Assembly: GCA_964016885.1 (NCBI GenBank)
Contig: OZ024757.1
Location: 7,130,001-7,194,000 of the forward strand
Reading direction: 5' to 3'
Origin: Eledone cirrhosa
Lineage: Eukaryota
Length of the DNA: 64,000 nt
How positions within the stretch are numbered: position 1 is the first letter of the stretch; the number at the start of each line of letters is the position of its first letter. Below the pieces are notes generated by a model. The model did no database searches and was not told where the DNA came from. It was given only the letters and a program-made list of their open reading frames with translations. Shown here one piece after another: positions 1 through 64,000 of this stretch. The position numbers and the translations under genes were made by a program.

Positions 1-960
1 CAAGTACACCATTATCATTACAGACACACTTATCTTCGACAATATCTCAGTTTTCATTGACACATTGTCTAGCAATCCTGAACACCTCACGTTCTTGGTC
101 CTCACGTTGTAGAACATGCTTGAACTTTCTATCCTCTGCTACCCTTTTTGCAAGGTACACTTGTCGCCTAGCTTGTCCCCTGGCCACTTGATAGTGCTCT
201 CTACTTCCCCCATCCTGCGATACTTCCCAAGCCTGCTTTTTGCCCTTGATTGTCTCTTCCACCTTACTGTTCCACCACCGAGTTACTCTCCTCCTGCCAA
301 TAGGTCTGCTCCAGCCACAGATTTCATCAGTTGCTTTCAGCAGGTTCACTTTCAAGAACTGCCACTGTTCCTCTATATTGCACGTCTCTAATTACTCTTC
401 CTTATTGTCAAAGGCATCAAGTAATAGGCTTTTAAATTTGTCACTGGCTATGGGGTCCTTCAACTTCCATATTCTTCTCCTCAAGGTAGGCCTCCTCTGT
501 CGTCGAGTACGTCTATTCCTGACTATGAGGTCACTAACTACTAGGCTATGTTGGGAGGTGCATTCTTCACGGGGGAGGGATTTAGTGTTTACAACAGACA
601 TTTTGTCCCGTCTTCTAGTAAGGATATAATCCATCTGGCTGGCGTGTTCCTCTGATCTATAGGTGATCAAGTGGTTTTCACGTTTTTTGAAGTTTGTGTT
701 ACAGATAGTGAGGCTATTTGTATCACAGAATTCCAGGATTCTGAAGCCCTCCTCATTTCTATTTCCAACCCCATAGCCTCCATGAATTCCATCATAGCCA
801 TCACTATGTTGTCCAACATGACCGTTTAGATCGCCAACAATAATTAAGTAGTCACTGTCGGTTATTTGGGAGGTAGTGTGCATTAGCATATCATAGAACC
901 TGTCCTTTATAACATCAGGTAGACCAGATTGGGGTGCATAAGCAGATATAAAACTGATGT
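1..960 (-). mobile_element. RTE-clade LINE fragment (APE endonuclease C-terminal part and linker), degenerate, runs off the window start
   Basis: ORFs 392-1006 and 47-355 contain ISAYAPQ, GDLNGHVG, NTNFKK, SQMDYIL, SQHSLVV and WWNSKVEE motifs, collinear with the near-intact RTE at 34713-38681. Confidence 0.9.
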
Positions 961-1035
961 TGTCTGTGTGTGTGTCCTCATTTTTGCAAAGTCTATACAA
1001 ATCCACATTTCTACTCCGATTGACTTCAAACTTAT

Positions 1036-2310
1036 GATCATCATCGTTTAACGTCCATCATCCACGCTGGCATGGGTTTGGACAGGAATTTTCCCACTTG
1101 AGGCAAGATTGGTTGTCTTGCTCGTATAGGACTGTCTGGTGGGTTTTCTACGGCTGAATGCCCTTCCTAACACCAACCACGTTTACAGTGTGGAATTGGA
1201 GGTTTTTACCGTGTTACCTACACGGCCACATTACAGCGTAGACTGTGTGTTTTTTGTCGTGACACCTACACGGCCTCATTTATTTAGGACTGGATGTTGT
1301 GGTACCAACGTAACTTTACATCGAAAGGGGTGGTGTGAATGGGGTAGGGGTCGTGGGACGGGGTGAATTTTGGTAAGAGGTGCCTACTGACTGTAGGTTT
1401 CGCTTTGCACTGAGGCAAGGCGGGTCTTCTGTATTACTGCGTAACGCCAAAGATCTCGGTTCAGTGACATTGTCTTGGAGAGTTGTAAGTGTGTGAGGTA
1501 GGAATTTATCAAGTCGTCCCAGGTTTTTCTGGGTCTGCCTACTCCGTGGCTACCGTCTATTTTGATCGCCCTGCACTTTTTTATACAGCTGTCGTCTTTC
1601 ATGCACATCACGTGACCATACCAACGTAGTCTTCCGTCGAGTAAACAGCATCTGATCCCTCTTATTTCTAATTTCTCACGTATTTAATTTATGCTTTGCC
1701 GTTTATGTATATTACTATTACACATCCAACGGAGCATGCAAGCTTCGTTCCTCTCCAGTCTACGTAGATCCTCTGCACACAATGCCCAAGTCTCACTGCC
1801 ATGGAACATTGCTGTTCGTATGCAGGCATCATACAGCCTGCCTTTCATTTTTAGAGAGAACCCTTTAGTGGCTAATAGTGGTATAAGCTCTCTGAACTTT
1901 TTCCATCCTGTTCTGACTCTAGCTACTGTACTTTCAGAGCACCCTCCACCACTGCTGATTTTGTCAACCAGGTAACGGAAGGTGTCTACTATTTCTATAG
2001 AACCATCTGTGCAATGGAATGAGCTAGTATTCTGTGGGCACTTGCTGCTACTTATTGCACCTGAGCACCGGCCACATATAAAATCTATATTCTTAGATAG
2101 CTTACCTACATCTTTTTTGCACCCATACTTTGCATTTGAGACATAACATGGAGTTTCTGCCTACTCCTTTCCTACACACTGAGTATGGCCATTTCCCAGA
2201 TGGGACCAGTGCCCTATTTTCCTTCCTACATACTAGAACTTTGGTCTTAGGCAGGTTAATTTTAAGGCCTTTAGATTCTACGCCATGCTTCCATGTTTGG
2301 AATTGCATTT
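1036..2310 (-). mobile_element. 5'-truncated RTE LINE (C-terminus, 3' UTR and (GAT)n tail)
   Basis: ORFs 2102-2308 (KINLPKTKVL..SGKWPYSVCRKGVGRNS) and 1384-1611 (GRPRKTWDD); terminal motif catcatcgtttaacgtccatcatccacgctggcatgggtt shared with other RTE 3' ends in the window. Confidence 0.9.
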
Positions 2311-2637
2311 ATATATTCCTTGTGGTCTAAAGATACTAACTACAGCTTTTATTTTTCAATGTTCTGTTGTTAAAGAGGTGTTTGGCGCCGGTTATTGATC
2401 CCCGTAGAGCCCTTATAATATCTGTCTGTATGTCTGGCTCTCTGCATAACGACATTCTGACGAACACGTCATTGCTGACGTATTATCTTCGCTACATTCA
2501 CACACACACACACATACTTATATATGCATATATACATATTCACACATATATATATATACAAACATACACACATTTACATATATATATATACAAACATATA
2601 CACATATAGATATACACATAAAAATATATGTATATAT

Positions 2638-2711
<74 letters not shown>

Positions 2712-2816
2712 ATGCACACATATATATATATATATATATGTATCTGTATATATATATATATAAATGGAAAAGAATGAATCGAAATTTCATTTCTCACTCT
2801 TAGTACAGCTGATACT

Positions 2817-3101
2817 TAAATGTAAGTATGTATACGTACATACATACAAGTATACAGACATACCATACAGTAGGATGTATATATATATACACACATGCAC
2901 ACATATATATATATATATGTACGTATGGGTTGACCGAACATTTATTATAATGTTCGGTTTGTCTAATAAATGTTCGGTTTGTCTAATAAATGTTCGGTAA
3001 ACCCATACGTACATATATGTGTGCATGTATGTATATATATATATATATATACATACTACTGTACGTCTGTATACATGTATGTACGTACATACTTACATTT
3101 A
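2817..3101. repeat. Foldback (MITE-like) palindrome with ~120 bp arms and a central 20-bp tandem repeat
   Basis: Left arm taaatgtaagtatgt...gtacgtatgggttgaccgaacatttatta is the reverse complement of right arm taataaatgttcggtaaacccatacgtac...acatacttacattta; centre repeats taataaatgttcggtttgtc. Confidence 0.8.
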
Positions 3102-3423
3102 TATATATATAGATATATATAGATATATATATATACAGATACATTGTAGGTTGCTTTAACCCGTCTTTTATTATTCAAAAAACTTCTTGCCAATAAACAT
3201 TAACCCTTTGTGTGCCATTCATCAAACTGAAGACCAACAAATACCCAAAAAACGGAGCGTTGACAAGAACGACGGCGAATGAATGTTCGAGATAAGCAGT
3301 TTCCTCCCGAGCTGTTAGTTCACGCGGGATTCTCTGCTATACATTTTCGTAATAATACCGAACAACGTACTGCTGGTCACTCCTTCCTCCAAAAGCCGTA
3401 CAAAGCATCTCTCTCTCTCTCTT

Positions 3424-3469
<46 letters not shown>

Positions 3470-3473
<4 letters not shown>

Positions 3474-3935
3474 ATAAGAACAGATTTAAGTTTAAGCAAA
3501 GAATCGCTGCTTTCAACATTAAAGGGATCTTCTGAAATCTGTGAATGCAGAAGTAAGTATTTCGAGAAGCGTTGCAACCAAAGGAAAACAGAAAGACGAT
3601 ATTTTGGTTCGTGAAGACGTTCCTTGGCAATGAAGGGGAAAAAAGCGATGATAATACGTCGTTATGTGGACTGAGAAGAACAATTTCATGCAAAGACAAG
3701 ATCAAGTTTATGGTATAAATGGAGTTAGACTAATATTCTATTTAAAATAACCGAATGATTTCCAGCCCCAGAGTTTAAGAATGTAAATAAAATTGAAAAT
3801 GAAAATGACAGAGGTTATTAAAATAGTAAAAGTAAATAGTGAAGATTTAGGCCAGTTCATACATATGCGCCGACGGACATACACATACATACGCACACAA
3901 ATACATACACACAAACACACACACACGCACGTGTG
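3470..3935 (+). repeat. Diverged copy of the sequence that lies upstream of the zinc-finger gene units
   Basis: Aligns by eye to 60555-61070 (aacagatt..ttaagcaaagaatcgctgctttc..gggatcttctgaaa..acagaggttattaaaat) and to 41870-42033. Confidence 0.8.
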
Positions 3936-4615
3936 TGTGTAAGCGTTATGCATTTCTACAGTATTTTTACCAAACTTAAGACATATCTTACTTATGTACC
4001 CCGGATGGTCATGGGCACTTTCATTTTTCCAGATATTGACTATAGGATAACCCGGCAGATAACCCCCTTTCAACCGCTTCCTTGGAGTCGACTGAAGCAC
4101 TGCTGTGCAATGCAACAAAACGTCATAACTTCTGGGAGTTCACAACCGATTTTCATAAAACGTGACACATTGAGTAGGGGACCCCTGTGGGCAGGAACCC
4201 CCTTTGGGAAAAAGCCGATGATTTTGTAAAAGTATAGTTTTCGAAGCAGCACTGAAGTATTGACATAAATGGTATACATAACTGTTATTTAATACCCGAG
4301 CAAAATCATAATGGAATTTCTTTTTTCTTTTTAGATAAATATAAATACTTTTAAATAATACAGCTTTTATTTTCCAAACTCTAGATAAATAAGAGAAAGT
4401 TAATATTAATTAATACAAATTCTTAACTGATTTTCAAAATTATTTGAAAATCATAGGCAAAACTTTTCATTAGAATTATGGAAACGAAAGGGTTAAAACC
4501 CTGAGGTGTGGTCCAAATATTTGTAACAGCATGCCTTCTACTAAAGATAACTAAGAGACTAAAATGGTGGTGTTAAATGTAAAGAGTAGAGATAAACACA
4601 CAAACGCATACACAC

Positions 4616-4812
4616 TTAAAAGGTTGGCTGAAAAGTTCATAGGCTGACTATGAAGGAGTGATGCTAGAGCTGTGAAATCTTGCATGCTTTAATTTCAACT
4701 CTTATTAATAACTGTGTTGTTTCTTTCTAGAGACTTTGTTGAAAAATAAACCCCATTTGGTCATTCCATGAGAGTATCTTGGTCAGCTTATGAACATTTC
4801 AGCCAACCCTCA
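4616..4812. mobile_element. mariner-derived MITE
   Basis: Imperfect ~30-bp terminal inverted repeats ggttggctgaaaagttcataggctgac / gtcagcttatgaacatttcagccaacc; TA at the right end. Confidence 0.7.
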
Positions 4813-4829
4813 TACACTAAAGTTTTGTT

Positions 4830-4985
4830 ACAGTTGCTATCTACTAAATCCACAGAAGGTATTTAGTTAACCCAAGACTATATATAGTAGAATACATTGG
4901 CCGAAGTTGTTATGCAGTAGGATAGAACACAAAACCATGTGGTTGTGAAGTAAACTTCTTAACAGCCATCACTGCACTTAACCAT
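4830..4985 (-). mobile_element. Degenerate SINE fragment
   Basis: ctactaaatccac..tagtagaa..aaccatgtggttg pattern reads as a reverse tRNA-like head plus body; heavily diverged. Confidence 0.4.
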
Positions 4986-5104
4986 GTCTGTAAGTTGTAT
5001 TTACCAAAGTACTTCAGTATAGATGTATTAGTATTAAAGCCAGTTTTGTATCAGTTCTTTAACTATTTTTTCTATGGAAAACTGTACTAGTAATTTGAAG
5101 ATGT

Positions 5105-5216
5105 GTGGACAAGTGGTTAGGGGAATAGACTCATGATTTATAACATTGTCTATTTGATTTCAGGACTGGGTGACATGTGTCCTTGAGTAAGACAATTCAT
5201 TTCACATTGCTCCAGA
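5105..5216 (+). mobile_element. Degenerate tRNA-derived SINE 5' part
   Basis: agtggttagg..tgtgtccttgagtaagaca..tttcacattgctccag matches the SINE at 48070-48253. Confidence 0.6.
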
Positions 5217-5329
5217 CTTTACTTGTCATTTAAAGTATGCTATGTACAGCTCTTCTTTGTAGAACTGTTAATTTGTGGGACATATTGTTTATAGAGGTAG
5301 AGGACATAGACAAACATCACTTGCTTTAA

Positions 5330-5605
5330 TCCTTTAGCATTTAAACCACCCATACCCGGCCAGAATTTTCTCACCTCTTTCTATTCAAATTGGCTTGGCC
5401 ACTCATACTTATGTTAAGGTATTGTTCTCAAAATAAATAACATAAAAATCTTGTAGATTCGATATTATGTGAGATAATTACATAAGATAAAGCCTTTACT
5501 GTGAAAATACAATACCATATATAGAGTAATGTAAATGCTATGTGAGATAAAGCCTTTACTGTGAAAATACAATAGTATATATAGAGTAATGTAAATGCTA
5601 AAGGG
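5330..5605. mobile_element. piggyBac-like MITE
   Basis: TTAA on both sides; TIR (t/c)cctttagcattta ... taaatgctaaaggg; internal ~60-bp tandem duplication; second copy at 54340-54801. Confidence 0.8.
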
Positions 5606-6059
5606 TTAAAGACTACCTGAAAGATAACCCTGAAGAATGTCAACACTAACACCAAACAAAACAAAACACGAGAAAATCTCACAACAGACAATTTCTTGTA
5701 GTGAAATCTGATTGCTATTGGTGTTAAGGAATTTGAAAAGAAGCAGAGAGCCTATGCTGAAGTGAAGCAAGAAGTTCAATATATAGGGGATATTAGTCCA
5801 CTCCCAAAACAGGGTTCAAAAGAGACTCTTACCATGAAGGATGTGAACATTTATGTATGTCAAATGACAGGCTACTCAACTATAGCAGACGTCATACTCG
5901 TGGAAATAACATCTTTGTGTACACCATACACCTTGATTTTGCATGCGGTATCCTATACACCTTGATTTTGAACACTAAAGTGTGTCACTCTGCAGGTGGG
6001 TTAACATGGCACCACGAAACATGCCATGCCAATCAAACTCAAGCAAGCAGAGATAGTTG

Positions 6060-7215
6060 CTAAGATGCTAAAAACATTGGGAGAAGTAATCCACATAGTC
6101 AATTAGGTAGTATAGGTTGGAGTCAAACCCAATGACTGGTGTAGCAGTACAGTCATAAATTGCTACAAGGGTAAAGGTGATGCTCTAGAAAGGAGCAACT
6201 ATAGAGGAATAAAACTAATAGACCAAGTTATGAAAGTGATGGAAAGAGTTCTAGCGCAGCTAATTAGGGAAAGAGTCAAATTGGACATGATGCAGTTTGG
6301 TTTTTTGCTTGGAAAAAGTACTACAGATGCCCTCCTCTTAGTGAGACAACTACAAGAGAAGTTCCTAGCCAAAGATAAGCCACTATATTTAGCTTTTGTT
6401 AATCTAGAAAAGGCTTTTGACAGAGTAACCTCATTGTTGTCTGATGGCTCTTAAGAAATTTAAGTGTAGAAGAATGGCTTATGAGAGCAGTGCAAGCTGT
6501 CTGTAAAGTGAAAGTAGGAAGTGAGTTCAGTGAGGAATTCAAGGTAAAGGTAGGAGTTCGTCAGGGTTTGCTTCTCAGCCCACTAGTGTTCATCATAGTT
6601 CTCTAGGCCATAACAGGGAAGTTTAAGACCAGCTGTTTATGGGAACAGTTCTGTGTGGATAAACTGGTTCTTATAGCTGAATCCATAAAAGAACTAGGGA
6701 ATAAGTTCCAACTATGAAAACAATTTACAATCAAAAGAGCTGAATAAACATTGAAAAAACTAAAGCGTTGATAAGCAGGAAAGAAGACAGGACCCTGATT
6801 CATTCATAGAATTTGCTCTGTTCAATATTCAGAAAAGGAATCAGTAGAAACTATACGATGTGCACAATGCAAAACCTGGATACATAGACTATGCTTTGTT
6901 GGATGTACAATGTAAATTGAGAGATAAGCAGAGCTTTAGATGAATTGAGAGAGAAACTGGGTTTAAGAGGAATCAGAAGTGGTGTGCAAGAGAGAAGACT
7001 CTGTTGGAACAGACACATGATGCACATGGATGATGATCGCTGGGTGAAGACGTGCCAAAACATCCTAGAAGGAAGCCACAGTAGAGGACGACCAAGGACA
7101 ACCTTGGCGGAGGTGATGAGAACTGATCTCAAATGACTGACTGACTGAGAATGTGATGAAGGAATGTGTACGCGATGAGTGGAGAGATGCTGTGCAATAA
7201 AGGACCCATCCAATA
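6060..7215 (+). mobile_element. Degenerate RTE LINE RT/C-terminal fragment
   Basis: NCYKGKGDAL, QFGF..GKSTTDAL, LAFVNLEKAFDRV and RGRPRTT motifs with stops, frameshifts and deletions. Confidence 0.9.
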
Positions 7216-7313
7216 CGTATACGGACAGTTTCAGGTGGTTTGGTATCAAATAAGTTAAAAAGAGACAGGAGTTATGTAAATAAACCAACATTTTTCTAAA
7301 CATTTTCTCTTAC

Positions 7314-7387
7314 CGGCAAAGTATCACTCCATTTTTCAGTTTCTGGTGAAGTCCTACTTCCCCAAGTGGTTCATTACGGTCTTCTCC
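7314..7387 (-). CDS. Internal coding exon of a calponin-homology-domain protein (transgelin/myophilin/calponin-like)
   Basis: Minus strand ccaacAG|GGA GAA GAC...CTT TGC CG|GTAAGA encodes GEDRNEPLGEVGLHQKLKNGVILC(R); LKNGVILC is the CH-domain signature; canonical acceptor and donor. Confidence 0.85.
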
Positions 7388-7714
7388 CTGTTGGATAGAG
7401 ATTTAAAATATACAATTTTATAATCAAATATACTTCATTTTATATATGGATATTTTTCTGTGCATGTAAGTGTGTATGTGTGTATTTGTACACATAAACG
7501 CATACACAATATGAAAATATCCAAATTGGGTATACCACAAAACACATTTGGGTGTACCAGCAAACACATTCAGCTCTACGACCAACAATACTTTGGAATC
7601 GGTGGCTCAGAATGACCCCAACTTTGTTGAGCAAGAGCAAGAAGAAGGAGAAGAAGCAAACACATCAGACCTAATAAGGTTAACTGACACAATTAACGGA
7701 CTCTAATGATATGT

Positions 7715-7915
7715 TGGAAGGCATGCAGAGTCGTTAAGGTGTTGGGCTTATAATCATGTGGTTTTGGTTCCTGAACTGGTTGGGACATGATCCAATTGAA
7801 CAATACACTTCCATCACATTGCCCAAGTCCTCTCAGTTGAAAAATATTTACCAGTAGCAGCTGCAGGTTAACTCTGCAATAGACTGTTATCCTGTCTAGG
7901 GGGAAGTCTTGACAC
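7715..7915 (+). mobile_element. Degenerate tRNA-derived SINE
   Basis: A/B-box-like gtcgttaaggtgttgg..ggttttggttcctg followed by a body resembling the SINE at 48070. Confidence 0.4.
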
Positions 7916-8070
7916 TGCATGAAAATGGGATAAACTCTGGTCTGATAAATCTGTTATTAACCTATGTTAATCTACAAACATAGCTTTCTTAAAGTTGTCC
8001 TTAAAACAATCAGTTGTGTACTAGTAAAAATTATAATCAAAAGGCAGAAAAAAAAAAAAAAAAAACCAAC

Positions 8071-8265
8071 TTCGTGTAATTTTTCTAACGCGTACCGGTT
8101 TTCTAAAACTTAGTCGTTTATTATATATCTCAGAAAGCATTCATCATCATAATCATCGTTTAATGTCCATCTTCCACGCTAGCATGGGTTAGACGACCCT
8201 GTGAGATATATAATAAAAGACCGATAAGTTTTAAAACACCAGTACAGTGCATTAGAAAAATACGA
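8071..8265. repeat. Short foldback element enclosing an RTE 3' tail
   Basis: Arms ttcgt..tttttctaa..aaaacttagtcgtttattatatatctca / tgagatatataataaaagac..taagtttt..ttagaaaaatacgaa; centre catcatcataatcatcgtttaatgtccatcttccacgctagcatgggttagacg. Confidence 0.7.
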
Positions 8266-8592
8266 ACGGCAAATGATGGACTATTACCCTCTCTTCATAT
8301 ATGGGGCTGAAACAGTTCAAACCATGACGAACAATCGATGTAATTTTCTTTAAATGGCCTACATTAATGAAAAACACATTGATCATTTGTCTTGTTTTGA
8401 GCCATTTCAGCCCCATATTTGAAAAGAAGGTACTAGCCTTGAAATATCATGTTGAAATACATTGTGTTAAACATTGGTTTTTTTTTTATTGTATTCGTCA
8501 TCATTTGCCCTTTGCATTTTCCTTCCCAATTGTACTGGCTTTTCGAAAATTATTAGATTTTTATTTTTTTTAAATAATAATGATAATGGTAC

Positions 8593-8671
8593 CAAGCAGA
8601 GATTCTTCAATGACATCTTCAATCCAAATTCTAGCTTGCTGTTCTAACTCAATATCAGATTTTTTCTTCAT
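8593..8671 (-). CDS. Upstream coding exon of the same calponin-homology-domain gene
   Basis: ttttattctgttttcAG|ATG AAG AAA... encodes MKKKSDIELEQQARIWIEDVIEESLL, matching the ExxAxxWIE first helix of transgelin-type CH domains; donor position uncertain (G|GTACCA). Confidence 0.75.
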
Positions 8672-9299
8672 CTGAAAACAGAATAAAAAAAATTAAGTTA
8701 TGCAGAATGTGTAATCAGCTGGCTAGTATCATTTTTGCTCCTACATATTTTCATTTCATCTACTAAACTGGGCATACGGTATATAGGCTTGTTTGTATGT
8801 TTATATGTAAGTTGGTAGTGCTGGTGCCACAATAAAATGCACTTAGTACATGCTATAAAGGGTTTGGCATTAAGAAGGAAATATGAACAAGACGAGGTCT
8901 TTTGATTTGTCTAATCTCTAACTATGACAATCCATCTATCTTATGCATGGAAAACCAAAATAGGGATATGATATATATTCGTTTCATTTAAGCTTAAATA
9001 GTGAGTCTTGTTGCTCTGGAGTTTCGGCTGTTTATCATGGGGTCATCAACTACATGTGTGTGGTGTGTGTGTGTGTGTGTGTGTGCACATGTATACATAT
9101 ATACATGCATATTACTTATATACATATTACATATATATATATATATACATATTATATATATATATATATATATATACATATTACATATATACATATTACA
9201 TATATATATATATACATATTACATATATATATATATATACATATTACATATATATATATATATACATATTACATATATATATATATATATACATATTAA

Positions 9300-9333
<34 letters not shown>

Positions 9334-9550
9334 ATATTACATATATATATATATACATATTACATATATACATATATACATATTACATATATACATATAT
9401 ACATATTACATATATATATATACATATTACATATACACATATATACATATTACATATATATATATATACACATATTACATATATACATATATACACTTAT
9501 TAAATATATACATATTACATATATACATATTACATATATATATATAGATA

Positions 9551-12130
9551 CTAGCGGAGCTACCCGGCTTCGCTCAGTGTTAAAAAGCTTATTTAGAAAA
9601 GAATAATATTAACATTTTAATCGTTATTTAAAAACTTCTGTAATTTAGTTTCTATTTTTTTAGATTTTAACATTTATCTTTAAATGACTGAATGACTGAC
9701 GAATTTAAAGAAAATTCGTTATAAGAACATTTAATTTGTTTTACTGAAGTGCTTTTGGATACACAATGTTTTTTGTTTTTCCTTCTGGTGCGTACACGAA
9801 TAAATGAGAAGGTTTACCGACGCGTGAGCAAGCCACATACAGCTGTCCATGTGAGAAGCATGGATTTTCTAAATTTAGTCCACACACTTGTAGCGATTGT
9901 CCTTGTGCTTTGTTGATAGTCATTGCAAAGGCGAGTCGCACCAGAAACTGCAAACGTTTGAAATCGAATGGCGTATCTGTTGGAATGATTGGGATGCGTG
10001 GCAAGAGTACATCTTCTCCTTTAAATTTTCCATTTAAAATTGTAGCCTCGATGATATTGTTCATCGTCTTTTTCACTGAAAGTCTGGTACCGTTGCAAAG
10101 TTGTGGTGGATTGATGTTTCGGAGAAGGATGATAGGCACGCCAATTTTCAATGTTAAAATGTGCGGTGGCATGCCTGGCAAATCAAGTGAATTCAAGAAT
10201 TCAATTGGATAATTGATAATTTCGTCTTGATTCATTACAGTATCGATGGACTTATACGTTGTCGCTTCGCCTGGTATTTCGTTTTGAATGCTGAAATTAA
10301 TGGCATTGACATCGGTGTTTTTGGCTGCTAATATAGCACGTACACTGAGCCACTGATGATTTTTGTAATGATGCGCAATATTTGGGAACACTTTGTGAAT
10401 CACTTCGTCTCTGGTTGTCGTGATTCTACAGAAGTTTGTTGGCAATGTGATACATTTTGTGGAATCATCGATTACCATTTTCCCATTCCCAATATCCAGC
10501 AATTGTTTTGTGAAACGTTCAGCGGATGCGTCATTTTGTAGTTGTACACGCATATTGTTTTTTAAAGTTAATTTCTGTACGTGTCGCCATAAAACTGATG
10601 ATTTGAGACATGCATTAAGCTCATCAGCGGGTGTTGATCGCGGTATAACTGGTAGAGTTTGTCGAAAATCACCAGACAATAAAATGAGTGTGCCACCGAA
10701 GAGCTGTTCATTTCCTTTCAAATCTTTTAGCGTATTATTAAGCGCTTCCAATGATTTTTTGTGCGCCATAGTACATTCGCCCCATATAATGATTTTACAT
10801 GATTGGAGTACTTTACCTATACCAGAATTTTTGGTAATATTGCATGTTGGTGTCTCAGCGATTTGCATATTCAATGGCAATTTCAGGGCTGAATGTGCTG
10901 TTCGGCCACCATCTAAAAGAGTTGCCGCAATTCCAGATGATGCGATTGCCAGTGCAATATTATTTTCTGATCGTATAGTTGCCAAAATAAGTGAAATGAG
11001 AAAAGTTTTGCCTGTACCACCGGGCGCATCTATAAAATACAATCCGCCGCTTTGACTTATAATTGCCTGCATAATTTGGTCATATACTATGCGTTGTTCT
11101 GGTAACAATTTGGGAAGATTCGTTTCAACAAATGTACCCAATTCGGCGACATCAAAGTTTGTTTCTCGTTGCAAATCACGATCGAAAATGTCGTTTACAG
11201 ATCGATTCGGCGCAGGCATTCCCAATTGTACCAATGTTTTGTTAGCGATTGCTAAATATATGACCTCAATGGAAACCAATGCTTCATTATACACATTGTG
11301 TGTGAATTGAATATTCATATTTTGATTTGTTGCACGCAAACGATGTAGGATGTCTTCACTCATGTAGTCTTTATATTTTTCCCAAAGATCTTTTGGATTT
11401 GATGGGAAGCACGTTGTCAATATTATTGAGAATAATGTGCGTATTTGCTTTGGTCGAGCAGTATTCGATGCATCAGCGAGTGAAGTGTCCCAATGTCCAT
11501 CATTTTCAAGAAGATTTAATTCTTGGCAAGCTTCACGATAAGTGGCACATACTTGACCGTTTACTGTTCTCAATTCTTGGAATGATGTCGGTCCACGTAT
11601 GTGTCCAGGTCAGGAAAATAAGGACAGACGAAATGAAGATATCAAATTACAGCACTTAGTTAAGGGCTAGCTGAAAAAGAATTCCCTGTAATGGGAGTGG
11701 AAGGGAAGTAATGTGAAACAGACACTATACTAATTCTATTGAAATTATATTAAATTAAAGAGAGAATTTACTAATTCTAATGAAATTATATTAAATTAAA
11801 GAGAGAATACTAATTCTATTGAAATTATCTTTAATTAAAAAAATTTCACACTCGCTCTTTCACTCACTCTTTGTCTATACGTTGATTTCTTTTTCTCCGT
11901 TTATAGCACTCTCTCTTTGTCTATACGTTGCTCTTTCACTCTCTCTTTGTCTATACGTTGATTTCTCTTTCTCCGTTTATAACTTTAGAGACAGTCTAAT
12001 ATAGGGAGTGGTTCAAAGCAGCCAGACTACTCGCTCTTTCACTCTCTGTTTGAATATACGTTGATTTCTCTTTCTCCGTTTAAATCTTTGGACAAACAAA
12101 CAAACATACATTCATTTTTATATATATAGA
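9551..12130 (-). mobile_element. Internally deleted Helitron (2.58 kb) with both termini
   Basis: Minus strand 5' A|TCTATATATATAAAAATGAATGTATGTTTGTTTG; 3' ...ctgagcgaagccgggtagctccgCTAG|T (hairpin plus CTAG); inserted between A and T; carries a Pif1 helicase ORF. Confidence 0.92.
9741..11602 (-). CDS. Helitron RepHel C-terminal part: Pif1-family SF1 helicase, lacking the Rep/HUH domain
   Basis: Open frame from HIRGPTSFQELRTVNG; Walker A DAPGGTGKT, SSGIAATLL, GDFRQTLPV, LCNGTRL, MTINKAQGQSL, FSHGQLYVACSRV; Walker B reads IIWGECTM instead of IIWDE. Confidence 0.88.
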
Positions 12131-12226
12131 TATATATACATATATATAAAAATATTACATAAATACATATATATACATAGACATAAACATATTACATATA
12201 TACATATAATTATATATACATATTAC

Positions 12227-12309
<83 letters not shown>

Positions 12310-12420
12310 CATATTACATATATACATATATATATATATATATAATTATTACATATATCCATATATATCCATATATATATATATATACATATAACATATA
12401 TATATATATATTCATATTAC

Positions 12421-12468
<48 letters not shown>

Positions 12469-12768
12469 TACATATATACATATATACATATTACATATAT
12501 ACATATATACATATTACATATATATATATACATATTACATATATATATACATATTACATATATATATATACATATTACATATATATATGTATACATATTA
12601 CATATATATATATATACATATTACATATATATACATATTACAGATATATATATACACATATTACATATATATATATACATGTAACATATATATATATACA
12701 TATTACATATATATATATACATATTACATATATATATATACATATTACATATATATATATATATATAT

Positions 12769-12822
<54 letters not shown>

Positions 12823-12994
12823 TACATATTACATATATATATATATATATATTTACATATGTATATATATATATATACATATTACATATATATATATACA
12901 TATTATATATATATACATATTACATATATATATATATATACATATTACATATATACATATATATATATTACATATATATACACATATTACATTT

Positions 12995-13029
<35 letters not shown>

Positions 13030-13266
13030 CATATTACATATATACATATTACATATATATATATATACATATTACATATATATATATATATATATACATA
13101 CATATAAACATATTTCATATATACATATATATGCATATACATAAACATATTACATATATACATATATATACATATATATATATAGATATATATATACATA
13201 TATATAAACATATTACATATATACATATATATACATATATATATATACATATTACATATATACATG

Positions 13267-13306
<40 letters not shown>

Positions 13307-13472
13307 AAGAATTAATATCTAGTAACATATGTATACAGATGCATATCAATGCTAGCAAATATATAGGCTTTGTCTAGGTAACTTTGTGGTTCAATGCATG
13401 GGGTTGCAGAACAATAATATGAGAGACGTAAAATAAGAAAATTATAAAATTAACTTACTTACTAAAATATCA

Positions 13473-13552
13473 CTTCCAACTAATTAGTTTCTGAAATGGA
13501 ATAAATAAACTTTCCGACGAAAATATAGAGAATCATTTCGTCGTCAGGGAAG
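13473..13552 (-). ncRNA. Type I hammerhead ribozyme motif, family D
   Basis: CUUCC-CUGACGA-c-GAAAUG..CAUUUC-a-GAAA-CUAAUUAG-UU^-GGAAG; stem I CUUCC/GGAAG; palindromic stem III ACUAAUUAGU. Confidence 0.8.
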
Positions 13553-13708
13553 ACTATTCTCAGCTAAGTGTCCAGGCATTCTCAGCTAATTGTCCAGACT
13601 CTGGAAACTTATACAAAAATAATTCAGTAGATAGAAAATAGCAAAGCGTGGACTGGATTCCTAGCCATTGAGAAAATCACTGCCTCTGCGTCGGTGGCTG
13701 AGAATAGT

Positions 13709-13788
13709 CTTCCCTGACGACGAAATGATTCTCAATATTTTCTTCGGAAAGTATATTTATACCATTTCAGAAACTAATTAGTTGGGAG
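13709..13788 (+). ncRNA. Type I hammerhead ribozyme motif, family D
   Basis: CUUCC CUGACGA cGAAAUG..AUAUUUUC(UUCG)GAAAGUAU..CAUUUCa GAAA CUAAUUAG UU^ GGGAG; predicted cut after 13783. Confidence 0.8.
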
Positions 13789-14232
13789 AGAAATTTTAGT
13801 AAGTAAGTTAATTTTATAATTTTCTTATTTTACGTCTCTCATATTATTATTCTGCAACCCCATGCATTGAACCACAAAGTTACTAAGAGAAAAACCTATA
13901 TATTTGCTAGCATTGATATGCATCTGTATGTATACATATGTTACTAAATATTAATTCTTTATAATTATCTCCAAATTATTTGTCGAGCAATATTTTGGCC
14001 ACGACTGCTGCTATGGTAGCAGGCAGGCCACTGTCTTATTAAGAAACCACTTTCAGCTGATTGACCTCGATGTCACGTGATTCATTCTTTTTGAATTTGC
14101 CACCGACGCAGAGGCAGTGATTTTCTCAATGGCTAGGGATTCAGTCCACGCTTTGCTATTTTCTATCCACTGAATTATTTTTGTATAAGTTTCCCGAGTC
14201 CTCGCTTTGCCTGGACACTTAGCTGAGAATAG

Positions 14233-14312
14233 TTTTCCTGACGACGAAATGATTCTTTATATTTTCTTCGGAAAGTATATTTATTCTATTTCAGAAACAA
14301 ATTAGTTGGGAG
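14233..14312 (+). ncRNA. Hammerhead motif family D, second tandem copy (slightly mutated)
   Basis: Core CUGACGA/GAAA intact; stem III reads ACAAAUUAGU (one mismatch); predicted cut after 14307, 524 nt from the previous site. Confidence 0.65.
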
Positions 14313-14358
14313 TGAAATTTTAGTAAGTAAGTTAATTTTATAATTTTCTTAATTTACA

Positions 14359-14396
<38 letters not shown>

Positions 14397-14880
14397 TACA
14401 TATATATATATATACATATTACATATATATATATATATATATACATATTACATATATACATATATATATATACATATTACATATATACATATTACATATA
14501 TATACATATATATATACATATTACATATATACATATATACATATTACATATATACATATATAAATATTACATATATATATATATATATACATATAACAAA
14601 TATATATATATACATATTACATATATATATATACATATTACATATATATATATACACATTACATATATATATATATTACATATATATATATACATATTAC
14701 ATATATATATATATACGTACATATTACATATATATATACATATATACATATTACATATATATACATATATACATATTACATATATATATATACATATATA
14801 CAGATTACATATATACATATATATATATTCATATTACATATATATACATATATATATATATATACATATTACATATATCT

Positions 14881-14942
<62 letters not shown>

Positions 14943-15611
14943 TACGTATATATATATACATATATACATGTATATATATATACATATATACATATTACAT
15001 ATATATACATATTACATATATATTCATATTACATTATATATATACATATTACATATATACATATATACATATTACATATTATATATATATATATACATAT
15101 TACACACATATATATATATATACATACATATTACATATATATATATAAATATATACATATTACATATATATACATATATACATATATACATATTACATAT
15201 ATATACATATATACATATTACATATATATATATACATATATACAGATTACATATATACATATATACATGTATATATATATACATATATACATATTACATA
15301 TATATACATATTACATATATATACATATTACATTATATATATACATATTACATATATACATATATACATATTACATATTATATATATATATATATTACAC
15401 ACATATATATATACATACATATTACATATATATATATAAATATATACATATTACATATATATACATATATACATATATACATATTACATATATATACATA
15501 TATACATATTACATATATATATATACATATATACAGATTACATATATTCATATATATATATACATATTACATATATATACATATATATATATACATATTA
15601 CATATATGTAT

Positions 15612-15676
<65 letters not shown>

Positions 15677-16502
15677 TACATATGTATATATATATACATA
15701 TATACATGTATATATATATACATATATACATATATATGTATATATATACATATATACACATATATACATATTACATATATATATACATATATACATATAT
15801 ATATATATACATATATACATATTACATATATATACATATTACATATATATACATATTGCATTATATATATACATATTACATATATATACATATATACATA
15901 TTACATATATATATATACATTTTACATATATATATATTACATATATATATACATATTACATATATATACATATTACATATATATACATATATACATATAT
16001 ATACATATATACATATTACATATATACATATATACATAATACATATATATATATATATACATATTACATATATATACATATATACATATTACTTTTTTAT
16101 ATATATACATATTACATATATATATATACATATTATATATATATAAAGATATACATATTACATATATATATACATATTACATATGTATATATATACATAT
16201 TACATATATATATACATATATACATATTACATATATATATATACATATATACATATTACATATATATAGATATACATATATACATATACATATAGATAGT
16301 ATTAGTTATACTATTTATGGTTATGTAAACACAAAACCTTAAGCAGTTGTAAGTATTTTACACACACCCTAAATAGTGGTAGGCAGTAATGTATTACTAC
16401 CTTATTACCAGTAAGTTAAGTAGCTCAATGTAAAAACATCAGATGATTTACAGAGCAGTTATATGAAATATATGAATCAAAGAACTGTTCAAAACATTAT
16501 TG

Positions 16503-16549
16503 TGCTTACAGCTGTTTCCTCCAAACCGAGGTTTGGATTCTTCGGAGCA
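16503..16549 (-). ncRNA. Hammerhead variant motif, family B
   Basis: Exact reverse complement of 18359-18405. Confidence 0.7.
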
Positions 16550-16598
16550 ATTTATTAATGCATGGACAGTTATATGACCTCCTTTTCAGCCGAGAACT

Positions 16599-16913
16599 GC
16601 CGAGAACTGCTTCAAAATTAGATATAACTCGCACATCCACTCGTTCAAAAAGCACAGCCTAGCCAACTCCACCTCACTTTCTAGCTACATTCACTATCTA
16701 AAATCTAAAAATAAACCATACACACTCAAATGGGAAGTGATAGGCAGCGCGACCTCGTATAAACCACCTAATAAATTCTGTAACCTCTGTATACTAGAGA
16801 CACACAATATTATCTTCTCCAACCGTAACCTACTTAACAAAAAATCTGAGGTGTTTGCAACTTGCCAGCACCGCCTCAGACATTCCTTCCAAAACTTTAA
16901 GCCCCATATATAG
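16599..16913 (+). pseudogene. C-terminal 104 aa of a Penelope-like GIY-YIG endonuclease (no start codon, absent from the ORF track)
   Basis: My translation: AENCFKIRYNSHIHSFKKHSLANSTSLSSYIHYLKSKNKPYTLKWEVIGSATSYKPPNKFCNLCILETHNIIFSNRNLLNKKSEVFATCQHRLRHSFQNFKPHI*; FKxRYxxH, CxLCxxE, LLN and CxH motifs. Confidence 0.8.
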
Positions 16914-18358
16914 CAATGTCGGACTGGAACCTAACACCACATCTAGCATCAAACACCAGAGACACACCCTATACTACATACCCAACACTAGCTGATCCAT
17001 TATAACACAAACAACGACATCCCTCTGGAACCCTTCGCAGGGAAAATACCCATTTATACCTCTACGGCAGGTGTGACAACATCCACCCACCTGGACGGCG
17101 CTACGCCGCTCTAAGGGTAATTTGAGCATCAATTGATCGGTTGGATGGTGTTGGGCAGAGGAAACACCTTCCTTAGACAGATGTAAAATGTTTTAATCGA
17201 GTAGCGCTGTTGACCAGTAGGACCAGGCCGCTGAGCGCAGTGAGTGAATGCAATGCAACTGCCGTGCGGGTTGTACGTATATGGATGATCTGACGGTCAG
17301 AGAGGGGTCGCGAGGACTGCGACTTGACCTTTGGCCTGCCTGGGGATGATTATCTTTCGACATCCAATGTAGCAAGCGATGACCCGGATCTTACCAGAGA
17401 TCATTGGGTCCTGAAGCAATCCTGCAATCACCGCGCCTGGTCATATGAGCAGACTACAACCATAGAGATCATTAATTTAGAATCCTCGCTCATCATCTAT
17501 AATTTCCATTTGTAGCACCTTAAGATGGGTTAATCCACCCTAATAATAATATGATCACCTTCAGCATAATTTAGTTAAACTACTCTATAGTTAGTACACT
17601 TTATGCTTTAAAAGTCTCTCTTGGAAGGTGCACCTCACCATAGAATTTAGGGTCTATATTGAGACACACTTTAATGGCTAGATATAGAAACCCCAGAGTT
17701 ACCTCCCCGCATGCATTAACTCCCCTTAGCCACACACACACTTCCGGTATTCAATGGCGTCTCTCGAAACGTAACAACCACCTGTATCGAACTAAAGAGC
17801 ACCAGACTACGATCTCTAACTGGATTGTCGTGGATTATGTGAAAGGCATATAATCGAAATATACACTCCCTTGACCATGAAAATACCGAAGTACATGAAT
17901 TACTTGACATCCCTGCGCTGTGCATCTCCAATACTTATAACACTTTTAATGCTTGCACTATCTTTAATGCTTATAATATTTCTCCACACACAGACTATAT
18001 CAATCATATAAAGACTTTGCCACCATATCTACCAACCTAACACTCTTATTTACCTACCTAAGTGCCTCTACCACACATATCTCTCTGCCACACTATATAA
18101 ACAAGACGCACATGCGTGCCACACATATAACATTTGCACTATATAACCACTTATCTTCATGTTGTACTTTAACCTATATCTTTGATTTTTTTGATTGTAC
18201 CTATTAATATAAATGTAATCTCGAAGTGTGTACTGCCACTCTAAATTCTGTAATGAATGTTGACCCACAATGTTTGAATATGTATCAATGTTTGAATATG
18301 TATTGGTATGTCTCTCGGCTGAAAAGGAGGTCATATAACTGTCCATGCATTAATAAAT

Positions 18359-18405
18359 TGCTCCGAAGAATCCAAACCTCGGTTTGGAGGAAACAGCTGT
18401 AAGCA
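18359..18405 (+). ncRNA. Hammerhead variant motif, family B (core CCGAAGA)
   Basis: UGCU CCGAAGA a UCCAAACC uc GGUUUGGA g GAAA CAGCUG UA^ AGCA; stem I UGCU/AGCA, 8-bp stem II, palindromic stem III ACAGCUGU. Confidence 0.7.
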
Positions 18406-18539
18406 CAATAATGTTTTGAACAGTTCTTTGATTCATATATTTCATACATATAGATATACATATTACATATATATATATATACATATATACATATATATAT
18501 ACATATATACAAATTACGTATATATATATACATATATAC

Positions 18540-18572
<33 letters not shown>

Positions 18573-19426
18573 CATATATACATATATATATACATATATA
18601 CATATTACATATATATACATATTACATATATATACATATTACATTATATATATACATATTACATATATACACATATATACATATTACATATATATATATA
18701 TACATATTACATATATATATACATATTACATATATATACATATATACATATATATACATATATACATATTACATATATACATATATACATATTATATATA
18801 TATACATATTACATATATATATATATATATATATACATATTACTTTTTTATATATATACATATTACATATATATATACATATTATATATATATATATACA
18901 TATTACATATATATATACATATTATATATATATATATACATATTACATATATATATATACATATTACATATATATATATATACATATTACACATATATAT
19001 ATATATATACATACTTATTACATATATATATACATATATATATACATATATACCTATTACATATATATATATATATATATACATATATACATATTACATA
19101 TATATGTATACATATATACATATTAAATATATTCATATATATATATATATACATATTACATATATATATATACATATTTACATATATATAGATATACATA
19201 TTACATATATGTATATGCATATATACATATATATATACATATATACATATTACGTATATATATATACATATATACATATATATATATACATATATACATA
19301 TATATATATAGACATATATACACATATATACATATTACATATATATATATATACATATATACATATATATATCTACATATATTAAGAGAGTAAAACAAAG
19401 AAGCCTTCAATACATCAAAAGTCTTT

Positions 19427-19472
19427 ATTAGCCGACAATGTTTCGTCCTATTAAGGACTCATCAGGGCAATT
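19427..19472 (-). ncRNA. Canonical minimal type I hammerhead ribozyme, family A, in a ~120-bp island (19378-19495)
   Basis: AUUGCC CUGAUGA GUCCU uaau AGGAC GAAAC AUU GUC^ GGC UAAUAAA; all core nucleotides canonical, GUC cleavage triplet. Confidence 0.9.
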
Positions 19473-20176
19473 AAAACAACAAGTAATAACGGTATATATA
19501 CGTATATACATATTACATATATACATATATACATATTACATATATATATATATACATATTACATATATATATATATATATACATATTACTTTTTTATATA
19601 TATACATATTACATATATATACATATTATATATATATAAAGATATACATATTACATATATATATATATATTACATATATATATATATACATATTATATAT
19701 ATAGATATATATATACATATTACACACATATATATATATATACATACATATTACATATATATATACATATATACATATTACATATATATATATACATATA
19801 TACATATTACATATATATATATACATATATACATATTAAATATATACATATATATATATGCATATTATATATATATATATATATACATATATAGATATAT
19901 ATATAGATATACATATTACATATATATATACATATATACATATATATATATATACATATATACATATATATAGATACATATATACATATATATATACATA
20001 TATACATATTACATATATATACATATTACATATATATATATATACATATTACATATATATACATATACATATTACATATATACATATCACATATATATAC
20101 ATATATACATATTACATATATATACATATACATATAACATATATATACATATACATATATACATATATATATATAC

Positions 20177-20234
<58 letters not shown>

Positions 20235-20237
20235 TAC

Positions 20238-20292
<55 letters not shown>

Positions 20293-20375
20293 TTACATAT
20301 ATCCATATATATCCATATATATATATATACATATAACATATGTATATATATACATATTACATTTATACATATTAC

Positions 20376-20447
<72 letters not shown>

Positions 20448-20557
20448 TACATATATACATATATACATATTACATATATACATATATACATATTTCATAT
20501 ATATATATACATATTACATATATATATATATATATACATATTACATATATACATGTA

Positions 20558-20598
<41 letters not shown>

Positions 20599-20599
<1 letters not shown>

Positions 20600-21640
20600 A
20601 AGAATTAATATCTAGTAACATATGTATACAGATGCATATCAATGCTAGCAAATATATAGGCTTTGTCTAGGTAACTTTGTGGTTCAATGCATGGGGTTGC
20701 AGAACAATAATATGAGAGACGTAAAAGAAGAAAATTATAAAATTAACTTACTTACTAAAATATCACTTCCAACTAATTAGTTTCTGAAATGGAATAAATA
20801 AACTTTCCGACGAAAATATAGAGAATCATTTCGTCGTCAGGGAAGACTATTCTCAGCTAAGTGTCCAGGCATTCTCAGCTAAGTGTCCAGACTCTGGAAA
20901 AATAATTCAGTAGATAGAAAATAGCAAAGCGTGGACTGGATTCCTAGCCATTGAGAAAATCACTGCCTCTGCGTCGGTGGCTGAGAATAGTCTTCCCTGA
21001 CGACGAAATGATTCTCAATATTTTCTTCGGAAAGTATATTTATACCATTTCAGAAACTAATTAGTTGGGAGTGAAATTTTAGTAAGTAAGTTAATTTTAT
21101 AATTTTCTTATTTTACGTCTCTCATATTATTGTTCTGCAACCCCATGCATTGAACCACAAAGTTACTAAGAGAAAACCTATATATTTGCTAGCATTGATA
21201 TGCATCTGTATGTATACATATGTTACTAGATATTAATTCTTTATAATTATCTCCAAATTATTTGTCGAGCAATATTTTGGCCACGACTTCTGCTATGGTA
21301 GAAGGCAGGCCACTGCCTTATTAAGAAACCACTTTCAGCTGATTGACCTCGATGTCACGTGATTCATTCTTTTTGAATTTGCCACCGACGCAGAGGCAGT
21401 GATTTTCTCAATGGCTAGGGATTCAGTCCACGCTTTGCTATTTTCTATCCACTGAATTATTTTTGTATAAGTTTCCCGAGTCCTCGCTTTGCCTGGACAC
21501 TTAGCTGAGAATAGATTTCCTGACGACGAAATGATTCTTTATATTTTCTTCGGAAAGTATATTTATTCTATTTCAGAAACAAATTAGTTGGGAGTGAAAT
21601 TTTAGTAAGTAAGTTAATTTTATAATTTTCTTATTTTACA

Positions 21641-21648
<8 letters not shown>
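20599..21648. mobile_element. Family D element block 2, with hammerheads at 20766-20845 (-), 20992-21071 (+) and ~21515-21594 (+)
   Basis: Near-identical to 13306-14367; predicted + strand cuts after 21066 and 21589 (523 nt apart). Confidence 0.85.
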
Positions 21649-21686
<38 letters not shown>

Positions 21687-21725
21687 TACATATATATATA
21701 TATACATATTACATATATATATATA

Positions 21726-21792
<67 letters not shown>

Positions 21793-22224
21793 TACATATA
21801 TACATATATATATATATACATATTACATATATACATATTACATATATATGCATATATATATACATATTACATATATACATATATACATATTACATATATA
21901 CATATATAAATATTACATATATATATATATACATATAACATATATATATATATATACATATTACATATATATATATACATATTACATATATATATATACA
22001 CATTACATATATATATATATTACATATATATATATACATATTACATATATATATATATACGTACATATTACATATATATATACATATATACATATTACAT
22101 ATATATACATATATACATATTACATATATATATATACATATATACAGATTACATATATACATATATATATATTCATATTACATATATATACATATGTATA
22201 TATATATACATATTACATATATCT

Positions 22225-22287
<63 letters not shown>

Positions 22288-22963
22288 TACATATTACGTA
22301 TATATATATACATATATACATGTATATATATATACATATATACATATTACATATATATACATATTACATATATATACATATTATATTATATATATACATA
22401 TTACATATATACATATATACATATTACATATTATATATATATATATACATATTACACACACATATATATATATACATACATATTACATATATATATATAA
22501 ATATATACATATTACATATATATACATATATACATATATATATATTACATATATATACATATATACATATTAGATATATATATATACATATATACAGATT
22601 ACATATATACATATATACATGTATATATATATACATATATACATATTACATATATATACATATTACATATATATACATATTACATTATATATATACATAT
22701 TACATATATACATATATACATATTACATATTATATATATATATATATATTACACACATATATATATATACATACATATTACATATATATATATAAATATA
22801 TACATATTACATATATATACATATATACATATATACATATTACATATATATACATATATACATATTACATATATATATATACATATATACAGATTACATA
22901 TATACATATATATATACATATTACATATATATACATATATATATATACATATTACATATATGT

Positions 22964-23024
<61 letters not shown>

Positions 23025-23726
23025 TACATATGTATATATATATACATATATACATGTATATATGTATACATATATACATATATATGTGTATATACACATA
23101 TATACACATATATACATATTACAGATATATATACATATATACATATATATATATATACATATATACATATTACATATATATACATATTACATATATATAC
23201 ATATTACATTATATATATACATATTACATATATATACATATATACATATTACATATATATATATACATTTTACATATATATATATATTACATATATATAT
23301 ACATATTACATATATATACATATTACATATATATACATATATACATATATATACATATATACATATTACATATATACATATATACATAATACATATATAT
23401 ATATATACATATTACATATATATACATATATACATATTACTTTTTTATATATATACATATTACATATATATATATACATATTATATATATATAAAGATAT
23501 ACATATTACATATTACATATATATATACATATTACATATATATATACATATTACATATATATATACATATTACATATATATATACATATATACATATTAC
23601 ATATATATATATACATATATACATATTACATATATATAGATATACATATATACATATATATATATATACATATATACATATATATATACATATATACAAA
23701 TTACGTATATATATATACATATATAC

Positions 23727-23763
<37 letters not shown>

Positions 23764-24646
23764 CATATATACATATATATATACATATATACATATTACA
23801 TATATATACATATTACATACATATACATATTACATTATATATATACATATTACATATATACACATGTATACATATTACATATATATATATATACATATTA
23901 CATATATATACATATTACATATATATATACATATTACATATATATACATATATAAATATATATACATATATACATATTACATATATACATATATACATAT
24001 TATATATATATACATATTACATATATATATATATATATATATATACATATTACTTTTTTATATATATACATATTACATATATATATACATATTATATATA
24101 TATATACATATTACATATATATATATACATATTATATATATATATATATACATATTACATATATATATATATACATATTACATATATATATATATATACA
24201 TATTACACATATATATATATATATACATACTTATTACATATATATATACATATATACTTATTACATATATATATATATATATATATACATATATACATAT
24301 TACATATATATGTATACATATATACATATTAAATATATTCATATATATATATATATACATATTACATATATATATATACATATATACATATATATAGATA
24401 TACATATTACATATATGTATATACATATATACATATATATATACATATATATATACATATATACATATTACGTATATATATATACATATATACATATATA
24501 TATATACATATATACATATATATATATAGACATATATACACATATATACATATTACATATATATATATATATACATATATACATATATATATCTACATAT
24601 ATTAAGAGAGTAAAACAAAGAAGCCTTCAATACATCAAAAGTCTTT

Positions 24647-24692
24647 ATTAGCCGACAATGTTTCGTCCTATTAAGGACTCATCAGGGCAATT
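24647..24692 (-). ncRNA. Hammerhead ribozyme family A, copy 2
   Basis: Identical motif to 19427-19472, 5220 bp downstream. Confidence 0.9.
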
Positions 24693-25388
24693 AAAACAAC
24701 AAGTAATAACGATATATATACGTATATACATATTACATATATACATATATACATATTACATATATATATATATACATATTACATATATATATATATATAT
24801 ACATATTACTTTTTTATATATATACATATTACATATATATATCTACATATTATATATATATAAAGATATACATATTACATATATATATATATATATTACA
24901 TATATATATATATACATATTATATATATAGATATATATATACATATTACACACATATATATATATATACATACATATTACATATATATATACATATATAC
25001 ATATTACATATATATATATATACATATATACATATTACATATATATATATACATATATACATATTAAATATATACATATATATATATACATATTATATAT
25101 ATATATATATATACATATATAGATATATATATAGATATACATATTACATATATATATACATATATACATATATATATATACATATATACATATATATAGA
25201 TACATATATACATATATATATACATATATACATATTACATATATATACATATTACATATATATATATATACATATTACATATATATACATATACATATTA
25301 CATATATACATATCACATATATATACATATATACATATTACATATATATACATATACATATTACATATATATACATATACATATATAC

Positions 25389-25462
<74 letters not shown>

Positions 25463-25569
25463 TACATATATACATATATATATATATATATAATTATTAC
25501 ATATATCCATATATATATATATACATATAACATATGTATATATAGACATATTACATATATACATATTAC

Positions 25570-25647
<78 letters not shown>

Positions 25648-25937
25648 TACATATATACATATATACATATTACAAATATACATATATACATATTTCATAT
25701 ATATATATACATATTACATATATATATATATACATATTACATATATATATATACATATTACATATATATATGTATACATATTACTTATATATATATATAT
25801 ATATTACATATATATACATATTACAGATATATATATACACATATTACATATATATGTATACATGTAACATATATATATACATATTACATATATATATATA
25901 CATATTACATATATATATATATATATTACATATATAT

Positions 25938-25990
25938 AGATGAGATTCTACAGGACTAGAACTGTTTCATTCTTTAGAAATCATCAGGAA

Positions 25991-26029
<39 letters not shown>

Positions 26030-26212
26030 GAGATTCTACAGGACTAGAACTGTTTCATTCTTTAGAAATCATCAGATTCCTGATGATTTCTAAAGAATGA
26101 AACAGTTCTAGTCCTGTAGAATCTCATCTATATTAAAACTTTCATACTCTGCAATGTATTGAGTACCTTACTTACTGTGGTTACCTCCGATTCAACCCGG
26201 AATAACGTACTA
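25938..26212. mobile_element. Short Penelope-type terminal fragment cluster with three hammerhead family C motifs
   Basis: Copies at 25942-25994 (-), 26030-26075 (-, truncated in stem I) and 26074-26124 (+), separated or flanked by (TC)n/(TA)n. Confidence 0.75.
26074..26124 (+). ncRNA. Type I hammerhead ribozyme motif, family C
   Basis: AGAUUC CUGAUGA u UUC uaaa GAA u GAAA CAG uucuaguc CUG UA^ GAAUCU; 6-bp stem I (7 bp in the minus copy), 4-bp stem III. Confidence 0.85.
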
Positions 26213-26231
26213 TATATATATATATATATAT

Positions 26232-26900
26232 ATAGTAGAATATTCGCGTATCGAAAAATCGGCGCACGAGTTCACGATAAACAAAATTCGAAATGAGCGG
26301 CAGAGGGCTCAATAATTCAGATAAATCAGAGCTATAACTATCGTTAAAATACCGTCACACATAGAACATGTCTACAATCAACCATACGACCGAAAAATTG
26401 CGATATGGAAGATTCGGGACACTCAGATAAAATATCAATAAATCAAAAAATCAAATGAATGTAAAAAGCATACCCGGACCCGCTAGAAAGATGGTAAATC
26501 TAGCTTCTTGGGTTTCTGTAAATCCTTAAACTGGCCTCTATCAGCTCACATAAAAATATATAAGACTTCTAGAAGCCAGCGGACCGGATTTTTACTTCCT
26601 CAACGAGCTTTTGTCCGAACGAATGAAAAGGCATAACCCAGGTTGAAAGAACGCACATGTAATTCAGCAAGGGAGATAACCTCTATATCCGCAAAAAATA
26701 TTCGGGAAAATGTGGAAATACACATATCGAATAAGAGTGCTCAATAGACATGTTAAAATAAACAGGAGCTATTCATCATTTAATAGAATCGACAAAAAAG
26801 GAACAATAAAATTGACTGGTCAATAGCTAGGTCTAGAGCTAAATATAGTAGAATAATCGAGTATCGAAAAATCGGCGCACGAGTTCACGATGAACAAAAT
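26232..26900. mobile_element. Non-coding element with ~55-bp terminal direct repeat, inserted in (TA)n
   Basis: tagtagaata..cg.gtatcgaaaaatcggcgcacgagttcacgat.aacaaaat occurs at ~26232 and ~26846. Confidence 0.65.
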
Positions 26901-27396
26901 ATACATATTACATATATTTATATATATATATATTTACATATATATATATATATACATATTACATATATTTATATATATATATATTTACATATATATATAT
27001 ATTACATATATATATATATATATATATACATATTACATATATATATTTACATATTACATATATATATATATATATACATATTACATATATACATATATAT
27101 ATATTACATATATATACACATATTACATTTATACATATATACATATATATATATATACACATATTACATATATACATATTACATATATACATATATACGT
27201 ATTACATATATATATATATATATATACATACATATAAACATATTTCATATATACATATATATACAGATACATGAACATATTACATATATACATATATATA
27301 CATATATATATATAGATATATATATACATATATATAAACATATTACATATATACATATATATACATATATATATATACATATTACATATATACATG

Positions 27397-27429
<33 letters not shown>

Positions 27430-27430
<1 letters not shown>

Positions 27431-28483
27431 AAGAATTAATATCTAGTAACATATATACATACAGATGCATATCAATGCTAGCAAATATATAGGTTTTGTC
27501 TTAGTAACTTTGTGGTTCAATGCATGGGGTTGCAGAACAATAATATGAGAGACGTAAAATAAGAAAATTATAAAATTAACTTACTTACTTAAATTTCACT
27601 CCCAACTAATTAGTTTCTGAAATGGAATAAATATACTTTCCGACGAAAATATAGAGAATCATTTCGTCGTCAGGGAAGACTATTCTCAGCTAAGTGTCCA
27701 GGCATTCTCAACTAAGTGTCCAGACTCTGGAAACTTATACAAAAATAATTCAGTGGAGAGAATATAGCAAAGCGTGGACTGGATTCCTAGCCATTGAGAA
27801 AATCACTGCCTCTGCGTCGGTGGCTGAGAATAGTATTCCCTGACGACGAAATGATTCTCTATATTTTCTTCGGAAAGTATATTTATTCCATTTCAGAAAC
27901 TAATTAGTTGGGAGTGAAATTTTAGTAAGTAAGTTAATTTTATAATTTTCTTATTTTACGTCTCTCATATTATTGTTCTGCAACCCCATGCATTGAACCA
28001 CAAAGTTACTAAGACAAAGCCTATATATTTGCTAGCATTGATATGCATCTGTATGTATACATATGTTACTAGATATTAATTCTTTATAATTATCTCCAAA
28101 TTATTTGTCGAGCAATATTTGGCCACGACTGCAGCTATGGTAGCAGGCAGGCCGCTGTCTTATTAAGAAACCACTTTCCACTGATTGACCTCGATGTCAC
28201 GTGATTCATTCTTTTTCAATTTGCCACCGACGCAGAGGCAGTGATTTTCTCAATGGCTACGAATTCAGTCCACGCTTTGCTCTTTTCTATCCACTGAATT
28301 ATTTTTGTATAAGTTTCCAGAGTCCTCGCTTTGCCTGGACACTTAGCTGAGAATAGTCTTCCCTGACAACTTAATGATTCTTTATATTTTCTTCGGAAAG
28401 TATATTTATTCTATTTCAGAAACAAATTAGTTGGGAGTGAAATTTTAGTAGGTAAGTTAATTTTATAATTTTCTTATTTTACG

Positions 28484-28492
<9 letters not shown>
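27430..28492. mobile_element. Family D element block 3, with hammerheads at 27599-27678 (-), 27835-27914 (+) and a core-mutated copy at ~28358-28437 (+)
   Basis: Same architecture as blocks 1 and 2; third motif reads CUGACAA. Confidence 0.85.
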
Positions 28493-28521
<29 letters not shown>

Positions 28522-28558
28522 TACATATATATATATATACATATTACATATATATATA

Positions 28559-28641
<83 letters not shown>

Positions 28642-28919
28642 TACATATATACATATATATATATATACATATTACATATATACATATTACATATATATAC
28701 ATATATATATACATATTACATATATACATATATACATATATACATATTACATATATACTTATATAAATATTACATATATATAGATATATACATATAACAT
28801 ATATATATATATACATATTACATATATATATATATATTACATATATATATACATATTACATATATATATATACACATTACATATATATATATACATATTA
28901 CATATATATATATACATAT

Positions 28920-28962
<43 letters not shown>

Positions 28963-29151
28963 ATATTACACACATATATATATATATACATAAATGTTAC
29001 ATATATATATACATATATACATATTACATATATATACATATATACATATTACATATATATATATACATATATACAGATTACATATATACATATATATATA
29101 TACATATTACATATATATACATATATATATATATACATATTACATATATCT

Positions 29152-29196
<45 letters not shown>

Positions 29197-31076
29197 TACA
29201 TATTACGTATATATATACATATATACATGTATATATATATATACATATATACATATTACATATATATACATATTACATATATATACATATTACATTATAT
29301 ATATACATATTACATATATACATATATACATATTACATATTATATATATATATATACATATTACACACATATATACATACATATTACATATATATATATA
29401 CATATATACATATTACATATATATACATATATACATATTACATATATATATATATACATATATACAGATTACATATATACATATATATATATACATATTA
29501 CATATATATACATATATATATATACATATTACATATATGTATACATATATATATATATATATATACATATATACATATGTATATATATATACATATATAC
29601 ATGTATATATATATACATATATACATATATATATATATATAAATATATATATATACATATATACACATATATAGATATTACATATATATATACATATATA
29701 CATATATATATATACATATATACATATTACATATATATACATATTACATATATATACATATTACATTGTATATATACATATTACATATATATACATATAT
29801 ACATATTACATATATATATATACATATTACATATATATACATATTACATATATATATACATATTACATATATATACATATACATATTACATATATATACA
29901 TATATACATATATATACATATATATATTACATATATACATATAAACATATTACATATATATATATATACATATTACATATATATATATATATATATATAC
30001 ATATTACTTTTTTATATATATACATATTACATATATATATATACATATTATATATATATAAAGATATACATATTACATATATATATATACATATTACATA
30101 TATATATATATACATATTACATATATATATATGTATATACACATTACACATATATATATATATATACATACATATTACATATATATATACATATATACAT
30201 ATTACATATATATATATACATATATACATATTACATATATATATATACATATATACATATATATATACATATATACATATTACGTATATATATACATATA
30301 TACATATATATATATACATACATACATATATATATATACATATATACATATATATATACAAATATACATATTACATATATATACATATTACATATATATA
30401 CATATTACATTATATATATACATATTACATATATATACAAATATACATATTACATATATATATATATATACATATTACATATATATACATATTACATATA
30501 TATATACATATTACATACATATACATATACATATTACATATATATACATATATACATATATATACATATATACATATTACATATATATACATATATACAT
30601 ATTACATATATATACATATACATATTACATATATATACATATACATATTACATATATATACATATATACATATATATACATATATACATATTACATATAT
30701 ACATATATATATATTATATATATATATACATATTACATATATATATATATATATATATATACATATTACTTTTTTATATATATACATATTACATATATAT
30801 ATACATATTATATATATATATACATATTACATATATATATACATATTACATATATATATATATACATATTACATATATATATATATACGTGTTACACATA
30901 TATATATATATATACATATATATTACATATATATATACATATATATATATTACATATATATATATATATATACATATATACATATTACATATATGTGTAT
31001 ACATATATACATATTAAATATATACATATATATATATATATATATACATATTACATATATATATATATATACATTT

Positions 31077-34000
31077 AGTATTAAGGGTACTATTTATGGT
31101 TATGTATACAATAAAACCTTTAATGGTAATATATTATATATACACAAACCCTAAATAGTGAGAGATAGTCATTAATTACTATCCTATTACCAGTAAGATA
31201 AATAGCTCAATGTAATAACATCAGTTGTTTTACAGAGCAGTTATATAGAGATTACAGTAATCAAAGTTCAGTTTAAGTCATTTATTTGCTTACAATTGTT
31301 TCCTCCAAACCGAGGTTTAGATTCTTCGGAGCAACTATTTACTGATCTATAACATACTTGACCTCCTTTTCAACCCAAGAGACACATAAACCATATGCGC
31401 ATATTGATCAACAGTGGGGTGACATTCATCAAATGATATAGCATGGCAATTTACATATAAAGGTTACAGGATAAAAATAAAATAAAAACAAGAGTGAAAA
31501 TAAGAGTGAAAATAAAGATAAACATGAAGCATTGGCAGTCTATGAAGATAAAGCAAGAGGAAAGCTTAGAGTAGTCAGTGTATGAAACAATCTCCCGTGT
31601 AGCATGCACGCGTGTCTTATTTATACATGATTAGAGTGCGTCAGAATGATATTTGCAGGGTCAGGCAGTTGAAGCAGGCAATCGATCTTATTATGTAGGC
31701 TGAATTATTAAGTCATTTATTCTCATACATCTGTATGATATACAGTCTCGGATGCGGGGAAACACCAAAATATCAAAAACTTTCAACATACTATAAACCT
31801 TATTGTATCGTGGGCAAGGCCGTACCACTGTCCCTGCTCACACCACCACTCACATAATCCATGAGACGCAATATATATAGAGAACACGCGTCTATCGTAT
31901 AATTCGCGGTGGTTCAGCATATAGTCAAGCTATAAACCGTATCCAGTCGGTTCTTAATTAATATATCATGCTGTCCAGATTCCGGAAGTGCCTGAATGAC
32001 TAAGGGGAATTAATGCGTAAGGGGAGGTAACTAGCTAGTTATCTTAGTTACATTACTATCCTAAACTACATTAATGGTGATTCAAATACGTGCCTATCAT
32101 GTGAAGTTATAACTAATATCTAGAGTATGTTACCCATTTATAGGTTAGAAAGTTGTCCATTAAGAAGTACAAGGGTGTATATATTAGGATGATTACCATC
32201 CATTAATTAAGGGGTGTCATATCTGAACGTTCTATAAGAGGAGTCAGACTCTCAAGTCACTGCTCCATGCAAATGTAATATAACAGTAGGACCTGGTATG
32301 GTCCCACTATTATATATGCCCCCGGTAGGCTCCGGGTCATTGGATGCCTGCATCTCCAGTAAATCTTCGGTATGGTCCGGATATCCAATCTCTCATATAA
32401 ATGCACTAGTCTGGCCATCAAGCAATAGACAACCCCCGTCTCAAATATAAATCAATTATGTATCACATCTACAAGCTAGAGTGGAGTCTATTAATAGGTA
32501 CTAATGGAGTTCACATCAAGATGATTACGTGCATAATTCATTGAACTGATCGCTTACAGTATATATTCACAGAACAATACGATTATCTATCTAATCATCA
32601 ATCTATCTCTTGGTGGTAATCCATGCACAGGACTATGCTATCGCAACCAGTACCGTGTCCCCAATTTATACTAATCTTATATTTGTGCAATGCAGAATAA
32701 GTAGTCCACGGTCGAGATATCAGTATTAGAGGTACAAGGGGGTATTCCCAGGGTAGGTGGTACTAAAATGCTGTCAGTATTATCTTTAGAGATTAGTATA
32801 AATTGGGGACACGGTACTGGTTGCGATAGCATAGTCCTGTGCATGGATTAGCACCAAGAGATAGATTGATGATTAGATAGATAATCGTATTGTTCTGTGA
32901 ATATATACTGTAAGCGATCAGTTCAATGAATTATGCACGTAATCATCTTGATGTGAACTCCTTTAGTACCTATTAATAGACTCCACTCTAGCTTGTAGAT
33001 GTGATACATAATTGATTTATATTTGAGACGGGGGTTGTCTATTGCTTGATGGCCAGACTAGTGCATCTATATGAGAGATTGGATCTCCGGACCATACCGA
33101 AGATTTACTGGAGATGCAGGCATCCAATGACCCGGAGCCTACCGGGGGCATATATAATAGTGGGACCATACCAGGTCCTACTGTTATATTACATTTGCAT
33201 GGAGCAGTGACTTGAGAGTCTGACTCCTCTTATAGAACGTTCAGATATGACACCCCTTAATTAATGGATGGTAATCATCCTAATATATACACCCTTGTAC
33301 TTCTTAATGGACAACTCTCTAACCTATAAATGGGTAACATACTCTAGATATTAGTTATAACTTCACATGATAGGCACGTATTTGAATCACCATTTGAATC
33401 ACCATTAATGTAGTTTAGGATAGTAATGTAACTAAGATAACTAGCTAGTTACCTCCCCTTACGCATTAATTCCCCTTAGTCATTCAGGCACTTCCGGAAT
33501 CTGGACAGCATGATATATTAATTAAGAACCGACTGGATACGGTTTATAGCTTGACTATATGCTGAACCACCGCGAATTATACGATAGACGCGTGTTCTCT
33601 ATATATATTGCGTCTCATGGATTATGTGAGTGGTGGTGTGAGCAGGGACAGTGGTACGGCCTTGCCCACGATACAATAAGGTTTATAGTATGTTGAAAGT
33701 TTTTGATATTTTGGTGTTTCTCCGCATCCGAGACTGTATATCATACAGATGTATGAGAATAAATGACTTAATAATTCAGCCTACACAATAAGATCGATTG
33801 CCTGATTCAACTGCCTTACCCTGCAAATATCATTCTGACGCACGCTAATCATGTATAAATAAGACACGCGTGCATGCTACACGGGAGATTGTTTCATACA
33901 CTGACTACTCTAAGCTTTCCTCTTGATTTATCTTCATAGAATACCAACGCTTCGTGTTTATCTTTATTTTCACTCTTATGTTCACTCTTGTTTTTATTTT

Positions 34001-34236
34001 ATTTTTATCCTGTAACCTTTATATGTAAATTGCCATGCTATATCATTTGATGAATGTCACCCCACTGTTGATCAATATGCGCATATGGTTTATGTGTCTC
34101 TTGGGTTGAAAAGGAGGTCAAGTATGTTATAGATCAGTAAATAGTTGCTCCGAAGAATCCAAACCTCGGTTTGGAGGAAACAATTGTAAGCAAATAAATG
34201 ACTTAAACTGAACTTTGATTACTGTAATCTCTATAT
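31077..34236. mobile_element. Penelope-like non-coding remnant forming a ~3 kb palindrome (arms 31244-32677 and 32790-34236, 112-bp spacer)
   Basis: Arms are reverse complements with only scattered substitutions and one ~12-bp duplication; homologous but diverged relative to 16297-16590 and ~17000-18447; family B hammerheads at 31286-31334 (-) and 34145-34193 (+). Confidence 0.9.
34145..34193 (+). ncRNA. Hammerhead variant motif, family B (second subfamily)
   Basis: UUGCU CCGAAGA a UCCAAACC uc GGUUUGGA g GAAA CAAUUG UA^ AGCAA followed by AAUAAA; stem III palindrome ACAAUUGU. Confidence 0.7.
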
Positions 34237-34519
34237 ATATACATATATACATATATATATAGATATACATATTACATATATATATACATATATACATATA
34301 TATATACATATATACATATATATATACATATATACATATTACGTATATATATATACATATATACATATATATATATATACATATATACTTATATATATAT
34401 ATACATATATACACATATATACATATTACATATATATATATATATACATATATACATATATATATATACATATATTAAGAGAGTAAAACAAAGAAGCCTT
34501 CAATACATCAAAAGTCTTT

Positions 34520-34565
34520 ATTAGCCGACAATGTTTCGTCCTATTAAGGACTCATCAGGGCAATT
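34520..34565 (-). ncRNA. Hammerhead ribozyme family A, copy 3
   Basis: Identical motif to 19427-19472. Confidence 0.9.
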
Positions 34566-34712
34566 AAAACAACAAGAAGTAATATCGATATATATACATA
34601 TATACATATTACATATATACATATATACATATTACATATATACATATATACATATTACATATATATATATATACATATTACATATATATATATATATACA
34701 TATTACATATAT

Positions 34713-37700
34713 ATCATCATCATCATCACCGTTTTACGTCCGTTCTTCCACGCTAGCATGGGTTAGACGGGTTGTCCTGTTGTGGGCAGTGTCTGGTCGG
34801 CTGACCATGCCTTGCTCATACAGGAACTGATCTGGCTTGATTTCTACAGCTGGATGCCCTTCCTAACACCAACCTCATTTACAGTGAGTGCTGGGTACTT
34901 TTTCGTGGCGCCTACACGTCCACTTTACAGTGTGGGCTGGGTGCTTTTTTGCCGTGGCACCTCCACGACCACCTTGCGGTGGGAGGAGTGGGGGCATATT
35001 GTTTATATGCTTCAGCATGTACCCATGGGAGGTCGGGTACCCTGTATTACTGCGTGACGCCAGAAGTCACGGTCGTGTGTCATTGACTTTGAGAGGTGTA
35101 GTTGGGTAAGGTCGGCTTTTATCACCTCATCCCAAGTCATCTTGGGTCTCCCCACTCCGCGGTTTCCATCAACTTCTAGTGCTCTGCACCTTTTTATGCA
35201 GCTGTCATCCTTCATACGCATCACATGTCCATACCAGCGTAACCGCCTCTCCTGCACGCAGCATTTGATTCCTCTTATGCTCAGTCTCTCTCTCAATTCC
35301 TTTATGCTTTGTCGTTCACGTATATTACTGTTACACATCCATCGGCGCATGCAGGCTTCGTTTCTCTCTAATCTACGTAAGTCTTCCACCTTCAGCGCCC
35401 AGGTCTCACTACCATGCAACATCGCTGTTCGGATACACGCATCATACAGTCTGCCTTTCATTCTGAGGGAGAAGCCTTTTGCAGCTAGCAGTGGTAGTAG
35501 TTCCCTAAACTACTTCCATCCCGTTCTTACCCTAGTTATTGTACTTTCTGAGCACCCACCTCCGTTGCTAATTCGGTCACCTAGGTAGCAGAAGCTGTCT
35601 ACTGTTTCTACAGGGCCCTCCCAGAGATTGGTGGTACTTGTTTCCTGTGGCTGTTTGCTTGCTGTTTCAGCACAGCTGCTGCATGTGAATCCTACATTCT
35701 TAATTAAGCTTCCTGAGATCCCGCTACATCTCTTGTGTACCCATTGTTTGCATTTGGGGCAGAGAATGGAGTTCCTACCTACACCTTTCCTACATACTGA
35801 GCAAGGCCATTTCCCTGAGGGGATCTGGGTTCTGTTTTCTCGTCTACTTACAAGGACCTTAGTCTTTGTCATGTTGACTTTGAGGCCCCTTCTCTCTAGT
35901 CCCTGCTTCCAGGTTTGGAATTTATTCTCTAGTTCTACCATAGATTCAGCTATGAGTGCGAGGTCATCAGCATACAGGAGTTCCCATGGGCACCCGGTTT
36001 TAAACTCCTCCGTTATTGCCTGCAGGACTATGATGAACAGGAGAGGGCTAAGAACAGAGCCCTGGTGGACCCCAACCTGTACGCTAAATTCCTCGCTATA
36101 CTCATTGCTAATCCTAACTTTGCTGACTGCTCCCCTATACATGGCTTGTACCGCTTTCACAAGCCATTCATCTACTCCTAGTTTTCTAAGAGCCCACCAG
36201 ATTACTGCACGTGGAACTCTGTCAAAGGCTTTCTCAAGGTCGACAAATGCCAAGTAGAGTGGCTTACTTTTAGCTAGGTACTTTTCCTGTAATTGCCTCA
36301 CAAGGAAGAGGGCATCAGTGGTGCCTTTCCCTGGTACAAACCCAAATTGCATCTCGTCTATATTTACCCGGTCCCTAATCAGCTGTGCTATAACTCTTTC
36401 TGTTACTTTCATGACCTGGTCCAACAACTTTATACCTCTATAGTTTCCTCTATCTAGTGCATCGCCTTTACCTTTGTAGCAGTTGACAATGATGCTACTG
36501 CACCAATCTTTTGGTATGGCCCCTTCTAGTATTACCTGGTTAACGATACGTGTGGTTATAGTGTGACCTACAGACCCAGATGCCTTCAGCATCTCGGCAG
36601 CTATACCCGATGGACCGGTTGCCTTCCCTATCTTCATATCTCTGATTGCCTTACTTACTACGCTGCCGCTGACTTGTACTGCTGGTCCCTCTATAGGGTC
36701 TACGTGGGGTAGGGTCTCTTCTTCCCATGCATTCTCCTCATTTAGTAATCTATCATAATGACTCTTCCATGCATCTTTCTTCTCAACACTTGTGAGGGCA
36801 AGCTCACCTTTATCATTCCGGATACACTTCTCTCCAATGACATCACAACTATCTCTGACACACTGCCTCGCAATCTTGAATACCTCCTGTTTCTGGTCCT
36901 CACGTTGTAAAACATGCTTGAATTTTCTATCCTCTGCTTCCCTCCTAGCTAAGTATACTTGTCGCCTAGCTTCCCTCTTGGTCTCTATGTAATGTACCCT
37001 GCTCCCCCTGTTCTTCCATTCTTTCCATGCCTGTCTCTTGGCCTTGACTGCTTCATCTACCTTATTGTTCCACCACCAAGTCACTCTCCTCCTGCTTGAG
37101 GTCTTACTCCAGCCACAAACCTCATCCGTTGCCTCTAGTAAGTTATTTTTTAGGAACTCCCAGTTCTCTTCTACGTTAAATGTCTTTATCTGTTCTTCTT
37201 TACTGTCGTAGGCGTTGAGTAAAATATCTTTAAGTCTGTTACTGGTTGAGGGGACTTTCAGCTTCCAGATCTTTCTTCTCCAGGTTGGCCTCTGTTTCCG
37301 GGTTCGTCTAGTTCTGACCGTGAGGTCGCTGACAACTAAGCTATGTTGGGATGTACATTCCTCACTAGGGAAGGCTTTTGTGTTTGCGACCGTCCATCTG
37401 TCACGTCCTCTGATGAGGATAAAATCTAACTGACTAGAGTGCTCCCCTGATCTATAGGTGATCAGGTGGTTGTCGGGTTTTTTAAAGTTGTGTTACATAT
37501 CGACATGTCATTGGCGTCGCAGAATTCTAGAAGTCTGAATCCTTCCTCATTCCTTGTGCCAACTCCATGGCCTCCATGTACTCTATTGAAGCCGTCGCAG
37601 TGTTTACCTACGTGTCCGTTAAAATCTCCTGCAATGATTAGGAAGTCCTTGTCGTCTGTTAGAGCAGTAGTGTGTATTAGGGACTCGTAAAACCTATCCT

Positions 37701-38681
37701 TAAGTTCGTCTGGCAGCCCCGATTGGGGTGCGTAAGCTGATATTATTGTGGTGATTGTCTTATTTAGGACTAGTCTGAGTTTAATGATTCTTGCATTTAC
37801 CCTGTCCACTGAGATTACTTTATCTACCCACTTGTCAGCTAATAGTATACCTACACCACCCATCCCATCGTCATTTCCCACCCAGAAAAATTTGTAGCAC
37901 TGGCTTTTTCCTACAAGGACTCTAGCAGACCCTCCTCTCCATCTAGTCTCTTGCACACAGCATACATCAACTTCCTTTCGCTCTAGCATTTCTACGATTT
38001 CTCCTGCTCTTCCTTTCATTGAGCCTACATTGATGGTACCAACTCGGAGTTTTGGGCATTTGTCGACACTCGTAGGGGAGGGTCTCTGGGTTGGCGCTTC
38101 ACGTGGGTGCTTGGTAGCTCGCAGATTCATATTTCATCTATTGATTCAGAGTTGCTCGTGTATTCCCAGCTCATCCATCCATAAATTGCGGGCTAGAAGA
38201 ACAGTGGTGGTGGGGTAATGGCAGGGTGTGTTGGGATGCGCCAGAGGGGGAGAGAGTTAGTTAGGCAGGTAGTAGCAGCAGTGGAAATGGCATGCTAGGT
38301 TTGATTGGTCGAATAGACTATGGTGGTGTGTGGGGGTGGGGGGGGGGGGGAAATTGTGAGGTAGGAAGTGAGGGTCGCATGGTAAATAACAGAGAGAAAC
38401 AATAGGATTAGAATACCGCATGGTAAATATCCAAGTTAATACTACATCAGTAAAATTAACGTCATGAAAAACTACTAAGAGAAACCCTCGAAAATTTATT
38501 GCTAATACAGCAGGAAAAATGTATCGCTAATACAGCAGGGAACATCATAATATTAACAACAATATGTAGGCTAAAATACCTTCGTAGATTAGATGGATGG
38601 CTGGGAAAATTGGAATCAGCTCTAGTGATACATTTTAGCAGAGAAGAATGGGAAAGTGTCTTATCTCTTCAATATTTTCTG
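34713..38681 (-). mobile_element. Essentially full-length RTE-clade LINE (~4 kb)
   Basis: 5' UTR ~38131-38681; single APE-RT ORF 38130-35012; 3' UTR ends in ..cccatgctagcgtggaagaacggacgtaaaacggt(gat)n. Confidence 0.95.
35012..38130 (-). pseudogene. RTE APE endonuclease-reverse transcriptase ORF with one frameshift (~37478) and one stop (35510-35512)
   Basis: GTINVG, VQETRW, SAYAPQ, GDFNGH; DLEKAFD, GVHQGSVLSPLLF, LLYADDL; Cys-rich CSVC..CPKC..HKRC..CSSC; RRLRWYGHV..GRPKMTW. Confidence 0.93.
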
Positions 38682-39316
38682 TATATACATATACATATTA
38701 CATATATATACATATATACATATACATATTACATATATATACATATATACATATATATACATATATACACATTACATATATACATATATACATATTACAT
38801 ATATATATATATATATACATATTATATATATATATACATATTACTTTTTTATATATATACATAGTACATATATATATATATACATATCATATATATATAT
38901 ATATATACATATTACATATATATATACATATTACATATATATATATTACATATATATATATATACATATTACATATATATATATATATATATATATTACA
39001 CATATATATATCTATACATACATATTACATATATATATACATATATACATATTACATATATATATACATATATACATATTATATATATATATACATATAT
39101 ACATATTAAATATATACATATATATATATATATACATATTACATATATATATATATATACATATATACATATATATATAGATATACATATTACATATATA
39201 TACATATATATATATATATATACATATATACATATTACGTATATATACATATATACATATATATATATATATACATATACACATATATATATACATATAT
39301 ACACATATATACATAT

Positions 39317-39361
<45 letters not shown>

Positions 39362-40384
39362 ATATATACATATATACATATTACATATATATATACATAT
39401 ACATATTAAATATATATACATATATACATATATATACATATATACATATTACATATATACATATATACATATTACATATATATATATACATATTACATAT
39501 ATATATATACATATTACTTTTATATATATATACATATTACATATATATATATACATATTATATATATATAAATATATACATATTACATATATATATATAT
39601 ATTACATATATATATATACATATTACATATTACATATATATATATATATACATATTACAAATATATATATCTATAAATACATATTACATATATATATATA
39701 TATACATATTACAAATATATATATCTATAAATACATATTACATATATACATACATATATACATATTACATATATATATATACATATATACATATTACATA
39801 TATATATATACATATATACATATTAAATATATACATATATATATATATATACATATTGCATATATATATATATATACATATATACATATATATATACATA
39901 TATACATATTACGTATATATATACATATATACATATATACATATATATATATATGCATATATACATATATATATATACATATATACATATATATATACAT
40001 ATATACATATTACACATATATACATATTACATATATATACATATTACATTATATATATACATATTACATATACATACATATATACATATTACATATATAT
40101 ATATATACATGTTACATATATATACATATTACATATATATATATATACATATTACATATATATACATATACATGTTACATATATATACATATATACATAT
40201 ATGTACATATATACATATTACATATATATACATATATACATATTAGATATATATACATATACATATTACATATATATACATATACATATTACATATATAT
40301 ATATATATACATATATACATATATATACATATATACATATTACATATATACATATATACATATTACCTATATATATATACATAT

Positions 40385-40478
<94 letters not shown>

Positions 40479-40483
<5 letters not shown>

Positions 40484-41312
40484 GACGTAAAATAAGAGAA
40501 TTATAAAATTAGCTTACTTCCTAAAATATCACTTCCTCTCATCTAAGTATCCAGGCAAAGCGGGGACTCTGGAAAGTTATTCAAAAATAATACTGTGGAT
40601 AGAAAATAGCAAAGCGTGGACTGAATTCCTCGCCATTGGGAAAATCCTTTATAATTTTCTTATTTTACGTCGCTCATATTATTGTTCTGCAACCCCATGC
40701 ATTGAACCACAAATTTACTAAGACAAAACCTATATATTTGCTAGCATTGATATGCATCTGTATGTATATATGTTACTGGATATTAATTCTTTATAATTAT
40801 CTACAAATTATTTGTCGAGCAATATTGGCCATGACTGCTGCTATGGTAGCAGGCAGGCCGCTGTCTTATTAGCAAACCACTTTCCACTGATTGACCTCGT
40901 TGTCACGTGATTCATTCTTTTTGAATTTGCCACCGACGCAGAGGCAGTGATTTTCTCAATGGCTAGGAATTCAGTCCACGCTTTGCTATTTTCTATCCAC
41001 TGAATTATTTTTTAATAAGTTTCCAGTGTCCACGCTTTGCCTGGATACTTAGATGAGAATAGACTTCCCTGACGACGGAATGCTTCTTCGTATTTTCTTA
41101 GGAAAATATATTTATTCCATTCCAGAAACTAATTAGTTGGAAGTGATATTTTAGTAAGTAAGTTAATTTTATAATTTTCTTATTTTACGTCTCTCATATT
41201 ATTGTTCTGCAACCCCATGCATTGAACCACAAAGTTACTAAGACAAAACGTATATATTTGCTAGCATTGATATGCATCTGTATGTATATATATTACTAGA
41301 TATTAATTCTTT
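40479..41312. mobile_element. Family D element block 4 (more diverged; deleted inverted part plus ~1.3 monomers)
   Basis: tttataattttcttattttacgtc recurs at ~40648 and ~41168 (about 520 bp apart). Confidence 0.8.
41063..41144 (+). ncRNA. Type I hammerhead ribozyme motif, family D (diverged copy)
   Basis: ACUUCC CUGACGA c GGAAUG..UAUUUUCU ua GGAAAAUA..CAUUCC a GAAA CUAAUUAG UU^ GGAAGU; perfect 6-bp stem I; compensatory change in stem II. Confidence 0.85.
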
Positions 41313-41338
41313 ATATATACATATATATATATATATGC

Positions 41339-41370
<32 letters not shown>

Positions 41371-41389
41371 GCATATATATATATATATA

Positions 41390-41539
<150 letters not shown>

Positions 41540-41569
41540 TATATATATATCCATATATGCATATATATA

Positions 41570-41800
41570 TATGTATAAAACTGAGGTTGTCCGTCTGTCT
41601 GTGTGTCTGTCTGTCTACTAAATCCGTCGGCACACATCTCCTCTTAAACCGTACGTTCAAATTTCGGTGAAATTGCTACACTCATAGATGAAAATCCAGC
41701 GGAAACATCGGTCAAAATAATATTCAAATCGACTCACGCCAAGTGCAAAAATGGAATTTGTAATATATTGATTTTTCAGTTCAAATATATAAATAGAGAT
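41570..41800 (+). mobile_element. Probable Helitron-like 5' fragment
   Basis: (TA)n-tataaaactgag..(gtct)n..aaatttcggtgaaattg resembles the 5' end of the other Helitrons; no 3' end found. Confidence 0.45.
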
Positions 41801-43328
41801 GAGAGACGAGTTATTTCCCTTTTCTGGCGTCACTTTCTTATCTCTTTATGTTACGTTATAAACGACGCGGTGGACCGAAGAACAATTTCATGCAAAGACG
41901 AGACCAAGTTTATGGTTTAAATGGAGTCGTCAGATTAATATTCTATTTAAAATAACCGAATGATTTCCAGCCCCGGAATTTAAGAATGATGTAAATAAAA
42001 TTTTAAACGAAAATGACAGAGGTTATTAAAATAGTTGTTACTACTTTTGGCATTACTGGTACTTTATTTATCGACCCCATAAGGATGAAAGGCAAAGTTA
42101 ACAATATTTCAGCGCATCAGCCTCGCCATCACCCGAGGCTACGCTGCCAGTGTGCTGGCTTGCCTCTAAATTAGAGAGGTTGCTCTGATCAGAGCCAACA
42201 TCACGGACGCTCTATCTCAAAATTATTTTTGAAAAGCATTAGAAATGCGCAACCAGTAAAACTTAAAACCAAAACTGAATACTAACCAATACAATTACTA
42301 ATTCTCACTTATTCCTAATTAAACTATTTTTCACTGTGAACAATTTGTCAGCATTTTCTATTCCGTTTACCAATACATAATAACTTGTGTGTTACACGTC
42401 TATTCTTTTAAATATATACATATATTACTGTTGTGCGATAATGTGGTTTTTATTGGTTGTAACTTCTCTGTTTTTTAGCCTCAGAAAATATATATATGCC
42501 TATGTATATAATTACATGCATACATTTATTTTTTTAAATGAATTGAGTTCTTTACACGAGGAATTGATATTAGTTTTGAAATAACTAATTAACCCGCGTG
42601 TGTTTTATATGTTACCCTTAATTCGACCGGAGATTTACATTCCCATTTGCCCTTTAAAGCATAACATTCCGTATTTACTACGGTTACGAGATACGGTTTC
42701 TTATTCAGGTACAAACTCTGATTTTAGCCTAAGAAAATATCTATATGCGTGTGTAATTTATATACGCAAATATTTATTTTTTTAATTTCAATTGAGTTCT
42801 TAACACGTTGGATTGATAATGTTTTCGAAAAAACTGATTAACCCGCGTGTATATTATGTTTTTCCTCCTTTCGTGGATCGTAGTTGTCTCCCCTTCCCGC
42901 TTAGTGACTCTATAATACTTCCTCAGTCAAAAACTGCTGGAATTTCAAATTTGCCGGTCATTCGATGCGTGAAGGAGCAACTTAACAGACACGAGTTTTA
43001 ACTGCGGTAAAAATCTTTTTTATACTTATTTTAATTTAATTTAATTTTTTTTAATTTTATTTTATTAATACATTTTTACCCTTCTTAATCCAATTTTTAG
43101 TATTTAAACCCAATATAAAATAATATACCCAGTTTCTATATTTTAGACCTCTAATATTTGAATACCATCTATAATTGTTTCTACTTTTGGCACAAGGCCA
43201 GCAATTAACCAGTGCATTACTGGTGCTTTATTTTATCGACCCCTTTATTTTATCGCACATACACCTCTTCAATTTACTTTTTAACCGTTATTTACAGCTT
43301 GTTTCATTTTGACAGTGTACCTGATCCA

Positions 43329-43331
<3 letters not shown>

Positions 43332-43408
<77 letters not shown>

Positions 43409-43520
43409 CTATCTCTCTCTCTCTCTTTCTTCTTTCTTTTTCCTTTGTTTTTCCTCTCCTCTCTTTCTTTTTCCTTTTTCTCCTTCTTTCCTTCTATTTT
43501 CCTATCTTTTTCTTTCTCTT
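43332..43520. repeat. (CT)n/(CTAT)n microsatellite and polypyrimidine tract
   Basis: Seen directly. Confidence 0.95.
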
Positions 43521-44690
43521 ATATTTCTGTCATATGTAGACTTGACACTTTCCTGTTTACAAGTGCGATTAGGCCTCATATCATGTTACCTTATTTTATC
43601 TGATGAGAACACAATTTTTGTCGCAGGATGATGTTGTTTTCGAAATGCGCATAATAAAGTATATGGAACTTTTTTAACCATCTTTTAATTTCTTTTTTTA
43701 TGTATGTGTGTGTGTGTAAATTTCCGAGCTTAATGAGTTTATGTCATTTGAAATAGAAACAGAAAGTCATTAATATAATGGTACATCTTTTTCTTTTTCC
43801 TAGGGTTGCTGAATCTAGAGCAATGTGGTAATCATATATAGTGATATCCAGAATTTGATATTTTGTTATCCTCTCTATTTTTTCTCTTTTCCCTAAATTA
43901 GACATAACAGAGACATTACCATATATACTCAAATATCAACTGATCTAAATATAATCTAAACTCCTATTTTATGCCTGAGAAATGGGCAAAAATCGAAAAC
44001 CCGTTTATAAGCTGAGGTAGCTAATCAACACATTATGTTTAGATCGTGTGGTTTTGAAATACTCATGAGTATTAAATATATTTATGAAGTTTTAATATGT
44101 TGATGTTTAAAATGTTTTAAGTGTCGTTTAAAATATATTTTTTGTTTCACAACTCCATTATGTAATGCATTTTTACCATTTCATTCGTTTTATAGTTTCA
44201 ACAAGTTTCTCAAACTTTTATTTATTTCTGCCCACTCACATACTGGGGGTAGTTGAAAGTAAACAATGGAATAAGAGAACCTTGTATAGGAATTCATTGA
44301 GTAGAAGTGGGAGAGAGAGTCAGCAAGAAAGAGAGAGAGGAGAGATAGAGCAAGAAAAAGAGAGGGAGAGATGCAATAAAATAAAATCAGATTTCTATCT
44401 AACGCCTTTTAGGGGTGCAGATGAAAACATGTTCATTTTAGTAGACTTGCTATCAAAGAAAATTATTTTTTCGTAACAAAGCAATTTATTTGTCTCTATT
44501 TTCCTCTAATAATATATAACAGAGTTGCCAGTCCACTCAAGGATACCAGACAGTGTTGTTTCAAGATTTGTTAATCTTTCATCAGTGACACACATTCAAT
44601 CCATACTGGCATGGAAATAGACAAAAGTCTATATAAAATTTTGCAGGTTGTTGTTTTAAATGTCCACTTTCCCTCCTAGCAAGAGTTGAC

Positions 44691-44729
<39 letters not shown>

Positions 44730-44752
<23 letters not shown>

Positions 44753-45882
44753 GAATGTCTGTGTAAATCCCTAAAACTCGAGAAGTACCCAACCGACCTT
44801 TTTAAACTTTACACATACGTTACTTATATTGCTTGAAGTGCAATAGGCTAAAAAAATGTTAACTTTTTCTGCCCTAGGCGAAAAACCGCATTTTTAAAGG
44901 TATTTTTAGTCTATTTTGAGGCGTTACTTAAAGATAATCCAACCAAATTCCTCGAAATTTGCAGCACGCATTCGGTAGTCCCCTCACATTACTGTGGACA
45001 AAAAGATCTCCGATTCCATTAATGGTTTCTAGGAAATTTACGAATTAGCATTGGGCAATATATGCCTTTTTAATTTTCAATATAAACACTACTTAAACAT
45101 CGTAAGTAACCTATAATATTTCGTTAAAAAATTTGGTTTATTTAACAGAGGACACAACACTTACTTACTTTTAAGCAGGATCATTTTCTTGGGGTTGAGG
45201 AAATGAGGAGGACCTTAAAATATTTGTCAGCACCCTGTTGACGCTTCGTACTTTCATCACGCACAAATCCGGGCCCTGTGTACGTTGACATGTTATTGAC
45301 ACCGTAAAACTCACGCCTGTGCTACTTCTACTAAGAACCCTTTTGTTGCACCTACACTGCAGTATGAACGTCCTGCGCAAGTACGCTGAACAGCGGTTGT
45401 GCAAATTCCACACTAACTCCTTTTGTCGCACCTTTGTTGCTGTGTAAACCAGTGCCGCCCAGTGTTTGTGCTAATTGCACTATGACGCCCTTCTGCTGCA
45501 GCTGCGTTGCCACGCTGATTTCGTCATCTCAATATCCCTACTTAAATGTACATCCCTACTTGGTTTTCACACAATTGACTACGTCGCTCCTTCAGACTGA
45601 CGTGTGTTCCCCAACTGTGACGTAATTTGTGAACAGACTTACGACATACATCGCCCTACAACACTTACTTACTCTTTTGGCATACAGGATTTCTGCAATC
45701 AACCCACTGACACCGCTACTACTGGATTCTGCCTGCTGGTGTTCTACGTTTCCAGTAGATGAACAATCAGTCCCTGAGAATAAATGAATTCAAAAAGTAT
45801 ACAGCTACATTCCTCAATCTTTGCATATGCGTGTTGCTATTTCATGTTTCTTACCCCGTGCAACGCCGGGTCCTGCTGATAG
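44730..45882 (+). mobile_element. Non-autonomous Helitron with CpG-rich internal sequence
   Basis: 5' (TA)n-tataaaacagaatgtctgtgt; 3' hairpin cccgtgcaacgccggg followed by ..ctgATAG|T (CTAG variant); homology with the paralogous 60930 region resumes immediately after 45882. Confidence 0.7.
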
Positions 45883-46325
45883 TAATAATTAAATATATGC
45901 ATACAGACATTTATACACGTGCATATGCGAAAACTCACGCCATGCATGCATATACATGCACGTACACATAAACACGCGCACACGGACGTAAACCGGGGCG
46001 ACACATATACCTGCACACGAACGTATACACCAAATACATATATAAATATATGTTTGTTTGTGTGTGTGTATATATATAGAATTATATACACATATATAAA
46101 TATATACGCATAAATGCGTATAGAACGCACACACACACATACCTACAGGTAAATACACATATGATCACCAAACATACATATACCAAAACCCTATTATACA
46201 CATATACACACCATACCTACGTGCAAACACACATACACACTCATACATACCCATATATACACATATACATACATACATACATACATACATACATACATAC
46301 ATACATACATACATACATACATACA

Positions 46326-46358
<33 letters not shown>

Positions 46359-47125
46359 GTGTGTATATATATATATACTCGTATATATATAGAGAGAGCA
46401 GTTGTAATGGATAATATCAGTGCTATTTCTAGCAGTTGGAGAGACTACGTAGAGGTTCTCTTATTGATATATAATTGATATTTTATTGAGTGATAATTTC
46501 TGATTTACAATCAATTAAATACTATTGTAACTGTGTCTGGAGGTATTAAATTATATCAGGGACTTTTAAAGTATGACACCGGTACGAGAGTTGAAACATT
46601 CTCAACGACACCGCGTACCTGCTGTCTTCATTATAACTTTAATTAATCTAATTATATCTTGTGTAACAATTATATATATATATATATACACAATTTTAAT
46701 TCCCCGACATCAGTCTTACACTGTCATATCTATTCTTACTTTACAATTGTGTCTACTAAGAGTTCCATTACAATCTGTAGTAGTAAAACTACTATTTCAC
46801 CAGGACATCTGCTATCAGTCATTTATAGACAATATATATATTTTAGACCACATATCAACCTAATATATATATATTTCCTATCAAATCTGTAGCTAAAGAC
46901 ATAAAGTCAGCCTCACTACTTCATTCTGACAAGATATCAATTTATGACTAAAGATGAAGAAGATACACCAACGTTAATGTCGTGAAGTAAAGCTGATAAC
47001 ATTGAAACTTCTAATTTGATAACAAAGAGATTATTTCTTTGGTTGTTTAGTAACAACTAACAACACAACACATTGATTATATGTGAAGGAGGTAAGTTGA
47101 CAAAGATTTACTTAATGTCTATATT
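45883..47125 (+). repeat. Segmentally duplicated upstream/first-exon region of the zinc-finger gene
   Basis: Near-identical to 60933-62041 apart from microsatellite length. Confidence 0.9.
46880..47091 (+). other. Putative non-coding first exon of the C2H2 gene (5' boundary unknown)
   Basis: Strong donor gaaggag|GTAAGT at 47092, conserved in the paralog (62016); matching acceptor tttctttcttatttcAG at 56407-56408. Confidence 0.55.
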
Positions 47126-47484
47126 AATGTGTGTAAATAATATAATTATGTGAACCCTACAACGACCCAGTAATTATATACAAGTGAAAATATATATAAC
47201 AACATTAGAGAAATATATTTCTTCCTCCACTTTTAGAAATACTTCCACACTGAAATGTTGATGTGATGTTTTTCAATCATCAGATTCCACTGTTACATGT
47301 GATATAAAATATATTGTTATCATGACTGTCTTTATTATTTAATTACCTCCGTCTATATTTCAACCACTGGAACAACCTCAAACAAGAAACAGTTGTCACA
47401 CCCTCAGTCAACATTTTAATGTAAGATATCGAAATATATGTTATGTGTGTATATAGATAGATGTATGTTGTGTGTGTATATATA

Positions 47485-48068
47485 CAGTAATCCCCCGCTA
47501 TATCGCGGTTCACTTTTCGCGGTCCCGTTACATCGCGGATATTTCTTTGGAACGTATCTAATTTCCTATCGCGGTAATCCTCGCCACATCGCGGATTATT
47601 CGTTAGAACATATCTAGTTTCTTATCGCGGTACGTCTGAATAAAAAATGTTTAAATTTTAAACTTATTAAATAAGTTTCAATGTTATTAAAGTGTATATC
47701 ATAAGGAAGGGACATCTTAAGGCGTTAATTATAAACAAATGTTTTTATTTTTCATTCCATTATTGTTTTACTGATTGTTTTGCTCTAATCTACTACAAAC
47801 CCTTCATAGATTGACGGGAGATGTCCAGTGTATTACCAAGTGGCTACCGTGGCTGGCAATAGTCCTCAGTGGTAACTAGTGGTATGATGGTTGGTGGTAG
47901 TTTCTATACGATCGTTACTGGCTGTTTTTGGTGTTTAAATACAAAAGTGTGTTTTAATGAGTTTATATGTACTTAAAGCATGTATGAGAGGTATTTTAAG
48001 GCTTAAACTATGAAAACAACGGTTGTCTTTATGGTCTCTCTATAACATGGTTGGTTCTGGAACGTATC
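47485..48068. mobile_element. pogo/Tigger-like MITE, right end lost at the SINE
   Basis: TA|CAGTAATCCCCCGCTATATCGCGG terminus with repeated atcgcgg sub-terminal motifs. Confidence 0.65.
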
Positions 48069-48069
48069 A

Positions 48070-48253
48070 TGTCTTAGTGGTTAGAGCATTGGGCTTACAA
48101 TTAAAAGGTGGTGAGTTCGATTCTCGGACCGTGTGATGTGTTGTGTCCTTGAGCAAGACACTTTATTTCACGTTGCTCCAGTTTACTCAGCTGTAGAAAT
48201 GAGTTGTGATGTCACTGGTGCCAAGCTGTATCGGCCATAGCCTTTCTCTTGGA
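48070..48253 (+). mobile_element. tRNA-derived SINE, 5' half (3' half at ~53716-53895)
   Basis: A box tgtcttagtgg, B box gagttcgattc, then tgtgtccttgagcaagacactt; the internal ~52-bp unit gttgtgatgtcactggtgccaagctgtatc..ttggaca recurs at ~48387, 52502, 52626, 52722 and 53716. Confidence 0.8.
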
Positions 48254-48483
48254 CATATATATAGTGTATATATACTGTATAATATATATAGTGTATATAT
48301 ACTGTATAATATATATAGTGTATATATACTGTATAATATATATAGTGTATATATACATTGTGTATATATATAGTATATATATGTACGTTGTGACGTCACT
48401 GGTGCCAAGCTGTACTGGCCATTGCCTTTCTCTTGGACATATATATAGTGTATATATACTGTACACAGTGTATATATATGTAT

Positions 48484-50833
48484 ATCATCATCACTGTTTT
48501 ACGTCCCTTCTTCCATGGTAGTATGGGTTAGACAGGTTGTCCTGTTGTGGGCAGTGCCAGGTAGGGTGACCTTGTCTTGTTCAGATGGGAACTGATTTTG
48601 GCTTGATATCTACAGCTGGATGCCCTTCCTAACACCAACCTCACAGTGAGTGATGGGTGCTATTTTGTTGTGACACCTCCATGGCCACTTTACAGTGGGA
48701 GGGGGTGGGGGCATATTGTCTATATGCTTCAGCTTCGGCTTGTACCCGTGAGAAGTCGGGTCTTCTATATTACTGTGTGAAGCCAGAGGTCACGGTCCGG
48801 TGTCATCGCCTTCGGGTGGTGCAATTGGGTAAGGTCAGCTTTCATCACCTCATCCCAGGTCTTCTTGGGTCCCCCCACTCCATGGCTTCCATCGACTTCT
48901 ACTGCTCTGCATCTGTTTATGTAGCTTTCATCCTTCATACACATCACATGTCTATACCAACACAACCTCCTCTCCTGCACACAGCATTTGATTCCTCTGA
49001 TGCTCAGTCTCTCTCTCAATTTGTTAATGCTTTGCCGTTCGCGTATATTACTATTACACATCCATCGGAGCATGCAAGCTTCATTTCTTTCTACGCAAGT
49101 CTTCTACAGACAGCGCCCAGGTCTCACTACCATGTAACATTGCTGTGCGTATGCACTCATCATACTGTCTGTCTTTCATTTTGAGGGAAAAGCCTTTTGT
49201 AGCTAGCAGTGGCAGTAGCTCCCTGAACTTCTTCAATCCCGTCGTTACTCTGGTTACTGTACTTTCAGAACACCTACCTCCTGCTTGTTCGGTCACCTAG
49301 GTAGCAAGAGCTGTCTATTGTTTCTACAGAGCTCTCCCAGAGTTTGGTGGTGCTTGTTTCTTTAGTTCTGCCATAGATTCAGCTATAAGTGTAAGATAAT
49401 CCACATATATGAGTTCCTATGGGCATCAGGTCTTAAACTCTTCTGTTATAGCCTGCAATACTATAATAAACAGGAGAGGGCTAAGAACAGAGCCCTGGTA
49501 GACACCGACCTGTATGCTAAATTCCCCGCTATAGTAATTGTTAACTCTTTGCTGACTGCTCCCCTATACATGGCATGTACAGCTTTCACAAGCCACTAAT
49601 CTACTCCTAGTTTTCTAAAAGCCCACCATATTATAGCACGGGGCACTCTGTGGAAGGCTTTTTCCATATCGACAAAAGCCAGGTAGAGCAGCTTTCTTTT
49701 AACTAGGTACTTTTCCTGTAACTGCCTCAGAAGGAAGAGAGCATCAGTGGTGCTTTTTCCTGGCACAAGCCCAAACTGCATCTCACCTAGTTTTACCCAG
49801 TCCCTAATCAACTGTGCTATGACTCTTTCCATTACTTTCATAACCTGGTCCATCAGCTTCGTACCTCTATAGTTTATTCTATCTAGTGCATCTACTTTAC
49901 TCTTGTAGCAGTTGACGATGATGCTGCTGCACCCTCTAGTATTACCTGATTAACAATATGTGGTTATTACTTTATCTACGCATTTCTCAGCTAATAGTAT
50001 ACCTACACCACCCATCCTATTCATATTCATTTATTTATTCGGGATTGTTCCATTTATCCTTCGCTCCTCCATACATAACAGTAATCAAGTATTCTTTGGT
50101 GCAGGGCTAGAAGGACAGTAGTAGTAATGGCAGGCTTTGTTGGGGCTGGTAAGGGCTAGAAGGACAGTAGTAGTAATGGCAGAGTTTGTTGGGGCTGGTA
50201 AGGGCTAGAAGGACAATAGTAGTAATGGCAGAGTTTGTTGGGGCTGGTAAGGGCTAGAAGGACAGTAGTAGTAATGACAGAGTTTGTTGGGGCTGGTAAG
50301 GGCTAGAAGGACAGTAGTAGTAATGGCAGAGTTTGTTGGGGCTGGTAAGGGCTAGAAGGACAGTAGTAGTAATGGCAGAGTTTGTTGGGGTAGTAATGGG
50401 TAAGGGCATGTTGCTGAGGTTTGATTGGTCAAAAAGCCAATGGTGGTGAGTGGGAAATTGTGAGATAGGTAGCCATCATGACATATATCATCACAGGAGA
50501 TTCGGGGGAAATAAGCAGATATAAGTAGACATATTACACAAGGCAAGTATGCAAGAACTTTGAAGATGGTCACCTAGCTTCGTAATCACCGAAATGAATG
50601 AGTGGGAGAAAGGGGAGGTAATGGCGGGGGTAAGGGATGAGTTTGTAAAGAAAGAGACAATGTCCAACATGGTTTATATAAAAAAAAAGGTCGAAGTATA
50701 TACGTTGTGGAAACAAGTGAATGATAATAATAATAATGTAAACAGAACATTTTGAAACTGGGGAAGAGAGATAGCTGTAGAATAGAAATAATCTATGGAT
50801 GTCTGGGATCTAAGTATATCTTTCAATACTGTC
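48484..50833 (-). mobile_element. Internally deleted RTE LINE retaining 5' UTR and 3' tail
   Basis: ORF pieces 48765-49853 match the RTE RT/C-terminus; 3' tail at 48484; 5' UTR similar to 38131-38681. Confidence 0.85.
50103..50391. repeat. 49-bp minisatellite, ~6 copies, within the RTE 5' UTR
   Basis: Unit aagggctagaaggacagtagtagtaatggcagagtttgttggggctggt; single-copy homolog at ~38190-38236. Confidence 0.9.
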
Positions 50834-52490
50834 TCATCAATGGTGCTACTTCGGAGCAGTGGAAAACTGCCAGTGTCATTCCCCTGTTCAAAAAGGGCAA
50901 CCGCATGTCACCTGTCAACTATGACCAGTGAGTCTTACTAGCTGTATGGCCAAACTGATGGAATCCTGTGTCAGAGAAACACTTTGGAACTTCTGGAGCT
51001 CTCACAGCCTCATCCGGCCCTCACAGTTTGGATTTATCCCTAACTCCAGCTGCTGTGATCAGCTTATCGAGTTCCTTGAGGACATCACCCGGATCACTGA
51101 CAGTGGCTCATGGGTGGATGTTGTTTACCTTTACTTTGCTAAGGCTTTTAATTCTGTGCCACACAAAAGACTTATGGCAAAACTCTCTGCAATGGGTGTG
51201 AGGGATGATCTTTTCGACTGGCTGAAATCCTTCATTCTCAGCCGAAAGGAAGTAGTCACGGTTCTAGGACAGCATTCTTCACCATATGAGATGTCATCTG
51301 GTGTACCACAGGGATCTGTTCTTGGTTCTCTTTTGTTTGTGGCATATATTAATGACATAGATGCCAACTTACAGAATGCCACGGTACTAAAATATGCAGA
51401 TGACATCAAGCTGTACCTTGAAATCAAAAGGACTGGTCCTGAAATTTACAACTCTTTCCTACAATCAGACCTGGACACAATGCAGCAATGGATCACAGAC
51501 TGGCAACTGAAGCTGGCTGTGGACAAGTGTACCACCATGCATTTTGGAAGGAAAAATCCAGCGTCCACATACTCCCTCCACAACACTGACATCAAAAAGT
51601 CCTCTTGTGAACGTGACCTGGGCATTACTGTCAGCAACGATTTGCGTTGGACAAAGCATGTCTCTAAGATTGTCAAGAAGGCCGAGGGTGTCTTAGCATC
51701 ACTCAGCAAGACCTTTGTTAGCCGCTCTCCAGCCATCTATTTAAAACTGTATACAGCTATGGTACGACCGCACTTGGAATTCGCATCATCAGTCTGGAAC
51801 CCCTATCTTGCTCGGAACATTGACCTCCTGGAAACTGTTCAGAGACGTGCAACCAAGCGCTTACCCTCCATCAGACACCTACCATACTCTGAACGCCTTG
51901 CTTCCCTGGGCATGGATTCATTGAAGCTCTGACGTCTGGCAATGGACTTGGTGAATACCCACAAAGTTTTTAACCATCTCGCCAACTGCAACCCTGAGCG
52001 CCTCTTTGATCTCCATGTGTCTAACACACGTGGACATGCCTACAAGATCAGAAAACAGCACAGATCCCATGACTTTCGTAGACATTTTTTGACGCTCAGA
52101 ATTGCTGAAGCATGGAACAAACTGCCTGCATCAATTGTTAGCTGCCGAGACACTGCATCCTTTAAGACACTCATGCTTCCCGAAATACGCCAAAACTACA
52201 CCTGATGTACCCCTTCCATACACATGCACACATGTGTGTATCATGACTCGTGCACTGTTCATTTTACTGATGTTTGTGCATTGCCCTATGTACTGTACAT
52301 GCACTTTTTTGATGAGTTGTGGTGCACCTGGGCACTGTACACAATATTTTGTTATTATTATATCATGACTCATACACTGTTCATTTTCCTGACATTTGTA
52401 CATTATTCTATGTACTATACATGCACCTTTGATGAGTTGTAGTGCACCTGAGCACTGTACACAATAATTTCATTATTATTATTATTATTA
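50834..52490 (+). mobile_element. 5'-truncated CR1-group LINE (RT domain, 3' UTR with internal duplication, (TTA)n tail)
   Basis: WKTASVIPLFKKG, SQFGF, FAKAFNSVPH, SGVPQGSVLG, KYADDIKL, ERDLGI, RPHLEF, LETVQRRATK; in-frame stops at ~50922 and ~51930. Confidence 0.9.
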
Positions 52491-52827
52491 TATATATATA
52501 TGTTGTGATGTCACTGGTGCCAAGCTGTGTCAGGCATTGCTTTACCCTTGGACAATATATATAGTGTATGATATATATTGTACACAGTGTATATATATAT
52601 ATATATATATAGTGTATATATATATGTTGTGATGTCACTGGTGCCAAGCTGTATCAGTCATTGCTTTTCCCTTGGACAACATCATATATATTGTACACAG
52701 TATCTATATATAGTGTATATATGTTGTGATGTCACTAGTGCCAAGCTGTATCAGCCATTGAGTTTCCCATGGACAACATATATAGTGTATAATATATAAT
52801 GTAGACAGTGTATATATAATATATATA

Positions 52828-53705
52828 CGAGGTGGGTCAGAAAAGTTCCAGGACTGATGTCACAAAAGATTTATTTCAAACCCAAACTTCACACTAAGAG
52901 TTTTCTCCTTCAAAGTAATCCCCCTGGAGTCTAATGCACTTTTCCATCCTTTTCTGCCAAGCTTGCATGCACTCCTGGAAGGATTCTTCCGGGACCCTCC
53001 GCAGTTCCATCGTCACGGCCATTTTGATGTCATCCACATCTTCAAAACGGGTCCCCTCCGGGTCGTACTCGAAGATCCATGACTCATCACTGGTGATGAC
53101 TGTCCCTAGCAAGTCTGGTTCAGTTTCAAGACGCTCGAGGATGTCCTGGCACACTTGCATGCTGCGACCCTTCTGGTCATCGTTCAACAGTTTTGGCACC
53201 ATCTTTGCGCAGACTTTCCGCATGTCCAAATCTTCAGTAAGAATCTTCCAGACGCTGTCCCGATTCATGCCCAGCTCATTAGCCATCAGTCGAACAGTCA
53301 GCCGACGATCGCTACGCACCATCTGCCTGACGCGCTCAATGTTGATCTCAGTCCTGCTTGTTGAGGACCTTCTGCTCCTGGGGTCCTCTTCCACGTCGTC
53401 GCATCCTTCTTTAAACCTCTTGCACCACTCAAAAACACGTGAGCGTGACATCGTCTAATCTCCATACACTTGCTGCAGCAATCCCAGTGTTTCTGACGGA
53501 GTTTTCAAGTTTGTTCGTTGCTCTGTGCTCATTGCTTGACGACCTGAAACAGAGGACATGTATATAAAATTATGAAGAAAAAAGTTTGATCATTGCAGAG
53601 AGCTAAGATTACTGTTACATACTCCAGGGGGATTACTTTGAAGGAGATAACTCTTGAAATAAATCTTTTGTGACATCAGTCCTGGAACTTTTCTGACACA
53701 CCTCT
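52828..53705 (-). mobile_element. mariner transposon, internally deleted
   Basis: TA target duplication; ~50-bp TIR cgaggtgggtcagaaaagttccaggactgatgtcacaaaagatttatttcaa; ORF with HTH region, KMVPKLL and ITSDESWIFEYDPE fused directly to GTRFEDV (most of the catalytic domain deleted). Confidence 0.92.
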
Positions 53706-53959
53706 TATATATATGTAGTGATGTTCCAAGCTGTATCAGCCATTACCTTTCCCTTGGACAACATCTGTGGCATGGAGAGGGTAGACTGGTATACTTGGGT
53801 GACTGCTGGTCTTCCTCAAACAACCAGACTTGTGCCTCAGAGGGGAACTTCCTAGTTGCAAATAATATGGTCATTCGTGATCGACGGGGTTCTTCGATAT
53901 GTTAGGTGTGTATATAGTAATGTGTGTATATATAGATGTGTATTGATGTCCATGTGTGA

Positions 53960-54238
53960 GTCATTGATACCAATACTAGGGAAGGCTGGTCTTCTATATT
54001 ACTGTATAACACCAAAGATCTCAATCCTGTGTCATTGTCTTTGAGAAGTGCAATTGTGTGAGGTCAGCTGTTATCACCTCATCCCAGGTCTTCCTACTCC
54101 ACAGCTCCCATCAATTGTGTGAGGTCAGCTTTTATCACCTCATCCCAGGTCTTCCTTCTATATAGCTTCCATCAATTGTGTGAGGTCAGCTATTATCACC
54201 TCATCCCAGGTCTTCCTACTTCACATCTTCCATCAATT
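53960..54238 (-). mobile_element. RTE C-terminal fragment expanded into a ~61-bp x3 tandem repeat
   Basis: caattgtgtgaggtcagc..ttatcacctcatcccaggtcttcct repeated at ~54051, 54113 and 54173; minus strand encodes RKTWDEVI. Confidence 0.8.
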
Positions 54239-54339
54239 TTATAAAATACTTGAAAATGACTTAGAAAACTTTTTAATCAAAATCAAAATTTAATCCCAAA
54301 GAGAGGAAATTGGAACATTATCCACTGAAAGTTGCTTAT

Positions 54340-54801
54340 CCCTTTCACATTTAAACTGGCCATAACTAGTCAGAATTTTGTCCACCTTTTCTTTTTAAAA
54401 CAGCCGTAATTGGCCACTCATACTCATGTTAAGGTATTGTTCTTAATGTAAATAATATCAAAATCTCATAGATTCGATATTATGTGACATGTGAGGTAAT
54501 GTCTTTACCATGGAAATATAATAGTATATATAGAGTAGTGTAAATGTTATGTGAGGTAATGTATTTACCATGGAAATATAATTGTTTCTACTTTAGGCAC
54601 AAGGCCAGCAATTACCCAGTGCATTACTAGTACTTTATTTTATCGACCCCATAAGGATGAAAGGCAAAGTCAACCTCGGCGGGATTTGAACTCAGATCGT
54701 AAAGGGACGTAACTATGTTGGAAAGCATGGCGTCCGACCCTCCACCGATACTGCCAATGGAAATATAATAGTATATATAGAGTAGTGTAAATGCTAAAGG
54801 A
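54340..54801. mobile_element. piggyBac-like MITE copy with a nested SINE (54583-54756, -)
   Basis: Homologous to 5330-5605; SINE has B box gagttcaaatc and gcctttcatccttatggggtcgataaaataaagtac, flanked by the duplication ATGGAAATATAAT; same SINE family at ~42035, ~43175 and 62052-62164. Confidence 0.8.
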
Positions 54802-55009
54802 TTAACCCCTGAAGAAAGGACTTTTAGGTCCCAAAATATTGTACAAATAAAAGAACAACAACAACAACAAAAACAAAACAAAGATTACCAGGTAACTTTT
54901 ACTTTTCCTTACCTCATCTTACAGTCCATTTTGCATTGTTTAGCCTTCTATCTCTTTCAACGTTATATATTATATAGAATGCTTCAAGCAAACTACATTT
55001 CATTATATA

Positions 55010-55870
55010 TCATCATCATCATCATAATCAATTAACGTCCATCTTCCACGCTAGCATGGGTTAGACGGGTTCCATTTAGAGACAAGTTGGGTCGGGTGAC
55101 CGTGTCTCACTCATATAGGGGTGTTTCTGGCTAGCTTTCTACAGCTGGATACCCTTCCTAACGCCAACCACATTGACAGTGTGGACTGGGTGCTTTTCCC
55201 AAGACACCTACATGTCCACTTTACAGTGTGGGCTGGGTGCTTTTTGTTGTGTCTTTTACACGTCCAGTGTGGATGGGAGATATATATATGTCTGTGTCAT
55301 CTCCATTTAGCATCCATTTTTCCATTCTTGCATGGATTAGACGGGTCATCCACACCAGGAGGCAAGTCTGGCCAGTGTTGGCCATGTGTTGCACCTTGCT
55401 CAAGCGAGGTCTGTATATTTTGTCGGGTATTTTACAGCTGGATCCCCTTCCTAACACCAACCATGTTTACAGTGTGGAACTGGATGGCTCTGTTATGAGG
55501 AGGGACAAGCCAGTTGGCTGCACTGAACCCATCTCACAGTGGAACTATAATTTTGGGGCCAGGTACTGGGTGGCACCACTAGGAGGAGGGGTGGCCAGCC
55601 AGATTGGCCAAACCCTTTTCATGAGGATACCATAGTTTTGGGGCCTGGTACTGGATGGTACGGATACGAGAAGGGTTGGCCAGTTGGCTGCGACACTATG
55701 GGGAGGGTAGCCAGTCGGCTGAGCAAAACGCATCTCACAAGGTTACCATAGTTTTGGCGCCTGGTACTGGGTGGCACCACTATGAGGAGGGGTAGCCAGT
55801 CAGCTACACCAAACCCATCTCACAAGGTTACCACAGTTTTGGGGCCCTGTACTAGATGACACCACTATAT
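55010..55870 (-). mobile_element. Two RTE 3' UTR/tail fragments followed by a GC-rich ~84-bp tandem repeat
   Basis: catcatcat..aacgtccatcttccacgctagcatgggttagacg tail; unit aacccatctcacaaggttaccatagttttggggcc..gtggcaccacta at ~55527, 55611, 55727 and 55811. Confidence 0.7.
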
Positions 55871-55959
55871 TGATGGTACAGCTGTAGTTTGACATATATA
55901 TAGCCTTGGTTTATATAAATAAACATCACACAGGTATATTTCTACAGTTTACCAATGTA

Positions 55960-56093
55960 CCGTATTTACTGGCGCCGAAGACGACTACTTTTTGATTAAA
56001 AATAATAAACAACCTTCGGCCTCCAGGACGTATGGTAGATTTTTGAGACTTATATTAGAGAAAAAGTAATGTCTTCGACGCAGGGAAATGTGG
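55960..56093. mobile_element. Tc2/pogo-like MITE
   Basis: TA|CCGTATTTACTGGCGCCGAAGAC ... GTCTTCGACGCAGGGAAATGTGG|TA; absent from the duplicated copy at ~56305-56400. Confidence 0.75.
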
Positions 56094-56704
56094 TAAACAT
56101 GTAATATTTTCACTGTTAAATCTATCACTGTATTTTAAGTATTCTCTATTATCTCATACTGTTTCTTATAAGTCCTATAAGAATGAATTTTTTGCTAAAC
56201 TGCCATAGAGCAGACCTCTCTAGAGATAGAAGGATATAATTTATATAGCATGCTGGAATACCACTGCTTACATTGGAGAGAATTACTCTGGTCAGGAAAG
56301 TTGATATCTACAGTTTACCAATATAGAAATATAAAATTTCCACTGTTAAATCTATCTCTGCTTCTAAAGTATTCTGTATTATCTCATACTGTTTCTTTCT
56401 TATTTCAGAATATCAGATGACATTGGGATAAATTATTATTTTCAATCTTGGATACATCACCTCTATTTATCATCATTTGAAGACTAAAACTTTTTTAACA
56501 GAACTTATATAACACTTTATATAAATCTGTCATTGAATTACTGTTAAATATTTCCTCAGAACTGAGTTTATTTTCTTCACTATGAGATGGTTTTGTATTT
56601 TAACTAAACTAGGATGAAAAAGAAGTTTGTACTATCTTCAGATATTAACTGAAATATAGTTGAGGGAAATTTCGAAGATATATTTTATAAGAAATATAAT
56701 ATAA

Positions 56705-57850
<1,146 letters not shown>

Positions 57851-58225
57851 TAACGCATTGACATCAGTGATAAATCATTCTCTCAAATTTGTGAATTAAT
57901 GAGAATACAAATACATATCATTGTAACATCTTAGGGAAATCATTCTCTTTGAATGTTACATTAACTACACACACACACATATACATACAGCTGGGAAGCC
58001 ATATCACTTTGATATATTTGGTACATCATTCTCTAAATGTTGTGGCTTCACTAGACACGAACATATACATACAGGAGAGGAACCATATCACTGATGTCTG
58101 TGATAAATCCTTCTCTAAATGTTGTGGTTTAATTAGACACTAACATATACAGGAGAGGAACTATATCACTGTGATGTCTGTGGTAAATCATTCTATTATA
58201 AAGATTACTTAATGCAACACAATTA
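57851..58225 (+). pseudogene. Decayed zinc-finger repeats (about 4-5) downstream of the stop codon
   Basis: catacaggagaggaaccatatcactg..tgtgatgtctgtggtaaatcattc remnants with frameshifts and stops. Confidence 0.8.
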
Positions 58226-58309
58226 GATAAAAACCATGTCACTCACCTAAAATAGTGCCACCAATGTTGTTAATATTTTGAATAAACCTGTTTTACTAAG
58301 AAATTCTTC

Positions 58310-58690
58310 TCCTTTCATTTTATGTCCATACAAACACAGTCTTCTCTCTTACACACCACTTCAGCTCACTCTTAAACCCAGCTTCTTCTTGAACTTGTCC
58401 AAGCTCTCCCTTTCTCTCACACTTACACAACATATCCTACAAAGCATGGTTGTTTCATTTCTCTCCAGTCTACATATCCTCTGCAGTCACAACCCTTATT
58501 TCGTTACCATGCATCATTGCACATCACCCACATGTGTCATACAGTTGTCCTTTTGTACAGGGAGAGAGAAACCTTTTGTCGTCAACTGTTGCAGTAGCTC
58601 TCTAAACTTTTTTCATCCTATCCTTATTCTAGCTATACATCTTTCAGAGCAGCCCCCTCTACTGCTAATTAACTCACCTAGATTACAAAA
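58310..58690 (-). mobile_element. Degenerate RTE fragment
   Basis: Minus strand reads RIGxKKFRELL..KGFS..LYDTC and RRLCLYGH, matching the RTE C-terminus. Confidence 0.75.
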
Positions 58691-58859
58691 TATATTTGTC
58701 AGCATACTTAAAGAAGGCTCTGTTTGGAAGTGCCTCCCCTAATAAACAGTGGTGCCTAACTCAGAAACCAATGGTCACACATACATGGTAAGTTAGCTAA
58801 GAACGTAGGTTTTACATTGGTTCACTGCGCTGGAGAAGTAAGCAGCAATCACGTTTAGG

Positions 58860-60172
58860 AGACAAGCTCTATCAAATATTTAAAGGGTTCCATAGAAGCG
58901 GTTGACAGTTTCTGTTACCTGGGGTATCAAAGAAGCAGTGGAGGTAGGTGTTCTGAAAGTACAGTAACAAGAGTAAGAACAAAATGGCAGAGGTTTAGGG
59001 TGTTACTACTGCTGCCTGCTACAAAAGGTTGTTTCATCAATTTGATGTGTGCATATGAACAGCAATGCTGCATTGCAGTGAGGACCTCAGAAGATTGGAT
59101 AGAAATGAAGCTTGAATTCTCCGATGGATGTGTAATATTAATATACATGAAGTGGAAAGTGTAAATAAACTGAGAGAGAACCTGGGCATGAGAGGGATAA
59201 GATACAGTATACAGGAGAGGAGATTGCTGTGGTATGGACATGTGATGTGTATGAAGGTAAAGATGCTGTATAAAAGGTTGACTGCTTGAAATTGATGTAA
59301 GAGGAAGACCTAGGAAAGCTTGGGATGAGGAGGTAAAAACTGACCTGACACCATTGTACCTCTCAAAGGTGATGACACAGGATTGAAATCTCTGGCGTTA
59401 TACAGTATTGCAGGAGACCTGCATTCCCATGTCCACGGGTTGACACAACATTTAGTGGTTTGAAGTATGCTCTAATTTTCCTCCTCCCCACATCTTAACA
59501 CTCCACCCACTTACCAGCTAAGTACTCCACCCTGACCTACCTCTCCAATCCCCACCCTACATACACACAAACCCCACCCCCACTTTCACATCTGATACAC
59601 CTTTCTTGACCAACCCATGTATACAATTATGGAAAGCTTAACATGCTCTCCCCCAATGCTGCTTAAATGGCTAAAAGCCCTCAGGCAACTCTGTAAGGTG
59701 GTCATGCAAGTGTCATGACAAAAGAGCACCGAGTCCTCTCTGTTAGGTAATATGACAAAAGAGCACCTAACCCTCCCTGCATGTTAGTCATGCTGGTGAC
59801 ATGACAAATAAGCACCCAGTTCACCCAGTGATGTAGACATGACAGGAGGCCTCTAGCCCACCCTGTAAAGTGGTCATGCTAGTGGCAAGACTGAAGGGAC
59901 CCGAACCACCCTTCAAATTGGTGACATGACAAAGAGCAGCAAAAAGCACCCAGTCCACCCTGTAGGTTGGTCATGTTAGCAACACAACAATAAATACCAA
60001 ATCCACCCTGTAAATGTGGTTGGAGTTAGGAAGGGCATCCAGCCGTACAATCCAACCAGAAATGGTTCTTGCATGAGCAAGGCAGGGTTATTTGATCTAA
60101 GTTTTCCCACAATAGGACAACTCGTCTGACCCATGCTAGCATGTAAATTGGAGTTTAAATTGTGATGAGGAT
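58860..60172 (+). mobile_element. Degenerate RTE 3' end with a tandemly repeated 3' UTR
   Basis: VDSFCYLG, ESTVTRVRT, RRLLWYGHV and GRPRKAWDE remnants; ~45-bp repeats at 59690-60020; tail acccatgctagcatg..gatgagga. Confidence 0.8.
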
Positions 60173-60298
60173 AAATAAAATATAGGAATATACACGTATA
60201 TATTATATTCTTTTACTCTTTTACATGTTCCAGCTATCTGGCTGAGGCCATGCTGGGGCACTGCCCTTCAGATATATGTATATATATCATAGAATCAA

Positions 60299-60388
60299 GA
60301 CATATCTGAGGGCCTTGAGATTTTCAGGTTCGATCATCACATCGATTGTACCCAGAGTTGGTCCCCAGAGAAACGATTGTAATATGTC
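60299..60388 (+). ncRNA. Candidate degenerate hammerhead (family E) in a TA-flanked island 60285-60510
   Basis: GACAUAU CUGAGGG [57 nt] GAAA CGAUUG UA^ AUAUGUC; perfect 7-bp stem I, near-palindromic stem III, but A9 is G and domain II is branched. Confidence 0.45.
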
Positions 60389-60506
60389 CACTAAATTCCA
60401 CTCATCGCAAAACTGATTCTCTCTTTTCTGTGATATACTCTGCTCTATGAGAGCATCGAGTGCTCAAACGGCCTACTGCATATGGACGCTTTAAGCATCC
60501 AAAACC

Positions 60507-60554
<48 letters not shown>

Positions 60555-60559
<5 letters not shown>

Positions 60560-62041
60560 TAACAGATTAAACTTTAAGCAAAGAATCGCTGCTTTCCCCC
60601 TTAACGGGATCTTCTGAAACTAAAAAAAAATCAATCCATGACCGAAAAAGTAAATATTTCGAAAAACTTTGCAACCGAAGGAAAACAGGAAGACGATACT
60701 TTGGTTCGTGAAGACGTTTCCTGGCAATGAACGGAAAAAAGCGAAGACAATACGTCGTTATGTGGAGAGGTGACAACAATTACACGTAAAGACAAAACCA
60801 CGTTTATGGTATAAATGGAGTCGTAGACTAATATACTATTTAGGAAACGGAATGATTCTCGGCTTCGGAGTTCAGAATAATGTAAATAAATTAGTTGAAC
60901 GAAAATTACAGAGGTTATTAAAATCATAAAAGTAATAATAATTAAATATATACATACACACATTAATACACGTGTATATACGAAAACACACGGCATGCAT
61001 GCATATACATGCACGTACACATAAACACGCACACACAGACGTAAATCGGCGCGACACATATACCCGCACACATACGAACGTATACACCAAATACACATAT
61101 AAATATATGTTTGTGTGTATACATATAATTATATATACATATATAAATATACACGCATAAAAGCGTATAGAACGCACGCTCACACGTACCTACAGGTAAA
61201 TACACATATGTTCACCCAACGTACATATACCAAAACCCTATGTACACATATACACACTCATTCATACCCATTATACACATATACATACATACGTACATAT
61301 ATGTGGATATATATATAGAGAGAGAGCAGTTGTATTGTATAATATCGCTGCTATTTCTAGCAGTCAGTGAGACTACGTAGAGGCTTTCTTATTGATATAT
61401 AATTGATATTTTATTGAGTGATACTTTCTGATTTACAATCAATTAAATACGATTGGAACTGTGTCTGAAGGTATTAAATTATATCAGGGACTTTTAACGT
61501 ATGACACCGGAAGAAGAGTTGAAACATTACCAACGACACCGGGTACCTGCTGTCTTCATTATAACTTTAATTAATCTAATTATATCTTGTGTAACAATTA
61601 TATATATATACACAATTTTAATTCCCCGACATCAGTCTTACACTGTCATATCTATTCTTACTTTACAATTGTGTCTACTAAGAGTTCCATTACAATCTGT
61701 AGTAGTAAAACTACTATTTCACCAGAACATCTGCTATCAGTCATTTATAGACAATATATATATTTTAGACCACATATCAACCTAATATATATATATATTT
61801 CCTATCAAATCTGTAGCTAAAGACATAAAGTCAGCCTCACTACTTCATTCTGACAAGATATCAATTTATGACTAAAGATGAAGAAGATACACCAAAGTTA
61901 ATGTCGTGAAATAAAGCTGATAACATTGAAACTTCTAATTTGATAACAAAGAGATTATATCTTTGGTTGTTTAGTAACAACTAACAACACAACACATTGA
62001 TTATATGTGAAGGAGGTAAGTTGACAAAGATTTACTTGAAG
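60555..62041 (+). other. 5' region and putative first exon (donor GT at 62016) of the next zinc-finger paralog
   Basis: Near-identical to 45883-47125; its coding exon is not in this window. Confidence 0.6.
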
Positions 62042-62174
62042 TCTATAATAATTGTTTCTACTTTAGGCACAAGGCCAGCAATTACTCAGTACATTACTGG
62101 TACTTTATTTTGTCGACCCTGTAAGGATGAAAGGCAAAGTTAACCTCGGCGGGATTGGAACTCAGTCTATAATA

Positions 62175-62435
62175 ATGATAGCCACAAATACTAACTGCTT
62201 TACTATACATTAGATAATGTAGTCCTAGGTATACTATGTCTGATAGCCACTATACTGTACATTAGATAATGTAGACCTAGATACACTATGTCTGATAGCC
62301 ATTAATACTAATTTCTTTACTGTACATTAGATAATGTAGTCCTAGATATACTATGTCTGATAGCCACTAATACTAACTACTGTACTCTATATTAGATAAT
62401 GTAGTACTAAATACACTATGTCTGATAGTCACTAG
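62175..62435. repeat. Minisatellite (~50-65 bp unit, ~4.5 copies)
   Basis: Unit tgatagccactaatactaac..tacattagataatgtagtcctagatacactatgtc. Confidence 0.85.
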
Positions 62436-62439
62436 TATA

Positions 62440-62760
62440 TACGTAGTTCTCAGGGAGATTCAGCGAGACGTATGACATGGCTTCCCTTTGAAATACATGT
62501 AGAACCCATCTTATATTATAATGTGTCTGAGTATTTCATTGACACGTACACCGTTGACATTGTTCTCAGGGAGATTCAGTGTTTCAATTCTATGTAACAA
62601 CGTTTCCACTATAATTACTGGTACAACTTATTATTTTTCCGGTTGGGTGAAATAAAACAATGAGAAATAATGTGTCTTGTTCAAGGCCTCAACTTACAGA
62701 CCACCCGTCTGGGATTCGAACTCACGAACCATACGTTCATGTAATGCGTGCTATCACCGC
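62440..62760 (-). mobile_element. Degenerate tRNA-derived SINE
   Basis: Reverse B box gggattcgaactc near 62715; body motif gttctcagggagattcag present twice. Confidence 0.55.
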
Positions 62761-63291
62761 CGAAAACCGGTTTCCTCCACATAAAATACACAGGAATGAC
62801 AATCCGGATTAATAAACGAACAAGAATTACAATAAGTCGCTGAGAGTGATCTCCCTTGGCTGACTTTAACATCTTTTCTTCTTCCATTAGAAATTAATTT
62901 CTTTCATGTCCGACTGAAAGACTCTGGAGTTTTTACCTGTCTTGGGTTTAATTAATGAGGAATTTTGAGGTATTTATAACAATTATTAATTATTTCATTA
63001 CTGAGATATCATTGGAAGGATTTACTAAAGTTTTTAATTATTAATTATTTTATTAGTAACTTAACATGTGGTTCTTGTATAAAATTATGTTGGAAGATGT
63101 TAGGAAGAATCTATGTAGCATGTCCCGGTAAAATAGACTCCCAGACTATGTAGCCGGTAAGAGTGTCAGACTCCCTTTGTTGCGGCCCTTTATGGTTTGA
63201 GTTAAGACAATTTAAAATATTTTCCACCATCAATTGTTAAAAAACAAGTTAAAATCATTTAGTCGTCCATTCGTAACGTACGTTACACTTT

Positions 63292-63690
63292 ACTTACATA
63301 CACATCTACTGTGTTATATACACACACATCTACTGTGTTACATAGACATCTACTGTGTTACATATACACACAACTACTGTGTTATATATACACACACACT
63401 TCTGTGTTACACACACATATCTACTGAGTTACATACACACACATCTACTGAGTTATATACACATCTCCTATGTTACATACACACATCTACTGTGTTACAT
63501 ACACACACATCTGTGTTACATACACACATGTCTACTGTGTTACATACACGCACATCTACTAAGTTACATACACACACATCTACTGAGTTACATACACACA
63601 CATCTACTGGGTTTACACATCTACTCATACATATACATAAACAGACACACAATACAAAATAATTATTACATACACACGCATCTATGTAAT
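63292..63690. repeat. ~20-24-bp minisatellite (ttacatacacacacatctactgtg)n
   Basis: Seen directly. Confidence 0.9.
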
Positions 63691-64000
63691 GATTGAGGAA
63701 GGAATTGGCTGGTGAAACGCTATAGCGATGTGTGTGTTGCGTACCTTTCAGGTTTCCCGGCTTCGTAGCCTGTTCGAAGATTTTATTATAATTATGAACC
63801 TCGTACTTCAAATAATTATGACTAATTATGAGCTATTTATCACAATTGTTAGTTAATTACTAACATAGTAACATAACATATGGTTGTTATATAGAATTTC
63901 GTTGGAAGACTTTAATTTAGATAGGAACCATTTCCATAGAACGAGAACCAATTTTGGCTGGGTTTCTACCAAAAGGGTTAATGAAGAATTTTGAACAATT

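Follow-up and report, generated by a model that had tools for sequence, protein, structure and literature searches.

A three-copy tandem repeat in a TA-rich satellite of Eledone cirrhosa that probably arose by unequal DNA exchange, with hammerhead-bearing elements as likely passengers

How does a simple satellite come to repeat in units of several kilobases, and do the predicted ribozymes found in every such unit have a part in it? The question is raised by a 64,000-nucleotide stretch of the Eledone cirrhosa genome (contig OZ024757.1, positions 7,130,001 to 7,194,000; in the following, the window), in which a compound satellite of CATATTA and (TA)n units, specific to this locus and interrupted by elements, occupies positions 9092 to 41577. 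An earlier note on this DNA had the array begin at 12131; the true start is 9092, and a Helitron at 9551-12130 interrupts the satellite there. The order that the note described, a D block followed by satellite and a short A island, three times over, is borne out, and the coordinates of both kinds of island hold. Unit 1 (13306-20598, plus strand) measures 5142 bp without its insert and contains D1 at 13306-14365 and A1 at about 19380-19495. Unit 2 (20599-27429, plus strand; 5868 bp without its insert) contains D2 at 20599-21647 and A2 at about 24600-24715. Unit 3 (27430-40477, plus strand), with D3 at 27430-28490 and A3 at about 34473-34591, belongs to an older lineage and passes on its right into the ancestral portion of the array; from D3 to D4 it comes to 5915 bp without inserts, and the proposed unit size of roughly 5.1-5.9 kb is confirmed. 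The fourth D block, D4 (40478-41312), follows unit 3. It has a different build and occupies the same place in three full paralogs of the locus and in contig C1636; it is therefore a separate D-family insertion common to the paralogs, outside the repeat, and no fourth unit. The satellite has an irregular higher-order repeat of its own, roughly 0.6-0.8 kb long, because of which tacttttttata (nine times in the window) and cagattac (eight times in the satellite) are not the rare variants they were thought to be. The collinearity of recurring markers between the copies stands, the units lying head to tail, and caaattacg, cataatac and catacttattac are private to copies 1 and 2.

The paralogs keep the ancestral layout. 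Probes from the unique flanks find the window locus three more times on C18, the chromosome to which the window itself belongs, at 8.99, 7.61 and 9.79 Mb; contig C1636 has the right part of the locus, and contig C1554, which has the right flank only, was excluded. The shared block begins beyond the left edge of the window and ends at about position 47176, with zinc-finger arrays further right in each paralog; the window itself has a C2H2 zinc-finger array at 56705-57850. The flank probes are 33.0 kb apart in the window versus 12.1, 10.0 and 14.1 kb in the paralogs, all three of which read flank, satellite, D, satellite, D4, flank. The 5-6 kb repeat is missing from all three, as are the Helitron and the inserts at 16297, 31073 and 34713. 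P2 and P3 are without A; the single A of P1 is identical to A3, and P1 also has a 2.13-kb tandem of its own, consisting of satellite and a shortened D and containing no A. The array has thus expanded at the ancestral site, between the ancestral flanks. A fourth match to A (L003), on the same chromosome and with the same truncation point, was rejected as a dispersed unit that starts at the ribozyme; it belongs to a segmental duplicate with both flanks.

Each copy had been said to have taken different insertions, and this is borne out: the window's array has five insertions that are private with respect to the paralogs, with empty sites in other copies or paralogs. (i) The Helitron (9551-12130, minus strand), internally deleted and with a PIF1 helicase remnant (PF05970, E=1e-62), is private to the window among the copies of the locus, and its site is empty in 3 of 3 full paralogs. 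(ii) A 5'-truncated Penelope-like insertion (16297-18447, plus strand), found in copy 1 only, has an inverted 134-bp end (16462-16595 inverted at 18313-18446, 100% identity) and a C-terminal endonuclease remnant with 49% identity over 103 aa (E=2e-30) to the GIY-YIG-bearing ORF of the element L076 discussed below. It has no Rfam match, and base-level comparison agrees with the proposal that copy 2 near 23640 is its empty site. (iii) A composite insertion in copy 2 (25938-26900) consists of a palindromic element and a roughly 0.67-kb element with terminal direct repeats; its empty site is found in P1 and in the satellite before D1. The palindromic part has hammerhead-like cores on both strands, and 26030-26905 gives no Rfam hammerhead match. 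(iv) A palindromic Penelope-type insertion (31073-34236) has 1.45-kb arms (98%) and ends that are 76-79% like the element at 16297; it is present in copy 3 only, with empty sites in copies 1 and 2. (v) A LINE (34713-38681, minus strand), which we take to be an RTE element, is also confined to copy 3 and encodes, in broken frame, an apurinic endonuclease (PF03372, E=5e-9) and a reverse transcriptase (PF00078, E=2e-32), followed by an (ATG)n tail; its empty site is less exact, as the adjoining satellite of copy 3 also differs from the other copies. Several of the inserted elements favour (TA)n. Rfam microRNA matches were rejected as hairpin or TA-repeat noise far below gathering scores (150 of 226 matches inspected).

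The three copies are not equally related. Once TA runs are compressed, long exact matches follow one another in the same order in copies 1 and 2; the divergence between these two is about 0.7-1%, and that of copy 3 from them 2.4-3.5%. In global alignments of the D-to-A satellite with inserts removed, copies 1 and 2 show 0.71% mismatches and 31 gap openings, and copy 3 shows 2.4-2.9% mismatches and 62-67 gap openings against either. Unit-shuffled controls (n=5) give 4.1-4.7% mismatches and 99-115 gap openings, three times the gaps of the copy 1/2 pair, and a non-orthologous control (n=1) gives 5.1% and 106. D1 differs from D2, which has a 10-bp deletion, at 10 of 1055 sites and from D3 at 37 of 1064 (3.5%). 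The D copies of the window form one clade (98/96) with D1 and D2 nested inside (100/99); 17 derived sites are common to D1 and D2, and D3 shares none with either. Common to all three is an 11-bp mark that is absent from the paralogs. When unit 2 is compared with the other two in 24 windows of 200 bp, unit 1 is the nearer one in 20; unit 3 scored nearer in the remaining four, which noise or gene conversion may explain. Copy 1, from which copy 2 derives, has no A ribozyme on the left side of its D block. The D1/D3 divergence of 3.5% exceeds the flank divergence between paralogs (1.1-2.7%), for which our guess is faster change of hairpins or conversion from other D copies.

The novel junction lies at 20150-20230, where satellite that follows A is joined to satellite that precedes D, beside a (TA)18 run. 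It was located by a switch in the best-matching paralog segment together with base-level comparison with the three paralogs, at a resolution of ~80 bp in simple satellite; a second exchange would lie between about 20230 and 20630. The same join recurs at 25380-25457. In the base-level comparison, the junction lies in DNA with homology or microhomology and contains no element sequence, end, tail or inversion, and no transposition footprint was seen. Rolling-circle copying by the neighbouring Helitron could in principle have made the tandem, the more so as a putative Helitron-like 5' end follows the array at about 41577 in addition to the element at 9551-12130; neither Helitron end is found in the repeated unit or at the junction, and such an origin is extremely improbable. 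Another account has a Penelope-type endonuclease cut the (TA)n run at the junction, with repair off a misaligned sister, which would make the enzyme and not the ribozyme causal. It draws on the (TA)17-29 run that adjoins the junction in all copies, on the dispersed A and D copies, which end in (TA)n, on the five private insertions, and on the (TA)n bias published for some Penelope-like clades in the portion of PMC8557442 available to us. However, runs of at least 15 TA units number at least 21 in the array, so that a junction near one is expected, and element sequence, tail and inversion are missing from the junction. We regard an endonuclease cut as doubtful; it is a sub-case of unequal exchange at the DNA level, the explanation that we prefer, and looks the same in sequence, just as TA-tract fragility and a Penelope endonuclease cut look alike as triggers of the exchange.

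Could copy 1 or copy 2 be a false duplication, in which the assembler joined two haplotypes of a real dimer in tandem? Alleles could plausibly differ by the 0.3-1.2% that separates these copies, the satellite before D2 measures 1098 bp, 650 bp less than the 1748 bp of its counterpart, and the insert at 16297 could be a presence/absence polymorphism. Yet the window has no N, and the diagnostic stretch from 16297 to 26900 spans 10.6 kb, which falls within ordinary long-read length. Moreover, the junction exists in two versions and unit 3 has diverged by 2.4-3.5%, so at least a dimer would be real. Of 22 sequencing runs (19 contig sets and 3 RAD-seq runs), four were compared with 13530-13700, and D-family reads were found in all four; six reads from one of the four runs fit the D mark of the window loosely and are uninformative on the array. 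We consider a false duplication improbable, and the triplication, known from one assembly, looks real.

The earlier note also placed hammerhead folds in both islands, and both have them, A with a near-gathering Rfam score and D in a wider fold scan. D1 consists of a 522-bp non-coding monomer in partial tandem, together with an inverted 5' copy, and has three type I hammerhead folds, whose predicted cuts lie at 13783 and 14307 on the plus strand and at 13478 on the minus strand. The fold has a 5-bp stem I, a 49-nt stem II region in which a 6-bp stem II is extended by a UUCG-capped hairpin, a short palindromic stem III and a predicted GUU cleavage site. That D lacks stem II was considered and rejected: the 49-nt region exceeds the 40-nt limit of a narrower scan, and a wider scan finds the type I fold. 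The strict D fold scan misses A, in which stem I has three contiguous pairs, and D1 has no Rfam hammerhead match. Fold matches occur in 1 of 1000 shuffled versions of D1 versus three in the real D1; such shuffle counts are not probabilities, because the 14 D copies compared were hand-picked for variety from roughly 60 D-family folds, are related, and include the one from which the structure was derived. Across these 14 copies, 97% of cells are paired and three pairs are changed on both sides. The family is dispersed (2989 first-look candidates, 40 of them scored), and the 27 dispersed D loci fetched (two overlap) lie in unrelated, mostly (TA)n surroundings that lack the window satellite. Judged by its sequence, D fits a non-LTR retrozyme, with short non-coding tandem monomers that each have one predicted type I hammerhead.

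Island A, which has a predicted hammerhead, represents the 3' tip of a Penelope-like element. A1 (19380-19495, minus strand) comprises the last 115 bp of the element, with a minimal type I hammerhead at 19427-19471 (predicted cut 19434/19433), which has a full core and scores 31.7 bits against RF00163 (gathering score 34). The family is dispersed (1500 first-look candidates, 40 of them scored) and is characterized by variable 5' truncation, inverted copies, a ~100-bp tail and (TA)n targets. Of the 30 loci fetched, three belong to the window and one to a paralog; the flanks of the other 26 are unrelated, mostly (TA)n, and lack the window satellite. In the parent element L076, a broken ORF is enclosed by repeats at 1074-2687 and 5304-7447. 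The GIY-YIG match of this ORF is weak (PF01541, E=0.002, 18.8 bits, below the cut-off of 22.6); a 176-aa piece without Pfam match contains the word YRDD, which may be a motif of a Penelope-type reverse transcriptase. The repeat that flanks the ORF is about 2.1 kb long, and only its last 115 bp are retained in the window.

Two options had been offered for the origin of the repeat, unequal crossing-over and RNA-mediated amplification. The former is supported; the latter finds no support in the breakpoints or in any dispersal of the unit. In RNA-mediated amplification, a hammerhead-cut transcript would be the unit-length RNA, to be reverse-transcribed and reinserted in tandem. Consistent with it, the A islands of all units have a type I hammerhead on the minus strand that looks intact, an ORF-bearing parent element is present in the genome, and Penelope-like elements can carry several kilobases between their repeats, according to the available portion of PMC6431247. 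The scheme assumed a single minus-strand hammerhead per unit, whereas D adds a minus-strand fold and as many as two plus-strand ones, which brings the predicted folds to two minus-strand and one or two plus-strand ones, up to four per unit. Cutting at both minus-strand folds, in A and D, would leave two fragments per unit, of about 1.3 and 3.8 kb. Nor do the units end at predicted cut sites or element ends; the junction is 716-796 bp from the predicted cut of A1 and 541-621 bp from the predicted minus-strand cut of D2. A product reaching from A to A would reproduce D3 together with its satellite, yet the sister of D2 is D1, and the P1 tandem of the same satellite has no A in its repeated part. 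Finally, exact markers reveal no dispersed copies of the unit in 3.0 Gb: the A truncation joint has four matches (three in the window, one in P1), the 11-bp D mark three (all in the window), a 31-nt satellite marker 19 (all in the window locus, the three C18 paralogs and contig C1636), a pre-D marker five (three in the window, two in paralogs) and a 37-nt marker just upstream of the junction at 25380 two (both in the window). Exact-pattern searches miss diverged copies; the units are young enough, however, that an amplified dispersed family should show in them. Unit markers that occur only here and in paralogs of the same locus, with a breakpoint 540-800 bp from the cuts, are what the earlier note said would speak against an RNA-mediated origin, and we consider that origin most unlikely. 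Because the joins are far from the predicted cuts and the exact markers show no copy of the unit elsewhere in the genome, the hammerheads are likely passengers. If true, RNA-mediated amplification would be a new route to macrosatellites; the tests made here argue against it.

The reading that we hold with considerable confidence is a three-copy tandem at the original position of the satellite, built by two rounds of unequal DNA exchange, with the hammerhead elements as passengers. A inserted in the lineage common to the window and P1. Satellite that follows A would then have exchanged with satellite that precedes D, beside a long (TA)n run, producing a dimer of ~5.9 kb, and a later exchange would have duplicated the left unit to give copies 1 and 2. 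Penelope-type elements, the LINE and the Helitron presumably inserted independently, each into a single copy; the inserts at 16297, 31073 and 34713 would have arrived later or within individual lineages. Unequal crossing-over, sister-chromatid exchange and replication template switching are indistinguishable here as the type of exchange. It is conceivable, though unlikely, that Penelope endonuclease cuts in (TA)n start multi-kb tandem duplications as well as insertions and so expand satellites by feedback. If they did, more satellite would offer more targets and suffer more breaks, reshaping segmental duplicates in the neighbourhood of C2H2 zinc-finger genes; a natural test set for such feedback would be the four paralogs with their different array builds. 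The importance of the locus is modest: it is a clean case of a multi-kb tandem repeat starting in simple satellite, with the ancestral state and empty sites at hand. It also calls for caution, in that hammerheads occurring once per unit need not drive a repeat where such elements saturate (TA)n tracts.

Literature searches on this combination of features gave no description of the locus, though bioRxiv supplements could list related families; parts of it resemble several known systems, as far as these are described in the available portions of the papers cited. (i) Metazoan non-LTR retrozymes (PMC7229834; bioRxiv 10.64898/2026.07.22.740005) consist of non-coding monomers in tandem, each of which has one type I hammerhead, and D fits this pattern; published monomers measure 150-450 bp versus 522 bp in D with its long stem II. 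Unlike island D, the 5-6 kb macro-unit is no retrozyme. (ii) Penelope-like elements with minimal hammerheads (PMC4209133, PMC8557442) resemble the A family in 5' truncation, inverted copies, tail and a GIY-YIG ORF between repeats; the repeat of the A family, in contrast, is about 2.1 kb long, of which the window has the last 115 bp. (iii) Terminons (PMC6431247) and Schistosoma W-elements (PMC8490949) are likewise large or satellite-like repeats with hammerhead motifs. They are dispersed or attached to telomeres, with a proposed role of the ribozyme, whereas the unit of the window is confined to one locus and ends without regard to the ribozymes. (iv) Tandem arrays of transposable elements formed by double insertion (McGurk and Barbash 2018, PMC5932611) also combine target preference with subsequent expansion by recombination; here, the unit is mostly host satellite, and the junction lies in satellite and not at element ends. 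(v) Human megasatellites with interspersed transposable elements (Warburton et al. 2008, PMC2588610) likewise have multi-kb tandem units with patterned elements, attributed to unequal crossing over; simple-sequence arrays with higher-order structure are a further common feature. Compared with these, the window has three copies, a locus-specific TA satellite and paralogs that keep the unexpanded state. In sum, the locus, with its satellite that draws in (TA)n-targeting elements, looks like an ordinary case of the local tandem duplication reported for megasatellites with elements in the available portion of that study (PMC2588610).

The 7.13-9.81 Mb interval of contig C18 (assembly G000) holds a minimum of four segmental duplicates that share 96-99% identity, two of them inverted; each carries the same satellite and each adjoins C2H2 zinc-finger arrays, the insertions in the satellite differing from duplicate to duplicate. 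Paralog P1 has a 2.13-kb tandem of its own (L061:5121-7777), composed of satellite and a shortened copy of the retrozyme-like family D; the D copies within it differ at 1 of 536 sites, and the tandem is either very recent or else an assembly duplicate. In paralog P3 (L067), the last TA tract, just inside the right flank, harbours a large insertion of about 4.5 kb with an inverted terminal structure, which has no counterpart in the window. The LINE inserted in the third satellite copy (window 34713-38681, minus strand) has a relative near paralog P2 (C18 near 7.59 Mb; 95.8% identical over 3.3 kb), located outside the satellite of P2.

Family A, the 3' tip of a Penelope-like element, has a near-full-length parent (L076:1074-7447), in which AT-rich, non-coding repeats of ~2.1 kb flank a disrupted ORF that retains a GIY-YIG remnant.

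In a third, palindromic family (window 25938-26226), each strand contains cores resembling type I hammerheads, with GUA as the predicted site; a 120-bp relative in P1 (L062:2146-2265) is an independent insertion. Outside the array, a further hammerhead-like fold (window 44543-44591, minus strand) is conserved in P1 (L062:7793-7841). Several more, unrelated hammerhead-like folds occur at most 1.5 kb from dispersed D copies (flanks of L036, L041, L042, L046, L047, L049 and L060), some with stem II regions of 52-88 nt.

The predicted D hammerhead itself (window 13708-13789, plus strand), also present in family copies (e.g. L045:2482-2565), has no hammerhead match in Rfam. Its predicted cleavage site is GUU, and its stem II region is unusually long (49-51 nt), with a UUCG-capped inner hairpin and compensatory changes in stem II from one subfamily to another.

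What the first reader, a model, noticed from the sequence alone, without database searches (positions are those of the whole stretch)
13306..14367. Retrozyme-like ~523-nt non-coding monomer bracketed by tandem hammerhead ribozymes with an unusually long stem II
Seen: a ~523-bp non-coding unit occurs as ~1.3 head-to-tail copies preceded by an inverted partial copy, in blocks starting at 13306, 20599 and 27430, plus a diverged block at 40479. Each unit has CUUCC-CUGACGA-[~49 nt]-GAAA-CUAAUUAG-UU^-GGRAG. Domain II closes with GAAAUG/CAUUUC and ends in a hairpin capped by c(UUCG)g; stem III is the 10-nt palindrome ACUAAUUAGU. Predicted cuts are 524, 523 and 523 nt apart, although the downstream motif of each pair carries mutations. 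Established: Penelope-like elements (PLEs) and animal non-LTR retrozymes carry type I hammerheads whose palindromic stem III works as a dimer between tandem copies, releasing monomers that can circularise. Inference: this is a cephalopod retrozyme or non-autonomous PLE with a larger-than-usual monomer and an atypical hammerhead (GUU site, C-A at the base of stem II, long stem II) that standard descriptors could miss.
Basis: partly seen in the sequence, partly recalled or inferred. Interest (0 to 1): 0.92.

Follow-up and report, generated by a model that had tools for sequence, protein, structure and literature searches.

The report
Small Penelope parasite with elaborated hammerhead
This is a 520-570-base non-coding jumping element, present thousands of times in this genome, that appears to borrow a Penelope-type retrotransposon's enzymes. 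It carries an unusually elaborate self-cutting RNA, and the predicted cut point is marked by the broken ends of some of its genomic copies.

Summary
Confirmed, and larger than first seen. The motif has 10,324 exact matches genome-wide (control 0) and Rfam misses it. Across subfamilies, stems I and II and the apical helix covary. A 5' flank (GAGAA) is complementary to the domain II internal loop, with one compensatory change, suggesting a pseudoknot. The 520-570-nt monomer is non-coding. Its insertions are built like Penelope-like elements (PLEs): (TA)n targets, partial tandems, inverted arms, and two fixed 3' ends about 119 nt apart. One short plus one long end occurs in 23 of 24 two-armed insertions. 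The end motifs resemble those of a young autonomous Poseidon-type PLE in the same window. Arms of head-to-head insertions stop preferentially at the predicted cut (18 of 48 ends at 0/-1), probably a footprint of cleavage in vivo; a reverse-transcriptase pause is not excluded. Corrections: blocks 1-3 are one duplicated insertion, and 523 nt is not unusually long. The 'C-A pair' is better read as extra bases flanking G10.1-C11.1. Circles are unshown (no RNA data) and no parent element was found. New variant of a known kind.

The parts
13304..14367 (.). Block 1: one two-armed insertion in (TA)n-type satellite; inverted arm with the long 3' end plus direct arm of 1.28 units with the short 3' end
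13304..13698 (-). Inverted arm (monomer positions about 403-524 then 1-267), long 3' end at about 13304; hammerhead core starts 13547, cut after 13478
13697..14220 (+). One monomer (524 nt here; 520-570 across subfamilies), non-coding
13699..13705 (+). 5' strand of the proposed pseudoknot (UGAGAAU), pairing with 13728-13734
13709..13788 (+). Type I hammerhead: stem I 13709-13713/13784-13788; core 13714-13720; extra C 13721; stem II 13722-13727/13763-13768; extra A 13769; GAAA 13770-13773; cut after 13783 (GUU)
13728..13762 (+). Domain II extension: internal loop (13728-13734 is the 3' strand of the proposed pseudoknot), apical helix 13735-13742/13747-13754, UUCG loop 13743-13746
13772..13783 (+). 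12-nt palindrome (stem III); self-dimer -10.8 kcal/mol, no hairpin predicted for the 12-mer alone
13845..13963 (+). 119-nt tail between the short 3' end (monomer position 148, 13844) and the long 3' end (position 267)
14223..14312 (+). Downstream hammerhead copy, decayed (stem I and stem III changes); cut after 14307; short end at 14366
20597..21648 (.). Block 2: DNA-level duplicate of block 1 (10 mismatches)
27428..28491 (.). Block 3: older duplicate of the same insertion (37 mismatches); downstream core broken at 28363
40478..41314 (.). Block 4: separate insertion of a sister subfamily (GGAAUG/CAUUCC); short end left, long end right; one hammerhead at 41069; the inverted arm lacks the hammerhead body and joins exactly at the predicted cut

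Best explanation
It is a family of small non-coding, non-autonomous Penelope-like retroelements (retrozyme type). Step 1 (inferred): a transcript running through more than one unit is bound in trans by the RT-endonuclease of a Poseidon-type PLE. Step 2 (architecture shown, chemistry inferred): the enzyme nicks both strands of a (TA)n target and starts reverse transcription at two fixed internal sites, 61 and 180 nt downstream of the ribozyme cut. One site is used per target strand, giving a short-ended and a long-ended arm that join head to head. Step 3 (fold shown by covariation): each unit carries a type I hammerhead with a palindromic stem III, expected to pair between two copies, and a long domain II. 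Step 4 (probable, 0.7): the domain II internal loop pairs with the 5' flank as a pseudoknot holding stems I and II together. Step 5 (probable, 0.7): the ribozyme cuts in vivo at GUU^G in part of the molecules; RT then runs off the cut 5' end, leaving arms that stop at that bond. Most arms read through the site, so the usual template is uncut or re-joined there. A circle is possible (0.45) but not shown.
For: Genome-wide dispersed family: 30 best loci on 9 contigs at about 95% identity, 2028 first-look candidates; a second subfamily with 2002 candidates; 10,324 motif hits. Non-coding: longest ATG frame 69 aa in 48 monomers. Fixed 3' ends in (TA)n. Short plus long ends in 23 of 25 two-armed insertions by script; by inspection 23 of 24 independent ones, one unclear (p 1.5e-6). 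PLE tails are two RT start sites (PMC11167929). End motifs resemble those of the young 832-aa Poseidon-type family. Covariation in 32 representatives: 88% of cells paired against 34-51% when slid; stem II 97.9%, with two pairs changed on both sides in 18 and 13 rows; all five counted outer apical pairs changed on both sides at least once. [quoted passage not shown] Pseudoknot: 94.5% paired; a GAAAA flank goes with a TTTT loop in 794 hits (control 4). Arm ends: 18 of 48 at 0/-1 in junctions with at most 1 shared letter, over a 28-position window (p 1e-4 even against a null of 0.15). Breaks at the cut: 74 hits against 16 three bases upstream. Units within an insertion are more alike than between insertions: 2.1% vs 3.1%, diagnostic columns agreeing 270/299 against 61% expected.
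Against: No autonomous element carrying this hammerhead was found. No PLE frame is contiguous with it in 140 loci, no 5' border is shared among 37 non-microsatellite borders, and there is no blastn homology to the two PLE families fetched. The downstream break control is as large as the test in raw count (66 vs 74). It drops to 29 only after leaving out 37 TA-joined rows that the test pattern cannot see, so the genome-wide excess at the cut is about twofold. The pseudoknot rests on one compensatory event, a single clade, and several copies break it (GATAA/TTCTC 7, GAAAA/TTCTC 4 of 205 sites). Stem III invariance in the pattern-found rows is built in by the search. GUU with A14-U17 complementarity may favour an inactive fold. 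In vitro, PLE hammerheads are slow or protein-assisted and not needed for insertion (PMC4209133, PMC11167929); 8 of 9 predicted Xenopus retrozymes did not cut (preprint).
Confidence: 0.8

Rival explanations
1. Same non-autonomous PLE, but the hammerhead fold rarely or never cuts in vivo. It is kept as a protein-binding or RNA-dimerising structure, and the arm ends at the 'cut' are RT pauses at the 3' edge of the palindromic stem III duplex, which falls on the same bond.
For: The palindrome ends exactly at the cut. More than 10,000 motifs are read through, against 63 true breaks seen at the cut. The downstream control is equally large in raw count. PMC11167929 found no RNA reads ending at the cut in Anolis and no need of cleavage for insertion.
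Against: The catalytic core is the best-kept part between subfamilies (88-95% identity against 69-76% for domain II, tail and body). The 12-mer alone folds no hairpin. Several arms pass one site and stop exactly at the next (L212, L213, L227, L230). Block 4 and L207-L209 jump from the cut to the other side of stem I.
Confidence: 0.15
2. The copies are truncated terminal repeats (pLTRs) of a longer coding PLE not sampled here, or a satellite spread only by DNA-level duplication.
For: Blocks 1-3 and L008 are DNA-level duplicates. Only the best-scoring or first-listed copies were examined.
Against: Monomers join head to tail in register with no frame between them (48 cut-to-cut monomers; arrays of five or more units). 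Other insertions have their own junctions and flanks on many contigs. Fixed two-site 3' ends and 5' inversions are retrotransposition marks.
Confidence: 0.05

Closest known systems
Metazoan non-LTR retrozymes (PMC7229834, parts 2-3 of 6 read; bioRxiv 10.64898/2026.07.22.740005, parts 1-3 of 5 read)
   Same: Non-coding tandem units, each with a type I hammerhead and a weak palindromic stem III; thousands of copies; proposed to be non-autonomous PLE derivatives; length within the 51-972 bp reported.
   Different: Non-canonical hammerhead with a 49-nt domain II. Mostly 1-2 units per arm, with PLE tails and inversions rather than long plain arrays. circRNA not shown here. The link to PLEs rests on insertion architecture and end motifs, not on pLTR homology or co-occurrence.
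Penelope/Poseidon PLEs and their pLTR hammerheads (PMC4209133, parts 1-2 of 4; PMC8557442, passages; PMC11167929, parts 1-2 of 4)
   Same: Partial tandems, inverted 5'-truncated arm, tail at one end, microsatellite targets; extra base between 9 and 10.1, G10.1-C11.1, palindromic stem III.
   Different: No ORF. The tail is about 119 nt against 30-40 bp. Helix II is extended by an internal loop and hairpin rather than a plain 7-8 bp stem. There is a further base before G12 and a probable stem I-II pseudoknot, whereas metazoan PLE hammerheads are described as minimal.
Pseudoknot-stabilised hammerheads (PMC3088659, passages and section 8)
   Same: A helix between the stem I and stem II peripheries in place of loop-loop contacts; about 40% of that paper's representatives.
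   Different: In the passages seen, the pseudoknot joins a terminal loop to a flanking tail; here it would use an internal loop of domain II in a PLE-type motif with dimer-type stem III. An insertion between 11.1 and G12 is not among the core variants named in the section 8 text (figure not seen).
Poseidon-type family C of this genome (window 16285-18452; L197-L200)
   Same: Two fixed 3' ends, similar motifs at both ends, (TA)n targets, extra bases on both sides of the stem II base.
   Different: Autonomous (832-aa frame, 4.2-kb unit), 177-nt tail, different hammerhead (CCGAAGA core, plain hairpin II), no blastn homology to the small element.

Membership tests
Type I hammerhead ribozyme | CUGANGA and GAAA core with NUH site and three helices | tested here: met
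   In BLAST-found copies the CUGANGAC core is intact in 66 of 76 (A) and 56 of 58 (B; B rows had been filtered on a loose core). One extra base on each side of stem II.
Type I hammerhead ribozyme | Helices kept by compensatory change | tested here: met
   stem I 98.4% and stem II 97.9% paired with two-sided changes. Stem III never varies, and was fixed by the search pattern for most rows.
Type I hammerhead ribozyme | Matches an Rfam hammerhead model | tested here: not met
   (E up to 10); among the 150 of 226 rows listed, the only hammerhead hits are the other, minimal family.
Type I hammerhead ribozyme | Self-cleavage | not testable with these tools
   Only indirect genomic evidence.
Pseudoknot-stabilised hammerhead | Conserved pairing between stem I and stem II peripheries, with covariation | tested here: inconclusive
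   94.5% paired and one two-sided pair; 794 genome hits for the changed pair; but a single event on the tree, with some breaks.
Non-autonomous PLE | Partial tandem with inverted 5'-truncated arm | tested here: met
Non-autonomous PLE | Tail at one end only (two fixed 3' ends) | tested here: met
   23 of 24 independent two-armed insertions; tail 116-120 nt, longer than the published 30-40 bp.
Non-autonomous PLE | Microsatellite / AT-rich targets | tested here: met
Non-autonomous PLE | No coding capacity | tested here: met
   Longest ATG frame 69 aa, median 27.5, in 48 monomers.
Non-autonomous PLE | Terminal sequence homologous to an autonomous PLE | tested here: inconclusive
   Only short end motifs resemble family C (by eye, no statistic). 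No blastn homology to the two families fetched; other families were not sampled.
Metazoan non-LTR retrozyme | At least two tandem units with complete hammerheads | tested here: met
   Many loci, e.g. L061 with three identical motifs. Not met by the window's block 3 or block 4.
Metazoan non-LTR retrozyme | Accumulates as circular RNA | not testable with these tools
   No RNA holder listed.
Metazoan non-LTR retrozyme | Highly self-paired monomer | tested here: inconclusive
   Linear z -2.06; circular z -2.7, -4.3, -4.8 and -0.9 in four monomers against 12 crude shuffles each, 60-66% paired.

The most novel reading that the evidence does not exclude
A family of small RNAs with a pseudoknot-braced, dimer-type hammerhead is cut in vivo and re-joined into circles. 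A dimeric Poseidon RT copies these from two fixed start sites, one for each nicked target strand, and the genome's truncated copies record the cleavage to the base. This would give the first in vivo read-out of PLE hammerhead activity and a compact natural substrate for the whole PLE cycle.
Probability: 0.3. Interest if true: 0.85.

Novelty: new variant of a known kind. Interest (0 to 1): 0.63.

Why it matters
Whether PLE hammerheads cut in living cells is open. One paper calls their function unclear (PMC8557442). The one in vitro PLE study found cleavage dispensable and no RNA reads ending at the cut (PMC11167929). Here the ends of genomic copies pile up at the predicted bond, which offers a way to read cleavage from DNA alone in any PLE family. 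The element also gives architectural evidence, beyond co-occurrence and pLTR trees, that a small hammerhead-bearing repeat is moved by PLE machinery. The short-plus-long rule constrains how the two RT start sites are used. Finally, more than 10,000 motifs that Rfam does not see suggest that hammerhead counts in animals are too low, and that PLE-type motifs can carry tertiary bracing.

Tried and rejected
Expression: no RNA holder listed. Three contig sets of unknown kind from one sample were laid; they show the short end with (AT)n loose ends but may be the source sample, so they are not independent support. Parent search: a Neptune-like family (796-aa frame) shows no homology to the element. 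The Poseidon family C shares only end motifs. PLE frames next to L023, L038, L058, L088, L107 and L123 are separate neighbours, five of them beyond (TA)n runs. Only two of many PLE families were fetched in full. The mismatch count is unusable as a total, because its pattern also matches TTTTCT; about 13 of the first 100 listed rows are true mismatches, by eye. An alternative pairing of the 5' flank with the 3' flank (MFE) is not kept in subfamily B and was set aside. Inner apical pairs scored 50% only because loop lengths differ between subfamilies. The ordered-difference test for a dimeric versus monomeric template was inconclusive; recurrences fall mostly in homopolymer runs and variable columns. 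No break at the cut was seen in family C loci, but those were chosen for the endonuclease and are uninformative. Three look-ups of earlier findings returned nothing. The paper on small PLE hammerhead variants by Lunse et al. is not held and may describe similar cores. No supplementary files were read; those of PMC4209133, PMC8557442 and the 2026 preprint may list related motifs. Repbase and Dfam could not be checked. Literature searches; none listed a description of this family.

Full report
Observation. The described motif is in the window at ten places, seven on + and three on -, and the predicted cuts are 524, 523 and 523 nt apart. Self-comparison gives four blocks. Blocks 1 and 3 and locus L008 show one inversion junction, block 2 reads the same there, and all share the private changes of the downstream motif. 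They are one old insertion copied at DNA level inside a TACATAT-type satellite. Block 4 is a second insertion from a sister subfamily, with one motif. Rfam reports no hammerhead in 13600-14400 at E 10.

A genome-wide family. The monomer finds 2028 first-look candidates; the 30 best loci lie on 9 contigs at about 95% identity. A subfamily about 73% identical finds 2002 candidates and arrays of five or more units. The pattern CTGAYGAY-N40..62-GAAACTAATTAGTT has 10,324 exact hits and its reversed control 0. Forty-eight distinct cut-to-cut monomers have subfamily medians of 521-553 nt (range 471-571) and no ATG frame over 69 aa. A length of 523 nt exceeds the 170-400 nt of PMC7229834 but lies within the 51-972 bp of the 2026 preprint.

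The fold is under selection. I aligned 32 rows: 26 of the 30 cluster medoids, two medoids replaced by another copy from the same locus, two window motifs and two added loci; the medoids L001:2018 and L015 were left out. Of all cells, 88% pair, against 34-51% when partners are slid, and no shuffle of 500 reaches the covariation score; relatedness inflates that control. Stem II is 97.9% paired, with two pairs changed on both sides in 18 and 13 rows. Stem I is 98.4% paired, and all five outer apical pairs show two-sided change. [quoted passage not shown] Between subfamilies A and B the core and its flanks are 88-95% identical, while domain II, tail and body are 69-76%. Stem III never varies, but most rows were found with a pattern that fixes it; in BLAST-found A copies it is intact in 66 of 76. 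PMC4209133 describes an extra base between positions 9 and 10.1 and a G10.1-C11.1 pair in PLE hammerheads. That accounts for the C; the A before G12 is a further base. Two coding PLE families in this genome have the same two extra bases (A..G and A..A), and one has a GUU site.

A probable pseudoknot. The flank UGAGAAU (13699-13705) is complementary to the internal loop AUUCUCA (13728-13734). Of 205 distinct sites, 140 have GAGAA with TTCTC, 14 GAAAA with TTTTC, 10 wobble combinations and 4 GAAAA with TTCTC; 7 have GATAA with TTCTC and 30 are other or unassigned (the sample was enriched for variant flanks). Genome-wide, GAAAA with TTTT has 794 hits (control 4). On a tree of 28 of the 48 monomers, built without the tested columns, the double change maps to one clade. 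This is one compensatory event plus broad conservation, so I put it at 0.7. Pseudoknots between stems I and II are known to brace hammerheads (PMC3088659). I saw none described for metazoan PLE-type motifs in the texts read.

PLE architecture. 3' ends fall at two fixed places, monomer positions 148 and 267, in (TA)n; 5' ends vary and are often inverted. Among 25 two-armed insertions with a motif in both arms, the script called 23 short-plus-long. On inspection L110 is also mixed and L123 is unclear; L001 and L002 are one event, giving 23 of 24. Among 41 head-to-head junctions the script called 27 mixed, four more are mixed by inspection, and three with long flanks prove mixed after a read-through unit. 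One is short-short and six stay open. PMC8557442 describes partial tandems, inverted copies and a 30-40-bp tail at one end. PMC11167929 shows that the tail lies between two internal RT start sites, that both target strands are cut and extended, and that the protein is predicted to be a dimer. One start site per target strand is my inference. The window also holds a truncated copy of a very young Poseidon-type PLE: 150 scored places identical over an 85-aa piece, an 832-aa frame and a 177-nt tail. Its two end motifs resemble those of the small element (by eye). No parent with this hammerhead was found, so the partner is inferred (0.7 for Poseidon type).

Footprint of cleavage. Block 4's inverted arm lacks the hammerhead body and joins exactly at the predicted cut. 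A pattern demanding two foreign letters just 5' of the cut has 74 hits. Of these, 72 were fetched and give 65 distinct sites: 63 are true breaks and 18 are head-to-head joins whose other arm ends within 2 nt of the cut. The letter before the first G is A in 52 of 63, which fits an untemplated A on the partner cDNA (inference). The control 3 nt upstream has 16 hits. The control at the 3' edge of stem I has 66, of which 37 are TA joins that the test pattern excludes, leaving 29 (counted by eye). Raw counts thus show a step down across the cut, and like-for-like counts about a twofold excess. A less biased set comes from 155 head-to-head sites. I took the first 50, fetched 45 (five left out as duplicates or unrelated from the listing), and the script kept 41. 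In the 24 junctions with at most one shared letter, 18 of 48 arm ends lie at 0 or -1 of a 28-position window (p 1e-4 against 0.15). That set includes three doubtful rows (L251, L254, L260) and omits four flagged rows, one of which (L285) is also 0/-1. Some arms pass one site and stop at the next (L212, L213, L227, L230), as expected from a linear RNA cut at its upstream motif only, or from a circle opened during copying. A pause at the edge of the palindromic duplex would give the same position and is not excluded.

Template. More than 10,000 motifs are read through, so the usual template is uncut or re-joined. Units within an insertion differ by 2.1% (A) and 2.4% (B) against 3.1% and 3.2% between insertions. 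Diagnostic columns agree in 270 of 299 and 475 of 611 pairs, against 61% and 57% expected. This fits a single source, either a circle or a tandem transcript. No RNA data were available, so circles remain unshown.

Verdict. The element is real. Its kind is known, since retrozymes have been proposed to be non-autonomous PLEs. New, as far as seven literature searches show, are the hammerhead architecture, the long tail with a near-strict short-plus-long rule in a non-coding element, and the genomic footprint at the cut. One key paper was not held and no supplements were read.

Noticed in passing
window 16285-18452; L197-L200: 5'-truncated, two-armed copy of a very young autonomous Poseidon-type PLE (832-aa frame, 4.2-kb unit; 150 scored places 100% identical over the endonuclease piece). 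Its hammerhead has a CCGAAGA core, extra A and G at the base of stem II, and a 177-nt tail.
   Followed up: partly
window 31064-34235: A 3.2-kb near-perfect inverted insertion of a related PLE family (arms 98-99% complementary, about 180-nt tail at one end, hammerheads at 31329 on - and 34150 on +).
   Followed up: no
window 19427-19471, 24647-24691, 34520-34564 (-): Third hammerhead family: canonical minimal type I (Rfam RF00163, 31.7 bits, under the gathering score), followed by AATAAA, in 120-127-nt islands within the satellite.
   Followed up: no
L058:900-1500 (-): Another PLE family with a CUGAUGA hammerhead, extra A on both sides of stem II and a GUU site, followed by the start of a Poseidon-like frame.
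   Followed up: partly
L171-L176: Abundant Neptune-like PLE with a 796-aa frame, a probable upstream frame and a 3' region made largely of microsatellite; no hammerhead seen before the first (TA)n run.
   Followed up: partly
window 13798-13806 and about 14073-14080: A GTAAGT(AAGT) donor-like word just 3' of the cut and a palindromic TCACGTGA word in the monomer body are kept across subfamilies; a possible intron donor and promoter element (labels recalled, untested).
   Followed up: no
L264, L265, L278, L284: Head-to-head joins made through the 12-nt stem III palindrome as shared sequence (4 of the 45 fetched junctions).
   Followed up: partly
window 56749-57972: Array of about 12 C2H2 zinc-finger repeats, 84-nt period.
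   Followed up: no
window 12100-40500: Long (TA)n/TACATAT satellite tract carrying several PLE-type insertions, locally duplicated at about 7-kb spacing.
   Followed up: partly

Follow-up and report, generated by a model that had tools for sequence, protein, structure and literature searches.

The 64-kb stretch of Eledone cirrhosa DNA analysed here (64,000 nucleotides of contig OZ024757.1; hereafter, the window) contains a hammerhead motif that carries C instead of the consensus U at core position 4 and that, judged by its sequence, is a real, structurally selected hammerhead variant. The motif is a type I hammerhead in the terminal repeat of a Hydra-clade Penelope-like element, and sequence and folding models make it moderately probable that it is a slow ribozyme, assisted by dimerization and possibly by protein, that processes tandem transcripts. 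The U4C substitution, a mismatch at positions 10.1/11.1 and a dimer-type palindromic stem III are already known in kind; new here is that C4 has become fixed throughout a large lineage of recent amplification and turns up again in a second family.

Searching the entire window with the 47-mer, mismatches allowed, recovered four copies of the motif and no others. The subfamily A copy at 18359..18405 on the forward strand (47 nt, core CCGAAGA) is identical (0 differences) to one at 16503..16549 on the reverse strand, in the inverted arm of the subfamily A insertion. The other two belong to subfamily B: one on the forward strand at 34146..34192 (2 differences, loop III AAUU, predicted cut after 34188) and one in the inverted arm of the subfamily B insertion, at 31287..31333 on the reverse strand (3 differences from the 47-mer), in which one additional C-to-U change produces a U.G pair in stem II. 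The preliminary description had counted the same four copies, with two start positions (34145 and 31286) off by one; because the four represent only two insertions, the window offers one comparison, not four.

In the subfamily A motif, all on the forward strand, proximal stem I (UGCU/AGCA) joins 18359-62 to 18402-05. The core CCGAAGA lies at 18363-69 with C4 at 18364, stem II (7 bp above a basal A.G mismatch, capped by a CUCG loop) occupies 18370-89, G12–A14 (GAA) follows at 18390-92, and palindromic stem III at 18393-400 leads to a predicted cut after 18401 (GUA). The motif exceeds 47 nt, because a covarying distal stem I extends it to about 18337-18425: the extended, interrupted stem I (18337..18425) pairs 18337-42 with 18420-25 and 18347-52 with 18409-14, with a predicted fold z of -2.67. 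Stem I closes the 5′ and 3′ ends of a three-helix junction, as in type I hammerheads, and stem III is predicted to be stable in the dimer only. The core CCGAAGA, and with it C3, G5, A6, G8, A9, G12, A13, A14, A15.1–U16.1 and H17, is present in all four copies. Two features depart from the strict hammerhead consensus: C4 replaces U4, and N10.1–N11.1, paired in the consensus, is A.G in the window.

Comparison of the two insertions bore out the claims that the motif is almost invariant and that its main change is a compensated one. Subfamilies A and B are identical at 45/47 motif positions, against 32/45 and 24/40 in the adjacent flanks (56/85 together; Fisher p about 7e-5). Stem III is ACAGCUGU in the first pair (18359, 16503) and ACAAUUGU in the second (34146, 31287), a double substitution after which each form is still a full 8-bp self-duplex. 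The parents had been described as clearly diverged around the motif; this holds for the flanks, but A and B are sister subfamilies that diverge strongly in the 3′ UTR only.

Both parents are Hydra-clade Penelope-like elements, in agreement with the Penelope parentage first proposed, the placement resting on protein motifs, not on a tree. The subfamily A insertion (16292-18446) lies in a TA microsatellite and combines a 5′-truncated arm with an inverted one. The former (16605..18446, forward strand; 99.6% identical to the unit at locus L031) retains the 3′ part of the endonuclease, the 3′ UTR and the pLTR; only the last ~100 GIY-YIG endonuclease codons remain (16605-16913, stop at 16911-13), and its 3′ end lies in the TA microsatellite 45–47 nt past the predicted cut. 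The inverted arm (16292..16595, reverse strand) consists of the pLTR and a ~165-nt optional tail, and stops about 211 nt beyond the predicted cut. The subfamily B insertion (31075..34237), also in a TA microsatellite, comprises two inverted 5′-truncated arms (3′ UTR and pLTR) that meet near 32790, and is 93–97% identical to a 4,697-bp tandem unit at locus L066. Genome searches with the repeat ends returned 40/40 scored matches at 100% identity for subfamily A and 41 at 99–100% for subfamily B, some of them in direct tandems with units of 4,201 bp (A) and 4,697 bp (B). Over the first 2.8 kb of the unit the two subfamilies are 83% identical in DNA, and over 590 residues their proteins are 84% identical.

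One A unit (L031) encodes an intact 832-aa reverse transcriptase–endonuclease frame with YRDD and a C-terminal YVG...Y..H domain, and in the B unit examined this frame is interrupted by a frameshift. Searching the element protein against Pfam and PDB gave no informative match, and the order of reverse transcriptase and GIY-YIG-type domain was judged by eye against the description of Craig et al. 2021. That source (PMC8557442) gives RWK, DKT, a CxCX5C linker and CxxC/CxH around the endonuclease E and N as Hydra-clade features. RWR and HADKT occur in both A and B (DKT replacing DKG; the K of RWK is R here), and the A frame has the linker motif (CNCRANRTC) and CxxC and CxH flanking the conserved E and N (CNLC..E...N...CQH). 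Hydra-clade insertion behaviour was likewise found: (TA)n targets, partial tandems and inverted 5′-truncated arms. The full 832-aa frame is kept in most of the 150 best-scoring subfamily A copies, which indicates that the lineage is young; among 100 A copies, insertions had 3′ ends at +47 or +211 after the predicted cut.

In several direct tandems, both repeats share the same rare core mutation (C2:328474395/328478584, C2:377467748/377472100, C4:377567822/377571968, C7:23417127/23421044, C5:84732501/84737338), which suggests a single template repeat, through a template jump or circular RNA.

Elsewhere in the window, a repeat family with four copies in nested inverted arms (13367-14277, 20660-21559, 27493-28402 and 40537-41249) contains CUGACGA and GAAA-like boxes, and the type I hammerhead scan of the window did not return it. 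The reverse strand further contains a translated 622-aa frame (9741-11609), which we take to resemble the PIF1-type helicase of a Helitron, and, at 35510-38133, 50925-51932, 52894-53454 and 56705-57850, features recognized by eye from translations: LINE-type endonuclease/reverse transcriptase frames, a mariner-like transposase remnant and a 381-aa tandem C2H2 zinc-finger frame.

Genome-wide, the C4 pattern matched 7,752 times, compared with 86 for a reversed-pattern control, so the motif is not a product of chance. The U4 version of the same pattern matched 564 times (control, 98), and these matches are other families, chance matches and decayed copies. For a comparison of decay, we used a pattern in which the 3′ arm of stem II was fixed. 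This returned 209 non-C4 copies, 63 of the first 100 listed being U4, and 165 non-G5 copies, 80 of the first 100 listed being G5A; scaled from those first 100, both states number about 132 copies. The equal counts are the symmetric outcome of decay at one CpG. Because U4 ‘revertants’ are no commoner than G5A, C4 is fixed, and no U4 copy has founded a subfamily in the long-stem lineage; a U4 sister subfamily within that lineage was looked for in the genome pattern scans and none was found. The U4C core noted initially is therefore a natural deviation shared by the whole lineage as well as by all four window copies. Given that all 26 Hydra hammerhead rows in the published supplement that we used have U4 (Craig et al. 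2021, PMC8557442), the simplest reading is that C4 is derived. A scan of metagenomes with a loose C4 pattern gave at least 119 stretches, which we took for chance matches by their record type.

Relaxing the pattern at N7 and H17, with N7 other than A, gave 4,977 matches (control, 1,494) and further related subfamilies. Across the diverged subfamilies N7 is A, U or G, H17 is A, C or U, and loop II is free (CUCG, CUAG, GAAA, GAGA, AUUC and UUCC); stem II also shows an A-U to G-C swap among the relaxed-pattern subfamilies. The variable sites fall where hammerheads tolerate variation. Identity of the proteins linked to the diverged motifs drops from about 90% to 65–80%; tentatively, the linked endonuclease may be about 40% identical in some subfamilies, although the linkage of fragments L319, L327 and L329 is uncertain, and L329 clusters with the second family in the endonuclease tree.

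We assessed covariation, which the preliminary description had proposed seeking in a larger sample, on 20 real representative copies, 10 of the 30 cluster representatives having been dropped by eye (junction-truncated, duplicated or carrying insertions). With the extended stem I included in the structure, 82.8% of 513 cells pair and 12/26 pairs are altered on both sides. Shuffled alignments average 78.4% paired and 7.2 double-changed pairs, and slid partners 29–42%, controls that are generous in that related rows can beat shuffles and the structure was derived from one row. Core invariance in this alignment is circular, as the rows were chosen by core pattern. Both sides change in 4/6 pairs of distal stem I and in 2/4 pairs of stem III; stems I and II and the stem III palindrome covary. 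The five recurrent loop III types, AGCU, AAUU, GAUU, AGUU and GAUC (142, 86, 22, 11 and 3 counts in the fetched loci, a biased sample), each give a full 8-bp self-duplex (-3.4 to -11.1 kcal/mol), and it is plausible that the G.U forms are intermediates, in the series AAUU–AGUU–AGCU and AAUU–GAUU–GAUC.

The base of stem II behaves differently from the A-G pair that had been suggested, and we rejected that candidate: positions 10.1/11.1 are variable and mostly mismatched, paired in 8/20 representatives and unpaired in 12/20, with A.G, C.A, C.U, C.C and U-A among their states. In older subfamilies, 19/81 cells at 10.1–10.3 depart from the subfamily majority, compared with 1/81 at their partners and 59/1,620 in the flanks (counts from copies that are not independent), and these departures break the base of stem II. 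The published Hydra rows likewise include 15/26 with a mismatch at 10.1/11.1 (14 U.U, 1 U.C; PMC8557442). Variability in the three bases that follow A9 is about sixfold that of the flanks, with multi-base changes (loci L316, L318 and L314 and genome match lists), and these bases often differ between neighbouring copies that resemble the arms of one insertion; either a DNA mutation hot spot or relaxed constraint may be responsible.

A second Hydra-type family, whose stem II measures 4 bp and whose endonuclease is about 41–46% identical, has C4 in 35/51 matches and U4 in 16/51 (loci L524-L543, L293, L299, L301 and L306). Its U4 copies share flanks of their own and, in the endonuclease tree, fall outside a 99/94 clade that contains the C4 copies. 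This arrangement implies two origins, or one origin plus reversion, in a tree whose deeper part is poorly resolved (fragments from the same genome plus relatives; 5/19 branches starred).

In ViennaRNA predictions, monomers gave stem III a probability of 0.0. A 91-nt subfamily A homodimer was predicted to form a double hammerhead (stem III 0.92–0.99, stem I 0.53), and the subfamily B dimer lacked one (stem III 0.0). A misfold that pairs U2.1-C3-C4 with G11.1-G12-A13 reached 0.98 in the B monomer and 0.5 in the A dimer, and RNAalifold on the 20 rows returned no hammerhead consensus, pairing the near-invariant GGA of the stem II 3′ arm with U2.1-C3-C4 instead. The predicted B fold, the misfolds and the RNAalifold result would count against our preferred explanation, as would the stacking of two deviations, C4 and an unpaired 10.1/11.1 in 12/20 representatives. 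The Rfam model Hammerhead_1 (RF00163) did not detect the motif in a 196-nt stretch at E up to 10. The same model gives 31.7 bits, short of its gathering score (34), to three canonical type I hammerheads located at other places in the window. These are identical to one another (CUGAUGA core, a G-C pair closing the base of stem II; 19430-19469, 24650-24689 and 34523-34562, reverse strand) and sit in ~107-bp fragments within TA repeats; they form a separate U4 family and a convenient control.

As a genomic proxy for cleavage, we looked for an excess of 5′ junctions at +1 after the predicted cut, tallied by hand in the first 100 of 182, 180 and 370 matches (for two of the lists, the first 30 rows were confirmed by script). 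For subfamilies A/C, 10/95 listed rows lie at +1 (9 insertions; 5 internal deletions dropped), and a snap-back hot spot at +7/+10 is bigger (14 and 8 rows). By contrast, 0/100 listed rows lie at +1 for B/E, with 7 rows at -1, and 1/100 for D/H/I. In 100 of the 150 frame-bearing A copies, two main junctions and one inverted arm fit +1, two of them with microhomology. Because the A/C signal was not replicated in B/E or D/H/I, we do not take the junction pile-up as evidence of cleavage. Four contig sets from sequencing runs, aligned to 701 bases, were uninformative as to RNA ends.

In the explanation that we prefer, a tandem transcript would bring two terminal repeats together, their 8-nt palindromes would form an intermolecular stem III and each core would cut the site of the other copy, yielding unit-length RNA; the predicted cut after GUA (18401) would thus occur mainly when two copies pair through stem III. 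Both C4 and the basal mismatch of stem II would slow cleavage, and the element's own protein may aid folding, by analogy with an anole element. Slow cutting would be affordable because the mapped insertions end 45–47 or about 211 nt downstream, so that reverse transcription starts on RNA that is uncut there. The same insertion ends, and the uncut template that they imply, also suit a hammerhead of little or no catalytic activity, retained because its shape serves, for example, dimerization or protein binding, in which C4 drifted to fixation once fast cutting was unimportant, a reading that we regard as possible but doubtful. In its favour, ribozyme-dead anole RNA inserts normally in vitro and no RNA reads are described as ending at the site (PMC11167929), every single substitution made in the CUGA turn when another hammerhead was scanned by mutation left activity low (PMC9901934), the base of stem II is often broken, the junction signal was not replicated, and the presence of C4 in two separate families is as expected of a near-neutral change. 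Yet G5, A6, G8, A9, G12–A14 and an H17 other than G persist in subfamilies with linked proteins about 65–80% identical (possibly about 40% in the endonuclease domain), a constancy that is weaker than it appears because the rows were pattern-selected, and N7 and H17 vary as in active hammerheads. It is also conceivable, although we think it unlikely, that C4 is a selected brake: by weakening the uridine turn, with U2.1-C3-C4 paired to the GGA of the stem II 3′ arm or to G11.1-G12-A13, it would keep the ribozyme inactive, preserving the RNA as a reverse-transcription template until a switch by dimerization or protein, a device adopted in two Hydra-type families.

Whether dimerization is needed at all bears on a further alternative, namely that the motif cuts as a monomer whose weak 2-bp stem III is rescued by a contact between the long interrupted stem I and loop II, or by the element's protein, with the palindrome incidental. 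The distal stem I is indeed predicted and covarying, the anole motif is protein-assisted (PMC11167929), and one amplified subfamily has a weak G.U self-duplex only (-3.4 kcal/mol), but the self-complementarity of 5/5 recurrent loop III types, a freely variable loop II that does not suggest a fixed loop contact and the stem III probability of 0.0 in the predicted monomer make it improbable. We consider it most improbable that the high identity between A and B reflects only the shared ancestry of two close subfamilies, with no selection on the motif. The window contains just two insertions and their coding parts are 83–84% alike, as that account would have it; however, the contrast of 45/47 with 56/85, compensatory changes in three helices and the same anatomy in far more diverged subfamilies oppose it, and the flank comparison, the covariation and the diverged subfamilies together largely refute it.

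The retention of hammerheads by Penelope-like elements calls for an explanation, since insertion did without cutting in the one in vitro system (PMC11167929). The lineage described here pairs a usually activity-lowering core change with a covarying dimer palindrome in many intact, near-identical copies. The natural U4/C4 sister subfamilies of the second family would be matched constructs for distinguishing selection for slow cutting, selection for shape alone, or neither. The finding reveals no new ribozyme class or mechanism; it does show that, within a single animal genome, thousands of motifs escape Rfam and descriptors restricted to U4. We did not find a report of a C4 Penelope hammerhead in the literature, although the alignments of Lunse 2017 and the supplements of Cervera 2014 may contain C4 families.

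Dimer hammerheads with a palindromic stem III are established in Penelope repeats (PMC4209133; review PMC6765202), where they cut weakly, as dimers (Cervera and de la Pena 2014, PMC4209133). The present motif resembles these minimal metazoan forms in its long stem II, short stem I, palindromic stem III and dimer model, and in having inverted copies close together and high copy heterogeneity; the core change reported there is U3-A8, not C4, and the conserved G10.1–C11.1 pair and bulge that they possess are both absent here. With the published Hydra-clade hammerheads (PMC8557442) it shares a type I fold in the 3′ repeat, an AC–palindrome–GU stem III, a short proximal stem I, (TA)n targets and a frequent mismatch at 10.1/11.1. 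Unlike them as described there, it has C4 fixed rather than U4, an even, 8-nt stem III palindrome, a stem II of 7–8 bp and a long interrupted distal stem I, in units of 4.2–4.7 kb rather than generally <3 kb. The +47/+211 3′ ends of the A copies match the two-start ‘tail’ pattern of the anole element, for which uncut RNA is given as the main template and the hammerhead as cutting only with protein (PMC11167929). As for the substitution itself, a viroid U4C variant was infectious even though its activity in vitro was much reduced (Perreault 2011, PMC3088659, citing Ambros and Flores 1998), and a 2026 virome survey (PMC13481778) includes CYGANGA hammerheads in which position 4 is C or U; this tolerance supports the reading of the present motif as a hammerhead variant. 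In those systems (PMC3088659, PMC13481778) the same change is found as single variants or as a minority state, whereas here it is fixed through a lineage of thousands of copies and many intact elements, in combination with a weak stem III and an unpaired base of stem II.

Follow-up and report, generated by a model that had tools for sequence, protein, structure and literature searches.

A stretch of 82 nt at 41063-41144 on the plus strand of the window (the whole 64,000-nt piece of Eledone cirrhosa DNA analysed here) raises the question of whether it is a hammerhead ribozyme whose RNA structure was under selection in the elements that spread it, as a preliminary description had proposed from paired differences between repeat copies. 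The sequence reads ACUUCC-CUGACGA-C-GGAAUG...CAUUCC-A-GAAA-CUAAUUAGU-U/GGAAGU and fits a type I hammerhead fold with stems I-III, a core and a predicted cut after GUU at 41138/41139. On sequence, folding and copy comparison, the 5' strand of stem I (ACUUCC) is placed at 41063-41068. It is followed by the core CUGA-C-GA with C41076, which is either position 10.1 of a C·A mismatch or an extra base (41069-41076), by the 5' strand of stem II (GGAAUG, 41077-41082), by the 5' side of a stem II internal loop (41083-41089, with UUCUU at 41084-41088 where the family has UUCUC) and by a distal hairpin, GUAUUUUC-UUAG-GAAAAUAU (41090-41109), whose loop is UUCG in the family. The 3' strand of stem II (CAUUCC) lies at 41118-41123, and pair tallies and covariation identify its C41122 as the partner of the covarying base G41078. 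A41124, GAAA and stem III occupy 41124-41138, the predicted cut falling after U41138, and a 12-nt palindrome, AACUAAUUAGUU (41127-41138), holds the 3-bp stem III. The 3' strand of stem I (GGAAGU, 41139-41144) would open the 3' product of the predicted cut. Upstream on the same strand, GAGAA (41055-41059) is the 5' strand of a candidate pseudoknot with the stem II internal loop.

All 13 positions of the hammerhead consensus core (C3 U4 G5 A6 N7 G8 A9 G12 A13 A14 A15 U16 H17; PMC3088659) are present, at 41069-41075, 41125-41128 and 41137-41138. The window contains the core pattern 20 times where 0.8 would be expected, which is more than chance. Taken alone, the segment folds no better than shuffled sequences (z -1.26; 21 of the 200 shuffles did equally well). 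Across the window no Rfam family attains its gathering score, and no Rfam hammerhead family matches 40400-41400 even at E≤10; the Rfam miRNA matches in the window are (TA)n. The palindrome is predicted to dimerize at -9.0 kcal/mol and to form no hairpin as an isolated monomer.

The copy is carried by an insertion at 40481-41315 (block 4), composed of an inverted 5' piece and 1.3 direct units of a 520-bp non-coding repeat and situated between (TA)n tracts at 38682-40479 and 41312-41577. The direct part (40648-41315, plus strand), in which 40648-40795 is repeated at 41168-41315 to give the 520-bp unit, terminates at the +179 3' end of the family and runs into (TA)n. The inverted piece (40481-40646, minus strand) is a partial unit without a ribozyme. 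At its junction 40536/40537 the equivalent of 41058 is fused to 41139, so that 80 nt (41059-41138) are gone and the deletion stops exactly at the predicted cleavage site. An identical deletion junction occurs in L002/L014 and L003, which also have the inversion junction in common; this reflects a single event whose product was subsequently duplicated together with its flanks (C18, at a distance of 435 kb; C1636). It could be a record of cleavage, 3' trimming and religation.

Three other blocks in the window belong to the A-U subfamily of the same family: block 1 (13303-14368, with three ribozyme copies) and its duplicates, block 2 (20596-21650, 98%) and block 3 (27427-28493, 96%). They are 95-98% identical across ~1.07 kb and have one inversion junction in common. 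Blocks 1-3 are a single insertion, duplicated, and the window therefore offers one comparison, not three. The region at 12100-31400 that bears them is a ~7-kb segmental triplication of (TA)n-rich DNA. Further hammerhead-like cores occur in short (TA)n-embedded fragments at 19441-19465, 24661-24685 and 34534-34558 (minus) and at 25965-26102, the last in an inverted arrangement. The window also contains a 622-aa PIF1-like helicase frame that is Helitron-like (9741-11609, minus; Pfam PF05970), LINE fragments at 35510-37492 (minus, with RVT_1 and PHD matches), 392-1057 and 50925-51932, a C2H2 zinc-finger array with an 84-bp period and 11.5 copies (56705-57850, plus) and, by eye, a mariner-like transposase fragment (52894-53454, minus). 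Richness in (TA)n together with such a zinc-finger array is reminiscent of coleoid cephalopods.

What the window itself says about selection is limited. The second pair of stem II (41078/41122, hereafter II.2) is G-C in the 41063-41144 copy and A-U in the block copies. The double change from GAAAUG/CAUUUC in blocks 1-3 to GGAAUG/CAUUCC is thus real, but only six of the nine block copies fit it; in the other three, U replaces the first C of the 3' strand and the palindrome is broken, and one of these also has a decayed core. Neither the stem I argument nor the one drawn from an unchanged stem III palindrome counts as evidence of covariation. Eleven differences separate this copy from a block copy, and the compensatory pair accounts for only two. 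The 'perfect' stem I, which had been read as compensation, reflects a one-sided difference at A41063 (A in 39 of 45 close relatives, T in 6), and stem I contains no double swap. Likewise, the distal hairpin was said to have changed while still pairing; it does covary genome-wide, but its differences here are one-sided (A-U to G-U at 41090, U-G to U-A at 41106), and A41100, which breaks the cUUCGg loop, is private (C in 45 of 45 close relatives), as is the change at 41088. The window-only evidence is weak: it consists of one event, and a filter for such events (one double change, at least 90% paired) is passed by 96 column pairs across the unit, so that a single event proves little.

Genome-wide, the copy belongs to a family whose size, tandem and inverted anatomy, two fixed 3' ends and scattered 5' ends can be read directly. 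Exact-pattern searches over the whole 3.0-Gb genome, with core and palindrome fixed in the patterns, returned 8,752 matches carrying U at position 7 and 1,454 carrying C there (0 for control patterns), hence at least 10,206 exact-pattern copies of the motif. Measured from cleavage site to cleavage site, 113 tandem units are 500-574 bp each. No ORF of at least 120 aa was found within the unit, and GC is 34-35% in five units; retrozyme units are defined as non-coding, with GC below 50%. All five units examined as circles fold more stably than their shuffles, by ~3 to 7 s.d. (12 shuffles each). The longest tandem array among the matches listed has seven alike-looking ribozymes 521 bp apart (G000:C1:170,798,017-170,801,204). 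Family variants are present in three contig-only runs of one sample, which attests their existence there only and is silent on expression, strand and ends. In a search of the literature we found no published description of this hammerhead repeat family, and the repeat may already carry a name in a library such as Repbase or Dfam; a squid genome paper gives 235 Rfam hammerhead matches without detail (PMC6962438).

Insertion ends were mapped at 191 loci, selected for containing a whole ribozyme, and in the window. Of 269 3' ends, 251 fall into two clusters, one ~60-90 and the other ~170-200 nt beyond the cleavage site, and (TA)n adjoins 237 of the 269. The 272 5' ends are scattered round the unit, often as inversions. 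Target-site duplications are unreadable because the insertion ends lie within (TA)n. The data do not support the cleavage site as a favoured 5' end, and show no pile-up there: eight rows fall within 2 nt of it, three of them one duplicated event, and the excess has a p of 0.045 in an interval chosen afterwards. Two stem II subfamilies occur together in 5 of 88 multi-copy clusters (L023, L029, L037, L100, L155), which may reflect either template switching from one RNA to another or several insertions into a single (TA)n tract.

Over the 1,454 exact matches, II.2 is A-U in 387, G-C in 1035, U-A in 5, C-G in 3, G-U in 5 and mismatched in 19. Linkage alone could yield two clean haplotypes of this kind, and the telling tests are therefore a sample with unconstrained stems, an alignment of distinct copies (A1) and a tree. 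The sample consists of the first 100 matches listed of the 8,752-match pattern, in which stems I and II were left free. There II.2 is paired in 100 of 100 (0.44 expected) as C-G 37, U-A 32, A-U 23 and G-C 8, and II.5 in 93 of 100 (0.50 expected). In A1, which comprises 134 of 170 distinct copies with three large subfamilies limited in number and most loci fetched for mismatches excluded, 93.4% of cells in the stems are paired, against 83.7% after shuffling (0 of 500 as high) and 29-47% with slid partners. Double changes affect two of six pairs in stem II and all six in the distal hairpin, and RNAalifold recovers both helices unaided.

A home-made tree-aware G-test with APC, which compared 7,381 column pairs with 1,318 tree-shuffled nulls, ranked II.2 first (E<0.001), a distal pair second (E 0.35) and II.5 fourth (E 1.1); II.2 alone reached significance, the others having E of 0.35, 1.1 or worse. 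Events were counted on a tree of 66 insertions from whose construction the ribozyme columns were left out. All six stem II events on internal branches preserve pairing and five are double. They include three separate changes at II.2 (U-A to C-G, U-A to A-U and A-U to G-C) and G-C to U-A at II.5, twice. The contrast between internal and tip branches is not significant (6/0 vs 4/3 kept/broken, p 0.19). Site 41083 (A/C), only 5 nt from II.2, is found with both stem II types among the matches listed, and the II.2 partner 44 nt away stays matched while 41083 varies. Elsewhere in the unit, little covariation was found. On the plus strand, stem II and the distal hairpin thus covary, with four Watson-Crick types at II.2, and the proposal that RNA structure was selected in the source elements stands on this genome-wide footing. 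The outcome named in advance as its refutation, independent variation in larger alignments, did not appear.

The remaining parts of the fold behave differently. Pairs I.1-I.3 of stem I are formed in 98-99 of 100 in the unconstrained sample, with wobbles and indels and without a double swap. Along the tree stem I changes by stepwise indels (ACUCC/GGAGU, ACUUCC/GGAGU, ACUUCC/GGGAGU, ACUUCC/GGAAGU), and lineage-wide mismatches and a bulge are tolerated. Stem III is nearly invariant in A1 and shows no covariation there (double changes in 0 of 3 pairs); doubly changed palindromes gave 8 matches against 3 for the control, one of them plausible (L201). Core changes on the tree number 0 on internal branches and 5 at tips, and core and palindrome look invariant partly because the search patterns fixed both. 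Per-class conservation tests were all non-significant.

Could the paired changes have arisen without RNA selection? That the II.2 bases are linked subfamily markers, complementary by chance, would suit the single event in the window and the 96 unit column pairs with one such event, accounts for part of what is observed and may account for the pseudoknot pair, but for stem II it is largely refuted and hardly credible, given four Watson-Crick types at II.2 through three separate double changes and two more at II.5, first rank among 7,381 pairs against 1,318 nulls, and the collapse of the slid-partner controls. Template switching or hairpin correction at the DNA level could also make paired changes with no RNA selection (PMC8794818), and both the near absence of intermediates at II.2 (G-U in 5 and A·C in 3 of 1,454) and the abundant inverted structure of the element are compatible with it. 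We consider this very improbable as the explanation. G-U states are inherited by whole subfamilies, which a DNA route does not favour, and the 60 G-U against 7 A-C cells in nine pairs (cells, not events) favour plus-strand RNA over a DNA hairpin. Moreover, the arms are 6 bp long and 35 nt apart, little covariation was found in inverted repeats of the unit outside the ribozyme, and selection would still be needed to keep the stems (PMC8794818); a DNA mechanism may supply mutations, but the need for selection remains.

The repeat has the insertion traits of Penelope-like element (PLE) pseudo-LTRs (pLTRs), being 5'-truncated, inverted and microsatellite-biased, which raises the alternative that the unit is not a retrozyme in its own right but the pLTR of an autonomous PLE. 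PLEs are characterised by inverted 5' copies and a bias towards (TA)n (10.1101/2021.04.23.441226), and Xenopus retrozymes derive from pLTRs (10.64898/2026.07.22.740005). We nevertheless judge this alternative very improbable. Fragments with a reverse transcriptase (RT) and, at the C terminus, a GIY-YIG nuclease lie beside the element in four inspected loci (L034, L069, L075, L095; L049 and L083-85, with another PLE type, are outside the inspected adjacency set), the RT matches and two nuclease matches being below the Pfam cut-off. In none of these four loci does the unit flank the RT and GIY-YIG ORF; the ORF enters its own pLTR, bearing a different minimal hammerhead, and the units of the present family stand head-to-tail without any ORF. 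Shared (TA)n targeting explains the adjacency. In L075 (1314-1961 and 1-1320, minus), the +175 end of the element is fused directly, on the same strand and without intervening (TA)n, to a 5'-truncated RT/GIY-YIG element, an arrangement that may be a template-switch chimera.

Other small hammerheads were encountered at these and further loci. Minimal hammerheads with a 6-bp stem II (GUCACA/UGUGAC, GUUGCA/UGCAAC) occur in L010, L034, L066, L069, L095, L101 and L204; those of L034, L069 and L095 sit in the 3' region of PLE ORFs that likewise end in (TA)n. A second small-hammerhead repeat family (21 matches: L092, L097, L104, L075 and others) has the pattern CUGAYGA-U-AGCU-loop-AGCU-U-GAAA-CUAG-UA, with U·U at the stem II base and stem I variants that look compensatory.

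The core of the fold is atypical. C41076 stands opposite A41124 at the base of stem II, and this C·A occurs in 290 of 293 copies, most of whose loci came from patterns fixing both bases. The two bases can be read as a mismatch at 10.1-11.1 beside the core, with G-C following one step out, or as the extra base of PLE hammerheads (PMC4209133) plus one more. Natural U·U at 10.1-11.1 is known (PMC3088659, PMC7229834), and we found no paper on a hammerhead with C10.1 and A11.1. Such a mismatch beside the core, together with the GUU site, predicts slow cleavage.

These features bear on the main rival, in which the fold was selected for protein binding or RT recognition, cleavage has weakened or disappeared, and a linear transcript of several units, left uncut and primed internally, serves as template. 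The near-constant C·A, a palindrome around the GUU site that can pair A14 with U17 (MFE), 5' ends that do not stop at the cleavage site, and the weak in vitro activity of PLE hammerheads (PMC4209133) would all agree with it. The presence of all 13 consensus core positions points the other way, as do core changes confined to tips (in copies found with core-fixing patterns), the stable folding of units as circles, and one deletion that ends exactly at the predicted cleavage site. On balance we regard this rival as unlikely. Insertions start at either of two internal sites and continue across the cleavage junction without halting there in any clear way, which excludes a cleaved linear monomer as template and still permits an uncleaved multimer.

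The reading we strongly favour is that of a covarying type I hammerhead, present once per unit in a large, non-autonomous, (TA)n-targeting family of the non-LTR retrozyme kind, probably moved by a PLE by analogy with related elements. Only copies with a folded RNA would propagate, so that stem II and the distal hairpin would drift in pairs in the source lineages, and inserted copies such as 41063-41144 would decay after insertion. By comparison with known retrozymes, multi-unit transcripts would cleave themselves, probably as dimers through the palindrome, and the monomers would then be circularised. A published study has reportedly found dimer cleavage by PLE hammerheads. A PLE RT/GIY-YIG protein, again as in known retrozymes, might use nicked (TA)n to prime the circle at two internal sites, and copying round the circle would give more-than-unit, 5'-truncated and inverted insertions.

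A more specific version assigns a function to sequences outside the core. GAGAA is complementary to the internal-loop UUCUC in 216 of 294 rows, and one clade (640 matches) has GAAAA with UUUUC, compensated in 97 of 100 among the matches listed. Outside that clade GAAAA is scattered and, in 45 of 47 rows, uncompensated, giving no second A-U origin. The compensatory event is a single one (rank 57, E 118 in the tree-aware test); the pseudoknot pair A24-U58 shows 0 double changes, and no other double change was found. GAGAA could alternatively pair with a stretch of U downstream of stem I (MFE). The pseudoknot is plausible, such pseudoknots being established in hammerheads (PMC3088659), and it is unproven in view of the alternative pairing and the single event. 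Building on it, a distinct architecture may be envisaged in which a slow C10.1·A11.1/GUU core is rescued by the GAGAA/UUCUC pseudoknot and works only in dimers, and in which the more than 10,000 insertions are records of rolling-circle reverse transcription. Multimers would be cut and circles would survive, a Neptune-like PLE would reverse-transcribe the circular RNA from two internal sites, and L075 would be the template-switch chimera that names the partner. Rolling-circle reverse transcription of circular RNA has so far only been proposed for animal retrozymes. We hold this architecture to be possible but doubtful.

The analysis turns a one-copy impression into measured selection on RNA structure in a mobile element, in a family missed by Rfam. 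The family offers natural mutagenesis of an atypical hammerhead on a very large scale, and its insertion ends bear directly on the priming of animal retrozyme RNAs and their conversion into DNA.

Among known systems, pseudoknot-stabilised hammerheads, which comprise all three types and about 40% of cases (Perreault et al. 2011, PMC3088659), are similar in their 4-6 bp pairing, which links the side of stem I with the loop of stem II, with the 5-bp pseudoknot of the human C10 ribozyme as one case; they differ in that the pairing here is proposed from one event and reaches into the internal loop of an extended stem II. The minimal hammerheads of PLE pLTRs (PMC4209133) resemble ours in being type I, in a palindromic helix III that implies dimers, in an unpaired base after A9 and, if C41076 and A41124 are counted as extra bases, in G10.1-C11.1. 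Their families are 'full of covariations' (PMC4209133). Covariation is to be expected in retroelement hammerheads and has been reported in general terms before, which makes our core finding confirmatory. Unlike them, the present hammerhead combines a genuine helix III of 3 bp with a long helix II, carries one more A ahead of G12 and lacks an ORF between its repeats.

The closest counterparts are the animal non-LTR retrozymes defined by Cervera & de la Pena 2020 (PMC7229834) and Li et al. 2026 (10.64898/2026.07.22.740005). The main text of the latter makes no mention of molluscs, cephalopods, pseudoknots or covariation, and it describes eight of nine predicted retrozyme dimers as giving no cleavage. 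The present family differs from animal retrozymes in its stem II, which an internal loop and a distal hairpin lengthen, in C·A where they have G-C or U·U, and in insertions that are dispersed in (TA)n, include inversions and have two fixed 3' ends. Its unit of 500-574 nt is longer than the 170-400 nt quoted for invertebrates and the usual ~150-450 bp, and lies within the overall range of 51-972 bp (10.64898/2026.07.22.740005). Like them, it is built of non-coding units in tandem, each bearing one type I hammerhead (PMC7229834, 10.64898/2026.07.22.740005), has low GC, thousands of copies, a short palindromic helix III and PLEs alongside, and has a mismatch at the helix II base as in axolotl HHR_Amex2, where it is U·U. 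The family works like a non-LTR retrozyme bearing a type I hammerhead and, by testable criteria, is one.
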